Shown here piece after piece: positions 1-64,000 of a stretch of 64,000 bases of DNA. Numbering within the stretch: the stretch's first letter is position 1; each line of letters opens with the position of its first letter. The notes under the pieces are model-generated. The model was not told where the DNA came from. It did no database searches and worked only from the letters and a program-made list of their open reading frames with translations. Source of the stretch: an uncultured Acidobacteriota bacterium (lineage in GTDB: Bacteria > Acidobacteriota > Thermoanaerobaculia > UBA5066 > Gp7-AA6); the NCBI GenBank assembly GCA_963764715.1, contig CAVXTP010000021.1:160001-224000 (forward strand). The letters run 5' to 3'. The position numbers were made by a program, and so were the translations under genes.

Positions 1-124
1 CGAGGAAGTCCCAGCGCAGCGAGAGCTTCGGCTTCGCCGGGGGCTCCTCGAAGTACTGCGGCTCCTGGGCCCCGGCGGCCGCCGCGACGAAGAGCCCCGC
101 GGAGAGAAGCGCCCGGACTCTCAC
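1..124 (-). CDS. Secreted/outer-membrane protein, N-terminal fragment (runs off window start)
   Basis: Manual translation from GTG at 124 (GTGA overlap with the kinase stop): MRVRALLSAGLFVAAAAGAQEPQYFEEPPAKPKLSLRWDFL. Signal-peptide-like with an AGA|Q cleavage site. Not in the ORF track. Confidence 0.6.
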   Translation of the reverse strand, partial: MRVRALLSAGLFVAAAAGAQEPQYFEEPPAKPKLSLRWDFL

Positions 125-2253
125 GCGGCCTGCGCGGTCACGCGCGTCAGCGCCTCGTAGAGCTCGTCGACGGTCTGGTACCGATTCCCGGGGTCCTTCT
201 GCATGCACTTCAGGATGATCTGCGAGATGCGCGGGTCGATCCGCGGGTTGCGCGCCTGCGGCGACGGCGGGTTCTCCTGGATGTGCTTCAGGACCACGGC
301 GAGCGGCGTGTCGCCGTCGAACGGGAGGGTCCCGGTGAAGACCTCGTAGAGCACGACGCCGGTCGAGTAGATGTCGGAGCGGAAGTCGAGGGTCTGTCCC
401 CGCGCCTGCTCGGGGGACATGTAGTCGGGCGTCCCGACGACGGTGCCCTCGGCCGTCATGCCGCGCTCCTCCTTGAGCCGGGCGATGCCGAAGTCCATGA
501 TCTTCAGTCCTCCCGTCGCCTCGATGATGATGTTCTGCGGCTTGATGTCGCGGTGGATCACGCCGACCTCGTGCGCCGCGGCGAGGCCCGCGCAGATCTG
601 CTTGGCGATGCGCAGGCCCACCGGGGTCGGCAGGATCTCGCCGGCGTCGACGAGCTGCTTTAGGGTCAGCCCCTTGACGAACTCCATCGAAAGGTAGCGC
701 AGGCCTCCCGACTCGCCGAGGTCGTGCGTTCGCAGGATGTTCGGGTGCGTGATGCGCCGGGCGAGCCGGATCTCCTGCTTGAACCGGTCGAGCAGCGTCG
801 GGTCGGCCGACAGGGCCTCGCCCCGGAGCGTCTTGATCGCGACGGCGTCGTCGAGGTCGCGGTCGTGCGCGCGGTAGACGACGCCCATGCCCCCGCGGCC
901 GAGCACTCCCTGGATCTCGTAGCGCGCCGCGAAGAGCTGGCCGACGACGGGCTCGCCGCCGGGGCGCGTCGCGGGGGAGACGGCGGTCCGCGCGACGGTC
1001 TCGGCGTCGGAGGCCATCGACATGGTCAGCGACGCGACGTACTGCTCGAGCGCGGCCTTCTCGCGCAGCTCCTCGAGCATGGCCCGGAAGGACCGCGCGA
1101 GGATGCCGATCTCGTCGTTCGACTCGACGGGAAGGTCCGGGGCGTCGAGGTTGCCCACGCGGACCTGGTCCGTCGCGCGGACGAGCCGGCCGACGCCGCC
1201 CGTGATGCGCCGCGCGAGGAAGAAGGAGAGGACGAACGCGATGACCAGCGCGGCGAGCCCGACCGCGACGAGGATGGTCTGGATCTGGCGGAACGCCGCG
1301 AGCTCCTTCTCGCGGCTCCGCAGGGCCACGGCGGCGCCGACGAGCTGGTCCGTCGAGGATCGGATCGGCAGGAGATAGGCGAGATAGGTCTCGCCGGCGA
1401 GCTCGAGGGCGAGCGGGCCGATCGTCCGCCCCTGGCGCAGGACGGCCTGCACGAGATCGGGCCGCCTCTCGATCGCCTGCACGGCGGGCGACGTCACCGG
1501 TCCCATGGTGGAAGCGGCCAGCGCGGCCTTCGCGGGCTCGGAGGGTTTGGCGGCGTCCGCGAGGAACACGACCTGCGTGTTGAGCAGCCGCTCGAGGTTG
1601 CGCGCGACCTCGTCGTCGATCTGGAAAGCCGCGGCGATCACGCCGGTCAGCCGCGCGCCGCCCTCGAGGACCGGGGCCGCGACGACGTGGTAGAGCTTGC
1701 CGCCCGAGAGCCAGATCCCCTCGGTCTGCGCGCCCTGCAGCGCGCCCGCGATCGTCGGGACCGCCGAGAGGTCGGCCGCGTAGGGCAGCGGCCGGTCCGT
1801 TCGCGCGAGCGCCGCGCCCTCGGGGGTCGTGGCGATGAGGAAGTCGGCGCGGACGCTCGACGCCTGCTCGCGCTTGAGCGTGTCGAAGACGGTGGCCGGA
1901 TCGGGCCGGCCGGTCTCCGGGACGAGCGTCGACATCATCGAGACCGTGCCGGCGTTGTTCACGACGACGGCGAGCGCGCGGTGCAGCTCGTCGTAGCGGT
2001 TCTGCTGGAAGGACTCCCAGCCCGGGCCCGCCTTCTTGAGGTCCTCGGCGATCTTGGCGTCGGCCACGGCGCGCGCGCGGAAGGCCGAGACGGCGACGGC
2101 GCCGCCGACGGCGACGAGGATGAGGAGGGCCATGGCCAGGAAGATCTTCAGCGTCAGCGAGAACTTCGGGGGCTCCGGCGGCGGAAGCTTCAGACCCTTC
2201 GGACGGACCTCCGCCGAGGTCGCGCCGTGGCCGGGCGTCTCAGTAGCGCTCAT
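121..2253 (-). CDS. Membrane sensor Ser/Thr kinase: TM - periplasmic Cache-like domain - TM - HAMP - C-terminal Hanks kinase
   Basis: Two hydrophobic helices, HAMP signature (DEIGILARSFRAM), kinase motifs GRGGMGVVY, VAIK, HRDIKPQN, DFGIA, GTPDYMSPE. Confidence 0.9.
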   Translation of the reverse strand: MSATETPGHGATSAEVRPKGLKLPPPEPPKFSLTLKIFLAMALLILVAVGGAVAVSAFRARAVADAKIAEDLKKAGPGWESFQQNRYDELHRALAVVVNNAGTVSMMSTLVPETGRPDPATVFDTLKREQASSVRADFLIATTPEGAALARTDRPLPYAADLSAVPTIAGALQGAQTEGIWLSGGKLYHVVAAPVLEGGARLTGVIAAAFQIDDEVARNLERLLNTQVVFLADAAKPSEPAKAALAASTMGPVTSPAVQAIERRPDLVQAVLRQGRTIGPLALELAGETYLAYLLPIRSSTDQLVGAAVALRSREKELAAFRQIQTILVAVGLAALVIAFVLSFFLARRITGGVGRLVRATDQVRVGNLDAPDLPVESNDEIGILARSFRAMLEELREKAALEQYVASLTMSMASDAETVARTAVSPATRPGGEPVVGQLFAARYEIQGVLGRGGMGVVYRAHDRDLDDAVAIKTLRGEALSADPTLLDRFKQEIRLARRITHPNILRTHDLGESGGLRYLSMEFVKGLTLKQLVDAGEILPTPVGLRIAKQICAGLAAAHEVGVIHRDIKPQNIIIEATGGLKIMDFGIARLKEERGMTAEGTVVGTPDYMSPEQARGQTLDFRSDIYSTGVVLYEVFTGTLPFDGDTPLAVVLKHIQENPPSPQARNPRIDPRISQIILKCMQKDPGNRYQTVDELYEALTRVTAQAA

Positions 2254-2920
2254 CTTCCGAGTCGGGCGGAGGCGGCTTGTAGTCCTTGCCGTACTTGTTC
2301 TTGTGGGCCTCCGGCCGGAACCCGGAGACGTCGATCCGCACGGTCGAGGGCGGCTCGCCCGCCTTCACGGTGATCGGAACGCTCACCTCCGCGGCCGCCT
2401 GCTCGTTCCAGGCCTTGAGCACGCGGGCGCCGTCGGGCACGCCGTCGATCCGGAAGGCCCCGTCGGGCCCCGTGACCGCCGCGAAGTCCGAGTCGACCAC
2501 GAGGACGAAGCCGACCATCTGGGGGTGGATGTTGCAGTAGACCCGGACGAGGCCGGCCTCCTCGAACGTCTTCGGCTTGGAGGCGCCGCTGCGGTAGAGG
2601 CCGAGGTCGAAGCGGTTGCCGCTCGAGACGGAGAACACGTTGTGGTAGATCGGGTCGGCGTTGGGAAATTGAACCGTCCCGTTCTTCGAGACCACGACGA
2701 CGCGCGGCTGGAAGCGCTTCGAGGCGCTCTTCATCTCGCCCGTGGCCGTTCGGCCGGCCGCCCCGCCGTGCGCTCCCTCGATCCAGACGACCGAGTTCGA
2801 GGCGTCGGCGAGGTCCTTGCCGTCCTTGACGAGGACGACCCGGCCCGCGACCGTTCCCGCCCGCGCCGCGGGCGCCGACAGGAGGAACGCCAGGAGGACG
2901 GCGGCGCCGCGATTTCCCAT
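2240..2920 (-). CDS. Secreted cupredoxin-like (plastocyanin/amicyanin-type) protein with C-terminal carboxypeptidase-regulatory-like beta domain
   Basis: Signal peptide; HNVFS and YCNIHPQM give the His/Cys/His/Met type-1 copper ligand pattern; overlaps the kinase start. Confidence 0.75.
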   Translation of the reverse strand: MGNRGAAVLLAFLLSAPAARAGTVAGRVVLVKDGKDLADASNSVVWIEGAHGGAAGRTATGEMKSASKRFQPRVVVVSKNGTVQFPNADPIYHNVFSVSSGNRFDLGLYRSGASKPKTFEEAGLVRVYCNIHPQMVGFVLVVDSDFAAVTGPDGAFRIDGVPDGARVLKAWNEQAAAEVSVPITVKAGEPPSTVRIDVSGFRPEAHKNKYGKDYKPPPPDSEDERY

Positions 2921-2979
2921 GATTTACGCAAAAAATCATAGCATCCGCTGTCGCGTGAGGCCGCGTCGCGCCCTGCCCG

Positions 2980-2985
2980 TATAAT
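2980..2985 (+). promoter_or_regulatory. Candidate sigma70 -10 box (TATAAT) for the OPT transporter
   Basis: Perfect TATAAT in the divergent intergenic region ~45 nt upstream of ATG 3029, which has a GGAGG RBS. Confidence 0.5.
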
Positions 2986-3028
2986 CCGCCGCAGCCGAGA
3001 GTCAGGAAGGCAAGAGAGCGGAGGTCGC

Positions 3029-5029
3029 ATGGCGCACGAAGCCGCCCCGGGATCGGAGTTCCGTCCGTACGTCTCTCCGGGACAGGACATTCCCGAGTTC
3101 ACGCTGAAGGCCGTCCTGCTCGGCATCTTCTTCGGCGTCCTCTTCGGCGCGGCGACCGTCTACCTCGCCCTGCGGGCCGGCCTGACGGTTTCGGCCTCGG
3201 TCCCGATCGCGGTCCTCGCGATCGCCGTCTTCAAGAAGATCGGCAACTCCACGATCCTCGAGAACAACATGGTCCAGACGATCGGCTCCGCGGGCGAGTC
3301 GGTCGCCGCCGGCGTGGTGTTCACGATGCCGGCCCTCCTGTTCCTGTCGGACGGCGAGCACTACTTCAAGTACGTCACGATCTTCGTGCTGTCGGCCGTG
3401 GGCGGAACGCTCGGCGTCCTCTTCATGATCCCCCTGCGGCGCGCCCTCATCGTCAAGGAGCACGGCAACCTCAAGTACCCGGAAGGCGTGGCCTGCGCGG
3501 ACGTCCTGATCGCCGGCGAAAAGGGCGGCGACCTCGCCCGCATGGTCTTCAAGGGCGTCGGCATCGCGATGCTCTACAAGTTCCTCTACGGCATCCTCGG
3601 ACTCTGGCGGGAAACGGCGACCTGGTTCCGCACCGGGAAGGACGGCAAGATCCCGGACGCCACGCTCTCCTGCGACGTCACGCCGGAGTACCTGGGACTC
3701 GGCTACATCATCGGGCCGCGCATCGCGGGCGAGCTCGCGTCGGGCGGCGTGCTCTCGTGGCTGGCGCTGATTCCGCTGATCTCGATCTTCGTCGACAACG
3801 GGCGCATCGTCCAGGACCTCAAGAACCTGGGCTTCACCGATGCCTGGATGGCGAGCCACTCCCACGCCGAGTGGATCTACCGGGCGTACGTCCGTTACAT
3901 CGGCGCGGGCGCGGTCGCCTGCGCGGGCGTCATGACCCTCGTCAAGACGCTCCCGACGATCGTGTCGGCGTTCCGCGAGTCGGTCAAGAGCTTCGGCAAA
4001 GGCGGCGACAAGTCGACGATCCGTACGGAGCGGGACCTCGGGATGGGCATCGTGATCTTCGGGTCGCTCGTGCTCGCGCTCCTCATCACGGTCCTGCCGG
4101 GCTTCCCGCACGGCCCGTTCCCGGGCTCGCTCCTGATGGGCCTTCTCGTCGTCGTGTTCGGGTTCTTCTTCGTGACGGTCTCCTCGCGCATCGTCGGCAT
4201 CATCGGCACCTCCTCGAACCCGATCTCCGGCATGACGATCGCGACGATCATGGCGACCTGCGTCGTCTTCGTCGCCGTCGGCCGGACGGGCGACGTCTAC
4301 CAGGCCGTCGCCCTGTGCATCGGGGCCATCGTCTGCGTCGCGGCGGCCAACGCCGGCGCAACGTCCCAGGACCTGAAGACCGGGTATCTGGTCGGCGCGA
4401 CGCCCCGCCGGCAGCAGATCGGTTTCATCATCGGCGTCCTGACGTCGACACTCGTCATCGGCGGGACGCTCTTCCTCCTCGACAAGACGTACGCGATGGG
4501 CGAGCCGCACGGCATCGGCGGTCCCAAGCTCGCGGCCCCGCAGGCGACCCTCATGGCGACGATCATCAAGGGCCTCCTCGCCCAGAACCTGCCGTGGGCT
4601 CCCGTGCTCGTCGGCGTCTTCCTGGCGTTCATGGCGCAGATGGCGGGCGCGCACGCCCTCTCCTGGGCGGTCGGCGCCTACCTTCCGCTCTCGACGACCT
4701 TCCCGATCTGGATCGGCGGCATGATGAAGGCCCTCGCCGACAAGATCACCAACCGCAAGGAGGAGAGCGAGCTCTCCTCGGGCATGCTCTATTCGACGGG
4801 CCTCGTGGCGGGCGGCTCGCTCGGCGGCGTCCTCATCGCCCTCGTCGCGTTCATCGGAGACTCGGTCCTCCACATGGAGAACCCGACGCTCATCGAGCGG
4901 CTCGACCTCGGGGCGAAGCTCTACCCGGCGTTCAAGAACGGGGTCGCCGGAGACGTCTTCTGCGCGCTCGTGTTCGCCGGCCTCTGCTGGCTGCTCGTCC
5001 AGAACGCCCGGAAGAAGCTGGAAGCGTAG
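3029..5029 (+). CDS. OPT family oligopeptide transporter
   Basis: Many TM helices; OPT motifs [57 protein letters not shown]. Confidence 0.93.
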
Positions 5030-5054
5030 GGAGCCGCCGGCGGATCGCCGCCCG

Positions 5055-6233
5055 TCAGATCACGCCGAACGTTTTCCCGACCTTCTTGAACGCGTCGACG
5101 GCGCGGTCGAGGTCGGAGCGCTCGTGGGCGGCCGAGACCTGGCACCGCAGACGCGCCTGGCCCTGCGGGACGACGGGGAAGCCGAACCCCGAGACGTAGA
5201 CCCCCTCCTCGAGGAGGGCCTTGCCCATCGCCAGGGCCTTCGCCGTCTCGCCGACGATGACCGGGACGATCGGATGCGTGCCGTGGGGGATCTTGAACCC
5301 GGCGTCCGAGATCGCCTTCCGGTAGTAGGCCGCGTTGTCGCGGAGCTTGCGGACGGGCGCGGGGTCCTCCCGCAGCATGCGGAAGGACTCGAGCGCGCCC
5401 GCCGCGACGGCGGGGGGAAGGGAGTTCGAGAAGATGTAGGTGCGGCTTCGCTGCCGGAGCGTCTCGACGAGGGACTTCGGCCCCGTGACGAACCCGCCGG
5501 CCGCCGAGCCCATCGCCTTGCCGAGGGTGCCCGTCGTGACCGGGACCCGGCCGAAGACGCCCTGCTCCTCGGCGGTGCCGCGGCCCGTGGCGCCGAGGAT
5601 GCCGGTCGCGTGCGAGTCGTCGACCGCGAGGACGGCGCCGTGCTTCTCGCAGACGCGGACGCATTCCCGCAGATCGGCCTCCTCGCCTTCCATCGAGAAG
5701 ACGCCGTCGGTGATGTAGAGCTTGAAGCGCGAGGTGGTGTCTTCCCCGAGCATGCGGTCGAGGGCCGCGAGGTCCCCGTGCGGCGCGCGGAAGCGCTTGG
5801 CCTTGCTGAGCCGCACGCCGTCGATGATCGACGCGTGGTTGAGCTCGTCCGAGTAGAGGCCGTCGGGCTCGTCGAGGACGGTCGCGAACAGGCCCTCGTT
5901 CGCCGCCCAGCAGGTCATGTAGAGGATGGCGTCGTCGCAGCCGAAGAAGGACGCGATCTCCGCCTCGAGCTCCTTGTGGAGCTCCTGCGTGCCGCAGATG
6001 AAGCGCACGGACCCGAGGCCCGCGCCCCAGCGGTCGACCGCCTTCTTCTGGGCCTCGCGGATGCGAGGGTGGTTGGCGAGCCCTAGGTAGTTGTTCGAGG
6101 TCAGCATGATGACCTCGCGGCCGCCGACCTTGACGCGCGGCCCCTGCGCGGACTGGAGGACGAGCTCTTCCTTGTAGGTGCCGGCCTCGCGGAGCGCGGC
6201 CATCTGCCCGGCGAGGTGGTCGAGGAGCGTCAT
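5055..6233 (-). CDS. kbl: Glycine C-acetyltransferase (2-amino-3-ketobutyrate CoA ligase)
   Basis: Start reassigned to MTLLDHL (6233); SNNYLGLA, SVRFICGT, SDELNHASIIDG, DDSHATG, TLGKAMG (PLP lysine); adjacent to tdh. Confidence 0.92.
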   Translation of the reverse strand: MTLLDHLAGQMAALREAGTYKEELVLQSAQGPRVKVGGREVIMLTSNNYLGLANHPRIREAQKKAVDRWGAGLGSVRFICGTQELHKELEAEIASFFGCDDAILYMTCWAANEGLFATVLDEPDGLYSDELNHASIIDGVRLSKAKRFRAPHGDLAALDRMLGEDTTSRFKLYITDGVFSMEGEEADLRECVRVCEKHGAVLAVDDSHATGILGATGRGTAEEQGVFGRVPVTTGTLGKAMGSAAGGFVTGPKSLVETLRQRSRTYIFSNSLPPAVAAGALESFRMLREDPAPVRKLRDNAAYYRKAISDAGFKIPHGTHPIVPVIVGETAKALAMGKALLEEGVYVSGFGFPVVPQGQARLRCQVSAAHERSDLDRAVDAFKKVGKTFGVI

Positions 6234-6274
6234 GTGTTCAGCCTCCCGTCGGAGCGGCTCGACTGGCCGCTGAC

Positions 6275-6299
6275 GGGCGGGGACGAGCCCCGCCCCTAC
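6275..6299 (-). repeat. GTAG-type REP palindrome
   Basis: Reverse complement GTAGGGGCGGGGCTCGTCCCCGCCC; 24/25 identical to the copy at 15918-15942. Confidence 0.75.
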
Positions 6300-6766
6300 T
6301 TCGACTCCGAAACGATCTTTCCGGCGACGCGGTCGCCGGGGAAGGCCGCGCCGAGGGCCGCGAGCGCCCGGTCGAACGCCCCCATCGAGCCGGCCATGAT
6401 CTCCGCGCAGAGGGTCGGCGTCCGGACGAACTCCATCGTCCCCGTCACGCCGCGCACGACGATCGAGTCCGCCGGGGCCTCGACCGTGAAGAGGATCCCG
6501 TCGACCTCCTCGAGCGCCCGCGAGGCGATCCGTTCGGCCTTCTCGACCTCGTCGCGCATCAGGCAAACGCCCGCGAGGCCCACGACCTGGAAATGGTTGG
6601 GCTCGAACTCGGTGCGGTCCCAGTTCTTCCAGACGCGGTCGCGCGGGACGAGCTGGAACCGGTAGGCGACGGCCGAGAGCCGCGACTCCTCGACGGCGAA
6701 CTCGGCGATACGCCGCTCCGTCAGCTCCTGGTTGGGGTCGGGCTTGGGAGGCTTGCTCGTGGGCAT
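6296..6766 (-). CDS. Hypothetical protein (156 aa) between tdh and kbl
   Basis: C-terminal part of ORF 6296..7732, starting MPTSKPPKPDP 2 nt after the tdh stop; protein-like composition; fills the operon gap. Confidence 0.7.
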   Translation of the reverse strand: MPTSKPPKPDPNQELTERRIAEFAVEESRLSAVAYRFQLVPRDRVWKNWDRTEFEPNHFQVVGLAGVCLMRDEVEKAERIASRALEEVDGILFTVEAPADSIVVRGVTGTMEFVRTPTLCAEIMAGSMGAFDRALAALGAAFPGDRVAGKIVSESK

Positions 6767-6768
6767 GG

Positions 6769-7920
6769 TCAGGGTCTCCCGTTCGGATAAAAGACGACCT
6801 TCATCGCGCGGCGGTCGTCGAGCAGCTGCATCGCGTCGTGGAACTTCTCGAGGCCCTCGAACTCGTCGGTGACGAGCCCCTCGACGTCGAGGCCGGCCCG
6901 GAAGAGGTCGATCATCTTGATCCAGGTGTCGAAGATCCGCCGGCCGATGATGGCGTGGATCGTGATGCCCTTGAACACGACGTCGTGGGTGTACTCGCGG
7001 ATCGTCACGGCCTTGTCGCGCGGCAGGCCGAGGAGCGACAGGATCGCGCCCGGCCGCGCCGCGGCGAGGCCCAGGTTGATCGAGGGCTCCGCGCCCGAAA
7101 GCTCGAGCACGACGTCCGCGCCGCCGCCCGTGGCCTCGCGCAGGCTCCCGACGGGGTCCTTGGTGCGGGGCAGCTCGATGACCGAGACCTGGGAGAGCTT
7201 GCGCTCCTTGGCCCAGCGGCGCGCGTGCGCGGCCGCGAGGCCGTTGACCTCCGTGATCGCGATGCGGGCGGCGCCGGAGATGCGCGCGATCTCGGCGCAC
7301 ATCGCGCCGATCGGACCGTAGCCGAGCACGGCCACGGACACGCCGGAGAGGTCGGCGACCTGGGTGGTGTGGACGGCGTTGCCGAGGGCGTCGAGGAACG
7401 CGCCGACCTTCGGGGGGATCATGTCCCGGTCGAGCGGCACCACGTTGAAGGCCGGCACCACGACGTACTGGGCGAAGCAGCCGTCGCCGTGCACGCCCAG
7501 GATCCGCGTGTTCTCGCAGATGTGGCGGCGGCCCGTGCGGCATGGACGGCAGGCCCCGCACGTCACGTGCATCTCGGCCGAGACGTACTGGCCCTCCTCG
7601 AGGTGCGGGCGCTTTCCACCCGGCCCGAAGGCGACGATCTCGCCGCAGAACTCGTGGCCGTAGATGCGCGGGGGCCGGATCATCCCGGTGATCGAGGCGT
7701 CCCATTGATAGATGTGCTTGTCCGTTCCGCACACGGCCGTCGCCAGCACCTTGATCAGGACCTCGGCCTGCCCGGGAACCGGCACCGGAACCGTCTTGAT
7801 CTCCGTGGCGCCCGGACCGCCCGCGGCCTTCGTCTTGACGACCGCGGTCATCTTCGCGGGAAGCCCGGCTTTCGGACTCCTGCCTCCTGCCGCCCGCCTC
7901 CTGCCTCCTGTCTTCCCCAT
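6769..7920 (-). CDS. tdh: L-threonine 3-dehydrogenase (Zn-dependent MDR)
   Basis: CGTDKHIY, GHEFCG, SAEMHVTCGACRPCRTGRRHIC, GYGPIG; TGATG coupling with the upstream aldolase (alternative start 7851); in operon with kbl. Confidence 0.9.
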   Translation of the reverse strand: MGKTGGRRRAAGGRSPKAGLPAKMTAVVKTKAAGGPGATEIKTVPVPVPGQAEVLIKVLATAVCGTDKHIYQWDASITGMIRPPRIYGHEFCGEIVAFGPGGKRPHLEEGQYVSAEMHVTCGACRPCRTGRRHICENTRILGVHGDGCFAQYVVVPAFNVVPLDRDMIPPKVGAFLDALGNAVHTTQVADLSGVSVAVLGYGPIGAMCAEIARISGAARIAITEVNGLAAAHARRWAKERKLSQVSVIELPRTKDPVGSLREATGGGADVVLELSGAEPSINLGLAAARPGAILSLLGLPRDKAVTIREYTHDVVFKGITIHAIIGRRIFDTWIKMIDLFRAGLDVEGLVTDEFEGLEKFHDAMQLLDDRRAMKVVFYPNGRP

Positions 7921-9344
7921 CAGTCGCCCGCCTGGTCGTCGCGCACGAAGCCCGTGCGCGCGCCGGCCGCCGCGGCGTGGACCGAGTAGACTGACGCCGG
8001 CTTCACGTACTTTCCGACGACCGCGCGCGTTCCGCCGACCCGCAGCTTCTCGAAGAGGAACGTGAACTTGTCCTCGAGCGTCGCGCGGATCGCGCCCTTG
8101 GTGCCCTCGGGGAGGTTCCAGACCTGCTCCTTGTACGGGCCGATCGCCTTCTTGCGGGTCTTGTAGAGGAACTGGGGCTGCGTCTCGCCCGACTTCCGCT
8201 CCTCGGCGGCGTTCTCGTCGAGCCAGCGCTCGATCTCCCGCTTCAAGGGATAGGGGAACGCGGGGTGGTCGTAGACGGTGTTCATGAAGTCGGTCGCGAG
8301 ATGGATCTCGGCGCAGTCGTTGTCCGGGAAGTGGCCGAAGTACTCGGGCGGAAGGGTCGAGGCGCCGTGCTGCACGGCGCCGGCGAGGCCGTATTCCTCG
8401 CGCGCCACCTTCGAGATCGTCTTCAGGACGTTGAAGTCGATCGCGACCCGCTCGACCGTGCCGTCGGCCGCGACGACGCCGCCGTGCGAGGAGCCGGTCT
8501 GGACCGAGACCTTCTCGATGCCGTGGCCGCCGCCGAGCGCCTTGCGGTAGACGTTCATGTAGGCGCGGAACTCCTCGGGCGTCGAGTTCTCCTTGCCGAC
8601 CTCGCCGATCTCGCCGCCGACGGAGATCGGCATCGCCTTCGGCTCGCGCTCGCGGATGAACTTCGTGAAGCGGGCGCAGAGGTTCGCGTTGACGTCCTGC
8701 TGCGCCTCGAGCGTCGGCTTCGAGAGGTCGACGAGCGTCGACGTGTCGATGTCGATCTGGAGGAAGCCCGCCGGGATCGCCTCGTCGATGAGCGCCTCGA
8801 TCGCGGCGATCTCCTTCTCGGGCGCCTCCTTCATCTTCTTCGGGTTCGTCTGGAAGTGGTCGCCCTGCAGGAAAAACGGGCCCGTCCACTCCTCGCGGAT
8901 CGCGGCGGCGAGCATCACGGCCGCGTACTCGGCCGGGCGCTGCTCCGTGTAGCCCATCTCGCTGCGGGCGATCTCGAAGATGAGCGCGCCGACGTCGAGG
9001 CGCCGGGCGGCGCGCATGGCAGCGCGCGCCGTGTCGTAGGACATGATCCGGACGTTGACCGCGGGGACCGTGAAGCCGGAGACCTCGCCCCGCCCCCGCG
9101 CCTGGTAGAGGGGGAGGATCGAGGCGGGGAGGATGCCGAGGGATTCGGCGGCCTCGCGGATCGCGTGGCGCGCGCCGTCCCGCGCCTCGGCCGGCGCGAA
9201 GACGGCCGTCCAGACGAGGGCGTCGATCATCTCGGCGCGGAAGCGCGCCGGGTTCGTCACGACGACGCCGCCGTCGAGGCGGCAGGTCCCCGAGCGAGTC
9301 AGGGCTTCTCGAAGCTCGGCCGGGGATGCGTAGAGGTTCATCAT
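7920..9344 (-). CDS. Class II (metal-dependent) fructose-bisphosphate aldolase family protein with N-terminal extension
   Basis: Start MMNLYASP; VPAVN, QGDH, GEIGEVG, TGSSHG, VQHGAS motifs of class II aldolases. Confidence 0.8.
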   Translation of the reverse strand: MMNLYASPAELREALTRSGTCRLDGGVVVTNPARFRAEMIDALVWTAVFAPAEARDGARHAIREAAESLGILPASILPLYQARGRGEVSGFTVPAVNVRIMSYDTARAAMRAARRLDVGALIFEIARSEMGYTEQRPAEYAAVMLAAAIREEWTGPFFLQGDHFQTNPKKMKEAPEKEIAAIEALIDEAIPAGFLQIDIDTSTLVDLSKPTLEAQQDVNANLCARFTKFIREREPKAMPISVGGEIGEVGKENSTPEEFRAYMNVYRKALGGGHGIEKVSVQTGSSHGGVVAADGTVERVAIDFNVLKTISKVAREEYGLAGAVQHGASTLPPEYFGHFPDNDCAEIHLATDFMNTVYDHPAFPYPLKREIERWLDENAAEERKSGETQPQFLYKTRKKAIGPYKEQVWNLPEGTKGAIRATLEDKFTFLFEKLRVGGTRAVVGKYVKPASVYSVHAAAAGARTGFVRDDQAGD

Positions 9345-9404
9345 GGCTCCACGTCGGAAAGTGCCCGGGGATTCTAATGCAGGGCCGTATGCTACGGTCT
9401 TTCC

Positions 9405-10799
9405 GTGACGCCTGCCGAGCTCGCCGACGTCCTGTCCGGGGCGCTGCCGCCGGAGGCGATCCTGTCCGACGTCGAGTCGCTCGACGCGCACGCCCACGAC
9501 GAGACCGAGGACCTCCGGTCCCGCCCGGCGATCGTCGTCGCCCCGCGCTCGGAGGACGAGGTCCGGGCGGTCCTCGCCGCGGCGCACGCGCGGCGCTTCC
9601 CGGTCACGCCCCAGGGCGCGCGCACGGGCCTCTCCGGCGGGGCCCTCCCGTCGCCCGGCGGCGTCGCGCTCGACCTGACCCGGATGAACCGGATCCTCGA
9701 GATCGACCGCGAGAACCTCTACGCCGTCGTCGAGCCCGGCGTCGTCACGCAGGTCCTCCAGGAGGAGGTCGAGCGGCTCGGTCTCTTTTATCCCCCCGAC
9801 CCCTCGTCGCGCGGCTCCTGCACGATCGGCGGCAACGTCGCCGAGAACGCCGGCGGACCGCGCGCCGCCAAGTACGGGACGACCGGCCGCTACGTGGCGG
9901 GCCTGCGGGTGGTGCTGCCGGGGGGCGCGGTCCTCGCGCTCGGCGGGAAGAACCGGAAGGACGTCGCGGGCTACGACCTCGTGCCGCTCTTCGTCGGGAG
10001 CGAGGGGACCCTGGGCGTCGTGACGCAGGCGACGTTGCGCCTCGTGCCGCTCCCGACGCACCGCCGCCTCCTGTGGGCGTCGTTTCGCGAGGAGGGCCAG
10101 GCGCTCGCCGCGGTCACGCGCCTCTACGCGCGGGAGAGCGAGCCGTCGGCCTGCGAGTTCATGGAGCGGCGCGCGGCCGAGGTGTCGGCGGCGTGGCTGT
10201 CGCTCGCGCTTCCGGCCGACGCCGACGCGCACCTCTTCGTCGAGGCCGACGGCTTCGCCGAGGACGCGGTCGCGCGGGACGCCGAGCGGTTCGGCGGGAT
10301 CATGCTGGAGTCGGGCGCGCTCGACGTCCGCGTCGCGATGGCCGAGCGCGAGGTGCGCGATTTCTGGCGGCTGCGCCGCGCCGTCGGCGAGGCGGTGAAG
10401 TCGCTCGGCCCGTACGCCGAGGAGGACTGCACGGTGCCGCGCTCGAAGCTGCCCGTGCTCCTGTCGGCGGTGCGCCGGGTCGCCGCCGCCCACCGGCTCG
10501 ATGCGGTCTGCTACGGGCACGCCGCCGACGGGAACATCCACGTCAACGTGGTCCAGCCGGCCGGCCAACGGGAGCGCTGGCTCGCCGGGCGCGAGCGCGC
10601 GGTCGAGGAGATCTTCCGGGAGGTCGTGGCCCTGGGCGGCACGATCACCGGCGAGCACGGCGTCGGGGTCACGCAGCGCGCCTACCTCGGCCTGCGCCAC
10701 TCGCCGGACGTCGTCGCGGCGATGCGCGGGATCAAGCGCCTGTTCGATCCCGAGGGGATCCTGAACCCCGGTAAGATCTTCGCGGACGTCCACGCATGA
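9405..10799 (+). CDS. FAD-linked oxidase, GlcD / D-lactate dehydrogenase family
   Basis: GARTGLSGG, PPDPSS, TIGGNVAENAGG, GSEGTLG, GHAADGNIH, GEHGVG, LNPGK motifs. Confidence 0.9.
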   Translation: MTPAELADVLSGALPPEAILSDVESLDAHAHDETEDLRSRPAIVVAPRSEDEVRAVLAAAHARRFPVTPQGARTGLSGGALPSPGGVALDLTRMNRILEIDRENLYAVVEPGVVTQVLQEEVERLGLFYPPDPSSRGSCTIGGNVAENAGGPRAAKYGTTGRYVAGLRVVLPGGAVLALGGKNRKDVAGYDLVPLFVGSEGTLGVVTQATLRLVPLPTHRRLLWASFREEGQALAAVTRLYARESEPSACEFMERRAAEVSAAWLSLALPADADAHLFVEADGFAEDAVARDAERFGGIMLESGALDVRVAMAEREVRDFWRLRRAVGEAVKSLGPYAEEDCTVPRSKLPVLLSAVRRVAAAHRLDAVCYGHAADGNIHVNVVQPAGQRERWLAGRERAVEEIFREVVALGGTITGEHGVGVTQRAYLGLRHSPDVVAAMRGIKRLFDPEGILNPGKIFADVHA

Positions 10800-11209
10800 T
10801 CCGCCTCTCGCGCACGATCCACTTCAACGCGGGCCGCAGCCTCTGGCGCGCGGACTGGCCGCGCGAGCGCAACCTCGCCGTCTACGGAGACGAGGGGCCC
10901 CACGGGTACGGCCACAACTACGAGCTCGAGGTCGCGGTCGAAGGCGCGGTCGATCCCGAGACGGCGATGGTCGTCAACCTGACGGACCTCGACCGGATCC
11001 TCAAGGAGGAGGTCGACCGCCCGCTCGACCACCGACAGCTCAACCGCGACGTGCCCGCGTTCGCCTCGACCCCGCCGACGGCGGAGAACGTCGCCGCGTG
11101 GATCTGGAAGCGTGTGGGCGAGCGCATCGTGCGCGAGAAGTGGCCGTGCCGGATCGTCCACCTGCGCCTGCGCCTGACGCCGCATTTCGCGGTCGAGATC
11201 GAGGCCTGA
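10796..11209 (+). CDS. 6-pyruvoyl-tetrahydropterin synthase / QueD-fold protein, apparently with a degenerate active site
   Basis: GHNYELEV, LDH, PTAENVA T-fold motifs; ATGA coupling to the upstream gene. Confidence 0.8.
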   Translation: MIRLSRTIHFNAGRSLWRADWPRERNLAVYGDEGPHGYGHNYELEVAVEGAVDPETAMVVNLTDLDRILKEEVDRPLDHRQLNRDVPAFASTPPTAENVAAWIWKRVGERIVREKWPCRIVHLRLRLTPHFAVEIEA

Positions 11210-11211
11210 CG

Positions 11212-12198
11212 ATGGCCGGGCCCGTCCTCGTCGTGGGCGCCACGGGCCAGCTCGGGACGGCCGTCGTCGACCGCCTGGCGAAGGCGGGGGTGCGTGTGCG
11301 CGCGCTCGTGCGCCCGACCTCCCCCCGGGAGTTCCGGGCGGAAGGCGTCGAGCTCGCCTTCGGCGACCTGCGGGAGCCGGAGAGCCTCGTGGCCGCGTGC
11401 CAGGGGATGTCGACCGTCGTCGCCACGGCCAATGCCGTCGTGCCGCGCGCCCCCGGGACGTTCGACGAGGTCGAGGACACGGGCTACTCCAACCTGCTCG
11501 ACGCGTGCCGGGCGGAAGACGTGAAGCGAATCATCTTCATGTCCGTCGTGGAGACGCCCCTCGACAAGAGCGTCACGACGTTCCGCCTGAAGCGCCGGAC
11601 CGAGGAGAAGATCCAGGGGAGCGGCCTGGCCTACTCGATCTTCCGCGGCGACTTCTTCATGGACGACTGGTTCGCGCTGATGGGCTCGAGGCTTCCGCTG
11701 CGGGGCGCGCCGGCGGCGACGCTGAAACGGCCCTTCTGGTTCGCGAAGGGGTTCATGGCCGTGGCCGGCTCATCGATCGACCGGCGCGGGATCGCTCTCG
11801 TGCCGGGAAACGGAACGACGCGACACACCCCGGTCGCGCTCGACGACGTCGCCGCGATCCTGTCCGCGGCGGCCGCGGCGCCCGAGACCGGCGAGAACCT
11901 TCTCGAGAACCTCGGCGGGCCGGAGATCCTGTCGTGGCACGACATCGTGGCGATCTTCTCGCGCGTGCTCGGAAAGCCCCTCAAGATGATCCATACGCCG
12001 GCGAAGGTCTACCGCGTCGCCGCCGACGTGCTCGAGGCGCTGTCGCCCCCGGCCGGCAACCTCATGGCCATGAGCTGGGCCTCGGCCTCGTGCGACACGG
12101 CGTTCGACGGAAAGCCCCTCGCGGAGCGCTTCGGCGTCCGCCTCACGAGCGCGGAGGAATTCCTGCGCGCGAAAGCGGCGCTGCCGCCCGAAGCCTGA
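11212..12198 (+). CDS. NAD(P)-binding NmrA / atypical SDR family protein
   Basis: Start MAGPVLVVGATGQLG (Rossmann GxxGxxG); VRALVR, GDL. Confidence 0.85.
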   Translation: MAGPVLVVGATGQLGTAVVDRLAKAGVRVRALVRPTSPREFRAEGVELAFGDLREPESLVAACQGMSTVVATANAVVPRAPGTFDEVEDTGYSNLLDACRAEDVKRIIFMSVVETPLDKSVTTFRLKRRTEEKIQGSGLAYSIFRGDFFMDDWFALMGSRLPLRGAPAATLKRPFWFAKGFMAVAGSSIDRRGIALVPGNGTTRHTPVALDDVAAILSAAAAAPETGENLLENLGGPEILSWHDIVAIFSRVLGKPLKMIHTPAKVYRVAADVLEALSPPAGNLMAMSWASASCDTAFDGKPLAERFGVRLTSAEEFLRAKAALPPEA

Positions 12199-12200
12199 GC

Positions 12201-12953
12201 GTGTTCATCCTCGGCCTCGTCCTCTCGGCCGGCATCGGCCTGTCCCTGGGCCTGATCGGCGGGGGCGGCTCGATCATCACGGTGCCCGTGCTGGTCTACG
12301 TCCTGGGCGTGCCGCCGCACCGCGCGATCGGCATGTCGCTCGCCGTGGTGGGATCGACCGCGCTCGTGGGTGCGCTGCTTCATCACCGCAAAGGCTCCGT
12401 GGCCTGGCGGACGGGGACGCTCTTCGCCGCGAGCGGAATCGTCAGCGCCTACCTCGGCTCGAAGCTCACGCGGCTGGTGTCGTCCCCGGCGCTCATGCTG
12501 CTCTTCGCGGGGCTGATGCTCGTCGTCGCGACCGTGATGCTCATCCGCCGGAATCCGGGCGCCGACTCTCCCGCGCATGCGGTCAATCTTCCGCGCGCGG
12601 CGCTGGCGGGGCTGGGGGTCGGGTTCCTGACGGGGTTCCTGGGAGTCGGCGGCGGGTTCCTGATCGTGCCGGCGCTCGTCGTGTTCGGCGGGCTCGGCAT
12701 GAAGGCGGCGATCGGAACCTCCCTGTTCGTGATCGCGGTCAACTGCGCGGCCGGGCTCGTCGGCCATCTGGCGACGGGCGACTTCGACGTCCGACTGACG
12801 GTCGTGGTCACGGCGCTGGCGGTCGGCGGCGCGCTCGTGGGAACCTCGCTGTCGCACCGGTTCCATCCCTCGGGCCTGCGCCGGATCTTCGCCTGGTTCG
12901 TCGTCGCGGTGGCGCTGTATCTGGTGGTCCGGAACTACAATGCGGTCTTTTGA
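12201..12953 (+). CDS. Sulfite exporter TauE/SafE family membrane protein
   Basis: GLIGGGGSIITVP and GFLGVGGGFLIVP repeats; highly hydrophobic; GTG start 2 nt after the upstream stop. Confidence 0.9.
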   Translation: MFILGLVLSAGIGLSLGLIGGGGSIITVPVLVYVLGVPPHRAIGMSLAVVGSTALVGALLHHRKGSVAWRTGTLFAASGIVSAYLGSKLTRLVSSPALMLLFAGLMLVVATVMLIRRNPGADSPAHAVNLPRAALAGLGVGFLTGFLGVGGGFLIVPALVVFGGLGMKAAIGTSLFVIAVNCAAGLVGHLATGDFDVRLTVVVTALAVGGALVGTSLSHRFHPSGLRRIFAWFVVAVALYLVVRNYNAVF

Positions 12954-13028
12954 AGCGGCCGCTCGACGCGGCCGAGGGCAGAGATCGAAAGCGATGAGGC
13001 GATGAGCGTCGCGACCGAAAAGGCTTCC

Positions 13029-14438
13029 ATGCACTTCGAGCAGTTCTATCTGGGCTGCCTCGCGCAGGCCTCGTACCTGATCGGGTCGGACGGCGAGGCC
13101 GCGATCGTCGATCCTCGACGCGACGTCGACGTCTACATCGAGGCGGCGAAAGCGCGCGGCCTGCAGATCCGGCACGTCATCGAGACGCACCTCCACGCGG
13201 ACTTCGTGTCGGGGCACCGAGAGCTCGCCGGGAAGACGGGCGCGAAGATCTACTTCGGAGCCCGGGCGCAGGCGGCGTTCCCGCACGTGGCGGTCCGGGA
13301 CGGCGACGAGATCCGGATGGGAAACGTCACGCTCCGGTTTCTCGAGACTCCCGGCCACACCCCCGAGTCCGTGTCCGTGCTCGTCACGGACCGTTCGCGC
13401 TCCGAGATCCCCGAGGCCGTGCTGACCGGCGACACGCTCTTCATCGGCGACGTCGGGCGGCCGGACCTCCTGGGCGCCCGGATGAGCGCCGAGGAGCTCG
13501 CCGGCATGCTCTACGACTCGCTGCACCGGAAGCTGCTGACCCTGCCGGACTCCGTCAAGGTCTACCCGGCGCACGGGGCCGGCTCGCTCTGCGGCCGCAA
13601 CATCTCGAACGAGACCAGCTCGACGATCGGCGACCAGCGCCGCTTCAACTGGGCCCTGCGCCCGATGCCTCGCGAGGAGTTCGTCCGCCTCCTGACGACG
13701 GACCTGCCGGAGGCGCCGGCCTACTTCTCGCGCGATGCGGCCCTGAACCGCGAGGGGCCGAGGCCGCTCGCGGAGCTGCCTCCCGTCCCCGAGCTCTCGC
13801 CCGCCGAGGTCGAGACGGCGCTCGGCGCGGGGGCCGTCCTCCTGGACACCCGCGGCTCGGCCGAGTACGGCGCCGGGCACGTCCCGGGATCGATCCACAT
13901 GGGGCTCTCCGGGCAGTTCGCGTCCTGGGCCGGCACGCTGCTGTCGCCGCAGTCGCCGGTCGTGCTCGTGGGCGAGGACCCCGAGCGGATCGACGAGGCC
14001 CGCCTGCGCCTGGCGCGGGTGGGGCTCGAGTCGGTCGCCGGCCAGCTTTCGGGCGGCGTCGAGGCCTGGCAGGCCTCGGGTCGGCCGCTCGCCCGCACCG
14101 AGCAGATCGACGTCGACGAGCTGCGCGAGCGCCTGCGCGAAGACCCGACGCTCCGGGTCGTCGACGTGCGCCGCCTGCCCGAGTGGAACGGGGGTCACAT
14201 CGCCGGGGCTCGCTCGATGCCCCTCCACCAGCTCGCGGAGCTCGCGCCGGCGCTCGACCGGTCCGGGCCGGTCGCTGCGATCTGCGCCGGCGGGTACCGG
14301 TCGTCGACCGCGACGAGCGTGCTCGAGCGGCTGGGGTTCCCGCACGTCATCAACGTCGTCGGCGGCATGGGCGCCTGGGCGGCGGCGAAGTACGGGATGG
14401 AAACCTCTGAACCAGCGAACGTCAGCAGTCAGCAGTAA
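13029..14438 (+). CDS. MBL-fold persulfide dioxygenase-like hydrolase fused to two rhodanese domains
   Basis: ETHLHADFVSG, TPGHTPES, TGDTLF, PAHGAGSLCG; C-terminal rhodanese CAGGYRS; alternative start 13002. Confidence 0.9.
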   Translation: MHFEQFYLGCLAQASYLIGSDGEAAIVDPRRDVDVYIEAAKARGLQIRHVIETHLHADFVSGHRELAGKTGAKIYFGARAQAAFPHVAVRDGDEIRMGNVTLRFLETPGHTPESVSVLVTDRSRSEIPEAVLTGDTLFIGDVGRPDLLGARMSAEELAGMLYDSLHRKLLTLPDSVKVYPAHGAGSLCGRNISNETSSTIGDQRRFNWALRPMPREEFVRLLTTDLPEAPAYFSRDAALNREGPRPLAELPPVPELSPAEVETALGAGAVLLDTRGSAEYGAGHVPGSIHMGLSGQFASWAGTLLSPQSPVVLVGEDPERIDEARLRLARVGLESVAGQLSGGVEAWQASGRPLARTEQIDVDELRERLREDPTLRVVDVRRLPEWNGGHIAGARSMPLHQLAELAPALDRSGPVAAICAGGYRSSTATSVLERLGFPHVINVVGGMGAWAAAKYGMETSEPANVSSQQ

Positions 14439-14450
14439 GCAGGAGGCGGG

Positions 14451-15881
14451 ATGCGGCAATTCATCATGGCCGTCGCGGTGATGGCGGTGGCCGGCCTGGG
14501 GCTCGGCGAGGAAAAGAAGGGCGGCGGCTACTGGGACGCCAAGAAGTCCGCGTGGCTCGGGCTGACGGCGGCCCAGAAGGACCAGACCTTCAAGTTCGCC
14601 GACGACTACAAGCGATACCTCGACGTCGCGCGGACGGCCGAGCTCTCGACCCGCGAAGTGGCCCGGCTCGCGAAGGCCGCCGGGTTCACGGAGTTCAAGG
14701 ACGCGTCGCAGGTGAAGGCGGGCGCGAAGCTCATCGTGACCGCCCGCGACCGCGCGATCATCCTCGCCGTCATCGGCTCGGACTCCCTGCTCTCGGGCAG
14801 CCGGCTCGTCGGCACGCACCACGACAGCCCGCACATCGACCTGAAGGCGAGGCCGTTCGAGTCCGCGGGCGGCGGATTCGCCCTCTTCAACACGATCTAC
14901 TACGGCGGCATCAAGAAATACCAGTGGGCGAACCGGCCGCTCGCGCTCGTCGGGCGCATCGACACGGCCGACGGAAAGCGGGTCGAGGTTTCGATCGGAC
15001 TCAAGGACGGCGACCCCGTCTTCGTCATCGCCGACAACGCCCCGCATTCGGACAAGCCCCTGCGCGACCGGAAATACAACGAGGTGATCTCGGGCGAGGA
15101 GCTCGATCCGGTCGCCGGCAGCATTCCGGGGCCCGACTCCTCCGTCGTCGACCAGGTCGTGGCGGCGATGACGTCGACCTACGGGGTGCGCGAAGAGGAT
15201 TTCGCGTCGGCGGAGCTCTCGCTCGTCCCCGCGGCGCGTCCGGCCGACGTGGGGCTCGACCGGGGGCTCGTGGGCGCCTCGGGGCAGGACGACCGGTTGT
15301 CGTCGTACTGCGCGGTACGCGCGATCCTGGACCTCTCCGGGACGCCGAAGAAGACCGCCCTCGCGTACCTCTCCAACTTCGAGGAGGTCGGCTCCGTCAA
15401 CAACTCCGGCGCGGCGTCGCAGTTCTACAACACGACGCTCGCGAAGCTCGTCGCCGCCGAGCGCGGCGCGAAGTACACGGACCTCGACCTGCGGGAGGCG
15501 CTGCGCCGTTCCGAGGTCATCTCCGCCGACGTCAACGACGGCATCAACCCGATCTTTCCGCAGACGAGCGAGGCCACCAACGCCGCGCGCCTCGGCTGGG
15601 GCGTGACCATCAAGCGCTACGGCGCCGGCTTCGACGCGAACTCCGAGTTCGCCGCGCGGATCCGCGGGATCATGGAAAAGAACGGGATCGCGTGGCAGAC
15701 CCAGACGCCCAAGGTCGACGGCTACTCCGGCGGAACGATCGGCGGGTTCCTCTCGGCGTGGGACATGGAGGTCATCGACCTCGGCGTGCCCCTCCTGTCC
15801 ATGCACTCGACCTTCGAGATGTCGTCGAAGGTCGACGTCTGGAGCTTCTACCGGTTCATGGCCGCGTTTTACGGTTCGTAA
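14451..15881 (+). CDS. M18 family aminopeptidase with signal peptide
   Basis: HHDSP, YYGGIKKYQW, GQDDR, EEVGS, GGTIG, SMHS motifs; GGAGG RBS. Confidence 0.85.
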   Translation: MRQFIMAVAVMAVAGLGLGEEKKGGGYWDAKKSAWLGLTAAQKDQTFKFADDYKRYLDVARTAELSTREVARLAKAAGFTEFKDASQVKAGAKLIVTARDRAIILAVIGSDSLLSGSRLVGTHHDSPHIDLKARPFESAGGGFALFNTIYYGGIKKYQWANRPLALVGRIDTADGKRVEVSIGLKDGDPVFVIADNAPHSDKPLRDRKYNEVISGEELDPVAGSIPGPDSSVVDQVVAAMTSTYGVREEDFASAELSLVPAARPADVGLDRGLVGASGQDDRLSSYCAVRAILDLSGTPKKTALAYLSNFEEVGSVNNSGAASQFYNTTLAKLVAAERGAKYTDLDLREALRRSEVISADVNDGINPIFPQTSEATNAARLGWGVTIKRYGAGFDANSEFAARIRGIMEKNGIAWQTQTPKVDGYSGGTIGGFLSAWDMEVIDLGVPLLSMHSTFEMSSKVDVWSFYRFMAAFYGS

Positions 15882-15917
15882 GGCGGGCGGCGTAGAAGCT
15901 CGAGGAGGCCCCCGGTC

Positions 15918-16009
15918 GTAGGGGCGGGGCTTGTCCCCGCCCACGCCGGAGCTTCTGCCGCGGTCACCGATGTTTCGGCGGGACGGGCGCCCGCAAGGGG
16001 CGCCCCTAC
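15918..16009. repeat. Inverted doublet of GTAG-type REPs (REPIN-like)
   Basis: GTAGGGGCGGGGCTTGTCCCCGCCC (15918-15942) and GGGCGCCCGCAAGGGGCGCCCCTAC (15985-16009), facing each other between convergent genes. Confidence 0.75.
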
Positions 16010-16704
16010 GTACCGGGCCGCGGCGAGAGAGTCGCGAGCAACTGGGCGTGGTCCGGGTGCAGCGGCGCCGCCGCGTCGATCGAGAGCTCCGCGATGACGA
16101 CGCGCTCGGCGTGCAGCATGGGGCGGGCCGCCCCGGCGAGCGCCTGCCGGTGCCCTCGTCCGCGCACCCCGTGCCAGCGCGTCGCCCCGCCGTAGAGGTC
16201 GTCGCCGACGATCGGATGCCCGTGGGCTGCGAGGTGGACTCGAATCTGGTGCGTGCGGCCCGTCTCTGGAAAAAGGCGCAGGTCGGCGACCGAGGGGAGA
16301 CGCGCCAGGGTCTCGTAGCGGGTGAGGGCGGCCTTGCCGTCGTGCCGGACCTTCATCTTCCGGCCGTCCCTGGGGTCCTGTCCGAGGGGATCGTCGTAGG
16401 TGCCCCGGGCCGGCGTGGGATGTCCCCAGGCGAGGGCCCGATAGGTCTTGCGCGCGCCGCGGGACTGGAAAGCCCGGGAGAGCGCGCGGTGCGCCTGGTC
16501 GTTCTTCGCGAGAAGCACGACCCCCGAGGTGCCGACGTCGAGCCGGTGGACGAGCAGGAGCGGCTCCGCGGGGTCCTCGCCGCAGGCTTCGAGCAGCCGT
16601 GCGACGGCCTGCGCCGCCGACTTGTCCTCCCTCGCCGAGGTCGCCATCGAGACGCCGGGCGGTTTGTCGAGCGCGACGGCGAGCTCGTTCTCGAAGAGCC
16701 TCAA
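16006..16704 (-). CDS. RluA family pseudouridine synthase
   Basis: DKPPG, HRLDVGTSG, TGRTHQIRVH, GDDLYG, LHA; probable TTG start in TTGA overlap with the upstream stop. Confidence 0.9.
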   Translation of the reverse strand: MRLFENELAVALDKPPGVSMATSAREDKSAAQAVARLLEACGEDPAEPLLLVHRLDVGTSGVVLLAKNDQAHRALSRAFQSRGARKTYRALAWGHPTPARGTYDDPLGQDPRDGRKMKVRHDGKAALTRYETLARLPSVADLRLFPETGRTHQIRVHLAAHGHPIVGDDLYGGATRWHGVRGRGHRQALAGAARPMLHAERVVIAELSIDAAAPLHPDHAQLLATLSPRPGT

Positions 16705-17615
16705 CGGGCCTGGAACCGGTCGTACACCATGCGTGAAAGCTCGGCCCCGAGCCGGAAGGTGTCGTTGTCGGCGCTCGCGCGCTTGTCCTTGATCCTCCGC
16801 GCGCAGATGGCGATGACGAAGCGCGCCTTCGGTCCCTTGACGTACGCGGCGTCGTTGCGGACGTCGCCCCGGAAGCCCTTCGCGTCGGGGTTCTTCTCCT
16901 CGTCCCAGCCGGTCTTGTTGGCGACGAGGATCTCGTCCGTCTCGAAGGGGAGAGATCGCGGGATCATGGCCCGGTCCTGCTGGGTCGCGAGCAGCGCGAT
17001 CATCTCGTCGCAGGCGGAGCGCGACACGACCCTGCCCTGCGCGATCAGCTCCATCAGCGTCGCGGCCTCCCGCGGCGTCGTCGAGCCCAGGCCGAACTCC
17101 TTCTCCTCCTCCGGCAGAACGTCGGCGCGGCCGTCGCGGAAAGTGGGCCGGTAGAGGCGCGTCTTCGTCAGGCCGAGTGAGTCGAGCAGCGCGTCGACGT
17201 TCGCCGTCCCGACCATTCCCACGAGGAGGTTCGTGGCCGTGTTGTCGCTGTAGGCGATCATGAACTTCAGGAGATCCGAGACCGTGAGCACCGTCCCGTC
17301 GTGGAGCATGTTGAGGGGAATCGTCTCGTCGCCGACCTTGTCGGAGTCGTGGAGCGTGACCGGCGTTTTCTTGCCGAACTTGCCCGCCTCGATCTGCCGG
17401 AAGACCTCGGCCATGACGGCGACCTTGATGAGGCTCGCCGTGGGGAACCGCTGGTCGGCGTTGACCGCGACCACTTCGCCCGTTTCGAGGTTCTTCGCGT
17501 AGAGGCCCATTTCGCCCTGGAAGGTCTTGATCTTCGCGGCGAGCGCCGCGTCGAGAGCACTGGGGGCCGGCGCGGCGGCGGCGACCGCGAACCAAAAGAG
17601 CGCGGCGGCGATCAT
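16701..17615 (-). CDS. Secreted serine hydrolase, class A beta-lactamase-like fold
   Basis: Signal peptide; SxxK (SLIK), SDN and KTG motifs. Confidence 0.85.
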   Translation of the reverse strand: MIAAALFWFAVAAAAPAPSALDAALAAKIKTFQGEMGLYAKNLETGEVVAVNADQRFPTASLIKVAVMAEVFRQIEAGKFGKKTPVTLHDSDKVGDETIPLNMLHDGTVLTVSDLLKFMIAYSDNTATNLLVGMVGTANVDALLDSLGLTKTRLYRPTFRDGRADVLPEEEKEFGLGSTTPREAATLMELIAQGRVVSRSACDEMIALLATQQDRAMIPRSLPFETDEILVANKTGWDEEKNPDAKGFRGDVRNDAAYVKGPKARFVIAICARRIKDKRASADNDTFRLGAELSRMVYDRFQAR

Positions 17616-17684
17616 CGAGCGCCGATGCTATCCCGCCCGGCTTCGGCGCGATAAGCTTCGCGGCGCACTTCGAGAGGAAAAATC

Positions 17685-19226
17685 ATGAAGCGAATCATTG
17701 CGGCCTCGATCCTCGTCTGCGCCCTGGCCGTGTCGGCTCTCGGCCAGGAGAAGCCCGCGGACAAGCCCGCGCCGCCCCCGGACGCCGCGAAGAAGGAGCC
17801 GCCGAAGGCCGAGCAGTCCGTCACGCAGCACACGGCCGTCATCGGCGGCGTTCCGGTGGCGTTCACGGCGACGGCCGGCACGCTCATCGTTCCGAACGCC
17901 AAGGACGAGCCGTGGGCGAGCATGGGATACGTGGCCTACGTGCGAAAAGACGCCGGAGCGGCCGCGCGCCGTCCGATCGCGTTCTGCTACAACGGCGGAC
18001 CCGGCTCGTCGTCGATCTGGCTCCACATGGGGGCGCTCGGCCCGCGCCGTGTCGTGGTCGCGGACGCCGCGCCCACGCCGCCGCCGCCGTACCAGGTCGT
18101 CGACAACGCCTACAGCCTGCTCGACAAGGTCGACATCGTGATGATCGATCCGGTCGGCACGGGTCTCTCGAAGCCCGTCGGCGACTTCAAGAACCAGGAC
18201 TTCTGGGGCGTGGATCCCGACATCGAGTCGATCGCGCGCTTCATCAAGCAGTACGTGTCGGACAACGGCCGCTGGAACTCGCCCAAGTACCTGATCGGCG
18301 AGAGCTACGGAACGACGCGCTCGCCCGGAATCGTCGATTGGCTCCAGAGCCGGGGCGGGATGGCTTTCAACGGCGTCGTCCTGATCTCGCTCGCGACGGA
18401 TCTCGGCGCGATCTTCGCCATGCCCGGCAACGACCAGCCCTATCCGCTCATCCTTCCGAGCTACGCGGCGACGTCCTGGTACCACAAGGCGCTGCCGAAC
18501 CCGCCCAAAGACCTCGAGCCCTGGCTGACGGAGGTCCGCCGCTTCGCCGCGGTCGACTACCCGGCGGCGCTCGCCGAGGGCGACCGTCTGACCGACGACC
18601 GGCGCGCGGCGGTCGCGAAGACGCTCCACGAATACACGGGGCTCTCGGAGGAGTACCTGAAACTGGCGAATCTGCGCGTGTCCGAGAGCGAGTACACGCA
18701 GGAGCTCCTCCGGCAGAAGGGCATCACGATCGGCCGTCTCGACTCGCGGTTCGTGGGCCCGACGTTCGATCCCCTCGCGAAGGAGACGGAGAACGACCCG
18801 CAGTCCAACTCGATCACCGGCGCGTACACGGCCGCCTTTCTCGACTGGTACCACGACGGCCTGAAGTTCGGCGTCGGCAAGAACTACGTCGTGACGGCCG
18901 AGGCCTGGCGGACCTGGGACTTCAAGCACGCGGTGCCCGGACTGCCGTTCCCCTCGCCGACGCTGACGAACACCAACGGCGACCTCGGGCGCGCGATGGC
19001 CTTCAATCCGAACCTGCGCGTCCTCGCTCTCAACGGCCAGTTCGACCTCGCGACGCCCTTCTTCGCGAGCGAGTACATGATGGCGCACGTCTCGTCCCAG
19101 AAGGACGTCAAGGCCCGCATCGAGATGAAGTACTACCCGGCCGGCCACATGATGTACGTCAACGAGGCGTCACTGAAGGCGATGAAAGCCGACATGGCGG
19201 ACTTCATCGGGCGGACTTCGAAGTAG
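17685..19226 (+). CDS. Secreted S10 family serine carboxypeptidase
   Basis: Signal peptide; NGGPGSSS, DPVGTG, GESYG, GHMMY. Confidence 0.92.
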   Translation: MKRIIAASILVCALAVSALGQEKPADKPAPPPDAAKKEPPKAEQSVTQHTAVIGGVPVAFTATAGTLIVPNAKDEPWASMGYVAYVRKDAGAAARRPIAFCYNGGPGSSSIWLHMGALGPRRVVVADAAPTPPPPYQVVDNAYSLLDKVDIVMIDPVGTGLSKPVGDFKNQDFWGVDPDIESIARFIKQYVSDNGRWNSPKYLIGESYGTTRSPGIVDWLQSRGGMAFNGVVLISLATDLGAIFAMPGNDQPYPLILPSYAATSWYHKALPNPPKDLEPWLTEVRRFAAVDYPAALAEGDRLTDDRRAAVAKTLHEYTGLSEEYLKLANLRVSESEYTQELLRQKGITIGRLDSRFVGPTFDPLAKETENDPQSNSITGAYTAAFLDWYHDGLKFGVGKNYVVTAEAWRTWDFKHAVPGLPFPSPTLTNTNGDLGRAMAFNPNLRVLALNGQFDLATPFFASEYMMAHVSSQKDVKARIEMKYYPAGHMMYVNEASLKAMKADMADFIGRTSK

Positions 19227-19244
19227 CTCGACGGAGACTGCGCC

Positions 19245-19441
19245 GTGAGGAGTGTCTCCTCACCCGGATGAGGCTCGAGTCCGCGGCGCGCGAAGTCTCC
19301 CGAAGTAACCGAGGGAGGAGGCGCGCGCCGCGGTAGCGAACGCGGAGCGAGGGGGTCAGGCGAGCGGTCGAGCCGGCATCCCGGCGAGCCGCTCGCCGGT
19401 GCGGCCGAAGGCCGCAGACCCCCGAGCGCAGCGTTCGCTAC
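19245..19441. repeat. Highly structured palindromic intergenic element (REP/MITE-like or ncRNA)
   Basis: Nested inverted repeats: GTGAGGAG/CTCCTCAC; CCGCGGCGCGCG/CGCGCGCCGCGG; GTAGCGAACGC/GCGTTCGCTAC enclosing GGGGGTC/GACCCCC and two hairpins. Confidence 0.6.
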
Positions 19442-19857
19442 GGTACTGCCACCTGGTACATCAGCGCGCCGCCCGAGTAGAACGGCATGTAGAACGTGCC
19501 GGCGCAGTTCATGTACGAGCGGCCGTTGACCGACATGCTCGAGCAGCCGACGGGCGGGAGCGTCGTGACGACGGTGCCGACGGCCGGGGCGTACGCGACG
19601 GGCGCGGCGTAATAGACGGGGGCCGGGGCGTAGTACGCCGGCTGGGCCGCGGAGGCCACGGCCGCACCGACCATCGCCCCGCCGATCGCGGCGCCGGCGA
19701 CCGCCGCCCCGGAATAGCCGTGATAGCAGCAGGGCGGGTGGTAGGCGACAGCGACGCCGCCGTGGTATCCGCCGGCGGCGACCCAGGCGCGGGCCGGCGA
19801 CGAAAGCGAAAGGAACGCGGCGGCGGCGAGAAACGCGGCGAGTGCTCGGGTCTTCAT
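19438..19857 (-). CDS. Small secreted Tyr/Pro/Gly-rich hypothetical protein
   Basis: Signal peptide ending ARA; GGAG RBS; downstream of the DUF2092-like gene. Confidence 0.75.
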   Translation of the reverse strand: MKTRALAAFLAAAAFLSLSSPARAWVAAGGYHGGVAVAYHPPCCYHGYSGAAVAGAAIGGAMVGAAVASAAQPAYYAPAPVYYAAPVAYAPAVGTVVTTLPPVGCSSMSVNGRSYMNCAGTFYMPFYSGGALMYQVAVP

Positions 19858-19877
19858 GGAGTGCTCCTGTCCGTTCT

Positions 19878-20672
19878 TTACTGCTTCACGGTCTTCCAGT
19901 CGACCTTCGTCGCGCCGGCCGGCGGCGTGAAGACGAACTGGTCGGCGGGAAGTGTCGGGGCCAGATTCCAGTCGGAAAGCGACGTCACGACCCGCGGCGT
20001 TCCCTTCTCTTTCTTGTAGGTGACGGCGATCCGGCGGGGAAGCGGTTTCGCGCCGTCCTCGATCCAGACCTGCCAGTCGGCGTCGGGCTCGGAGAAGGCG
20101 AGGTGGCGGCAGACGACGCCGTCGATCCGGGCCTCGCCCGCGTCGAACGCCGTCGTCACGCCCTCCATCATCTTGGCGTACGGGTCCTTCAGGAGAAACC
20201 CCGCGGCCGGAAACGGCATCTGGAAGCGGTCCATCAGCATGAGGACCGCTTCGTCGATCGAGGGCGGAGCGTCGGCCTGGCCGTAGAAGGCGCTCTTCGT
20301 GGAGTAGATCGCCATGGTCCTGCCGTCGTACCAGAGCGACGCATCGTGCAGGTCGCCGACCGTGTCGACGCGGAGCTTGTTCGGCCGGGTGGCGGCGACC
20401 GTCGACACGGCGAAGAAGTCGAGCATCGGCCCGTTGACGGAGGGCATCTCCCGGTCGGACACGGCCTTGAAAGTGAAGCTTCCGGCGCCCTTCAGGAGAT
20501 CGCTCATCGCCTTCAGGCGGCCGAGCGCCTCCGGCTCCAGCGGCGGCGGTGGAACGGGCGTCGCCACCGGGGCGGGCGCCGGCGTCTGCGCTGCAGCGGG
20601 AGCGGCGGCCAGCAGGAGGGCCGGGACGGCGGCCCAGGCGGCGGAGAAGCGAATCCGGGAGGGGATTCTCAC
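19878..20672 (-). CDS. DUF2092-like periplasmic (LolA-fold) protein
   Basis: GTG start with AGGAGG RBS, signal peptide; RPNKLR, WYDG, CRHLAF, DWQVWI, LPRR, FVFTPPAGA motifs. Confidence 0.75.
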   Translation of the reverse strand: MRIPSRIRFSAAWAAVPALLLAAAPAAAQTPAPAPVATPVPPPPLEPEALGRLKAMSDLLKGAGSFTFKAVSDREMPSVNGPMLDFFAVSTVAATRPNKLRVDTVGDLHDASLWYDGRTMAIYSTKSAFYGQADAPPSIDEAVLMLMDRFQMPFPAAGFLLKDPYAKMMEGVTTAFDAGEARIDGVVCRHLAFSEPDADWQVWIEDGAKPLPRRIAVTYKKEKGTPRVVTSLSDWNLAPTLPADQFVFTPPAGATKVDWKTVKQ

Positions 20673-20763
20673 GTGACCTCCTGATCGGTTGGGGGTATCG
20701 ACGGTGAGGATTAGATCACGGCGTTCGTTGTAGGCTCTTCGCGACCTTGATTCCGTGGCTGAC

Positions 20764-23172
20764 GTGACTCTCACCACCGGCACCCGTCTCGGGCCCTACG
20801 AAATCGTCGCGCCGATCGGCGCGGGTGGAATGGGCGAGGTCTACCGCGCCCGGGACAGCCGCCTCGGCCGCGAGGTGGCCGTCAAGGTCCTGCCGCAGGC
20901 CGTGGCGTCGGACGGGGACCGGTTGCGCCGCTTCGAGCAGGAGGCGCGCTCCGCCTCCGCGCTGAATCATCCCAACATCGTCACGATCCACGACGTGGGC
21001 CGCACGGAGGGCGTGTCGTGGATCGCGATGGAGCTCGTGGACGGCGCGAGCCTGCGCCAGCTCCTGGCGGGCGGCGCGCTGCCGTCGAAGCAGGCGCTGT
21101 CGATCGGCGCGCAGGTCGCCGCCGGCCTCGCCAAGGCGCACGGCGCGGGCATCGTTCACCGGGACCTGAAGCCCGAGAACGTCATGGTGACCTCCGAAGG
21201 TCTCGTGAAGATCCTCGACTTCGGCCTGGCCAAGTCCGCGCCCGGGCGCGCCGAGGGAAGCCAGGTCCTCACCGCGACGCAGCAGACGAGCGCCGGCGTC
21301 GTTCTGGGGACGGTCGGATACATGTCGCCGGAGCAGGCGACCGGGAAGGCGATCGACTACCGCTCCGACCAGTTCGCCCTCGGCGCCATCCTCTACGAGA
21401 TGGCCTCCGGCCGTCGGCCCTTCCAGCGCGCGACGCCGGTCGAGACGCTTTCGGCGATTCTGAAGGAGGAGCCGGAGCCGCTGTCGACCGTCGGCCCGGC
21501 GGCGCCCGAGGCGCTGACGTGGATCGTCGGGCGGTGTCTCGCGAAGGAGCCGGAGGAGCGCTATCAGTCGACGCGCGATCTCGCGCGCGACCTCGCCGAC
21601 GTGCGGGACCGCACCTCGGGGATCGCGCCGGCGTCCGCAAGGGCGCCGCGGGTCCGCGCCGGCCCCCGCGCCGCGCTCGTCGTGGCGGCGCTGGTTCTCG
21701 CCGCGGCGGCGGCGTTCGTCGCGGTGCGCAGCCGGGCGAAGCCGGCGGCGGAGGGCGCGGTGCGGTCGCTCGCGGTCCTGCCCTTGAAGCCCCTCGGCGG
21801 CGATGCGAGTGACGAGGCGCTGGGCCTGGGGATCGCGGACACGATCATCCGGGGGTTGAGCGGCGCGGGAGCCATTCCCGTGCGCCCGCTGTCGGCCGTC
21901 CGCCGTTACGCGAAGTCGGACACGGACGCGGTGACGGCGGCGAAAGAGCTTCGCACCGATGCCGTCCTCGAGGGCTCGGTGCAGCGGTCGGGAGGCAAGC
22001 TTCGCGTCAGCGTCAACCTCCTCCGGGTCGGCGACGGAAGCTCGATCTGGGCCGAGTCCTTCGACGTGCCGGCTTCGGAGGTCTTCGAGGTCCAGGACAA
22101 GGTCTCGGAGTCCGTCGTCAGCCGCCTGCGCCTCCACCTGGAGCCGGCGCAGCGCGACCGCTTGAAGAAGCGGTACACGGAAAACCCCGAGGCGTACCAG
22201 GAGTTCGTGCTCGGGGCGAGCGAGGAGGACAAGGCGGGGCCGGGCTGGGGCGGCGACCACCTTCGGGAAGCGATCCGTCGCTACGAGCGCGCGGTGGCGC
22301 TCGACCCCGACTACGCCCTGGCGCGTGCGCGGCTGGCCGGGGCGTACCTCTGGGTCGACCTGTTTTTCGAGCCCGGCGCGGGTTACCTCGAAAAGGCCAG
22401 GGCCGCGGCGTCGGAGGCCGAGCGGCTCGACTCGCAGCTCGCCGAGACCCACCTGTTCCGGTATCAGCTGGCCTGGAGCCATTACCAGAACTTCGACATT
22501 CGAACCGCCCTGCGCGAGCTCCGGGCCGCGCTCGCCCTGGATCCCCTGGAAGCGCACGGGGAGCTCGCGATCCTCCATGCGCACATCGGACTCGAAGACG
22601 CCTTCCGTCGCGAGTCGGCCCGCGGGCTGGAGATCGACCCGTCGTCCGACCTGGCGCGGAGGTGGAGCGTGGAGGGGCTCGTGCTCCTCGGGCGTTTCGA
22701 GGAGTCTCTCGCCGCCGCGAGGCAGTTCCAGCTTCCCTTCTCGGAGGTGCGGCTCCCGATGAGCCTTCTCTCGCTCGGTCGCTACGACGAGGCGCGGGCC
22801 GCCACCGAAGCCCTCCTCAAGCAGACTCCGGGGCACCACACCGCAGTGGCCATGAGGGAGCTCGTCGCCGTCGTCTCCGGGGAGCGGCCCGTCGACGAGG
22901 CGGCGATCGCGCACGCCCTCGAGTCGGGCAAGCTCAAGCGCGACTACCACCACACGCTGTACTCCGTCGCGTGCATCCGCGCGGCGCAGGGCGACAGCCG
23001 CGGGTCCGTCGAGATGCTGCGGCGCACCATCGAGGCCGGAATGCCGGACCGGACGCTGTTCCTCGCGGACCCCCTCCTCGCCCGCGTCCGGTCCACGCCG
23101 GAGTTCGCCGCCTTCGACGCCGAGTTCGAGCCGGAGTGGGGCCGGCTCGTCAAAGGCGACTCGGCAAGCTGA
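20764..23172 (+). CDS. Ser/Thr kinase with TM, TolB-N-like domain and TPR repeats
   Basis: Intact kinase motifs; RSLAVLPL...GIADTII TolB-N-like segment; ENPEAYQ / ALDPDYALA TPR-like repeats; alternative GTG at 20755. Confidence 0.9.
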   Translation: MTLTTGTRLGPYEIVAPIGAGGMGEVYRARDSRLGREVAVKVLPQAVASDGDRLRRFEQEARSASALNHPNIVTIHDVGRTEGVSWIAMELVDGASLRQLLAGGALPSKQALSIGAQVAAGLAKAHGAGIVHRDLKPENVMVTSEGLVKILDFGLAKSAPGRAEGSQVLTATQQTSAGVVLGTVGYMSPEQATGKAIDYRSDQFALGAILYEMASGRRPFQRATPVETLSAILKEEPEPLSTVGPAAPEALTWIVGRCLAKEPEERYQSTRDLARDLADVRDRTSGIAPASARAPRVRAGPRAALVVAALVLAAAAAFVAVRSRAKPAAEGAVRSLAVLPLKPLGGDASDEALGLGIADTIIRGLSGAGAIPVRPLSAVRRYAKSDTDAVTAAKELRTDAVLEGSVQRSGGKLRVSVNLLRVGDGSSIWAESFDVPASEVFEVQDKVSESVVSRLRLHLEPAQRDRLKKRYTENPEAYQEFVLGASEEDKAGPGWGGDHLREAIRRYERAVALDPDYALARARLAGAYLWVDLFFEPGAGYLEKARAAASEAERLDSQLAETHLFRYQLAWSHYQNFDIRTALRELRAALALDPLEAHGELAILHAHIGLEDAFRRESARGLEIDPSSDLARRWSVEGLVLLGRFEESLAAARQFQLPFSEVRLPMSLLSLGRYDEARAATEALLKQTPGHHTAVAMRELVAVVSGERPVDEAAIAHALESGKLKRDYHHTLYSVACIRAAQGDSRGSVEMLRRTIEAGMPDRTLFLADPLLARVRSTPEFAAFDAEFEPEWGRLVKGDSAS

Positions 23173-23188
23173 TAGGCTTTTCCCAATC

Positions 23189-25855
23189 TTGTCCCTGTCC
23201 GCCGGCTCGCGACTCGGCCCCTACGAGATCCTCGCCCCCATCGGCGCGGGTGGGATGGGGGAGGTCTACAAGGCGAGGGACACGCGGCTCGAGCGCACGG
23301 TGGCGGTGAAGGTGCTGCCGCAGCACCTGTCGGCGTCGCCGGAAGTCCGCCAGCGGTTCGAGCGCGAGGCGAAGACGGTTTCGCAGCTCTCGCATCCCCA
23401 CATCTGCGCGCTCTACGACGTGGGGCGCGAGGGCGAGACCGAGTACCTCGTCATGGAATACCTCGAGGGCGAGACGCTCTCGGACCGCCTGGCGCGCGGG
23501 TCGCTCCCGCTCTCCCAGACGCTGAAGTTCGGCGTCGAGATCGCCGACGCGCTCGACAAGGCGCACCGGCAGGGGATCGTCCACCGGGACCTGAAGCCCG
23601 GCAACGTGATGCTGACGAAGACGGGCGTCAAGCTCCTCGACTTCGGGCTCGCCAAGGCAATGGCGCCCTCGGCGCCGCCGTCGGGCGCCACGTCGATGCC
23701 GACGATGATGGGCGCGGCCACGGGCGGCAACCTCACGCAGGAAGGCACGATCCTCGGGACGTTCCAGTACATGGCCCCCGAGCAGCTCGAAGGCCGCGAG
23801 GCCGACGGCCGGACGGACATCTTCGCTTTCGGGTGCGTGCTCTACGAGATGGCGACGGGGCGGAAAGCGTTCGCCGGCTCGTCGCAGGCGTCGTTGATCT
23901 CGTCGATCATGAAGGAGGAGCCGGCGCCGGTCTCCTCGGTGATGCCGACGTCGCCGCCGGCGCTGGACCGGGTGATCCGGAAGGCGCTGTCGAAGGACCC
24001 GGAGGACCGGTGGCAGAGCGCGGGGGACCTCGGCAGCGAGCTGAAGTGGATCGCGGAGGGCGGCTCGGCGAGCGGGATCGCGGCGCCGGCGCTCCCGTCG
24101 CGGCGCAAACGCCTCGCCTGGCTGCCGTGGGCGGTCGCCGTCATCCTCGCGGCGGCCGCGTTCGCCGCGGGTGTGCGGGCACGCCGCGCTCCCGAGATCT
24201 CCGTAACGCGCTCCTCGATCGAGCTTCCGCCCGAGATGGATCTCTATCGCTGGACTTCACCCGCGATCTCGCCCGACGGCTCGACGCTGGTCTTCGTCTC
24301 GACGGGAGCCGACCGGAAGCGCCAGCTCTGGGTTCGCCGGATGGACGGCTTCGCCGTGCAGCCCCTCGCCGGGACGGACGACGCCATGGGTCCGTTCTGG
24401 TCTCCCGACGGACAATCGATCGGGTTCTTCGCGGCCCGCAAGCTCAAGCGCATACCGGCCGCGGGAGGTGCCGTGCAGACGATCTGCGACGCGCAGGACG
24501 GTCGCGGCGCCAGCTGGAGCGTCGAAGACTTCATCGTCTTCGCGCCGGCTCCCTTCTCGGGCCTCTTCCGGGTGCCCGCCACGGGCGGCGCCCCGGTGGC
24601 CGTCACGAAAGTGGAAGGCCACGGACGGACGCACCGTCTTCCGTGGTTCCTGCCGGACGGCAAGCATCTGCTCTATCTGTCGGGCACGCAGACGTCGGAC
24701 GTCGACCAGGACACCAGCATCCAGGCGCTCGATCTCGCGACCGGCAAGTCCACACTCGTGGCCCGGGAAAACAGCGAGGGACGCTTCGCCGAACCGGGGT
24801 ACCTCGTGTTCGTGCGCGAGGGAAACCTCCTCGCGCAGCCGTTCGACCGTAAGACGCTGAAGACGACGGGCCCGGCGGTTCCGATCGCGGAAGGAGTGGC
24901 TTTCGAAGCGTTTCGCTGGATCGGGAAGTTCGCGATTTCGAATACGGGAAGGCTGGTGTACCAGTCCAACGAGGCCTTCCGAAAGAGCCGCCTGACGTGG
25001 TTCGACCTCGACGGCAAGCCGCTCGGCGCCGTGGGCGAGGCCACCAACTTCTTCACGGTATCCCTGTCGCCCGACGCGCGACGCGTCGTTGCGACCGTGC
25101 TCGGCAACAAGAACCTGCGGCCCGAGATTCGCCTCTACGACCTCGAAAGAGGCGTCGGATCCCGCTTTACGTTCGGCGTCCAGGGCTCGAATTTCCCGGC
25201 GTGGTCTCCGGACGGAAGCGCGATTGCGTACGGAGACCCGGGGTCCGGCGTCCGCGTGAAAGCTTCCGATGGAAGCTCGGAGTCGAAGCTGGTCTTCGCC
25301 GAGAAGGCGAACATCTGGCCGCTCTCCTGGTCGGCCGATGGCAAGCGCATGCTGCTCCGGCTCCAGGACAACCAGAGCGGAGGCGTCGATCTCTGGGACC
25401 TCCCGCTCGAGGGGGAATCAAAGCCTCGAAAGCTCTTCCCGACGGACCCGGACGAGCTCCAGAACGGCGCGATCTCTCCGGACGGACGGTGGCTCCTGTA
25501 CGTCTCGAACGAGACCGGACGCCGCGAGATCTACGTCGTGCCCTATCCCTCGCTGGGCGAGAAGCGGCAGGTGTCGACGGCGGGGGCCGAATCCGGAGTC
25601 TGGCTCGGCGATAAGGCGATCCTCTACGAACAACCTCCCGAGGGCCGGCTCTTCGTCGTCGACGTCGACACCCAGAACGGGGGACTTCGACTCGGCGCGC
25701 CGCGGCCGATCTTCGGCGGCAAGCCGGCTCCCCGAGGTCCGTTCGACGCGGCGCGCGACGGAAAGCGGCTCCTCTTCGCGGTCCCCGTCGAAGACAGCGC
25801 GTCGGCGCAGATCCGGTTCGTGTCGGACTGGCGGGCCGAGCTTCCGAAAAAGTAG
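23189..25855 (+). CDS. Ser/Thr receptor kinase with PD40/TolB-like beta-propeller
   Basis: [23 protein letters not shown]; TM helix; repeated SPDG blades; TTG start. Confidence 0.92.
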   Translation: MSLSAGSRLGPYEILAPIGAGGMGEVYKARDTRLERTVAVKVLPQHLSASPEVRQRFEREAKTVSQLSHPHICALYDVGREGETEYLVMEYLEGETLSDRLARGSLPLSQTLKFGVEIADALDKAHRQGIVHRDLKPGNVMLTKTGVKLLDFGLAKAMAPSAPPSGATSMPTMMGAATGGNLTQEGTILGTFQYMAPEQLEGREADGRTDIFAFGCVLYEMATGRKAFAGSSQASLISSIMKEEPAPVSSVMPTSPPALDRVIRKALSKDPEDRWQSAGDLGSELKWIAEGGSASGIAAPALPSRRKRLAWLPWAVAVILAAAAFAAGVRARRAPEISVTRSSIELPPEMDLYRWTSPAISPDGSTLVFVSTGADRKRQLWVRRMDGFAVQPLAGTDDAMGPFWSPDGQSIGFFAARKLKRIPAAGGAVQTICDAQDGRGASWSVEDFIVFAPAPFSGLFRVPATGGAPVAVTKVEGHGRTHRLPWFLPDGKHLLYLSGTQTSDVDQDTSIQALDLATGKSTLVARENSEGRFAEPGYLVFVREGNLLAQPFDRKTLKTTGPAVPIAEGVAFEAFRWIGKFAISNTGRLVYQSNEAFRKSRLTWFDLDGKPLGAVGEATNFFTVSLSPDARRVVATVLGNKNLRPEIRLYDLERGVGSRFTFGVQGSNFPAWSPDGSAIAYGDPGSGVRVKASDGSSESKLVFAEKANIWPLSWSADGKRMLLRLQDNQSGGVDLWDLPLEGESKPRKLFPTDPDELQNGAISPDGRWLLYVSNETGRREIYVVPYPSLGEKRQVSTAGAESGVWLGDKAILYEQPPEGRLFVVDVDTQNGGLRLGAPRPIFGGKPAPRGPFDAARDGKRLLFAVPVEDSASAQIRFVSDWRAELPKK

Positions 25856-25865
25856 CGGCTTTCGG

Positions 25866-26363
25866 TTACGCCCAGCGGGACTCGATTTCCGGCGGCTTCG
25901 TCAGCGTCTGCATGACGACGCAGTACTGCTCGGTCTTCTCGGCGAGCGCGCGGAGCTGCTCGGGCGTCGCCTCCGGCGCGTCGATCGCAAAATTCAGCCG
26001 GATCGACTCGAATCCGACGGGGACGTCCTTCGAGATCCCGAGCGTGCCGGCCAGGTCGAGGTCGCCTTCGACCGTCACGGCGATCGACTTCGTCGGTATC
26101 CCCATCGCGGTCGCAACCATCTGGCAGGTCACCTGCGCGCACGCCGCGAGCGCTCCGAGAAGGAGATCCCCCGAGCACGCGCCCGTCCCGGCGCCGCCCA
26201 CGCCGGCGTGCGCCTGGGCCTCGTAGACCGCGCGGCCGATGTCGACCGAGCAGGCGATCGGGGCGCCGGACTCGCCGCCCCTGGCCGTGAGCGTGATGCG
26301 CGAAGAGCCCGGGCTGGCGCGGTACTTGTCCTTGAGGGGCTTCTGGAGAGAGCGCAGGTCCAT
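25866..26363 (-). CDS. OsmC family protein
   Basis: LLLGALAACA and EQYCVV cysteine motifs; GGAGG RBS and upstream TAGAAT. Confidence 0.85.
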   Translation of the reverse strand: MDLRSLQKPLKDKYRASPGSSRITLTARGGESGAPIACSVDIGRAVYEAQAHAGVGGAGTGACSGDLLLGALAACAQVTCQMVATAMGIPTKSIAVTVEGDLDLAGTLGISKDVPVGFESIRLNFAIDAPEATPEQLRALAEKTEQYCVVMQTLTKPPEIESRWA

Positions 26364-26424
26364 GGATCCTCCCGCCTTCGAGGCGCCGATTCTATGCGGC
26401 CCTCCGTTGTACCCTAACCGCTCG

Positions 26425-29091
26425 ATGACGCTGTCCGCCGGAACGAAGCTCGGACCCTACGAGGTCCTCTCACCGCTCGGCGCGGGCGGGATGGGTGAGG
26501 TGTACCGCGCGCGGGACGCCCGTCTCTCGCGCGAGGTCGCGATCAAGGTCCTCCCGGAGGTCGTGGCGAAGGACACCGAACGGCTGGCGCGATTCCGGCG
26601 CGAGGCGCAGGTGCTCGCGTCGCTCAATCACCCGCACATCGCCGCGATCTACGGGCTCGAAGAGGCGGGCGGGATCGAGGCCCTGGTGCTCGAGCTCGTC
26701 GAGGGCGAGACGCTCGCCGAGCGGATCGCCACCGGGCCGGTCCCCGAGGACGAGGCCCTCGAGATCGCCCGTCAGATCGCCCGGGCGCTGGAGGCGGCGC
26801 ACGAGAAGGGGATCGTGCACCGGGACTTGAAGCCCTCCAACGTGAAGCTCGACCCGGCGGGACAGGTCAAGGTGCTCGACTTCGGGCTCGCCAAGGCGCT
26901 CGCGTCCGACGGCTCTTCGCCCGACGTGACCTCCTCGCCGACGCTCACGGCGGCCGCGACGCAGGCCGGCGTCATCATCGGGACCGCGGCCTACATGTCG
27001 CCCGAACAGGCCCGCGGAAAGTCCGTGGACAAGCGCGCGGACATCTGGGCGTTCGGGACCGTGCTCTACGAAATGCTGACGGGCCGCAAGGCGTTCGAGG
27101 GCGAGACCGTGTCCGACACGCTCGCGGCCGTCCTGACGAAGGAGCCGGATTGGGCCGCGCTTTCGGCGGCCACGCCGGCGTCCGTGCGCCGGGTGCTCCG
27201 CCGCTGCCTCGATCGCGACCCGCGGACGCGGATGCAGGACATCGCCGACGCCCGCCTCGAGCTCGACGAGCCGGTCCCGGCCGCCGGCCCGGTCCCGGCG
27301 TCCGCGCCAGGTCGAAAACCGGTAGCGATCGGCTGGGCGGCGGCGGCGATCCTTCTCGCCTTCGCCGCCGCGGCTGGCTGGTGGAAGGCCCTGCAGCCCG
27401 CGCCTCGGCCCCCCGTGCGGGTCACCGGTTTCGCGATTCCCCTGCCGGAAGGGCGCGAGATCCCGTTCGACGACACACCGGTTCTGGATGTGTCGCGGGA
27501 CGGCAATCGGATCGTCTTCGTGGGAGACCACGACGGCCATCGCCAGCTCTTCCTGCGGCCTCGCGACCGGATCGAGGCGAAGGCGGTGCCGGGAACCGAG
27601 GAGGCGTTCAGTCCGTTCTTCTCCCCGGACGGCCAGTGGATCGCGTTCTTCGCCGACGCCAAGCTGAAGAAGATCCCGGCGGAAGGCGGTACGGCGACGA
27701 CGCTCGCCGACGCGACTAACAACCGGGGCGGCGTCTGGCTCGACGACGACACGATCGTTTTCGCGCCGGACTTCACGTCGGGCCTCGTCCGCGTCGCGGC
27801 GAGGGGCGGCAAGCTCGAGACGCTCGCGAAGCCGGACGCCGCGAAGGGAGAACGGTCCTACCGCTGGCCGACCTACATTCCCGGCCGGCCGGGGATCCTG
27901 TTCACGATCGGCCTGCTGTCGGGGCCCGGCAACTACGACGACGCACGCTCGGCGATCTGGGATCCGCGCACGGGGAAGACCGAGGTGATCTACGAGGGCG
28001 GCAGCATGGCCCGCGTCGCGGACTCCGGCCACCTCGTGGTCTGGCGCGGCGGCGGGGCGCTCGGCCTGGCTTTCGACGCGGAGCGGGGCCGGGTCAGCGG
28101 GGAGCCGGTGGTGCTGGCGCAAAAAACGGGCGGCGACGCCTCGAGCGGCGTCGCCTACGCGGCATTCTCGACCAACGGCACGTTCGCCTACGTGCCGTCG
28201 TCGGCGACGGGGGAGCGCCGGCTCTTCCTGACGGACCGGTCCGGGACGACGCGGCCCGTGCCGGTGCCGCCTCGTTCCTACCACCACCCGCGCTTCTCGC
28301 CCGACGGTTCGCGTCTGGCCGTGACGATCGGTCCCGGGCACGGCAACGGCGACGAAATCTGGGTCATCGACATCGCCACGGGGGCCACCGTCCGGCTCAC
28401 GTTCGGGGACGGCAACGGCAACTACTACCCGGTCTGGTCCCCCGACGGCAGGCGGGTCGCCTTCAGCTCGGACCGCGGCCATCAGGGCGTCTATTTCAAG
28501 AACGCCGATGGCTCCGCCCCGGACGAGGCCCTCCTGGCCGAAGCCCGGCCGCAGCTTCCACAGGACTGGTCGCGCGACGGCGCGGTGCTGCTCCTCAATC
28601 AGGGCTTCCCCAACTCCGAGGTTTGGACGGTGACGATGAAGGATCGACACGAAAAAATCGTGGCGGCCTCGGCGGGCGGCGGTACGTTCTCACCGGACGG
28701 CCGCTGGGTGGCGTACTCGACTCTGCCAACGGCCGGCAACTCTCCCCAGGTGGTCGTCGAGCCCGTCTCCGGCGGCGGCGGAAAAGTCCAGGTCACTTCC
28801 GACTACGGGTCCTTCCCCGTCTGGACCGACCGCGAGATCGTGTATCTCGCCCGGCGAAAGGTCATGGCCATGGAGGCCCGCACGACGCCGACCTTCGCGC
28901 CGGGGCCCGTCCGCGAGCTCTTCGAGCATCCGTTCGACCGTGGATCGCTACCCCAGCGCGAGTTCGACGTCACGCGCGATGGCCGGACTTTCGTGTTTGT
29001 GGGCGGCGACGCCACGGTGGTCGGCAATCGCGTCGACGTCGTCGACGGCTGGTCGCTCGCCCGCGAGGCGCCGGCGGGCGGCCGGAGGTAG
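26425..29091 (+). CDS. Ser/Thr receptor kinase with PD40 beta-propeller
   Basis: Start reassigned to [13 protein letters not shown] by paralogy; intact kinase motifs; TM helix; SPDG repeats. Confidence 0.92.
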   Translation: MTLSAGTKLGPYEVLSPLGAGGMGEVYRARDARLSREVAIKVLPEVVAKDTERLARFRREAQVLASLNHPHIAAIYGLEEAGGIEALVLELVEGETLAERIATGPVPEDEALEIARQIARALEAAHEKGIVHRDLKPSNVKLDPAGQVKVLDFGLAKALASDGSSPDVTSSPTLTAAATQAGVIIGTAAYMSPEQARGKSVDKRADIWAFGTVLYEMLTGRKAFEGETVSDTLAAVLTKEPDWAALSAATPASVRRVLRRCLDRDPRTRMQDIADARLELDEPVPAAGPVPASAPGRKPVAIGWAAAAILLAFAAAAGWWKALQPAPRPPVRVTGFAIPLPEGREIPFDDTPVLDVSRDGNRIVFVGDHDGHRQLFLRPRDRIEAKAVPGTEEAFSPFFSPDGQWIAFFADAKLKKIPAEGGTATTLADATNNRGGVWLDDDTIVFAPDFTSGLVRVAARGGKLETLAKPDAAKGERSYRWPTYIPGRPGILFTIGLLSGPGNYDDARSAIWDPRTGKTEVIYEGGSMARVADSGHLVVWRGGGALGLAFDAERGRVSGEPVVLAQKTGGDASSGVAYAAFSTNGTFAYVPSSATGERRLFLTDRSGTTRPVPVPPRSYHHPRFSPDGSRLAVTIGPGHGNGDEIWVIDIATGATVRLTFGDGNGNYYPVWSPDGRRVAFSSDRGHQGVYFKNADGSAPDEALLAEARPQLPQDWSRDGAVLLLNQGFPNSEVWTVTMKDRHEKIVAASAGGGTFSPDGRWVAYSTLPTAGNSPQVVVEPVSGGGGKVQVTSDYGSFPVWTDREIVYLARRKVMAMEARTTPTFAPGPVRELFEHPFDRGSLPQREFDVTRDGRTFVFVGGDATVVGNRVDVVDGWSLAREAPAGGRR

Positions 29092-29103
29092 GGCGCCGCC
29101 GCG

Positions 29104-30357
29104 TCAGCCGGCCGTGACCGGCCGATCGGCTTCCTTCCGAGGGTACTTCGTCGCGACGTAGTCGTCGACGAGTGCGCGGAAGGCCGCCGCGAGCTCGTCG
29201 TAGTTGCCCTTCAGCGTCGTGAAGTGCTGGCCGTCGATGTAGACGGGGCAGTGCGGCTCCTCGCCCGTGCCCGGCAGCGAGATGCCGATCGAGGCGGCCT
29301 TGGACTCGCCGGGGCCGTTGACGACGCACCCCATGACGGCGAGCGTCATGTTCTCGACGCCTTCGTGCTCCTGCTTCCAGACGGGCATCTGCTCGCGGAT
29401 GTAGCCCTGGATGCGCTCGGCGAGCTCCTGGAAGGTCGTCGACGTGGTGCGGCCGCAGCCGGGGCAGGCCGTGACCGATGGAGCGAACGAGCGGATGCCG
29501 AGCGACTGCAGCAGCTCGCAGGCCGCGTAGACCTCCTCGCGCCGGTCGCCTCCAGGCCGCGGGGTCAGCGAGATGCGGATCGTGTCGCCGATGCCCTCGT
29601 TCAGGAGAATGCCCATCGCCGAGGACGACCAGACGAGACCCTTCATCCCCATGCCGGCCTCGGTCAGGCCCAGGTGGAGCGGCTGATCGGTCCGTTTCGC
29701 GAGGTCCCGGTACACGGCGATCAGGTCGAGCGGCCGCGAGACCTTGCAGGAGATGATGATCTGGTCCTTGCGCAGGCCCGACTGGAGCGCGAGCTCGGTC
29801 GACTGCAGCGCCGAGAGGATCATGCACTCGTTGATGATCTCCTCGGAGGTCTTCTCGAGGTCGCGGTCGGTGTTCTCCTGCATCTTCTCCATGACGAGCT
29901 CCTGGTTCAAGGAGCCGCCGTTGACGCCGATGCGCACGGGCTTGCCGTTGTCGACGGCGATCTTGCAGATCGTGGCGAACTGCTCGTCGCGCCGCGCGCC
30001 CTTGCCGACGTTGCCGGGGTTGATGCGGTACTTGTCGAGCGCCCTCGCGCACTCGGGAAACTTCGTCAGCAGGACGTGGCCGTTGTAGTGGAAGTCGCCG
30101 ATGAGCGGCGCGTCGGTTCCGGCGTCGAGCATCCGCTTCTTGATCTCGGGCACGGCAGCCGCGGCCTCCGGAATGTTGACGGTGATCCGCACGAGCTCCG
30201 AGCCCGCGCGGGCGAGCTCGATGCACTGCGTGGCCGTGGACTTCACATCCACCGTATCCGTGTTCGCCATCGACTGGACGACGACCGGCGCGCCGCCGCC
30301 CACCAATACCTTGCCGACCCGCACCCCCACGGTCTGGTGGCGCTTGCGCTTTTCCAT
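29104..30357 (-). CDS. ispG: (E)-4-hydroxy-3-methylbut-2-enyl-diphosphate synthase
   Basis: [53 protein letters not shown]. Confidence 0.97.
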
Positions 30358-30487
30358 GACCGTCGAATCTACCAGAAGGGGCGGCTTCGGGACCTGCCCG
30401 AGGGCACGATCTCTCGCGCTCTCTGCAGCTTGTGGATCTCGCAGCGGGCCCGCGATGACGCTCCCTGCCGGGAGGCGCCCCCGCCCT

Positions 30488-31783
30488 TCAGGAGATGTTC
30501 GCGGCTTCCCAGCGCTCGACCAGCGCCTCCAGGTAGCGGGACTTCACCTGCTGGCGGGCGAGCGTGCGCTTGACCGGCGGCAGCTTCAGGACGGCGCCGA
30601 GAACGGCGCCGAGAATCCGGTGGCTCGCCAGGGTTCGATCGTCGCAGAGCAGCTCGGCGAGCTGCCCCCGCTCGATGGCCATGACGACGGTCCGATGCAC
30701 GGTGTCGAGGGGCGGGATGACCCGCTTCTCACGGCGCTCGAGGCGAAGCGCTTCCGGGTGCGGGCAAGCGGGGACACAGACGCCGCACCCGAGGCAGGCC
30801 GACTCCTCGAGCCGCACCGTCCGGCGCCGCGGGGCCTTCGGATCGTGGGCGGAGACGAGGCTCATCGCCTCGACGGGGCATGCGGTGACGCACTGGCCGC
30901 AGCCGCTGCAGTTTTCCTGGTCGATGGACGGGGCGAATCCGGTCGTGTGGACCGGGCGCAGGAAGCCGAAGCGCCTCTGGGCGACGAGCGCCTCGCAGCA
31001 GCAGGCGCAACAGTTGCAGATGAACGCGGGTTGCCGGCGCACGTTCTCGCCGAACTGCACGAGGCCCCTTTCGCGCGCCTCGTGCAGCAGGTCGAGGGCC
31101 TCGGCCGCGTCGGCACGCCGGGCGAACTCGTGGCGAACCAGCGACGCCGCCGTGTCGCCGAACGTCAGGCAGATCTCCATGGGGGCGCCGCAGGAGCGCC
31201 CGAGATGGCTCGTCTTGTGCCGGCAATAGCAGGTGCCGACGCCGATGGCCGAGGCGGTGCGCGCGACGTGGCTCGCCCGCTCCCAGTCGAGCACCTCGAG
31301 GACGTCCTCGTCCGGGAGGGCCTCCTCGTTGACGAAGACGCGTCCGAGCTGGGTCTCGCCCCGGGCGAAGAGGGCGCGGACGAAGTCCTCTTCGACGTTC
31401 AGGTACTGGTGGAAGAGCTCGGCGAGCATCTGCTGGTCGACGTCGCCCCGCACTCGCATCATCGAGAACTCGAAAAAGCCGGCCATCGGCGGCGGCAGGA
31501 CCCAGCGCGTCTCCCCGTCGCGGACGATGTCGATGAGCAGGGCCTTCGCGGCGAGCGACTCGAGGATGTTTCGCGCCTCGGCCGGCGTCGTGCCCCAGGC
31601 GCGCGCGGCCGTCTCGGCACGGAACGGACGAATCGGCAGGGACGCCACGAGCGAGGCCTCGCGCTCGCTGAAGAGAATCCGCAGGATGCGGTAGAGAAGG
31701 TCGGACGGCGGCGCGCCCTGCGGAAACCGGTTGAGCCGGTCGATCAGGTTGTCGTAGCCGGAGCGGACGGTTGCGTGCGCCAT
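30488..31783 (-). CDS. 4Fe-4S dicluster domain-containing protein
   Basis: [25 protein letters not shown] and [12 protein letters not shown]; start MAHATVR after a GGAG/GAGG RBS. Confidence 0.85.
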
Positions 31784-31899
31784 CGACGCCTCGCTCCGAA
31801 GGCTAGGGGATCGCGCGGATGCGCACATGATTCGTTCTGCTCAGGGCCGGTTCCGCGCGCCCTCCCCGAGGTCGTTCGTTGTAGTCTTTTGCACCACTC

Positions 31900-34578
31900 G
31901 TGACTTTGTCCGCCGGAACGCGCCTGGGCCCTTACGAACTCCTTGCGCCGATCGGCGCGGGAGGGATGGGCGAGGTTTATCGGGCCCGGGATGCGCGGCT
32001 CGGGCGCGAGGTCGCGATCAAGGTGCTTTCGGAGAAGGTCGCGGGAGACCCGGCGGCGCTCGCCCGGTTCGAGCGCGAGGCGCGCGCGGTCGCGGCTCTG
32101 TCGCATCCGCACATCCTCGCGCTCCACGACTTCGGCCAGGACCGCGGGCTCACCTTCGCCGTCATGGAGCTGCTCGACGGAGAGTCCCTCGCGCAGCGGC
32201 TGGCCCGCGGGCCGATGCCGGCGAGCGAGATCGCGCTGGCGGGAGCGCAGATCTGCGGCGCGCTCTCCGCGGCTCACCGCAAGGGGATCGTGCACCGGGA
32301 CCTGAAGCCCGCCAACGTGATGCTGACGAAGTCGGGCGTGAAGCTGCTCGACTTCGGCCTCGCCAAGGCGGTGAGCGAGGTTCCCGAGGGCCTGACCACG
32401 GAGCAAACCGCGGCGGCGGACGTCACCCGCGAAGGGACGATCATCGGCACCCTCGCGTACATGTCGCCCGAACAGGTCGAAGGCCGCGCGGCCGACGCCC
32501 GCTCGGACATCTTCGCCCTGGGCGCGACGCTCTACGAGATGGCGACGGGCCGGAAGGCGTTCGTGGCGTCGAGCCAGGCCGGCCTGATTTCCGCGATCCT
32601 CTCGGGCGAGCCACCGCCGGTCTCGTCGGTTCAGCCGATGTCGCCGCCGGCGCTCGACCGCATCGTGCGCGGCTGCCTCGCCAAGGACCCCGACGCGCGC
32701 TGGCAGACCGCGCACGACGTGGGTCTGCAGCTGGCGGGCCTCGGGGATTCCGGGACGGCGGCGACGCCGGTGGCTCGGACGTCGGTGCGGCGCGGCCGCC
32801 GCCTCCTGCCGTGGGCCCTGGCCGGGCTCTTCGCCGTGCTGGCCGCCGTCGTGCTCTGGAAGGGGTCCTCGCCCCCGGCGCCCGCCCGCATCGTTCGGTT
32901 CCCGCTGCCGCCCCCTCCCGGACGTTCCTTCTTCACGACCTACGAATCGGTCACCGTCGCCGTCTCGCCGGACGGCTCGCGAATCGCTTATGTCTCGGCG
33001 CCCTTCGCCGTGTCCGCAGCCCGCCGCGGCATTGCTTCGCCCGAAGCTCCGGAGAACCGCAACATCTGGGTTCGCGACCTGGCGGCCCTCGAGTCCCGGC
33101 CCGTGCGCGGAACGGAGGGCGCCACGTCCATCTTCTGGTCGCCCGACGGCAAGTCGCTCGGCTTCTTCGTTCCGGGAAAGCTCAAGCGCATTTTCCTGGC
33201 GGACGGCGCGGCCGCCGTGCCCATCTGCGACGTACCGGCCGGGGGCGGCCGGGCCGGCACCTGGAGCCCGTCCGGGGAGATCCTGTTCGCGAGCATTCAG
33301 GCGCCGACCGTTCTGAAAGTGGCCGCATCCGGCGGCGTTCCGGAGAAGGCGTTCGAAATCGCCGGCGACGAGATCCGGATCAACTGGCCGTCGTTCCTGC
33401 CGGACGGGAAGAGGTTCGTCTACCTCGCGAGACTGCGCGATCGCACGGGCCGATTGATGCTCGGCGAGCTCGGCAAGCCCCCCCGCGTGGTGGCGCCGTT
33501 GACCTCTTCGATGCAGTACGTCGACCCGGGCTACCTCGTCTTTGCCCGGGATGGAGCGCTGCTCGCGCAACGGTTCGACCCGGAAGCCGGGCGTCTGACG
33601 GGCGACCCCGTCTCGATCGCCGACCCCGTCAGCTACTTCCTGTCCACCGGGCGAACGTCCTTCGCCATCTCGCGCTCCGGAACTCTCGTCTACCAGTCGG
33701 CCGACGACGTGAGCCGGCTCGAATGGTTCGATTTGGCCGGTCAGTCTCTCGGGAGCATCGGACCTCCCGGCAACTACCTCAATCTGGCGATGGACCGCGA
33801 AGGAGTCAGGGTTTTCTACGACCGGACGCGGCCCGGCATCGGTACTTTCGACATCTGGGCATGGGATCTCGTCCGCGGCATCGAGACGCCGATCACGACG
33901 GAAACCGATACCGAGATATCGCCGGTCGAGCTGGCCGACGGCAAGAGCATCATCTACTCCGCCAATCGCCAGGGAGCGCCAGAGCTCTTCCGCCGGAACC
34001 TCGCCAGCGGCACCGAGGCGCCTCTGGCGCCTGCCCAGAACGCGTTTCAGCAGGCGCAGGATCTGTCGCCGGACGGACTGACCCTGGCCTACGTGGAGCG
34101 CGCGTCGTCGGGGAACTTCGACATCTGGACCGTTCCGGTGTCCGGAACCGGGAAGCCATCGTCCTTTCTGCAGTCGGACTTCGACAAGAAGGAAGTGCGG
34201 TTCTCGCCGGACGGCCGTTACCTCGCCTTCGTGGCCAACGACTCGGGACAGCCCGAGGCCTACGTGACGCCCTTTCCTGGTCCGGGGGAGAAGGTGCGGC
34301 TTTCCTCGGGCGGGGCGCGCCTGCTCCAATGGAGCCGCGACGGACGCGCCCTGCTTTACGTGTCCCCCGACGGGCGGATGATGTCGCTGCCCGTCCAGAC
34401 CAGCCCGTCCCTTCGGACCGGGACGCCGACGGCGCTCTTCACGATCCCGGGCCGAGCGTGGCTGAACTTCCGGCTCTCGAACGATGGGAAAAAGATTCTC
34501 GCCGTGGTGCCCGAGTCCGCCGCCGACGAGCAGCCGATGACGGTCGTCGTCAACTGGCCGGCCACCCTCGCGAAGTAG
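31900..34578 (+). CDS. Ser/Thr receptor kinase with PD40 beta-propeller
   Basis: Intact kinase motifs, TM helix, SPDG repeats; GTG start. Confidence 0.92.
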   Translation: MTLSAGTRLGPYELLAPIGAGGMGEVYRARDARLGREVAIKVLSEKVAGDPAALARFEREARAVAALSHPHILALHDFGQDRGLTFAVMELLDGESLAQRLARGPMPASEIALAGAQICGALSAAHRKGIVHRDLKPANVMLTKSGVKLLDFGLAKAVSEVPEGLTTEQTAAADVTREGTIIGTLAYMSPEQVEGRAADARSDIFALGATLYEMATGRKAFVASSQAGLISAILSGEPPPVSSVQPMSPPALDRIVRGCLAKDPDARWQTAHDVGLQLAGLGDSGTAATPVARTSVRRGRRLLPWALAGLFAVLAAVVLWKGSSPPAPARIVRFPLPPPPGRSFFTTYESVTVAVSPDGSRIAYVSAPFAVSAARRGIASPEAPENRNIWVRDLAALESRPVRGTEGATSIFWSPDGKSLGFFVPGKLKRIFLADGAAAVPICDVPAGGGRAGTWSPSGEILFASIQAPTVLKVAASGGVPEKAFEIAGDEIRINWPSFLPDGKRFVYLARLRDRTGRLMLGELGKPPRVVAPLTSSMQYVDPGYLVFARDGALLAQRFDPEAGRLTGDPVSIADPVSYFLSTGRTSFAISRSGTLVYQSADDVSRLEWFDLAGQSLGSIGPPGNYLNLAMDREGVRVFYDRTRPGIGTFDIWAWDLVRGIETPITTETDTEISPVELADGKSIIYSANRQGAPELFRRNLASGTEAPLAPAQNAFQQAQDLSPDGLTLAYVERASSGNFDIWTVPVSGTGKPSSFLQSDFDKKEVRFSPDGRYLAFVANDSGQPEAYVTPFPGPGEKVRLSSGGARLLQWSRDGRALLYVSPDGRMMSLPVQTSPSLRTGTPTALFTIPGRAWLNFRLSNDGKKILAVVPESAADEQPMTVVVNWPATLAK

Positions 34579-34580
34579 CT

Positions 34581-35150
34581 CTACTTCGGGGCGACTTCGT
34601 TCTTGGCGCCGGGCGGGGGCGGGTACTCGGCCAGCAGCTCCGAAACCGCGCGCCGGATGTCCCTGGCGATGGCGTCGGGGTTCGTTCCGAGAAGGGTCGA
34701 CTTCAAGCCGCGCCAGACGAGCTTGTATCCGGTGTCGCGGACGTCGATGTACAGCGTGCCTTCCTTTCGGTACTTCGTGCCTGCCCAGATCGTCCCGCTC
34801 CACCAGCTGTAGGCCCCGAACCGGTCCTGGGATTCCACGCCGTCCGGCCGCGTCGTGTACGAGACGTAGATGTCGGGCGCCTGGCCGGTCACGACGGGGT
34901 GGACGCCCCTTTTCAGAAGCGTTTCGTCGATCGCTTGGCGGACGGTCTCGTCGACGAAACGGCCGTCGACGATGGAGCTGCCTCCGGGCATCTGGAAGTT
35001 CGGGTCTTTGTACCAGGCGTAGGTCTTCGGCTGGGTGAACGTGTACGCCGGGTCGAAGGCATAGTGATAGCTCGGCGCGCCCGCGCACGCGAACTGAAGG
35101 GCGCCGAGCGCGCAGGCAGCCAGGGCGAGATGGCGGCGATGGTTATTCAT
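34581..35150 (-). CDS. DUF4136-like lipoprotein
   Basis: Start MNNHRRH; lipobox-like FAC; KTYAW, EGTLYIDV, LVWRG; ATGA coupling to the upstream paralog. Confidence 0.75.
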   Translation of the reverse strand: MNNHRRHLALAACALGALQFACAGAPSYHYAFDPAYTFTQPKTYAWYKDPNFQMPGGSSIVDGRFVDETVRQAIDETLLKRGVHPVVTGQAPDIYVSYTTRPDGVESQDRFGAYSWWSGTIWAGTKYRKEGTLYIDVRDTGYKLVWRGLKSTLLGTNPDAIARDIRRAVSELLAEYPPPPGAKNEVAPK

Positions 35151-35710
35151 GGCGTTCCATTCGTGGGAGCCGCGCCCGGCGGGGGCGGGAACTTGGCGAG
35201 CAGCGCGTCGATCTCGTGATGGATCTCGCGGCCGGCGGCATCGGGATTTTCCCCCTCGAGCCGGGTGATCGAGCCGCGCCAGATGAGCTTCTTGTCCGCC
35301 GTGCGGAAGTCGATCGTGATGGCCCGCGACTTCTCGTACATCATGCTTTCGTACCCCGTCAGCCAGGCGTAGTTGGGGTCCTTGACCTCGTCGCTCACGC
35401 GCGTGTCGCCGGTCAGAAACGCGACGAGCAGCGAGGCGCGTGCGGGGTCGACCTTCTGGTAGCCCTTTCCCGCGAGGCTCGCGTCGACGGCGGCGTGGAC
35501 GTGCTGCGAGATGAACTCGCCGTCGATGATCGAGTCGCCGTGGGGCGGCGGGTAGCCCGGCCCGACCCACCAGGCGTAGGTCTTTGCCGCCGCGAAGTCC
35601 GCCGTCTTGTCCCAGGCGAACTGGGGCACCGGGTGCGTTCCGCGGCACGCGGCGACGCCGATCACGCCGGCGACGAGAAGCAAGGACGGGCGTCGCAAGG
35701 TCCGGGTCAT
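35147..35710 (-). CDS. DUF4136-like lipoprotein
   Basis: Lipobox VAAC; KTYAW, LIWRG, FPP; paralog of the adjacent gene; AAGGAG RBS. Confidence 0.75.
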
Positions 35711-35771
35711 GTTCGCTCCTTCGAGGGTGCGGGGACATTACACCATGCGCGGGATCGCATACTCTTGCCCC

Positions 35772-37136
35772 GTGGGCGCCGGCCAGCGGGCGCCGGGGCC
35801 CCCGCGGCGTTATCCCGGCAGTCACCTCTTCGCGCTCCGCCGCGACCCTCTCGCGTTCCTGACGGGGATCGCCCGCGAGCACGGCGACGTCGCGCGCTTT
35901 CGTCTCGGGCCGGTCGACGTCCACCTGGTCAGCCGCCCCGACTGGATCCGGGACGTGCTCGTGACCCACGCCCACCTCTTCCACAAGGGCCGGGGCCTCG
36001 AGCGCGCGAAGCGTCTCCTGGGCGAGGGCCTGCTGACGAGCGAAGACCCGATCCACCTGCGCCAGCGGCGGATGATGCAGCCGGCCTTCCACCGCGACCG
36101 CATCGCCGGTTACGCCGGCGTGATGACGGCGCACGCCGAGGCGATGAGCGCGCGGTGGCGCGACGGCGAAACGCGCGATCTCGCCCAGGAGATGTCGCGG
36201 CTGACGCTCTCGATCGTCGGCCGGACGCTCTTCGATTCCGAAGTGGAGTCGGAGGCCGACGAGATCGGCGCCGCGCTGACCACCGCGATCCAGCTCTTCG
36301 GCCGGACCTTCTCGCTGCCGTTCTTCCAGGTCGTCGACCGTCTGCCGCTGCCCTCGAACCGGCGGTTCGCGAAGGCGCGCGCCCGGATCGACGCGACCAT
36401 CGGGCGGCTGATCGCGGAGCGGCGGCGTTCGCCGGGGGGACGCTCGGACCTGCTGACGCTGCTCGTCCAGGCGAGCGACACGGAGGGCGACGGCACCGGC
36501 ATGACCGACGTGCAGGTGCGCGACGAGGCCGTGACCATCTTCCTCGCGGGCCACGAGACGACGGCCAACGCGCTGACCTGGACCTGGTACCTCCTCTCGC
36601 AGAACCCCGAGGCCGAGGCGAGGCTGCACGCCGAGGCCGACGCGCTCGACGGCACCCCCGGGTTCGCCGACCTCCCGAAGCTCGCCTACACGGAGATGGT
36701 CTTCGCCGAGTCGATGCGCCTCTTTCCTCCGGCCTGGATCATCGGCCGGCGGGCGATGGCCGACTACGCGGTCGGCGGTTACGTCGTCCCGAGCCATTCG
36801 ATCGTCGTTTGTAGCCAATGGGTGACGCACCGGGACGCCCGTTTCTTCCCGGATCCCGAGCGGTTCGATCCGGAGCGTTTCCGCCCGGAAGCGAAGGAGC
36901 AACGGCCGAGATTCGCCTACTTCCCGTTCGGCGGGGGCCCTCGGGTCTGCATCGGCGAGGGGTTCGCGTGGATGGAGGGCGTCCTCCTGCTCGCGACTCT
37001 CGCCCGGCGGTGGCGCCTCCGGCTCGCGCCCGGTCATCCCGTCGTCCCCGCGCCGTCGATCACGCTGCGCCCGGAGCACGGGATGCGCATGCGGATCGAG
37101 TCGCGTTCTTCGACCGTTCCGGGACCGTTGTTGTAG
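35772..37136 (+). CDS. Cytochrome P450
   Basis: AGHETTA (I helix), ESMR (ExxR), [14 protein letters not shown] heme Cys; start uncertain (GTG 35772 or ATG 35745). Confidence 0.95.
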
Positions 37137-37258
37137 GCTTCGCCCACTGGATTCTGCAGGGCTGGGAACGTCGCTCGCTCGTGCGCGAGCCCTGCGCCTT
37201 CGGGCGCATCGGGAGAGTCTTGGCTCTGCGGACGACAGGCTGAGGAAGAAGGGCTGAC

Positions 37259-39916
37259 ATGAGCCTTGCCGCGGGAACACGCCTGGGGCCCTACGAGATC
37301 GTGGCGCCGATCGGGGCGGGCGGGATGGGGGAGGTTTACCGGGCGAAGGACACGCGTCTGGACCGGCAGGTGGCGGTGAAGGTTTTGTCGTCGCACCTGT
37401 CGGCGAGCGAGGAGGTGCGTCAGCGGTTCGAGCGGGAGGCGAAGACGATTTCGCAGTTCTCGCACCCGCACATCTGCTCGCTGTACGACGTGGGTCGGGA
37501 GGGCGAGACCGACTACCTGGTGATGGAGCTCCTCGAGGGCGAGAGCCTTGCCGACCGGCTGGGCAAGGGCGCGCTTCCGACGGAGCAGGTCCTGCGGTAC
37601 GGGATCGAGATCGCGGACGCGCTCGACAAGGCGCACCGCCAGGGGATCGTGCACCGGGACCTGAAGCCCGGCAACATCATGCTGACGAAGACGGGCGTGA
37701 AGCTGCTGGACTTCGGTTTGGCGAAGCCGCTGACGGCGGCGGGGGCGCGGCCCGTCTCGGGCGCCTCGGTCCTCGCGACGGAAGCCCAGGTGAGCCAGCC
37801 GCTGACCGAGCGCGGGACGGTGCTGGGGACGTTCCAGTACATGGCGCCCGAGCAGCTCGAGGGCGGCGAAGCGGACGGCCGGTCGGACATTTTCGCGTTC
37901 GGCGCGGTGCTGTACGAGATGGCGACGGGCAAGAAGGCGTTCACGGGCAAGAGCCAGGCGTCGCTGATCGGATCGATCCTGCGGGACGAGCCGCCGTCGA
38001 TCTCGGAGGCGGCGCCGATGATCCCGCCGGCGCTGAACCGCGTGGTGAAGACGTGCCTGGCGAAGGACCCGGAGGACCGGTTCCAGACGGCGCACGACGC
38101 GAAGCTGCAGCTCGAGTGGATCGCGGAGGGCGGCTCGCAGGCGGGGCTGCCGGCGCCGGTCGTCGCGCGGCGAAAGAACCGCGAGAAGCTCGCGTGGGCC
38201 GTCGCCGCGGTCGCCCTGCTCGCCGCCGGCCTCGCCACCTGGGGCTGGTTCCGCCGCGCGCCGGTCCCGCCCCTGATGGCACGTTTCGACATCATGTCTC
38301 CGGAGGATCTCGTGGCGATCGACATGCCGCGCGTTTCTCCCGACGGACGCACCATCGCGTTGAACGCGACGGACGCCGCCGGAAGAACCCGAATCTGGAT
38401 CCGGCCGTTGAACTCCCTGACGGCGCATGCGCTGGAGGGGACCGAGGGAACGACTCGTCCCTTCTGGTCGCCGGACTCGCGCTTTATCGCTTTTTTCTCC
38501 GAGGGCAAGCTGAAGAAGGTGGACACCTCCGGCGGTCCACCGCAGAAGATCTGCGACGCGCCGACCGGCGCCGACGGCTCGTGGAGCTCGGAGGGCGTAA
38601 TTCTCTTCGACGGCGTCACCGGGGATCCCATCCAGCGGGTTGCCGCCACGGGCGGAACCCCGGTCGTCGAGGTCAAGCCCGACCCGGCGCGCAAAGAAAC
38701 CCAGGTCGCCTGGCCGGAGTTCCTGCCCGACGGCCGCCACTACATCTATCTGGCGAGCGGCCAGAAACCGGAAGACAACCTCTACCGCATCGGCTCGCTC
38801 GGCTCGAAGGAATCGACACCGATGGCGTCCGCACAGACGCTTCTCAGCTATGCGGCGCCCGGATACATCCTCTTCGTGCGTGACAAGACTCTCGTCGCGC
38901 AGCGCTTCGACCTGAAGAAGCTCAAGACGATCGGCGAACCGGCCCCCGTGGCCGAGAAGATCGGCACGGATGCCGTGGGTCTCGCTCGCTTTTCGGTGTC
39001 CCGCAACGGCGTCCTCGCCTACCGCACGGGCGATTCCGGAAATCGACTGCTCTGGATGGATCGCGGCGGGAAGGAGCTCGAGACGGCCGGCGCTCCCGGC
39101 GACTACGGCAATCCGGCGTTGTCCCGCGCGGGAGACCGACTCGCGTTCAACGCCTCGGATCCGCGCAGCGGGAAGTTCGACATCTGGGTCCGGGACCTCG
39201 CGCGCGGCGTGAACTCGCGCTTCACGTTCGCCGCCGGCGTCAACATCTGCCCACTGTGGTCTCCGGACGGCTCCCGAATCGTCTTCACTTCGGAAAAGGA
39301 GGGCGCATCCAGTCTCCTCGAGAAGGCGTCCACCGGCCAGGGAGAGGAGAAATCGCTCCTCAAGAGCACCGACGGACGCGTCCTCGCCACCGATTGGTCG
39401 CGCGACGGGAAGTACATCGCCTATTCGCATCGGGGAAAGGAGGGCTGGGACATCTTCGTTATGCCGACCTCGGGCGACCGCAAGCCGATTCCCGTGGTTC
39501 AAACTCCGTTCAACGACCTGAATGCCACGTTCTCGCCCGACGGCCGATTCATCGCGTACCAGTCGAACGAGTCCGGGCGCGGCGAGGTCTACGTCCAGAC
39601 CTTTCCGGATCCCGGGGGCAAATGGCAGATCTCGACGGCGGGCGGCTTCGACGCGTCGTGGCGGGCGGACGGCAAGGAGATCTTCTTCCGCGCTCCCGAC
39701 CAGAAGCTGATGGCGGTGGACGTCCAGACCGCCGGGAACTTTCAGGCCGGCATTCCGCACCCGCTGTTCCTGGGTCGCATTCCCCCCGGCGCATCGCGCA
39801 ATCGGTACGCGCCGGCGGCCGACGGGCAACGCTTCCTCTACATCGCGCCGCTCGGGCGCGAGTCGATGACTCCGACGACGGTGATCCTCAACTGGTTCGA
39901 AGGGCTGGAGCACTGA
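37259..39916 (+). CDS. Ser/Thr receptor kinase with PD40 beta-propeller (array gene 1)
   Basis: Intact kinase motifs; RRKNREK + TM helix; SPDG blades; ends VILNWF. Confidence 0.93.
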   Translation: MSLAAGTRLGPYEIVAPIGAGGMGEVYRAKDTRLDRQVAVKVLSSHLSASEEVRQRFEREAKTISQFSHPHICSLYDVGREGETDYLVMELLEGESLADRLGKGALPTEQVLRYGIEIADALDKAHRQGIVHRDLKPGNIMLTKTGVKLLDFGLAKPLTAAGARPVSGASVLATEAQVSQPLTERGTVLGTFQYMAPEQLEGGEADGRSDIFAFGAVLYEMATGKKAFTGKSQASLIGSILRDEPPSISEAAPMIPPALNRVVKTCLAKDPEDRFQTAHDAKLQLEWIAEGGSQAGLPAPVVARRKNREKLAWAVAAVALLAAGLATWGWFRRAPVPPLMARFDIMSPEDLVAIDMPRVSPDGRTIALNATDAAGRTRIWIRPLNSLTAHALEGTEGTTRPFWSPDSRFIAFFSEGKLKKVDTSGGPPQKICDAPTGADGSWSSEGVILFDGVTGDPIQRVAATGGTPVVEVKPDPARKETQVAWPEFLPDGRHYIYLASGQKPEDNLYRIGSLGSKESTPMASAQTLLSYAAPGYILFVRDKTLVAQRFDLKKLKTIGEPAPVAEKIGTDAVGLARFSVSRNGVLAYRTGDSGNRLLWMDRGGKELETAGAPGDYGNPALSRAGDRLAFNASDPRSGKFDIWVRDLARGVNSRFTFAAGVNICPLWSPDGSRIVFTSEKEGASSLLEKASTGQGEEKSLLKSTDGRVLATDWSRDGKYIAYSHRGKEGWDIFVMPTSGDRKPIPVVQTPFNDLNATFSPDGRFIAYQSNESGRGEVYVQTFPDPGGKWQISTAGGFDASWRADGKEIFFRAPDQKLMAVDVQTAGNFQAGIPHPLFLGRIPPGASRNRYAPAADGQRFLYIAPLGRESMTPTTVILNWFEGLEH

Positions 39917-39917
39917 G

Positions 39918-42578
39918 ATGAGTCTTTCCGCCGGGGACGACGGCTGGGTCCGTACGAGATCGTCGCGCCGATCGGGGCGGGCGGGATGGGCGAGGTGTAC
40001 CGGGCGAAGGACACGCGTCTGGACCGGCAGGTGGCGGTGAAGGTGCTGTCGTCGCACCTGTCGGCGAGCGAGGAGGTGCGTCAGCGGTTCGAGCGGGAGG
40101 CGAAGACGATCTCGCAGTTCTCGCACCCGCACATCTGCTCGCTGTACGACGTGGGTCGGGAGGGCGAGACCGACTACCTGGTGATGGAGCTCCTCGAGGG
40201 CGAGAGCCTCGCCGACCGGCTGGGCAAGGGCGCGCTTCCGACGGAGCAGGTCCTGCGGTACGGGATCGAGATCGCGGACGCGCTCGACAAGGCGCACCGG
40301 CAGGGGATCGTGCACCGGGACCTGAAGCCCGGCAACATCATGCTGACGAAGACGGGCGTGAAGCTGCTCGACTTCGGGCTGGCCAAGCCGCTGACGGCGG
40401 CGGGCGCGCGGCCGGTGTCGGGGGCGTCGGTTCTGGCGACGGAAGCGCAGGTCAGCCAGCCTCTGACGGAGCGGGGAACCGTGCTCGGGACGTTCCAGTA
40501 CATGGCGCCCGAGCAGCTCGAAGGAGGGGAGGCCGACGGGCGTTCGGACATTTTCGCCTTCGGCGCGGTGCTTGTACGAGATGGCGACGGGGAAGAAGGC
40601 GTTCACGGGTAAGAGCCAGGCGTCGCTGATCGGGTCGATCCTGCGGGACGAACCGCCGTCGATCTCGGAGGCGGCGCCGATGATCCCGCCGGCGCTGAAC
40701 CGCGTGGTGAAGACGTGCCTGGCGAAGGACCCGGAAGACCGGTTCCAGACGGCGCACGACGCGAAGCTCCAACTCGAGTGGATCGCGGAAGGCGGCTCGC
40801 AGGTGGGCCTGCCCGCACCCGTCGTCGCGCGGCGCAAGAATCGCGAGAAGCTCGCGTGGGCCGTGGCGGCGGTGGCGCTCCTCGCCGCGGGGCTCGCGAC
40901 GTTCGGCTACCTGCGCCGGGCGCCGAAGCCGCCGCGGATCACGCGCTTCGAAATCGGGATTCCGCCGAACGTGATTGCGATCGACACGCCGCGGATCTCG
41001 CCCGACGGGCAGATCCTGGCCTTCAATGCCACGGATGCCGAAGGCAAGACGCGGATCTGGATCCGCCCCTTGAGCGCCCTCGCGGCCCAGCCGCTCGCGG
41101 GGACGGAGGGAACCACTCGCCCCTTCTGGTCGCCCGACAGCCGTTTCCTCGGCTTCTTCGCCAACGGCAAGCTCATGAAGGTCGACGTGGGGGGCGGTCC
41201 GCCGACCAAGATCTGCGATGCGCCGACCGGATCCGACGGAACCTGGAGCCCCGAAGGAGTGATCCTGTACGACGGCACGGGCGCCGACCCGATCCACCGC
41301 GTCCCGGCCGCGGGAGGCGCGCCAACGGTGGCCGTCAAGGCCGACGCGGCGCGCAAGGAGACGCAGATCGGCTGGCCCGAGTTTCTTCCCGACGGCCGCC
41401 ACTTCATGTACATGTGCATCAACGCAAAGGTGGACGACAGCGCCTATCGCATCGGCTCGCTCGATTCGAGCGAAACGAAGGCGTTTGCGCCGGCCCAGAC
41501 GATGCTCACCTACGCGCCGCCGGGTTACCTGCTCTTCGTGCGCGACCGGACCCTCGTTGCCCAGCGCTTCGATGCCAAGGCGATCAAGACGCTGAGCGAG
41601 CCCGTGCCGCTCGCGGAGCAGATCGGGACCGACGCCGTCGGCCTCGCACGCTTCTCCGTCTCGCGCGACGGCATCCTCGCCTATCGAACCGGGGAATCGG
41701 GGAACCGGCTGGTCTGGGTCGACCGGTCCGGCAAGGAGCTCGAAACGCTCGGTGATCCGGGCGAGTACGGCGAGCCGGACCTGTCGCCCACCGGCGACCG
41801 TCTCGCCTTCGACCTGGCTGACCTCCGAGCCAACAAGACCGACCTCTGGATCCGCGACCTCGGCCGCGGGGTCAACTCGCGCTTCACGTTCTCCCCGGGC
41901 AACGCCTTCTCGCCGCTGTTTTCTCCCCGCGGCGACACGATCGTCTTTGCGTCGGATCGGGACGGCGCGCCCGGACTCTACGAGAAGGCGGCCAACGGGC
42001 AGGGTGACGAAAAGCTGATCTCCAAGATGGAAGAGCTCGTCATCCCCGTCAGCTTCTCGCCCGACGGATCCATCCTCGCCTACCAGGTCCGCAACCCGAA
42101 GACGGGCTGGGACATCGTGATGCTGCCGATGACCGGCGACCGGAAGCCGGTGACTTTCGCCGGTGCGTCGTTCAACGAGAACGCGCCTCGCTTTTCTCCC
42201 GACGGGCGCTTCCTCGCGTACGTGTCGAACGAATCGGGTCGCGCCGAGATCTACGCGCAGAGCTATCCCGGCCCGGGCGGCAAGTGGCAGATTTCGAATA
42301 CCGGCGGCTCGGATCCCCACTGGCGCGCCGACGGCAAGGAGCTCTTCTACCGGAGCCCCGACCAGAAGCTGATGGCCGTCGAGATCCGGGGCGGGGCCTC
42401 GCTCGAGGCCGGCATTCCGCGGCCGCTCTTCGTGGGTCGCGTCCACATCGGAAACGCCCGCAACAAGGTCCTGCCGGCGGGCGACGGCCAGCGCTTCCTC
42501 TTCGTCGCGCCGCTCGGGCGCGACGCCATGAACCCGACGACGGTCGTGCTGAACTGGTTCGCCGGACTGGGGCGTTAG
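39918..42578 (+). pseudogene. Frameshifted Ser/Thr receptor kinase with beta-propeller (array gene 2); real pseudogene or sequencing indels
   Basis: ATG AGT CTT TCC GCC GGG g ACG a CGG CTG GGT CCG TAC (+2 nt near 39936/39940) and GTG CtTG TAC (+1 near 40572) relative to paralogs; split into ORFs 39986-40612 and 40572-42578. Confidence 0.8.
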
Positions 42579-42582
42579 TTCG

Positions 42583-45237
42583 ATGACGCTCGCCGCTGGA
42601 GCGAAGCTCGGGCCTTACGAGGTCCTCGCGCCGATCGGGGCGGGGGGGATGGGGGAGGTCTACAAGGCGAAGGACACGCGGCTGGGGCGGGACGTCGCGG
42701 TCAAGGTCCTTCCCGCGCACATGTCGGCCAACGCCGAGCTGCGGCAGCGGCTGGAGCGCGAGGCGAAGACGATCTCGTCGCTCTCGCATCCCCACATCTG
42801 CATGCTCCACGACGTCGGGCACCAGGACGGCACGGACTACCTCGTCATGGAGTTCCTGGAGGGGGAAACGCTGGCGGACCGGCTGGCGAAGGGCGCTCTT
42901 CCGATGGATCAGGCCTTGAAGTTCGGAGTCGAGATCGCCGGCGCGCTCGACGCGGCGCACCGGAGCGGGATCATTCACCGGGACCTGAAGCCCGGCAACA
43001 TCATGCTGACGAAGTCGGGCGTGAAGCTGCTCGACTTCGGGCTCGCGAAGCTCGCGGCTCCCGACAAGAGCGCCGCTTCCCAGGCGACGAGCCTGCCGAC
43101 GGCCATGCAGGAGAGCCAGCCCCTCACGTCGCGGGGGACGATCCTCGGGACGTTCCAGTACATGGCGCCGGAGCAGCTCGAAGGCAGGGAAGCGGACGCG
43201 CGGAGCGACATCTTCGCCTTCGGCTGCGTGCTCTACGAGATGCTCTCGGGGCAGAAGGCCTTCACGGGCAAGAGCCAGGCCTCGCTGATCGGGTCGATCA
43301 TGAACACCGACCCGCCGCCGATCTCGTCGATCCAGCCGATGATCCCGCCGGCGCTGGACCGGGTCGTCAAGGGCTGCCTCGCGAAGGAGCCGGAGCACCG
43401 CTGGTCGACGGCGCACGACGTGATGCTGCAGCTGCAGTGGGTCGCCGAGGGCGGGTCGGCCGCCGGGCTTCCGGCGCCCGTCGCCGCGCGCCGCAAGAGT
43501 CGCGAGAGGCTGGCCTGGGGCGTCGCGGCCGCGCTGCTGCTCGCCGCCGCGGCGCTCGCCTACGGCTTCGTCCGCCGGGCGCCGAAGCCGCCCCGCGTGG
43601 TGCGGTTCGAAGTCGCGATTCCTCCCGACATCACGGCCATCGATGCTCCCAAGATCTCGCCGGACGGCAAGTTGCTGGCGTTCAACGCCACCGACAAGGA
43701 CGGGAAGACTCGGATCTGGCTCCGGCCGCTCAATGCGCTGACGGCGCAGCCGCTGGCGGGGACCGAGGGGACACGGCGGCCGTTCTGGTCCCCCGACAGC
43801 CGGTTTCTCGCCTTCGTCGCCGACGGGAAGCTGAAGAAAGTGGACGTCACCGGCGGCCCGCCCACCAAGATCTGCGATGCGCCGACCGGAGTCGACGGGA
43901 CCTGGAGCCCCGAAGGCGTCATCCTCTTCGACGGAACGGGTCCGGATCCGATCCATCGCGTCAGCGCCGCCGGCGGAACGGCGGTCGTGGCGGTCAAGCC
44001 GGATCCGGCCCGCAAGGATTTCCAGATCGGCTGGCCGGAGTTCATGCCCGACGGGCGCCACTTCATTTACCTCGCCATCAATCAGAAGCCCGAGGACAGC
44101 GGGTATCGCATCGCTTCGATCGACTCGTCCGAGACGAAGCCGTTCGCTCCGGCCCAGACGATGCTCGCGTATGCGCCCCAGGGATATCTCCTCTTCGTCC
44201 GGGACAAGACGCTCGTGGCCCAGCCCTTCGATGCGAAGGCGATGAAGACCACCGGGGAGCCCGTGCCTCTGGCCGAACAGATCGGAACCGACGCGGTGGG
44301 GCTCGCGCGCTTCTCGGTGTCGCGCGACGGCGTGCTCGCCTACCGCACCGGGGAATCCGGGAACCGGATGATCTGGCTCGATCGATCGGGCAAGGAGATC
44401 GATACGGTTGTCTCGAAAGGAGACAGCCAGGACCCGCAGTTCTCGCCCGCCGGCGACCAGCTCGCCTACGACCTCCTCGACGAACGGAGCGCAAAGTCCG
44501 ACATCTGGATTCGCGACCTGGCGAGAGGCGTGAGCTCCCGTTTCACGTTCGACTCCGTGAACGCCTACACCCCCGTGTGGACCCCCCGCGGAGACGCGAT
44601 CGTCTACGCATCGGAGCGCGAGGGCGCGCCGGGGTTGTACGAGAAGTCGATGCTCGGCCAGGGCGAGGAGAAACTTCTGCTCAAGGCCGAAGCGCTGACG
44701 GTTCCTGCCGACATCGCCCCCGATGGCTCGGCGCTGCTCTACAACGTCCGCGATCCGAAAACGAGCTGGAACATCATGGTCCTGCCGAGGACCGGCGAGG
44801 CCAAACCCGTCGCATTCCGAGCGACGCCGTTCAACGAGGGCAACGCCAACTTCTCACCGGACGGAAAGTTCATCTCGTACATCTCGAACGAGTCGGGCCG
44901 CAACGAGGTCTATGTGCAGAGCTATCCCGGCCCCGGGCGAACCTGGCAGGTCTCGACCTCCGGCGGCACCGACGCGCACTGGCGCAAGGACGGCAAGGAG
45001 CTCTACTACCGCAGCCTCGACCAGAAGCTGATGGCGGTGGACGTGCAGACGGGCGAGACGTTCCAGGCCGGGATTCCCAGGGCGCTGTTCCAGGCGCAGA
45101 TCGCCACGGGAGCCGCGAGCACGAAGTACCTTCCGGACCGGTCGGGGCAGAAGTTCCTGTTCGTCGCGCCGATGGGACGCGATGCCCTCACGCCCACGAC
45201 GGTCGTGCTGAACTGGTTTGCGGCGCTCGGTAAGTAA
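42583..45237 (+). CDS. Ser/Thr receptor kinase with PD40 beta-propeller (array gene 3)
   Basis: Intact kinase, TM helix, propeller; 4 nt from the previous stop. Confidence 0.93.
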   Translation: MTLAAGAKLGPYEVLAPIGAGGMGEVYKAKDTRLGRDVAVKVLPAHMSANAELRQRLEREAKTISSLSHPHICMLHDVGHQDGTDYLVMEFLEGETLADRLAKGALPMDQALKFGVEIAGALDAAHRSGIIHRDLKPGNIMLTKSGVKLLDFGLAKLAAPDKSAASQATSLPTAMQESQPLTSRGTILGTFQYMAPEQLEGREADARSDIFAFGCVLYEMLSGQKAFTGKSQASLIGSIMNTDPPPISSIQPMIPPALDRVVKGCLAKEPEHRWSTAHDVMLQLQWVAEGGSAAGLPAPVAARRKSRERLAWGVAAALLLAAAALAYGFVRRAPKPPRVVRFEVAIPPDITAIDAPKISPDGKLLAFNATDKDGKTRIWLRPLNALTAQPLAGTEGTRRPFWSPDSRFLAFVADGKLKKVDVTGGPPTKICDAPTGVDGTWSPEGVILFDGTGPDPIHRVSAAGGTAVVAVKPDPARKDFQIGWPEFMPDGRHFIYLAINQKPEDSGYRIASIDSSETKPFAPAQTMLAYAPQGYLLFVRDKTLVAQPFDAKAMKTTGEPVPLAEQIGTDAVGLARFSVSRDGVLAYRTGESGNRMIWLDRSGKEIDTVVSKGDSQDPQFSPAGDQLAYDLLDERSAKSDIWIRDLARGVSSRFTFDSVNAYTPVWTPRGDAIVYASEREGAPGLYEKSMLGQGEEKLLLKAEALTVPADIAPDGSALLYNVRDPKTSWNIMVLPRTGEAKPVAFRATPFNEGNANFSPDGKFISYISNESGRNEVYVQSYPGPGRTWQVSTSGGTDAHWRKDGKELYYRSLDQKLMAVDVQTGETFQAGIPRALFQAQIATGAASTKYLPDRSGQKFLFVAPMGRDALTPTTVVLNWFAALGK

Positions 45238-45258
45238 GACGGTTTTGAAGGAGTCTCG

Positions 45259-47916
45259 ATGACGCTCGCGGCCGGACAGCAGTTGGGCCCTTACGAAATC
45301 CTCGCGCCGGTCGGCGCGGGCGGAATGGGGGAGGTTTATCGGGCGAAAGACACGCGGCTGGGCCGCGACGTCGCGGTCAAGGTCCTGCCCGCGCACATGT
45401 CCTCCTCCGCCGAGCTGAGACAGCGGCTCGACCGCGAGGCGAAGACGATCTCGTCGCTCTCCCATGCCCACATCTGCGCGCTCTACGACGTCGGCCACCA
45501 GGACGGGACGGACTACCTCGTCATGGAGTTCCTGGAGGGCGAGACGCTGGCGGACCGGCTGGCGAGGGGCGCGCTGCCGATGGACCAGGCCCTGAAGATC
45601 GGCATCGAGATCGCGGGCGCCCTCGACGCGGCGCATCGGAGCGGCATCGTCCACCGCGACCTGAAGCCCGGCAACGTCATGCTGACCAAGTCGGGCGTGA
45701 AGCTGCTCGACTTCGGCCTCGCGAAGCTCGCGGCCCCGGACAAGAGGGCGGTCTCGCAGGCGACGAGCCTGCCGACGGCGTTGCAGGAGAGCCAGCCGCT
45801 GACGACCCGGGGCACGATCCTCGGGACGTTCCAGTACATGGCTCCCGAGCAGCTCGAAGGCGGGGAGGCGGACGCCCGGAGCGACATCTTCGCGTTCGGC
45901 TGCGTGCTGTACGAGATGCTCACGGGCCAGAAGGCCTTCACCGGCAAGAGCCAGGCGAGCCTGATCTCCTCGATCATGGGCTCCGACCCGCCGCCGATCT
46001 CCTCGATCCAGCCGATGATCCCGGCGTCGCTCGATCGGATCGTCAAGGGTTGCATCGCGAAGGAGCCCGAGCACCGCTGGTCGACGGCGCACGACGTGAT
46101 GCTGCAGCTCCAGTGGATCGCGGAGGGCGGGTCGATGGCGGGTGTGCCGGCCCCCGTCGTCGCACGGCGCAAGAACCGCGAGAAGCTCTCGTGGGCCGTC
46201 GCCGCCGTCGCCCTGATCGCCGCCGCGGCGTTCGCCTGGGGCTTCATGCGCCGGGCGCCGAAGCCGCCCGAGCTCATGCGGTTCGAGATCGCGCCGCCGC
46301 CCGATGTCACCACGATCGACGTTCCTCGGATTTCTCCCGACGGAAAGATCCTGGCGTTCGACGCCACGGACACCGAAGGGAAAGCCCGGATCTGGATCCG
46401 CCCCCTCAACGCGCTCACGGCGCAGCCGCTTCCGGGAACCGACGGCGGGGTCCGCCCCTTCTGGTCGCCCGACAGCCGCTTCGTCGGATTCGTAGCGGAG
46501 GGCGTCCTGAAGAAGATCGACGTGACCGGCGGGCCGCCCACCAAGATCTGCGACGCGCCCGGAGCCTCCGACGGAAGCTGGAGCCCGGAGGGAGTGATCC
46601 TCTTCGACGGCACGGGCGCCGACCCGATCTACCGGGTCGCGGCCGCCGGGGGCACGAAGGCCGTCGCCGTCAAGCCCGACGAGGCGAAGAAGGAAACGTC
46701 GGTCGGCTGGCCGGAGTTTCTTCCCGACGGCAAGCAGTACCTCTACATGCTGACCGGCGAGAAGGCCGAAGACAGCGCCTACTGGGTCGCGTCGATCGAC
46801 TCGGCCGAGAAAAAGAAGATTGCGCCGGCGCAGAGCCTCGTGACGTACGCGCCCCCCGGCTACCTTCTCTTCGTCCGGGACCGGACGCTCGTCGCGCAGC
46901 CCTTCGACGCGAAGGCTCTCAGGACGACGGGCGAGCCGGTCCCGCTGGCCGAAAAGATCGGCACGGACAACGTCGGGCTCGCCCGGTTCTCGGTCTCGCG
47001 CAACGGCGTGCTCGCCTACCGCACGGGGGAGTCGGGGGGCCGACTGCTCTGGCGGGACCGTTCCGGGCGCGAGCTCGAGTCGCTGGGCGATCCGGGGGCC
47101 TACGGGAACCCGGCGCTGTCTCCCGCCAGCGACCGGATCGCGTTCAATCTCGCCGACCCCCGCAGCGCCAAGGCCGACATCTGGGTCCGGGATCTGGCGC
47201 GCGGGGTCAACTCGCGCTTCAGCCTCGGGCCCGGCAATAACTTCCGGCCCCTGTGGTCCGCGGACGGCGGGTCGATCGTGTTCACGTCCGACCGGGCCGG
47301 AACGCCGGACCTCTACGAGAAGCCCGTGCGGGGCCAGGGGGCGGAGAAGCTGCTGCTCCACAGCGACGAGCCGAAGTTCGCCTCGAGCTTCAGCCCCGAT
47401 GGGCGATACATGCTCTATTCCAGCCAGAATTCGAAATCCCTCGTCGACATCTGGGCCCTGCCGACCTTCGGCGAGCGCAAGCCGATCCCGATCGCCGTCG
47501 GACCGTTCGTCGAGTTCAACGGGGTCTTCTCCCCGGACGGCCGCTTCGTCGCCTACCAGTCCGGCGAGTCGGGCCGGGCGGAAATCTACGTGCAGACGTT
47601 TCCCGACGGAGCGGGCCGCTGGCAGGTTTCCAACGGCGGCGGCACCGACGCGAGCTGGCGCGGCGACGGCAAGGAGCTCTACTACCGCTCGCCCGATCAG
47701 AAGCTCATGGCGGTCGACATCCGCACGACCGGCACGGAGCTCGAAGCCGGCATCCCGAAGCCGCTCTTTCCGATCGCCATCCGCACGGGCAACGCGCGGA
47801 ACAAGTACATTCCCTCGCGCGACGGCCAGCGCTTCCTGATCGACGCCCCCCTCGGCCGCGAGTCGATGACGCCGACGACCATCGTGCTGAACTGGTCGGC
47901 GGGCCTCGGGAAGTGA
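45259..47916 (+). CDS. Ser/Thr receptor kinase with PD40 beta-propeller (array gene 4)
   Basis: Intact kinase, TM helix, propeller; AAGGAG RBS. Confidence 0.93.
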   Translation: MTLAAGQQLGPYEILAPVGAGGMGEVYRAKDTRLGRDVAVKVLPAHMSSSAELRQRLDREAKTISSLSHAHICALYDVGHQDGTDYLVMEFLEGETLADRLARGALPMDQALKIGIEIAGALDAAHRSGIVHRDLKPGNVMLTKSGVKLLDFGLAKLAAPDKRAVSQATSLPTALQESQPLTTRGTILGTFQYMAPEQLEGGEADARSDIFAFGCVLYEMLTGQKAFTGKSQASLISSIMGSDPPPISSIQPMIPASLDRIVKGCIAKEPEHRWSTAHDVMLQLQWIAEGGSMAGVPAPVVARRKNREKLSWAVAAVALIAAAAFAWGFMRRAPKPPELMRFEIAPPPDVTTIDVPRISPDGKILAFDATDTEGKARIWIRPLNALTAQPLPGTDGGVRPFWSPDSRFVGFVAEGVLKKIDVTGGPPTKICDAPGASDGSWSPEGVILFDGTGADPIYRVAAAGGTKAVAVKPDEAKKETSVGWPEFLPDGKQYLYMLTGEKAEDSAYWVASIDSAEKKKIAPAQSLVTYAPPGYLLFVRDRTLVAQPFDAKALRTTGEPVPLAEKIGTDNVGLARFSVSRNGVLAYRTGESGGRLLWRDRSGRELESLGDPGAYGNPALSPASDRIAFNLADPRSAKADIWVRDLARGVNSRFSLGPGNNFRPLWSADGGSIVFTSDRAGTPDLYEKPVRGQGAEKLLLHSDEPKFASSFSPDGRYMLYSSQNSKSLVDIWALPTFGERKPIPIAVGPFVEFNGVFSPDGRFVAYQSGESGRAEIYVQTFPDGAGRWQVSNGGGTDASWRGDGKELYYRSPDQKLMAVDIRTTGTELEAGIPKPLFPIAIRTGNARNKYIPSRDGQRFLIDAPLGRESMTPTTIVLNWSAGLGK

Positions 47917-47935
47917 CCCGCGTCCCGACCACGTT

Positions 47936-47969
47936 TGATGGTAATCATGATGGTAGAATCAATGCCATG
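47936..47969 (+). promoter_or_regulatory. vapBC promoter/operator: extended -10 (TGgTAGAAT), direct repeat TGATGGTA x2, imperfect palindrome ATGGTA-N7-TGCCAT
   Basis: AT-rich patch; TAGAAT at 47954-47959, 7 nt before ATG 47967; repeats at 47936-47943 and 47948-47955. Confidence 0.6.
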
Positions 47970-48239
47970 AGAACAACCATCGACCGTGCCGGAAGGCTCG
48001 TGCTGCCCAAGCCGATCCGCGACGCCGCCGGCCTCGTCCCGGGCGCGGAGCTCGAAATTCGCCTCGCCGACGGACGGATCGAGATCGAGCCCGCGCCGCT
48101 CGAGGTCCGGCTCGTCAAGCGCGGCTCGCTGACGGTCGCCGTTGCGCGCAAGCGCGTCCCGCCGCTGACCGCGGAGGCCGTGCGAAAGACGCTCGACGGC
48201 CTCCGCCGCCGGGGCGCCGACATGACCCGAGTCGAGTGA
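47967..48239 (+). CDS. vapB: AbrB/MazE/SpoVT-family antitoxin (VapB)
   Basis: MRTTIDRAGRLVLPKPIR AbrB fold; recalled resemblance to M. tuberculosis VapB40; GTGA overlap with the PIN toxin. Confidence 0.88.
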   Translation: MRTTIDRAGRLVLPKPIRDAAGLVPGAELEIRLADGRIEIEPAPLEVRLVKRGSLTVAVARKRVPPLTAEAVRKTLDGLRRRGADMTRVE

Positions 48240-48676
48240 ACTCGTACCTCCTCGACACGAGCTGCCTGGTCGCCGCGGTTTGTGAATGGCATCGCCATCA
48301 CGAGGCGACGCGCAAGGAGATCGAACGCCGTGCTGCAGCCGGTGAGACGCCGACGCTGGCGGCCCACGCGCTCGCCGAAGCCTATTCGGTCCTGACGCGC
48401 CTGCCCGATCCCCACCGCCTGCGTCCGGACGACGCGCTCGCCGTGTTGGAGGCCAACTGGAGCGAGACCCGGCTCGTCGCGCTCGGACCTGCGGACTACC
48501 GGTCGACGCTTCGCCGCTGCCGCGACGCCGGGATCGGCGGCGGTGCCGTCTACGACGCCCTGATCGCGTCGTGCGCCCGGAAGGCGCGCGTGGCGACTCT
48601 CGTCACCTGGGATGTCGGCGCCTTCGAGCGCTTTCTGGACGATGAGCCGGCCGTGCGGACACCGGAGGCCCGATGA
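48236..48676 (+). CDS. vapC: PIN-domain toxin (VapC)
   Basis: LLDTS, E in AEAYSVLTRLP, YDALI, TWD acidic PIN residues. Confidence 0.9.
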   Translation: MNSYLLDTSCLVAAVCEWHRHHEATRKEIERRAAAGETPTLAAHALAEAYSVLTRLPDPHRLRPDDALAVLEANWSETRLVALGPADYRSTLRRCRDAGIGGGAVYDALIASCARKARVATLVTWDVGAFERFLDDEPAVRTPEAR

Positions 48677-48766
48677 CGCTGACTCGGACTCGAGGCGGCC
48701 CGCTGCGCGGGCCGACGGACGAGAGAGGGAAAGTCGCTTTGTGAAACATCTCCCGAGAAATCTCAC

Positions 48767-51427
48767 ATGACGCTGTCCGCCGGAGCCAAACTCGGTCCCT
48801 ACGAGATCGTTGCCCCTATAGGCGCGGGGGGGATGGGGGAGGTTTATCGGGCCAAGGACCCGCGGCTCGGGCGCGAGGTCGCGATCAAGGTGCTGCCGAC
48901 GTCGTTTTCGCAGGACGCGGATCGGCTGCGGCGGTTCGAGCAGGAGGCCAGGGCCGCCGGCGTCCTCAATCACCCCAACATCACCGCGGTCTACGACATC
49001 GGCTCTCACGAGGGCGCTCCCTACGTCGTCCAGGAGCTTCTCGAGGGCGACACCCTGCGGGCGGAGCTCGCGAGCGGCCGGTTTGCGCCGCGCAAGGCGA
49101 TCGAGTGTGCGCGGGAGATCGCCGAGGGCCTGGCGGCGGCGCACGAGAAGGGGATCGTCCACCGCGACCTGAAGCCCGAGAACCTCTTCGTCACCCGGGG
49201 AGGCCGCATCAAGATCCTCGACTTCGGCCTGGCGAAGCTGACCGAGGTCGAGTCGGGCGGTCAGGCGACAAACCTTCCGACATCCACGCCGACCGAGCCG
49301 GGGGTCGTCATGGGGACGCTCGGCTACATGTCGCCCGAGCAGGTCAAGGGCAAGCCGGCCGACGCGCGCTCGGACATCTTCGCCTTCGGCGCGGTCCTCT
49401 ACGAAATGCTCTCGGGCAAGCGCGCGTTTCACGGTGACTCGGCCGGCGAGACGATGGCGTCGATCCTCAAGGAGGACCCGCCGGAGCTTTCCGTCACCAA
49501 CCAGAGCATTTCCCCCGGCCTCGAGCGCATCGTTCGCCACTGTCTCGAGAAGAACCCCGAGCGGCGGTTTCAGTCGTCGAGCGACATCGCGTTCGCCCTG
49601 CAGTCACTGTCGGAAGGCTCCGGCAGCGTGGTGCCCGGGGCGCTCGGACTTCGCCCCCGCCGTGTTCCCCGAGGGCTTCCCTGGGGCATCGCCGGGCTTC
49701 TCGTCGGCGCCGTCGCGGCGAGCCTCCTCATGCTCGGGAATCGGCCTTCGCGAGATTCGGCGGGCCCGCCGGTCCGCTTCGAGGTGGCCCCGCCACAGGA
49801 CCAGCGAGTCGTCAGTAACCTCGCGCTCTCGCCGGACGGAAGTCGGTTGGCCTTCATCGCCCGTGAGCCGGGCGGCTCGACGGCCCTCTGGATTCGCGCT
49901 CTCGACAATCCGGTGGCGAAAATGCTGGGCGGGACCGAGGGAGCCCTGCTCCCGTTCTGGTCGCCGGACGGCCGGTCCGTGGGCTTCTTTGCGAGCGGAG
50001 CGCTCAAGCGCGTCGCGATCTCGGGCGGTCCGCCCCAGACGCTCGCCCCCGTGACGTCCGAAGCTCGCGGTGCTTCCTGGAGCGGAGACGATCGAATCGT
50101 CTTCGCCCCGGGCTACTTCGGGCCCCTCCTCCAGGTTTCGGCCTCGGGGGGAAAGGTCACGCCGGCCACGACGATCGACAAGGGGCGAAACGAGGGCACC
50201 CATCGCTGGCCGTGGTTCCTCCCGGACGGGCGGCATTTTCTTTACTACGCCGCGGGATCCACGGGCTCGGAGCCCGGCGAGATCTTCGTGGGGGATCTCG
50301 GTTCCGGCAAGGCGAAACACCTCCTGCAGGCGAGCTCGCTCGCGGTCTACGCGTCGCCGGGGTACCTTCTGTTTACCCGCGGCAGCGGCCTGGTCGCGCA
50401 GGCGTTCGACGCCGAGGGGCTGGAGGTTCGGGGAGAAACGACACCCATTGGGGTAGACCTCCCGGCCGTTTCGGTGACGGCCGGCCTGCGAGCCCTCTCG
50501 GCTTCGCTGGGTGGAACGATCTGCTGGCGCACGCAGCCGAGCTCGACGAGCCAGCCGGTCCTGTTCGATCGCCAGGGACGCGAGATCGGCCGGCTGGCGG
50601 AACCCGCGACCTGGAACTACCCCCGCCTCTCGCCGGACGGGCAGCGGGTGGCGATGGCGCGGGCGTCGGGCGAATCGACTGTCTCCGACATCTGGACGAT
50701 CGACCTCGCGCGTAACGTCGCGACGCGAATGACGCTCGACCCGGCGGACGACGTGCTCCCGGTCTGGTCGCCCGATGGAATGCGGCTCGTCTTCAACTCC
50801 GACCGCAAGGGCGCTTCGGGAGACCTGTACGTCATGCGGGCCGACCAGCCGGGCAGCGAGGAGCTTTTCGTCGCGAGTGAATTCGCGAAAACCGCCGACA
50901 CGTGGTCGCCCGACGGCCGCTCGGTGATCTTCGAGGCCACGATCCCTCAAAACCGGCAGGACCTCTGGCTCGTTCCTCTCGAGGGGGAGCGAAAGCCGGT
51001 TCCGTACATGGAGACACGCTTCACCGAAACGAATGCCCGCTTCTCTCCCGACGGCCGGTGGGTGGCATACACCTCGGATGTCTCGGGCACCCCCGAGGTC
51101 TACGTCCGGCCCTTCCGGGAGTCCGGCGGAACGTGGAGGGTCTCGAACCGCGGCGGCCAGACACCCTCCTGGAGGCGCGACGGCCGCGAGATCTACTACC
51201 TCGCGCCCGACGGCATGCTGATGGCCGCGCCGGTCACGGGGGCCGCGCCCTTCGAGACGGGAACTCCGGCGCCGCTCTTCAAGGTCGCGGTGCCCGAGTC
51301 GCCCGATCCCCAGTATGACGTTACCCCGAACGGCGAGCGTTTCGTCGTCAACCACCGGATCTCGTCGAAGGAGGAGCCGATCAACGTGCTCGTCGACTGG
51401 GCGGCAACCCTGAAGAAACCGTCGTGA
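48767..51427 (+). CDS. Ser/Thr receptor kinase with PD40 beta-propeller (array gene 5)
   Basis: [14 protein letters not shown]; TM helix; propeller. Confidence 0.93.
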
Positions 51428-53985
51428 GTCTCGTCGCAGGATCGAAGCTCGGCCCCTACGAAATCCTCTCGCCGCTCGGGGCGGGCGGGATGGGAGAGGT
51501 GTACCGGGCGCGGGACGCGAAGCTCGGGCGCGACGTCGCGATCAAGGTTCTGCCCGAACGGTTCGCGGTGGATGCGGACTCGCTGGCGCGGTTCGAGCGC
51601 GAGGCCCGCGCGGTGGCGGCGCTCTCGCATCCCAACATCCTTTCGATCTTCGACTTCGGCCGGGAGGGGAACCTCGCCTACGCCGTCATGGAGCTCCTCG
51701 AAGGCGAAACGCTCCGGGCGCGCCTGTCCGCGGGAGCGCTTCCGGCGCGCAAGGCGGTCGAGATCGCCGCGCAGATCGCACGGGGGCTCGCGGCCGCGCA
51801 CGAGAAGGGCATCGTCCACCGGGACCTGAAGCCCGAAAACGTCTTCGTCCTCGAGGACGGACGGGTCAAGATCCTGGACTTCGGCCTGGCGAAGGTGGCG
51901 GCGCCACCGAGCGATGAAACGAAGTCGCCGACCGTCGCAGCCTCGTCGGCGACGGAGCCCGGCACGGTGATGGGCACCGTCGGGTACATGTCGCCCGAGC
52001 AGGTGCGCGGACTGCCCGCGGACCACCGGTCGGACATCTTCTCCTTCGGCTCGATCCTGTACGAGATGGTGACCGGCTCCCGCGCCTTTCGCGGCGACTC
52101 GGCCGCGGAGACGATGGCCGCGATCGCGCAGAAGGATCCACCGGAGATCTCGGCCGTCGGCCAGCCGCTTTCACCGGCCCTCGACCGTATCGTTCGCCAC
52201 TGCCTCGAGAAGAAACCTACCGAGCGTTTCCAGTCCGCGCGCGATCTCGCTTTCGACCTGGAGACAGTCACGACGTCCCCTGGCGTTTCGCCCGTCGCGC
52301 TGCCGCCGGCCGCGCGCTCGAGGCGGCGCCTCGTCTTCGCGACCATCGGCACGGCCGGCCTCGTTCTCGCCTACCTGCTCGGTTCCCGGGTCGGAAGCGG
52401 GCGGCGCGCGCCGGCCCGGGTGTTCCAGCAGAAGACCTACCGCGGCCAGAGCATTTTCCGCGCCCGCTTCGCTCCCGACGGCCGGACGATCGTCTACAGC
52501 GGCGCCCGCGAGGGGAGCGTGCCGGAGCTCTACTCGCTGCGTCCCGAATATCCCGAGCCGGTGTCGCTGGGATTGTCCGGGGTCCATCTTCTCTCCGTCT
52601 CGTCGGGCGGCGAGCTCGCGGTCCTGACCGGAGCGAAATACCGCGACCATCTGAACTTCGTCGGCACGCTCGCCCGCGTGCCGCTCGGGGGTGGCGCCCC
52701 GCGGGAAGTGCTCGAGAACGTCCACGACGCGGACTGGTCTCCCGACGGGTCCCAGCTCGCCGTCCTGCGCGAGGTCGGCGGGAAGGACCGCCTCGAGTTT
52801 CCGATCGGGACCGTGGTGTACGAGTACGCCGGATACCTGTCCGACATTCGTGTTTCGCCGCGCGGCGACCGGGTCGCCTTCCTCGAGCACCCCGTCCGCT
52901 ACGACAATCGCGGGTCGGCCGTGATCGTCGATCGAGCCGGGCGCCGGCTCGCCGCGTCCGACGCGTACTGGGGAGAGGAAGGGCTCGCCTGGGTTCCTGG
53001 CGGCGACGAGATCCTGTTCTCGGCCGGCAAGGGCTTGACGGAGATGGTCGTGCGTTCCCTGTCCCCCTCGGGTCGGCAACGCGTCGTCTCGCAGATCGCC
53101 GGAACGCTCCTGGTCCGCGACGTCGCCCGGGACGGGCGCTGGCTGGCCACGCGAGACGATTCCCGCCTCCGGATCTTCGGCCGGAGCCCCGGCGAGCCTG
53201 AACGGGACCTCTCGTGGCTCGAGTCGGCGATTGCGCCGGTGCTCTCACGGGACGGCCGGACGCTTCTCCTGACCGATCAGAACGCGGCGGCCGGGCCGAA
53301 CTACGCCGCCTGCCTTCGGAAGATGGACGGCTCCCCGGTCGTGAGGCTGGGGGAGGGAACGGCCCAGGACATTTCACCCGACGGTCAATCGGCGCTCGTG
53401 ATCGTGCCCTCGACTCCGCCGGACATTCGAATCTACCCGACGGGCGCCGGATCGACGAAGTCGCTCGGAAACGGGGGCCTCGAGGCTGTCAGTCGGATCC
53501 ACTGGTTTCCGGACGGCCGGTCACTCGTCGTCTGCGGAAACGAGCCGGGACGCGGAACGCGTTGTTACGTGATGGACGCCGCCGGTGGAAAGCTCCGGCC
53601 CGTGACGCCGGAAGGGGGCGCTCATGGCCTGCCTTCGCCCGACGGGAAGTTCGTCGCGGCGAGGATGCCGGATGGCCATGTGCTCTTCCCGATCGACGGC
53701 GGGCCGGCGCGGCCCCTGACGGGCCTGGCCCCGGAGGAGCGCGCGATCCGCTGGAGCCCCGACGGCGCGTCGCTCTGGGTCTCCCGCCTGCCGGCGCTTC
53801 CGGCCCGCGTGGAGAGCTACGACGTCGCCACGGGACGGCGCGAGCCGATCCTGGAGATCCTCCCGGCGGAGCGGACCGGAGTGACCGGCGTGTACGATCT
53901 GATGCTGGCGGACGATCCGAAATCGTACGTGTACCTGACCTGGCAGCTCCTCTCGTACATCTTCGTCGTGGAAGAAGCGAAATGA
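51424..53985 (+). CDS. Ser/Thr receptor kinase with a divergent beta-propeller (array gene 6)
   Basis: GTGA overlap; intact kinase; propeller of a different subtype ([15 protein letters not shown]). Confidence 0.92.
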
Positions 53986-56618
53986 CCCTCGCCTCGGGAA
54001 CGAAGCTCGGCCCGTACGAGATCCTCTCGCCGCTCGGCGCCGGAGGGATGGGAGAGGTATACCGGGCGCGGGACGCCAAGCTCAACCGCGAGGTCGCCAT
54101 CAAGGTGCTGCCGGAGGCGGTGGCGGAGGACGCGGAGCGTCTGGCGCGATTCCAGCGCGAGGCGCAGGTCCTGGCGTCGCTCAATCACCCGCACATCGCG
54201 GCGATCTACGGGCTGGAGAAGGTCGGCAACGTCGAGGCGCTGGTGCTGGAGCTCGTCGAGGGAGAGACGCTCGCCGAGCGTATCGGGGCCGGGCCCATTC
54301 CGGTCGACGAGGCCCTGGCGATCGCTCGCCAGATCGCGGACGCGCTCGAGGCCGCGCACGAGAAGGGGATCGTGCACCGGGACCTGAAGCCGGCCAACGT
54401 GAAGGTGACGCCGGACGGCAAGGTCAAGGTGCTCGACTTCGGCCTCGCGAAGGCGCTGTCGGGTGACGCCTCGTCCCCCGACCAGACGCACTCGCCGACA
54501 CTCACCGCGGCGGCCACGCAGGCCGGCGTCGTCATCGGGACGGCGGCGTACATGTCGCCCGAGCAGGCGAGGGGCAAGGCCGTCGACAAGCGCGCCGACA
54601 TCTGGGCCTTCGGCGCCGTGCTCTACGAAATGCTCGCGGGCCAGAAGGCGTTCGAGGGCGACACGGTCTCGGACACGCTGGCCGCCGTGCTGCGCGCCGA
54701 CATCGACTGGTCGCGCCTGCCGTCGTCAACGCCTCCGGCCGTGCAGAACGTCCTGCGCCGGTGCCTCGATCGCGACCCCAAGCACCGCCTGCGCGACATC
54801 GGAGACGCGCGCATCGCTCTCGAGGACCTCGCGTCGAGCAGCAGCGGCGCCGCCGCGCCTGCGGAATCGCCGGCTGCCCCCGTGCGTCGCCCGGCATGGC
54901 CCTGGCTCGCGGCGGTGATCGCGGCCCTGCTTGCCGGGACGGCTGCCGGCCGATTCGCGCTGGCTCCCCGCCGCTCCTCGGCGCGGCCCGTCCGCTTCGA
55001 GATCAGCGCGGGCACCGTCTCGTCGGCCGCAATTTCTCCGGACGGGCGGCAACTCGCGATCGCTTCGCGCGGCAAGCTCTGGGTCCGCGATCTCGCCCGG
55101 CTCGAAATCCGTGAGATCGAGGGGACCGACGGCGCCGTCCGGCCTTTCTGGTCGCCGGACAGCCGGACGATCGCCTTCGGCGCCCACGGGAAGCTGTGGA
55201 AGGTGCTGGCCGAAGCGGGAGCCCCGTCCGCCATCTGCGAGCTGGCGGGCGGCCTCTGGGACGACGATGCCGGCGGAGCGTGGCTGTCGGACGGCACGAT
55301 CGTCTTCAGCAACGGCAACGCCGGACTCTGGCAGGTGTCTTCGCAGGGCGGCGATCCGATCGAGGTGCTCAAGGTCGACCCGAAGCAGGAGCTCGACTTT
55401 CATACGGCGAGCGCCCTTCCCGACGGCCGCAGCGTGGTCTACGTGATCCACCGCGCCGCCGAAGGCGCCGGCGCCGACACGCTGGGGATCTGGTCCGGCG
55501 GAAAGGCGCGGCGGCTGTTCGAGGCGAAGGGCCAGTCCCTGGACAATCCGGTTTACTCGCCGAGCGGCCATGTCCTCTTCGAGCGCAGCCCCACCAATGC
55601 CGGCGTGTGGGCGCTCCCGTTTTCGTTGAAAAGGCTCGCGGCGACGGGTGAGGCGTTTCTGGTGTCGTCGGGCGCTCGGGGCCCGAGCGTGGGCTCGGAC
55701 GGAACCCTGGTCGTCCTTCCGCCTCGCCGCCGCCGTCCGATCAACCTGGCCTGGGCCGACCGGGACGGAAAGATCCTGGGCCGCGTCGACGAGCCCCGCC
55801 TCCGCGGCCTTTCCGCGATCTCGCCGGACGGCGATCGAATCGCCGCTACGGAGGTCAGCGACGGGAAGCGGGACATCTGGCTCTACGATCTCAAACGCAA
55901 CACGCGCATCCGCCTCACGAACGACGGCGGGGCCGAATCGCCGGTCTGGCTGAAGGATGGCCGGAGCATTCTGTACGAGAGCCGCGCCGCATCCGCGGGC
56001 TCGATCCGGCGGGTGCTGGCCGACGGCTCGGGGCGCGCGGAGGACATCGTTCCGGGTGCGGGACGGCCCGGAGTTTCTGCGCGCGGCGACCTCTTTTTCT
56101 ACGCGACGCGCAGCGGGGACGGATGGCGTCTCTGGTATCGCTCCCTCGCGGACGGAAAAGAAAAGCCCGCTCTTTTCCTGGACCAGGCTTTCTACTCGAT
56201 CGACGCCGTCCCATCGCCGGACGGCCGGTTCGTCGCGTACGAGGCATGGTCCGGGCCCGGCGCGTCGGAAATCTTCCTGCGGCGCTTCCCTCCGTCCGAG
56301 GGCGTCTGGCAGGTATCCTCGAACGGCGGAACCTCGCCGCGCTGGTCGTCCGATGGCCGGCTCTTTTTCGCGCAGGGCGCCGACATCCTGGAGGTGCCGC
56401 TGACCACAGACCCGGACGTCCGGCTCGGCGCCCCGACGCGGCTCTTCCGGCGGACGTCGCCGGGAGGCGGCAACGTCCCGCCCGCATTCGACGTCTCGCC
56501 CGACGGAAAGCGCTTTCTGATCTACGAGCCCGCCGGCGACATGACGGACGAGCGAATCGTGGTCGCCCTGGACTGGTTCGCGGAGCTACGCCGCGGCACC
56601 GGCGAGCCTCCAAAGTAG
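53982..56618 (+). CDS. Ser/Thr receptor kinase with PD40 beta-propeller (array gene 7)
   Basis: Start reassigned to the ATGA overlap ([13 protein letters not shown]) within ORF 53214-56618. Confidence 0.92.
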
Positions 56619-56628
56619 GACGAAACAC

Positions 56629-59316
56629 GTGACGCTCGCCGCCGGAACCAAGCTCGGGCCCTACGAGATTCTGTCGCCGCTCGGCGCCGGTGGGATGGGG
56701 GAGGTGTACCGGGCGCGCGATGCCAAGCTCAACCGCGAGGTCGCGATCAAGGTCCTGCCGGAAGCGGTGGCGGAGGACGCGGAGCGTCTGGCGCGGTTCC
56801 AGCGGGAGGCTCAGGTCCTGGCGTCGCTCAATCACCCGCACATCGCGGCGATCTACGGGCTGGAGAAGGCCGGCAACGTCGAGGCGCTGGTGCTCGAGCT
56901 CGTCGAAGGCGAAACGCTCGCGGAACGGATCGCCGCGGGGCCCATCCCTCTGGACGAGGCTCTGCCGATCGCTCGCCAGATCGCCGACGCTCTGGAAGCG
57001 GCGCACGAGAAGGGGATCGTGCACCGGGATCTGAAGCCGGCCAACGTGAAGATCACGCCGCAGGGCAAGGTCAAGGTGCTGGACTTCGGACTGGCGAAGG
57101 CGCTGACGGGGGACCGGTCATCTCCGGACCAGACGCATTCGCCGACGCTGACCGCGGCGGCGACGCAGGCGGGGGTCGTGGTCGGGACGGCGGCGTACAT
57201 GTCGCCGGAGCAGGCGCGCGGCAAGTCGGTGGACAAGCGGGCGGACATCTGGGCGTTCGGGGCGGTCCTGTTCGAAATGCTCGCGGGGCGCAAGGCGTTC
57301 GAGGGCGAGACGGTGTCGGACACGCTCGCCGCGGTCCTGAAGACGGATCCGGACTGGAGCGCGCTGCCACGCGAGACCCCGGCCACGGTCCGGCGTGCGC
57401 TTCGGCGCTGCCTCGACCGGGACGCGAAGACTCGCTTCCACGACATCGCGGACGCGCGCATCCAGATGGACGAGGCAGTCGAGCCGGCCGCGGCGAGCGC
57501 CGCGCCGGCGGCTGCGGCGCGGCCCCGCAGCCGGCGGCTGGAATGGGCCGTCGCCGCGCTTCTCGCGGCCGTCGGAGCGGTCGGCTGGTGGCGCGCCCTG
57601 TCGGCGCCGAAGCCGGCGCCCGCGGCCCGCACCGCCTTCGCCGTGGCGATCCCAGAGGGAGACGTCGTCGCCTACGACGACACGCCGATCCTCTCCCTGT
57701 CCCGCGACGGCCGGCGGCTGGTGTATGCCGCCGAGCGGGCCGGCGCTCGGGCCCTTTTCCTGCGGACGCTCGGCGAGATCGAGCCCCGACCGCTCGAAGG
57801 CACGACCGGCGCGCGGAGTCCCTTCTTTTCGCCCGACGGCCAGTGGGTCGGGTTCTTTGCCGAAGGGGGCAAGCTGAAGAGGTCGCCGGTCTCGGGCGGG
57901 CCGCCACAGTTGATCTGCGAGGGCGTGAACGCGCAGCGCGGCGCGGTCTGGGCCGACGACGACACGATCATTCTGACCGCGGACTACGCGGCGGGGCTCT
58001 CCCGGGTTTCCGCCAGGGGAGGAAAGATCGAGCCGCTGACGAAAGTCGACGCCAAGAAGGGCGAGCGCACGCACCGGTGGCCCGACCTTCTGCCGGACGG
58101 CCAGAGCGTTCTCTTCACGATCGGTTCGGACAAGAGCCCCGGCAACTACGACGACGCGAAGATCGCGTTGTTCGACCGCAAGACCGGGCGCGTCCGCATC
58201 CTGCTCGAGGGCGGAAGTATGGCGCGCTATTGCCCGCCGGGCTACCTGCTCTACGTCCGTTCGAGGTCCCTGCTCGCGGTGCCCTTCGACGTGGCGCGCC
58301 GTGAGGTCGTGGGGGAGCCCTTTCCGGTGCCGGAGAAGATCGCGGGCGATCCTTCGAGCGGGATCGGCTACTTCGCGGTGGGAGGCGACGGATCGCTTGC
58401 CTTCGTTCCCGGCACGGCCGTGGCGGCCGAGAGCAAGCTGGTCCTGACGGACCGCAAGGGTGTGGCCACCGAGCTGCCGCTGCCGCCGCGCCAGTACCGG
58501 TTCCCGCGCTTCTCGCCCGACGGCACGAAGATCGCGTTTTCGATCGGAAGCGGCCGGGGTGCCGACGACGAGGTCTGGATCTACCAGCTCTCGGGCGGCG
58601 GCCTGACGCGTCTGACTTTTTCGAGCGGCAATTTCTGCCCGATCTGGTCCGGAGACGGCCGGCGCCTCGCCTACGTGTCGGCCCGCCCCACCAACGAGGG
58701 AATCTACGCGCGGCCCGCCGACGGCAGCGGGGCGGAAGAGTGGCTCTACGGCGATTTCACGGCCCGACTCCCCTCGGATTGGTCGCTCGACGGCAAGACG
58801 CTGCTCTTCACGCACCCCTCCAACCAGGTCTGGGTCGCGGCGTTGAAGGGCGCCGCGACTCGGTCGGGGGCGCCGGGAAACGACTCCCACATGATCGAGG
58901 CGAGTGCGTACGGTGGAGTCTTCTCTCCGGACGACCGCTGGATCGCCTACGCGGCTTCCGTCTCCGGTGCGGTCTCCGAGCTGTTCGTCCAGGCCGCCGA
59001 GGGAGCGGCCGCCAAGTGGCAGCTCACGACCGACGGCGGAGGCCAGCCGGTCTGGGCGGGGAACGAAATCTTCTTCATTCACGCTCCCTCGCAGGTCCGA
59101 GTGATGTCGGTCCAGACGCAGCCCGTGTTCCAGGCGGGCAAGGCGGAGACGCTCTTCGAGGGCCAGTTCGAGCTGCGCACCGCGCCGCTGCGCAACTACG
59201 ACGTCTCCCGCGACGGAAAGCAGTTCGTCTTCGTCCGGGGCGGCTCGGACCTCGGGGCGCGGGAGGTGGACGTCGTGCTCCACTGGGGACTGGAACTCGG
59301 AGGTCGAAACAGATGA
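56629..59316 (+). CDS. Ser/Thr receptor kinase with PD40 beta-propeller (array gene 8)
   Basis: GTG start, AGGA RBS; intact kinase; propeller. Confidence 0.93.
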   Translation: MTLAAGTKLGPYEILSPLGAGGMGEVYRARDAKLNREVAIKVLPEAVAEDAERLARFQREAQVLASLNHPHIAAIYGLEKAGNVEALVLELVEGETLAERIAAGPIPLDEALPIARQIADALEAAHEKGIVHRDLKPANVKITPQGKVKVLDFGLAKALTGDRSSPDQTHSPTLTAAATQAGVVVGTAAYMSPEQARGKSVDKRADIWAFGAVLFEMLAGRKAFEGETVSDTLAAVLKTDPDWSALPRETPATVRRALRRCLDRDAKTRFHDIADARIQMDEAVEPAAASAAPAAAARPRSRRLEWAVAALLAAVGAVGWWRALSAPKPAPAARTAFAVAIPEGDVVAYDDTPILSLSRDGRRLVYAAERAGARALFLRTLGEIEPRPLEGTTGARSPFFSPDGQWVGFFAEGGKLKRSPVSGGPPQLICEGVNAQRGAVWADDDTIILTADYAAGLSRVSARGGKIEPLTKVDAKKGERTHRWPDLLPDGQSVLFTIGSDKSPGNYDDAKIALFDRKTGRVRILLEGGSMARYCPPGYLLYVRSRSLLAVPFDVARREVVGEPFPVPEKIAGDPSSGIGYFAVGGDGSLAFVPGTAVAAESKLVLTDRKGVATELPLPPRQYRFPRFSPDGTKIAFSIGSGRGADDEVWIYQLSGGGLTRLTFSSGNFCPIWSGDGRRLAYVSARPTNEGIYARPADGSGAEEWLYGDFTARLPSDWSLDGKTLLFTHPSNQVWVAALKGAATRSGAPGNDSHMIEASAYGGVFSPDDRWIAYAASVSGAVSELFVQAAEGAAAKWQLTTDGGGQPVWAGNEIFFIHAPSQVRVMSVQTQPVFQAGKAETLFEGQFELRTAPLRNYDVSRDGKQFVFVRGGSDLGAREVDVVLHWGLELGGRNR

Positions 59317-62006
59317 CGCTCGCGGCCGGGACCAAGCTGGGGCCCTACGAGATCCTCGCGCCGATCGGGGCCGGGGGGATGGGCGAGGTTTACAGGGCGC
59401 GGGACGAGCGACTGGAGCGGACGGTCGCGGTCAAGGTCCTGCCGCCGCACCTGTCGTCGAGTCCGGAGCTGCGGCAGCGTTTCGAGCGCGAGGCCAGGAC
59501 GATCTCGCAGATCTCCCACCCGCACATCTGCGCGCTCTACGACGTCAACCGCGAGGGCGAGACCGAATACCTCGTCATGGAGTACCTCGAGGGCGAGACG
59601 ATGGCGGACCGCCTGAGCAAGGGGCCGCTTCCCGCAGAGCATCTTCTCCGTTACGGGATCGAGATCGCCGACGCGCTCGACAAGGCGCACCGGCAGGGGA
59701 TCGTGCACCGGGATCTCAAACCGGGCAACGTGATGCTGACGAAGTCGGGGGTCAAGCTCCTCGACTTCGGCCTCGCGAAGTTCCAGGCGCCCGGGCGCGA
59801 CGTGTCGTCGGGCGTTTCGCGCCTGGCAACGGAGATGCAGGCGAGCCAGCCGCTGACGGAGCGGGGCACCGTCCTCGGCACCTTCCAGTACATGGCGCCC
59901 GAGCAGCTCGAGGGCAAGGACGCCGACGCGCGGAGCGACATCTTCTCCTTCGGCGCCCTGCTCTACGAGATGGCGACGGGCAAGAAGGCGTTCTCGGGCT
60001 CGTCGCAGGCTTCCCTCATCGGCGCCATCCTGCGCGACGATCCGCCGGCGATCTCGGAGATCTCGCCGATGATCCCGCCGGCCCTGAACCGCGTCGTCAA
60101 GACGTGTCTCGCCAAGGACCCGGAGGACCGCTTCCAGACGGCGCACGACGCGAAGCTTCAGCTCCAGTGGGTCGCCGAGGGCGGGTCACAGGCCGGGCTG
60201 CCGGCGCCCGTCGTCGCGCGCCGCAAGAACCGGGAGAAGCTCGCCTGGGCGGTCGCGGCGGCGGCGATCGTCGCCGCGGGCCTCGCGACGTTCGGCTACT
60301 TGCGCCGGGCGCCGCGGGCGGCGACGCGCGTCGGCGCGTTCGTGCTGCCGGCCGAGAAGTCGGAGCTCCAGTTGTCCGATGCCGGCTGCGGCTCGCTCAC
60401 GGTGTCGCCGGACGGCCGCCTGCTCACGTTCGCCGCGAAGGATGCCGACGGCAAGACCCTCTTGTGGCTGCGTCCCACCGGCGAGCTCGCGGCGAAGCCG
60501 ATCCCCGGGACGCATGGAGCGACGTTTCCGTTCTGGTCGCCCGACAGCCGGTTTCTCGCGTTCTTCGCCGACGGCAAGCTCCAGAAGGTGGACATTTCCG
60601 GGGCGCCCCCGCTGCCCGTGTGCGACGTGGCGAACGGGCGCAGCGGATCGTGGAACCGGGAAGGGATCATTCTCTTCTCGCCGGACACGACGACGGGCCT
60701 CGTTCGGGTCCCCGCGGCGGGCGGCACCCCAAAGCCGGCGACCACCCTCGATACCGCTCGCGGCGAGACGACGCACCGCTGGGCGACGTTTCTGCCGGAC
60801 GGCCGCCACTTTCTCTACATGGCGGGCGCGCATTCGGCCGGCACGAAGAGCGATTCGAACGCGGTCTACGTCGGGGCGCTCGACTCGAGCGAGAAGACCC
60901 TCCTCCTGCAGGCCCGCTCCAACGTCGTCTACGCCTCGGGCTACCTGCTCTACGTGCGCGAGCGGATCCTGCTCGCGCAGCGCTTCGACCCGGCCGCCCG
61001 GCGTCTCGTGGGGGAAGCCGTTCCGGTGACCGAGGGCGTGCAGTACGACCCGGCGTTTTTTCGGGGCGTATTCGCGGCTTCGGAAGACGGCGTCCTCGTG
61101 TACGCCCTCGGCTCGGCGGGTTCGGCCGCGACCCGGCTCACATGGATGGATCGCGCGGGAAAGCCGATCGGCGAGCCCCTCGGAGAGCCGGCGGAGTACC
61201 AGGGCCTTTCGCTCGCGCCGGACGGAAAGCGCATCGCCGCCTGGATCAACGATCCGTCGACGGGCGCCGGATCGATCTGGCTCATCGACAGCCGCGGAGT
61301 CCGCACCCGCTTCACGTTCGGCGAACTCTCGGAGTCGCCCGTATGGTCGCCGGACGGGAGCCGCATCGCGTTCCAGAGGCTGGACAAGAAGGGGGCCGAC
61401 GAGATCCGCGTGAAGGCCGTGAGCGGCTCCGGCCAGGAAGACGTCGTGTTTCATGGGGAGAGGCCGGCGACCCCGCTCGACTGGTCTCCGGACGGCGCGT
61501 ACCTCGCCGTGCAGATGCACCAGCGCAGCGGTGCAACGACGGGCGAAGACATCTGGATGATCCCGCTCTCCGGCGACCGGAAGCCGTTCCCGTTTCTCGC
61601 GGGCGAGTTCAACGAGGCCGGCGCGTCCTTTTCGCAGGACGGCAAGTGGGTGAGTTTCACGTCAAACGAGTCGGGGCGGGACGAGCTGTACGTCGTTCCG
61701 TTTCCGGGGCCCGGCGGCAAGTACCAGATCTCCGCGGGCGGCTCCCAGGGAGGAGCCTTCTTCAAGGGCGGCCGGGAAATTCTCTACGGAAGTCCGGAAA
61801 ACGACCTTGTCTCCGTGGACGTCCACGCCGCTCCCGCGGGCCTCGAGGTCGGCCCGCCGAAAAAGCTCTTCAAGGTCCCTTCAGCTTCCGCCCTCACGAT
61901 CACGCCGGACGGCGAGAGGTTCCTCGTGGCCCTGCTGCCGCAGGGGTCCGCCGCGCCGCGTGTGGCACTCGTGACCAACTGGACGGCGGGGTTCGAGAAG
62001 AAGTAA
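59313..62006 (+). CDS. Ser/Thr receptor kinase with PD40 beta-propeller (array gene 9)
   Basis: Start reassigned to the ATGA overlap with GGAGG RBS ([13 protein letters not shown]) within ORF 58740-62006. Confidence 0.92.
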
Positions 62007-62019
62007 GACGGCTCAGCAA

Positions 62020-64000
62020 ATGACGCTCGCCGCCGGAACCAAGCTCGGCCCCTACGAGATCCTGGCGCCCCTCGGCGCGGGCGGGATGGGGGAGGTCTAC
62101 AAAGCGCGCGATACGCGGCTCGAGCGGATGGTGGCGGTGAAAGTGCTGCCGGAGCGGCTGGCGGAGGACGCCGACGCGCTGGCGCGGTTCGGGCGCGAGG
62201 CGAAGGCCGTCGCGGCGCTGTCGCACCCGAACATCCTCGCGATCCACGACTTCGGGCACGAGGGCAGCGTCGCTTACGCCGTGTCCGAGCTTCTCGAAGG
62301 GGAGACGCTGCGCGAAGCGCTGGCGTCCGGACCGCTGTCTTCCCGCAAGGCGAGGGAGTACGGAGTGCAGATCGCGCTGGGCCTCGCCGCGGCGCACGAG
62401 AAGGGGATCGTCCATCGGGACCTGAAGCCCGACAACATCTTCGTGACGCGGGACGAGCATCTGAAGATCCTCGACTTCGGGCTCGCGAAGCCGGGCGCGG
62501 GGCCCGCGACGGCTCGCGACGAGACGCAGTCCCCGACGGTGTCGGGCTACACGGAGCCGGGCAAGGTCATGGGGACCGTCGGCTACATGTCGCCGGAGCA
62601 GGTCCGGGGCATGGCGGTCGACCACCGGTCCGACATTTTTTCTTTCGGGGCGGTGCTGTACGAGATGCTGACGGGAAGCCGCGCGTTTCAGCGGGAAACC
62701 GCGGCCGAGACGATGACGGCGATCCTGAAGGAGGACCCGCGGGAGCCGTCGTCGGTGGGGGCGGACGCGGCGGCGCTCGTCCCGGTGCTGCGGCACTGCC
62801 TGGAGAAGAAACCCGAGAAGCGGTTCCAGTCGGCGAGGGACCTCGCGTTCGCCCTGGAGACGGCGGCCGGCACAACGGGCTCGGCCGCCGTCGCGGCCGT
62901 GCCGCCGCCGCCGCTCTCGGCTGCGCTCGGGAGGTGGCTCGGTGTCGCGGCCCTCGTCGCCGCCGCGGCCGCCGCCGGTTATTTCTTCCGTCCCGGCCGC
63001 GCCGCATCGCCAGAGCCGGACTGGAGCGAGGCGACGATCGCGCCGCTGACGACCGATCCCGGCTACGAAGGGGAGCCGACGTTCTCTCCCGACGGGCAGA
63101 CGATCGCCTACGTCTCCGACCGCGACGGGAACTTCGAGATCTACCTGCAGCAGGTCGCGGGCGGCCCGGCGCTCAATCTCACGAACAACCCGGCCGCGGA
63201 CATCCAGCCCGCGATTTCTCCCGACGGCCGCGAGATCGCCTTCGTCTCGAATCGTTCGGGCGGCACGGACATCATGCACGCGGCCCCCAAGCTGCCCGTC
63301 GTCGGGGGCGACATCTGGGTGATGCCCGCCCTCGGGGGCCCGGCGCGCCGGATCGTTGAGAACGGGAATTTCCCGTCCTGGACACCGGACGGCGCGAACC
63401 TCGTCTACGTTCACGGCACGTTTCGGAATGTGCGAATCGCGATCGTGCCCGCGGCGGGCGGGGAGAGCCGCGACCTGCCGATCGAGGAGCCGTTCGTTCT
63501 CCGCTATTTCTTTCCCAGCATCTCGGAGGACGGAAAGTGGCTCCTCTACCAGAACGGCCACCAGGTCGAGGTCGTCCCCGCGGGAGGCGGAAAGCCGAAG
63601 GAACTCGCCCGGGGCGAGGCGCCCGCGTGGTGGCCCGGTTCGACGAGCGTCCTTTTCACCAGCAACACGCCCGGCAAGGGCCGGAGCCTCTGGAGGGCGC
63701 CGTTCTCGCTCGCGCGCGGCGAACTCTCGGGGCGGCCGCGGCCGCTGACCTTCGGGCGCGGCGCCGACCTCGGAGCGAAGGTCTCGCGGGACGGAAAAAC
63801 GATCGCATTCTCCGCCGTGGAGGAGAGCCTCAACCTCGAGGAGATTCCTTTCGATGCGGAGGCCGGTCGCGTGACCGGCCCGTCCCGGGAATTGACCGCC
63901 GGAAGCAACCGGGTGGGGTTCTTCGATGTCTCGCCGGATGGGAAGGCGGTCGTCTTCGAGGCGGAGCGGGGCGACCGGTCGCATCTCTGGCGTATCGATC
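62020..64000 (+). CDS. Ser/Thr receptor kinase with TolB-type beta-propeller (array gene 10, truncated by window end)
   Basis: Manual translation [27 protein letters not shown]...HRDLKPDN...DFGLAK...YMSPE, then TM helix and [18 protein letters not shown]; no stop seen before 64000. Confidence 0.9.

Follow-up and report, generated by a model that had tools for sequence, protein, structure and literature searches.

Why should a soil-type bacterium carry a long run of receptor kinase genes on one strand, when most work on Ser/Thr receptor kinases in bacteria deals with a few fixed genes? We addressed this question in a window of 64,000 nucleotides of DNA from an uncultured Acidobacteriota bacterium, for which the initial annotation had proposed a diversified repertoire of at least ten same-strand paralogues. 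Extension of the contig past the window placed the end of the co-oriented array at ten: it consists of exactly ten kinase–helix–PD40 genes (37259–64692, + strand), named k1 to k10 in Table 1.

Table 1. Kinase genes and embedded gene pair of the locus (window coordinates)
Feature	Position	Strand	Description
Kinase–helix–TPR gene	20764–23172	+	First gene of the variable interval
Kinase–helix–PD40 gene	23189–25855	+	Within variable interval
Kinase–helix–PD40 gene	26425–29091	+	Within variable interval; kinase of k7/k8 group
Kinase–helix–PD40 gene	31900–34578	+	Within variable interval
k1	37259–39916	+	Kinase–helix–double propeller, 885 aa
k2	39918–42578	+	k1-like architecture; three one-base insertions, probably assembly errors
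k3	42583–45237	+	884 aa; modelled sensor with two six-bladed TolB-like propellers
k4	45259–47916	+	885 aa; compared with k3: kinase 90% identical, sensor 63%
AbrB/MazE-like antitoxin gene	47967–48239	+	ATG read at 47967
PIN-domain VapC-like toxin gene	48236–48676	+	4-nt overlap with antitoxin gene
k5	48767–51427	+	886 aa
k6	51424–53985	+	853 aa; second sensor class, like contig C1 array
k7	53982–56618	+	878 aa; compared with k8: kinase 87% identical, sensor 32%
k8	56629–59316	+	Receptor kinase, 895 aa
k9	59313–62006	+	897 aa; compared with k1: kinase 82% identical, sensor 43%
k10	62020–64692	+	890 aa; closes the array; third sensor class; runs 692 bases past the window

Chance does not account for a run of ten: when 68 kinase genes were placed at random 2000 times, no more than 3 ever stood together in one orientation. 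Gaps of −4 to 21 nt and the overlaps at 51424, 53982 and 59313 are as first described, and the 850-nt gap between the two gene runs is occupied by a VapBC-like antitoxin and toxin pair. A scan of positions 34500–54000 returned no promoter-like site (0.7 in shuffles) and eight terminator-like sites (9.3 in shuffles), counts too close to the shuffles to be informative. On the 3′ side the array is followed by an AstE/AspA-like gene at 64721 and then one TPR kinase at 68526. Upstream, the four further genes reported as kinases of the same type all encode kinases, but only three carry PD40 and the gene at 20764 has TPR instead. Within the interval of about 50 kb to which these genes belong, the ten-gene array is the densest part.

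Tandem repeats of this kind can be created by an assembler, and dispersed paralogues might have been joined here via their near-identical kinase ends. The assembly does contain indel errors (in k2 and in split kinase genes on other contigs) and k1 and k2 have long near-identical stretches in common. However, no two copies share an exact match longer than 98 nt, the order k1-k2-k3-k4 is found again in the relative G033, synteny of the locus holds across 12 independent assemblies, and a short-read contig from mixed metagenomes crosses from k1 into k2, covering 33 letters of k1; mis-assembly was rejected. Other short-read joints were left out owing to short sides and their origin in mixed metagenomes. 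Mis-assembly had been named as an outcome that would overturn the proposal; we saw no sign of it and consider it extremely improbable. Gene k2 is broken over several frames by single-base insertions near 39932, 39939 and 40573. A close relative has none of the three in either of its haplotype contigs, and short-read contigs lack two of them in run X1 and one in run X5; the insertions are therefore most likely consensus errors.

Pfam assigned Pkinase and PD40 to the nine unbroken copies and PD40 to the C-terminal frame of k2; in its N-terminal frame k2 matches k1 at 100% identity. PF00069 scored 169–177 bits (cut-off 31.7) in all nine unbroken copies, and each bears the G-loop, catalytic Lys, HRD, DFG and APE motifs; intact motifs, initially ascribed to every copy, are thus confirmed for these nine but not for the frame-split k2. 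Judged by domain and motifs, the array proteins are Hanks-type (eukaryote-like) Ser/Thr kinases. One hydrophobic helix lies near residue 300–330 in all ten copies (19-residue hydropathy peak of 1.5–2.0 at 301–312). Hydropathy in the nine unbroken copies does not exceed 1.3 in the sensors and 0.82 at the N-termini, giving no N-terminal signal. By the positive-inside rule five of the ten copies favour an ectodomain outside the cytoplasm, with basic residues more numerous on the kinase side of the helix; three have equal numbers, and two, with fewer, speak against it, so that the rule does not decide the topology. The kinase halves (45–100% amino acid identity) are more conserved than the ectodomains (23–69%), as had been anticipated. 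They fall into three groups that are 45–55% identical to each other, which suggests a few output channels rather than one and leaves the proposed shared output unproven.

In models of the k3 and k6 ectodomains (pLDDT 89.8 and 92.3, respectively) each folds into two six-bladed TolB-like propellers. The description as a large PD40/TolB-like propeller was correct as to type, but both models contain two propellers and not one. In structure as well as in sequence the sensors match TolB best; residues 251–527 of the k3 model align with a propeller of the TolB-like kind (257 residues aligned, Z 27.6, rmsd 2.7). TIGR02800 scores of 94.7 (k3), 28.8 (k6) and 148 bits (k10) all lie under the cut-off of 343, and going by the models the likeness to TolB is one of fold only. 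Foldseek returned double-propeller matches with low TM only, and no solved chain fitting both propellers at low rmsd was found. Matches in the ESM Atlas belong to PD40/Tricorn_N/DPPIV_N clusters from Acidobacteriota and Gemmatimonadota with no function attached. Sequence variation peaks in the second propeller on a single face, which is likely the ligand site.

A repertoire should differ between relatives. The same interval in 13 genomes contains 176 kinase loci, 11–21 in each and co-oriented in every region, and its content and order differ from relative to relative, with genes gained, lost and replaced even among close species, in keeping with the proposed diversification of the array. Between 60 and 107 sensor types were counted in the 13 syntenic regions, with no saturation, the counts being inflated by the error-prone assemblies of many relatives. 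A match to the k7 sensor (≥70% nucleotide identity) is present in one of 12 relatives' regions. An RsbW-like gene is present in eight of 12. At the k3 position the sensor alleles are very divergent, with a dS of 0.89.

Exchange of modules is visible in single genes. The nucleotide sequences of k1 and k2 are 87–99% identical up to the helix and then about 70%; k1 is chimeric, with a kinase half common to k2 and a sensor that is kin of a gene between k3 and k4 in G032/G017. Compared with G033, k3 has a kinase of 98–100% and a sensor of 73–76% amino acid identity. Its sensor is 95–96% identical to that of G032/G013, with dS values of 0.11–0.12 that lie under those of all 32 and 19 flanking genes; by these sequence comparisons the k3 sensor half has recently been exchanged between species. 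The kinase of k5 is nearest to the array kinases of contig C23, and its sensor is of another class. Separate kinase and sensor trees, which had been suggested as a check, conflict in AU tests with controls (33 genes): cross-partition ΔlogL values were 940 and 2300, and half-codon values were 495 and 1134 compared with 25 and 39 in odd/even controls. G017_2432880 was dropped from these and the site-level selection tests because of an implausibly long kinase branch. In view of the tree conflict and the mixed affinities of k3 we conclude that homologous recombination via kinase repeats very probably shuffles sensors. Of the 176 loci, only 16 have their nearest kinase neighbour within their own genome: homogenisation of kinases is frequent but not the rule. 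The dS of flanking non-kinase genes also ranges widely (0.16–0.88), so that recombination between species is not limited to the sensors. Other routes of diversification were rejected: for a diversity-generating retroelement, a search of G000 for reverse transcriptase with PF00078 gave no match (96.8% complete; the control was positive in three of 14 genomes), and gaps of −4 to 21 nt leave no attC room for integron cassettes. Rfam yielded no match, and no inverted repeats between array genes were found among the 25 longest of 28.

From these data the interval between window position 20764 and about 70800 is probably a store from which single-pass receptor Ser/Thr kinases can be exchanged. Homologous recombination would very probably use the kinase-plus-helix halves of about 950 nt as its direct repeats; it would convert neighbouring kinases, swap the sensor behind a kinase, gain or drop whole genes and admit sensors from other species. 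With the kinase presumably in the cytoplasm, each receptor may have its own periplasmic ligand (a peptide, protein surface or glycan fragment) bound by the second propeller on its channel face, and binding would be followed by autophosphorylation of the Thr-rich activation loop.

Positive selection on the propellers had been predicted and was not observed. Both halves are under purifying selection, and sensor dN/dS values of 0.09–0.34 are similar to those of flanking genes. A site class with ω>1 was found in neither propeller (2ΔlogL of 0.12 and below 0), in a test covering the k1–k4 clade with our own implementation and limited power. Positive selection is thus rejected at the level of whole domains and was not found at site level. 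Identical content combined with purifying selection had been named as the result that would contradict a repertoire; selection is indeed purifying, but content differs.

These values also bear on a pattern-recognition repertoire, in which the propellers would detect phage proteins, surface proteins of competitors or contact with predators while conflict and balancing selection drive exchange. The open, non-saturating sensor pool, presence/absence differences between close species, the divergence at the k3 position and the toxin–antitoxin pair within the array would fit, as would an organisation like that of the conflict-driven esaG/tipC arrays, as far as the available text of PMC9484751 describes them. 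However, selection follows that of the flanking genes, the pair occurs in only three of 12 relatives' regions and the array neighbours are metabolic or peptidase genes in a Pfam scan. Also, matches to the defence library are confined to the generic kinase domain: MADS6 scored 148–172 bits (cut-off 460) and PglW 65–92 (cut-off 990), and the antiphage kinases PD-T4-6, Stk2, MADS6 and PglW were rejected as counterparts. We found no direct evidence for the non-self, phage or neighbour sensing that had been suggested, and regard this explanation as rather unlikely.

Purifying selection throughout would suit monitors of the envelope state, in which wall fragments or the cell's own proteins are the propeller ligands and the array reports envelope stress; copy-number change would then be a largely neutral by-product, as 1-kb direct repeats in a row recombine regardless of function. 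TolB as the best match in structure and sequence points the same way. However, the sensors share only 23–69% identity and are most variable on the presumed binding face, and self ligands need neither at least 60 sensor types nor exchange between species, which makes such monitors an improbable explanation, below pattern recognition. For the exchangeable store, the most likely role is that a soil-type cell uses the repertoire to sample its chemical environment, most likely tuned by turnover of whole sensors and not by fast point mutation.

The gene content suggests where the signal of the receptors might go. No ECF, FHA or PP2C gene adjoins the array. The 13 matches to PF07638 in the genome all lie away from it, the best five adjoining other kinases, and an adjacent Sigma70_ECF gene as in ECF sigma factor–kinase pairs of the EcfK/PknS type is missing. 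Pairs of the PknH–EmbR type consist of a kinase and a winged-helix–FHA regulator. Five of nine FHA genes in this genome are of the Trans_reg_C+FHA type, and on other contigs two of these immediately precede a kinase gene; however, none was found in the array regions examined in this genome and its relatives, and phosphorylation of such regulators is putative. The signal would be passed in trans, most likely to these winged-helix–FHA transcription regulators elsewhere in the genome, and the RsbW-like partner-switching protein at the interval end is perhaps another target.

If this holds, an abundant uncultured soil lineage keeps its receptor kinases as a modular repertoire re-assorted by recombination. 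The natural chimeras, with one kinase behind different sensors and the reverse, would make the ligands of PD40 domains testable, as well as the way in which dozens of kinases share few outputs. Our literature search, which reached few subscription papers and no supplements, retrieved no description of such arrays.

Among known systems, PknD of Mycobacterium tuberculosis is encoded by a single-copy gene and has an NHL-type propeller. The accessible part of PMC1847690 describes a Hanks kinase with one membrane helix and an extracytoplasmic six-bladed β-propeller (1rwi) that phosphorylates an anti-anti-sigma homologue. The kinase–helix–propeller plan is the same here, the PknD sensor matches both array models (Z 19.1 for k3, rmsd 3.1, 236 aligned; and Z 20.9) and an RsbW-like gene closes the interval. 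In contrast, the models show two PD40/TolB-type propellers (Pfam PD40) of 510–555 aa compared with one of 254 residues, and dozens of paralogues in recombining arrays replace the single gene. Kinases with PD40/WD40 repeats are among the commonest prokaryotic kinase architectures, and the propeller of PkwA (5yzv) matches an array sensor (E 4e-14), but the portion of PMC2877116 available mentions no arrays, module exchange or Acidobacteria. Candidatus Solibacter usitatus, of the same phylum, also expanded Ser/Thr kinase paralogues without positive selection; TolB/WD40 sensors and tandem kinase arrays are not mentioned in the sections of PMC3174227 consulted.

In Staphylococcus aureus esaG and streptococcal tipC, tandem immunity paralogues recombine via conserved blocks and thereby form chimeras, expand and are lost (PMC9484751, in part). 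Our array likewise has conserved blocks and chimeric genes, and copies are gained and lost, but the esaG and tipC genes encode toxin-neutralising proteins, whereas here 2.65-kb signalling receptors have the whole catalytic module as conserved block; a cognate polymorphic toxin was not found among the scanned neighbours. In plants, immune receptor-like-kinase clusters show positive selection on ectodomain sites. Arabidopsis OAK, in the part of PMC3136440 seen, is a highly variable tandem receptor-kinase array with diverging ligand-binding ectodomains. The likeness drawn to such hypervariable clusters holds for our array; it differs in an unrelated ectodomain, independent origin, translational coupling, cross-species exchange and the lack of detected positive selection. 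That bacteria have in this interval an equivalent of plant pattern-recognition clusters, with an open pool of periplasmic double-propeller sensors for molecules of phage, competitors or predators, traded between species as cassettes via kinase repeats and feeding a few shared phosphothreonine-reading transcription factors, is a tentative idea that we rate as unlikely. The parts of the system are already known: a PknD-like receptor and an esaG-like recombining array.

Ten receptor kinase genes (k1–k10) follow one another on a single strand with intergenic gaps of −4 to 21 nt and a single exception of 850 nt, confirming the tight array described in the initial annotation, and following the sequence beyond the window showed that the array stops after the tenth gene. 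Together with flanking kinases, 15 co-oriented kinases fill an interval of ~50 kb. The source genome G000 (4.36 Mb, 26 contigs, 70% GC; the window is C21:160001-224000) yields 75 Pkinase matches, split genes counted; 31 of 68 kinase starts lie within co-oriented runs, the longest being the array and a run of 7 on contig C1, and in 2000 random placements run length never exceeded 3. The claim that catalytic motifs are intact in every copy holds for the nine unbroken genes, in which all motifs are present, but not for k2, which carries three one-base insertions. All three are absent from both contigs of the relative G033; in the short-read data, a nearly identical contig from run X1 is free of the first two and one X5 contig of the third. 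They are most likely consensus errors. Split kinase genes also occur elsewhere in the assembly.

Features in window coordinates (the window ends at 64000), and on other contigs and genomes where named
Feature	Position	Strand	Remark
Reverse-layout kinase	121-2253	−	membrane sensor, HAMP, C-terminal kinase; position conserved in relatives
Four co-oriented kinases	20764-34578	+	
ispG (GcpE)	29104-30357	−	inside variable interval
Two tandem DUF4136 genes, cytochrome P450 gene	34581-37136		directly upstream of k1
Array k1–k10	37259-64692	+	
VapBC-like pair (AbrB/MazE-like, PIN/VapC-like)	47967-48676		in 850-nt gap; AT-richer stretch upstream
Further co-oriented kinase	68526	+	
RsbW-like anti-sigma gene	70820-71320 (L001:10820-11320)		right behind last (TPR) kinase of interval
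Further kinase row, seven genes	G000 C1 36836-55097 (most in L104)		
Further kinase row, six genes	G000 C23 21982-40323 (L105)		
Kinase-propeller genes apparently without membrane helix	G000 C23 24686-27229; G029 near 1305828		
Winged-helix-FHA genes	L099:1988-2641 (C6); L100:2729-3382 (C22)		equal length; first 60 residues identical
Kinase with four tandem TPR-type-sensor-like segments	L079 (G032 about 947700-953250)		takes k10 position

Each array protein has at its N-terminus a kinase of RD type, whose activation segment is long and rich in Thr, followed by a single Ala-rich hydrophobic helix near residue 300–330 and a PD40 region of 510–555 residues. Modelled with AlphaFold2, the ectodomains of k3 and k6 (pLDDT 89.8 and 92.3) come out as all-beta with about twelve blades. 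Because six-bladed propellers align onto them ~230–260 residues at a time in structure searches, both are read as a pair of propellers, of which the C-terminus closes one. Matches were obtained to TolB-like 2ojh (k3: Z 27.6, rmsd 2.7, 257 aligned; k6: Z 23.1, rmsd 2.8, 234 aligned) and, at Z 19.1 for k3 and 20.9 for k6, to the sensor of PknD. The sensor fold is predicted from these two models; k10 represents a third sensor class. We infer a periplasmic sensor, since a signal peptide is absent and the kinase must be cytoplasmic; charge counts alone are indecisive. The helix-less kinase-propeller genes probably encode cytoplasmic versions. The kinases form three groups (k1/k2/k9/k3/k4, k7/k8 and k5/k6/k10), 61–100% identical inside a group and 45–55% across groups, and sensors across the array are 23–69% identical. 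By its kinase, k5 is nearest to genes on C23; by its sensor, k6 belongs to the C1 class.

The kinase and sensor halves have evidently been exchanged between genes, most clearly in k3. Compared with G033, its kinase is 98–100% identical and its sensor 73–76%, with a sensor dS of 0.89 that exceeds 14/14 flanking genes. The same sensor is 95–96% identical to those of G032 and G013, at a dS of 0.12 and 0.11, lower than 32/32 and 19/19 flanking genes. The DNA of k1 and k2 is 87–99% identical through the helix end and ~70% beyond; in its kinase half k1 corresponds to the gene at the k2 position in G032, in its sensor half to another G032/G017 gene with a kinase of k3/k4 type. Separate kinase and propeller trees, proposed in the initial annotation, gave conflicting histories. 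Among 113 of 133 full-length proteins (non-PD40 ones and one duplicate left out), unrelated sensors sit on near-identical kinases, for example k5 and three C23 genes, or k7 and k8. The k1–k4 clade provided 47 complete sensors from 77 hits, 34 of them with an unbroken kinase; among the supported conflicts, adjacent L057 genes have sister kinases (support 100) and sensors in separate clades. For 33 genes each half rejects the other half's tree (delta logL 940 and 2300). On half the codons the values are 495 and 1134, compared with 25 and 39 for odd/even codon controls, one of which was of borderline significance (p 0.015) and the other non-significant. The likewise wide dS range of flanking genes (0.16–0.88) and the few nearest neighbours within the own genome (kinases 16/176, sensors 2/176) caution against over-reading the exchange. 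Since neither a reverse transcriptase in G000 nor attC-like sites in the array were found by our searches, ordinary homologous recombination between the direct repeats is the simplest mechanism, one already described for esaG arrays (PMC9484751).

Records titled Acidobacteriota or Thermoanaerobaculia contain the nearest relatives of the k3 sensor, and the lineage is taken from these. The receptor kinase family was found in 31/31 genomes searched (genus and order), the double-propeller profile in 44/101 genomes of the phylum and a Pkinase match in 56/61 of the class, the unpublished G041 being one row in the latter two tallies and used in no other claim. We traced the syntenic interval through 12 further assemblies, in four of which (G006, G012, G033 and G036) it is truncated where the contig or the fetched stretch ends. 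It contains 11–21 kinases, co-oriented in every region and 176 in total including G000. Gene order outside the interval is kept among relatives; inside, the order of the non-kinase genes is shared by the closest relatives and differs in the more distant assemblies. Sensor types number 60, 81 and 107 at 70, 75 and 80% nucleotide identity without saturation, 33, 47 and 71 being limited to one genome, counts that are inflated by frameshifts and truncations. Sensors of k5, k6 and k7 each have a match of at least 70% in 1/12 regions, a different one every time, and G013 has partial or broken matches to k5 and k6. Other families of the order also carry long arrays; G027, for example, has at least 13 kinases in a row. 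Two versions of the interval with differing kinase alleles lie on C1 and C2 of G033 (L110–L114), probably two strains in one bin.

Of the 12 relatives' regions, those of G032, G013 and G017 alone have the VapBC-like pair; in G013 a truncated k5-like gene is followed by a second PIN-gene piece. The cytochrome P450 gene is found in 6/12 relatives' regions and ispG, a normally essential isoprenoid gene, in 12/12; it may limit large deletions. As noted initially for ECF, FHA and phosphatase genes, no ECF, FHA or PP2C gene was found at the array. Five of nine FHA genes in G000 encode winged-helix-FHA proteins, and two of these genes immediately precede a kinase gene, one on C24 (with PD40 according to Pfam) and one on C9 (a split gene with a propeller piece). 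The C6/C22 pair is either a recent duplication or an assembly duplicate. The RsbW-like gene, scoring under RsbW cut-offs in G000, is present in 8/12 relatives' regions (three end too early, G006 lacks it) and near the array of G029, another family. PknD phosphorylates an anti-anti-sigma homologue, according to PMC1847690. Both links to the array kinases are guilt by association.

Positive selection had been predicted on the propeller. Sensor dN/dS is 0.14–0.30 in 24/24 pairs and 0.09–0.34 in 24/25 further pairs, the exception being non-orthologous (39% identity); flanking-gene medians are 0.12–0.23. A codon mixture model of our own implementation, applied to one clade and losing power with saturation, gave no site class >1 in first propeller, second propeller or kinase (2 delta logL 0.12, negative and about 0). 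One-ratio omega was 0.057, 0.094 and 0.043, respectively. Change in the second propeller is concentrated in inner strands and one loop set (mean omega 0.135 versus 0.087), a contrast reached by 0/5000 permutations for a site set defined after class means were seen; in the first propeller it is 0.069 versus 0.057 (p 0.064). We take the variable side to be the 'top face', following WD40 convention. The second-propeller variation fits a putative ligand site differing among paralogues, not a point-mutation arms race. An immune role, suggested initially as non-self, phage or neighbour sensing, is a possible but less likely reading; the positive-selection signature it predicts was not found. Nor is positive selection reported for the expanded kinases of another acidobacterium (PMC3174227).

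The array is well supported as a real, recombining receptor kinase repertoire. No description of bacterial arrays of this kind was found in the literature searched, which covered few subscription papers. It is a variant on known kinds: the kinase-PD40 architecture is already listed (PMC2877116), and recombining paralogue arrays (PMC9484751) and variable plant RLK clusters (PMC3136440) are already known.
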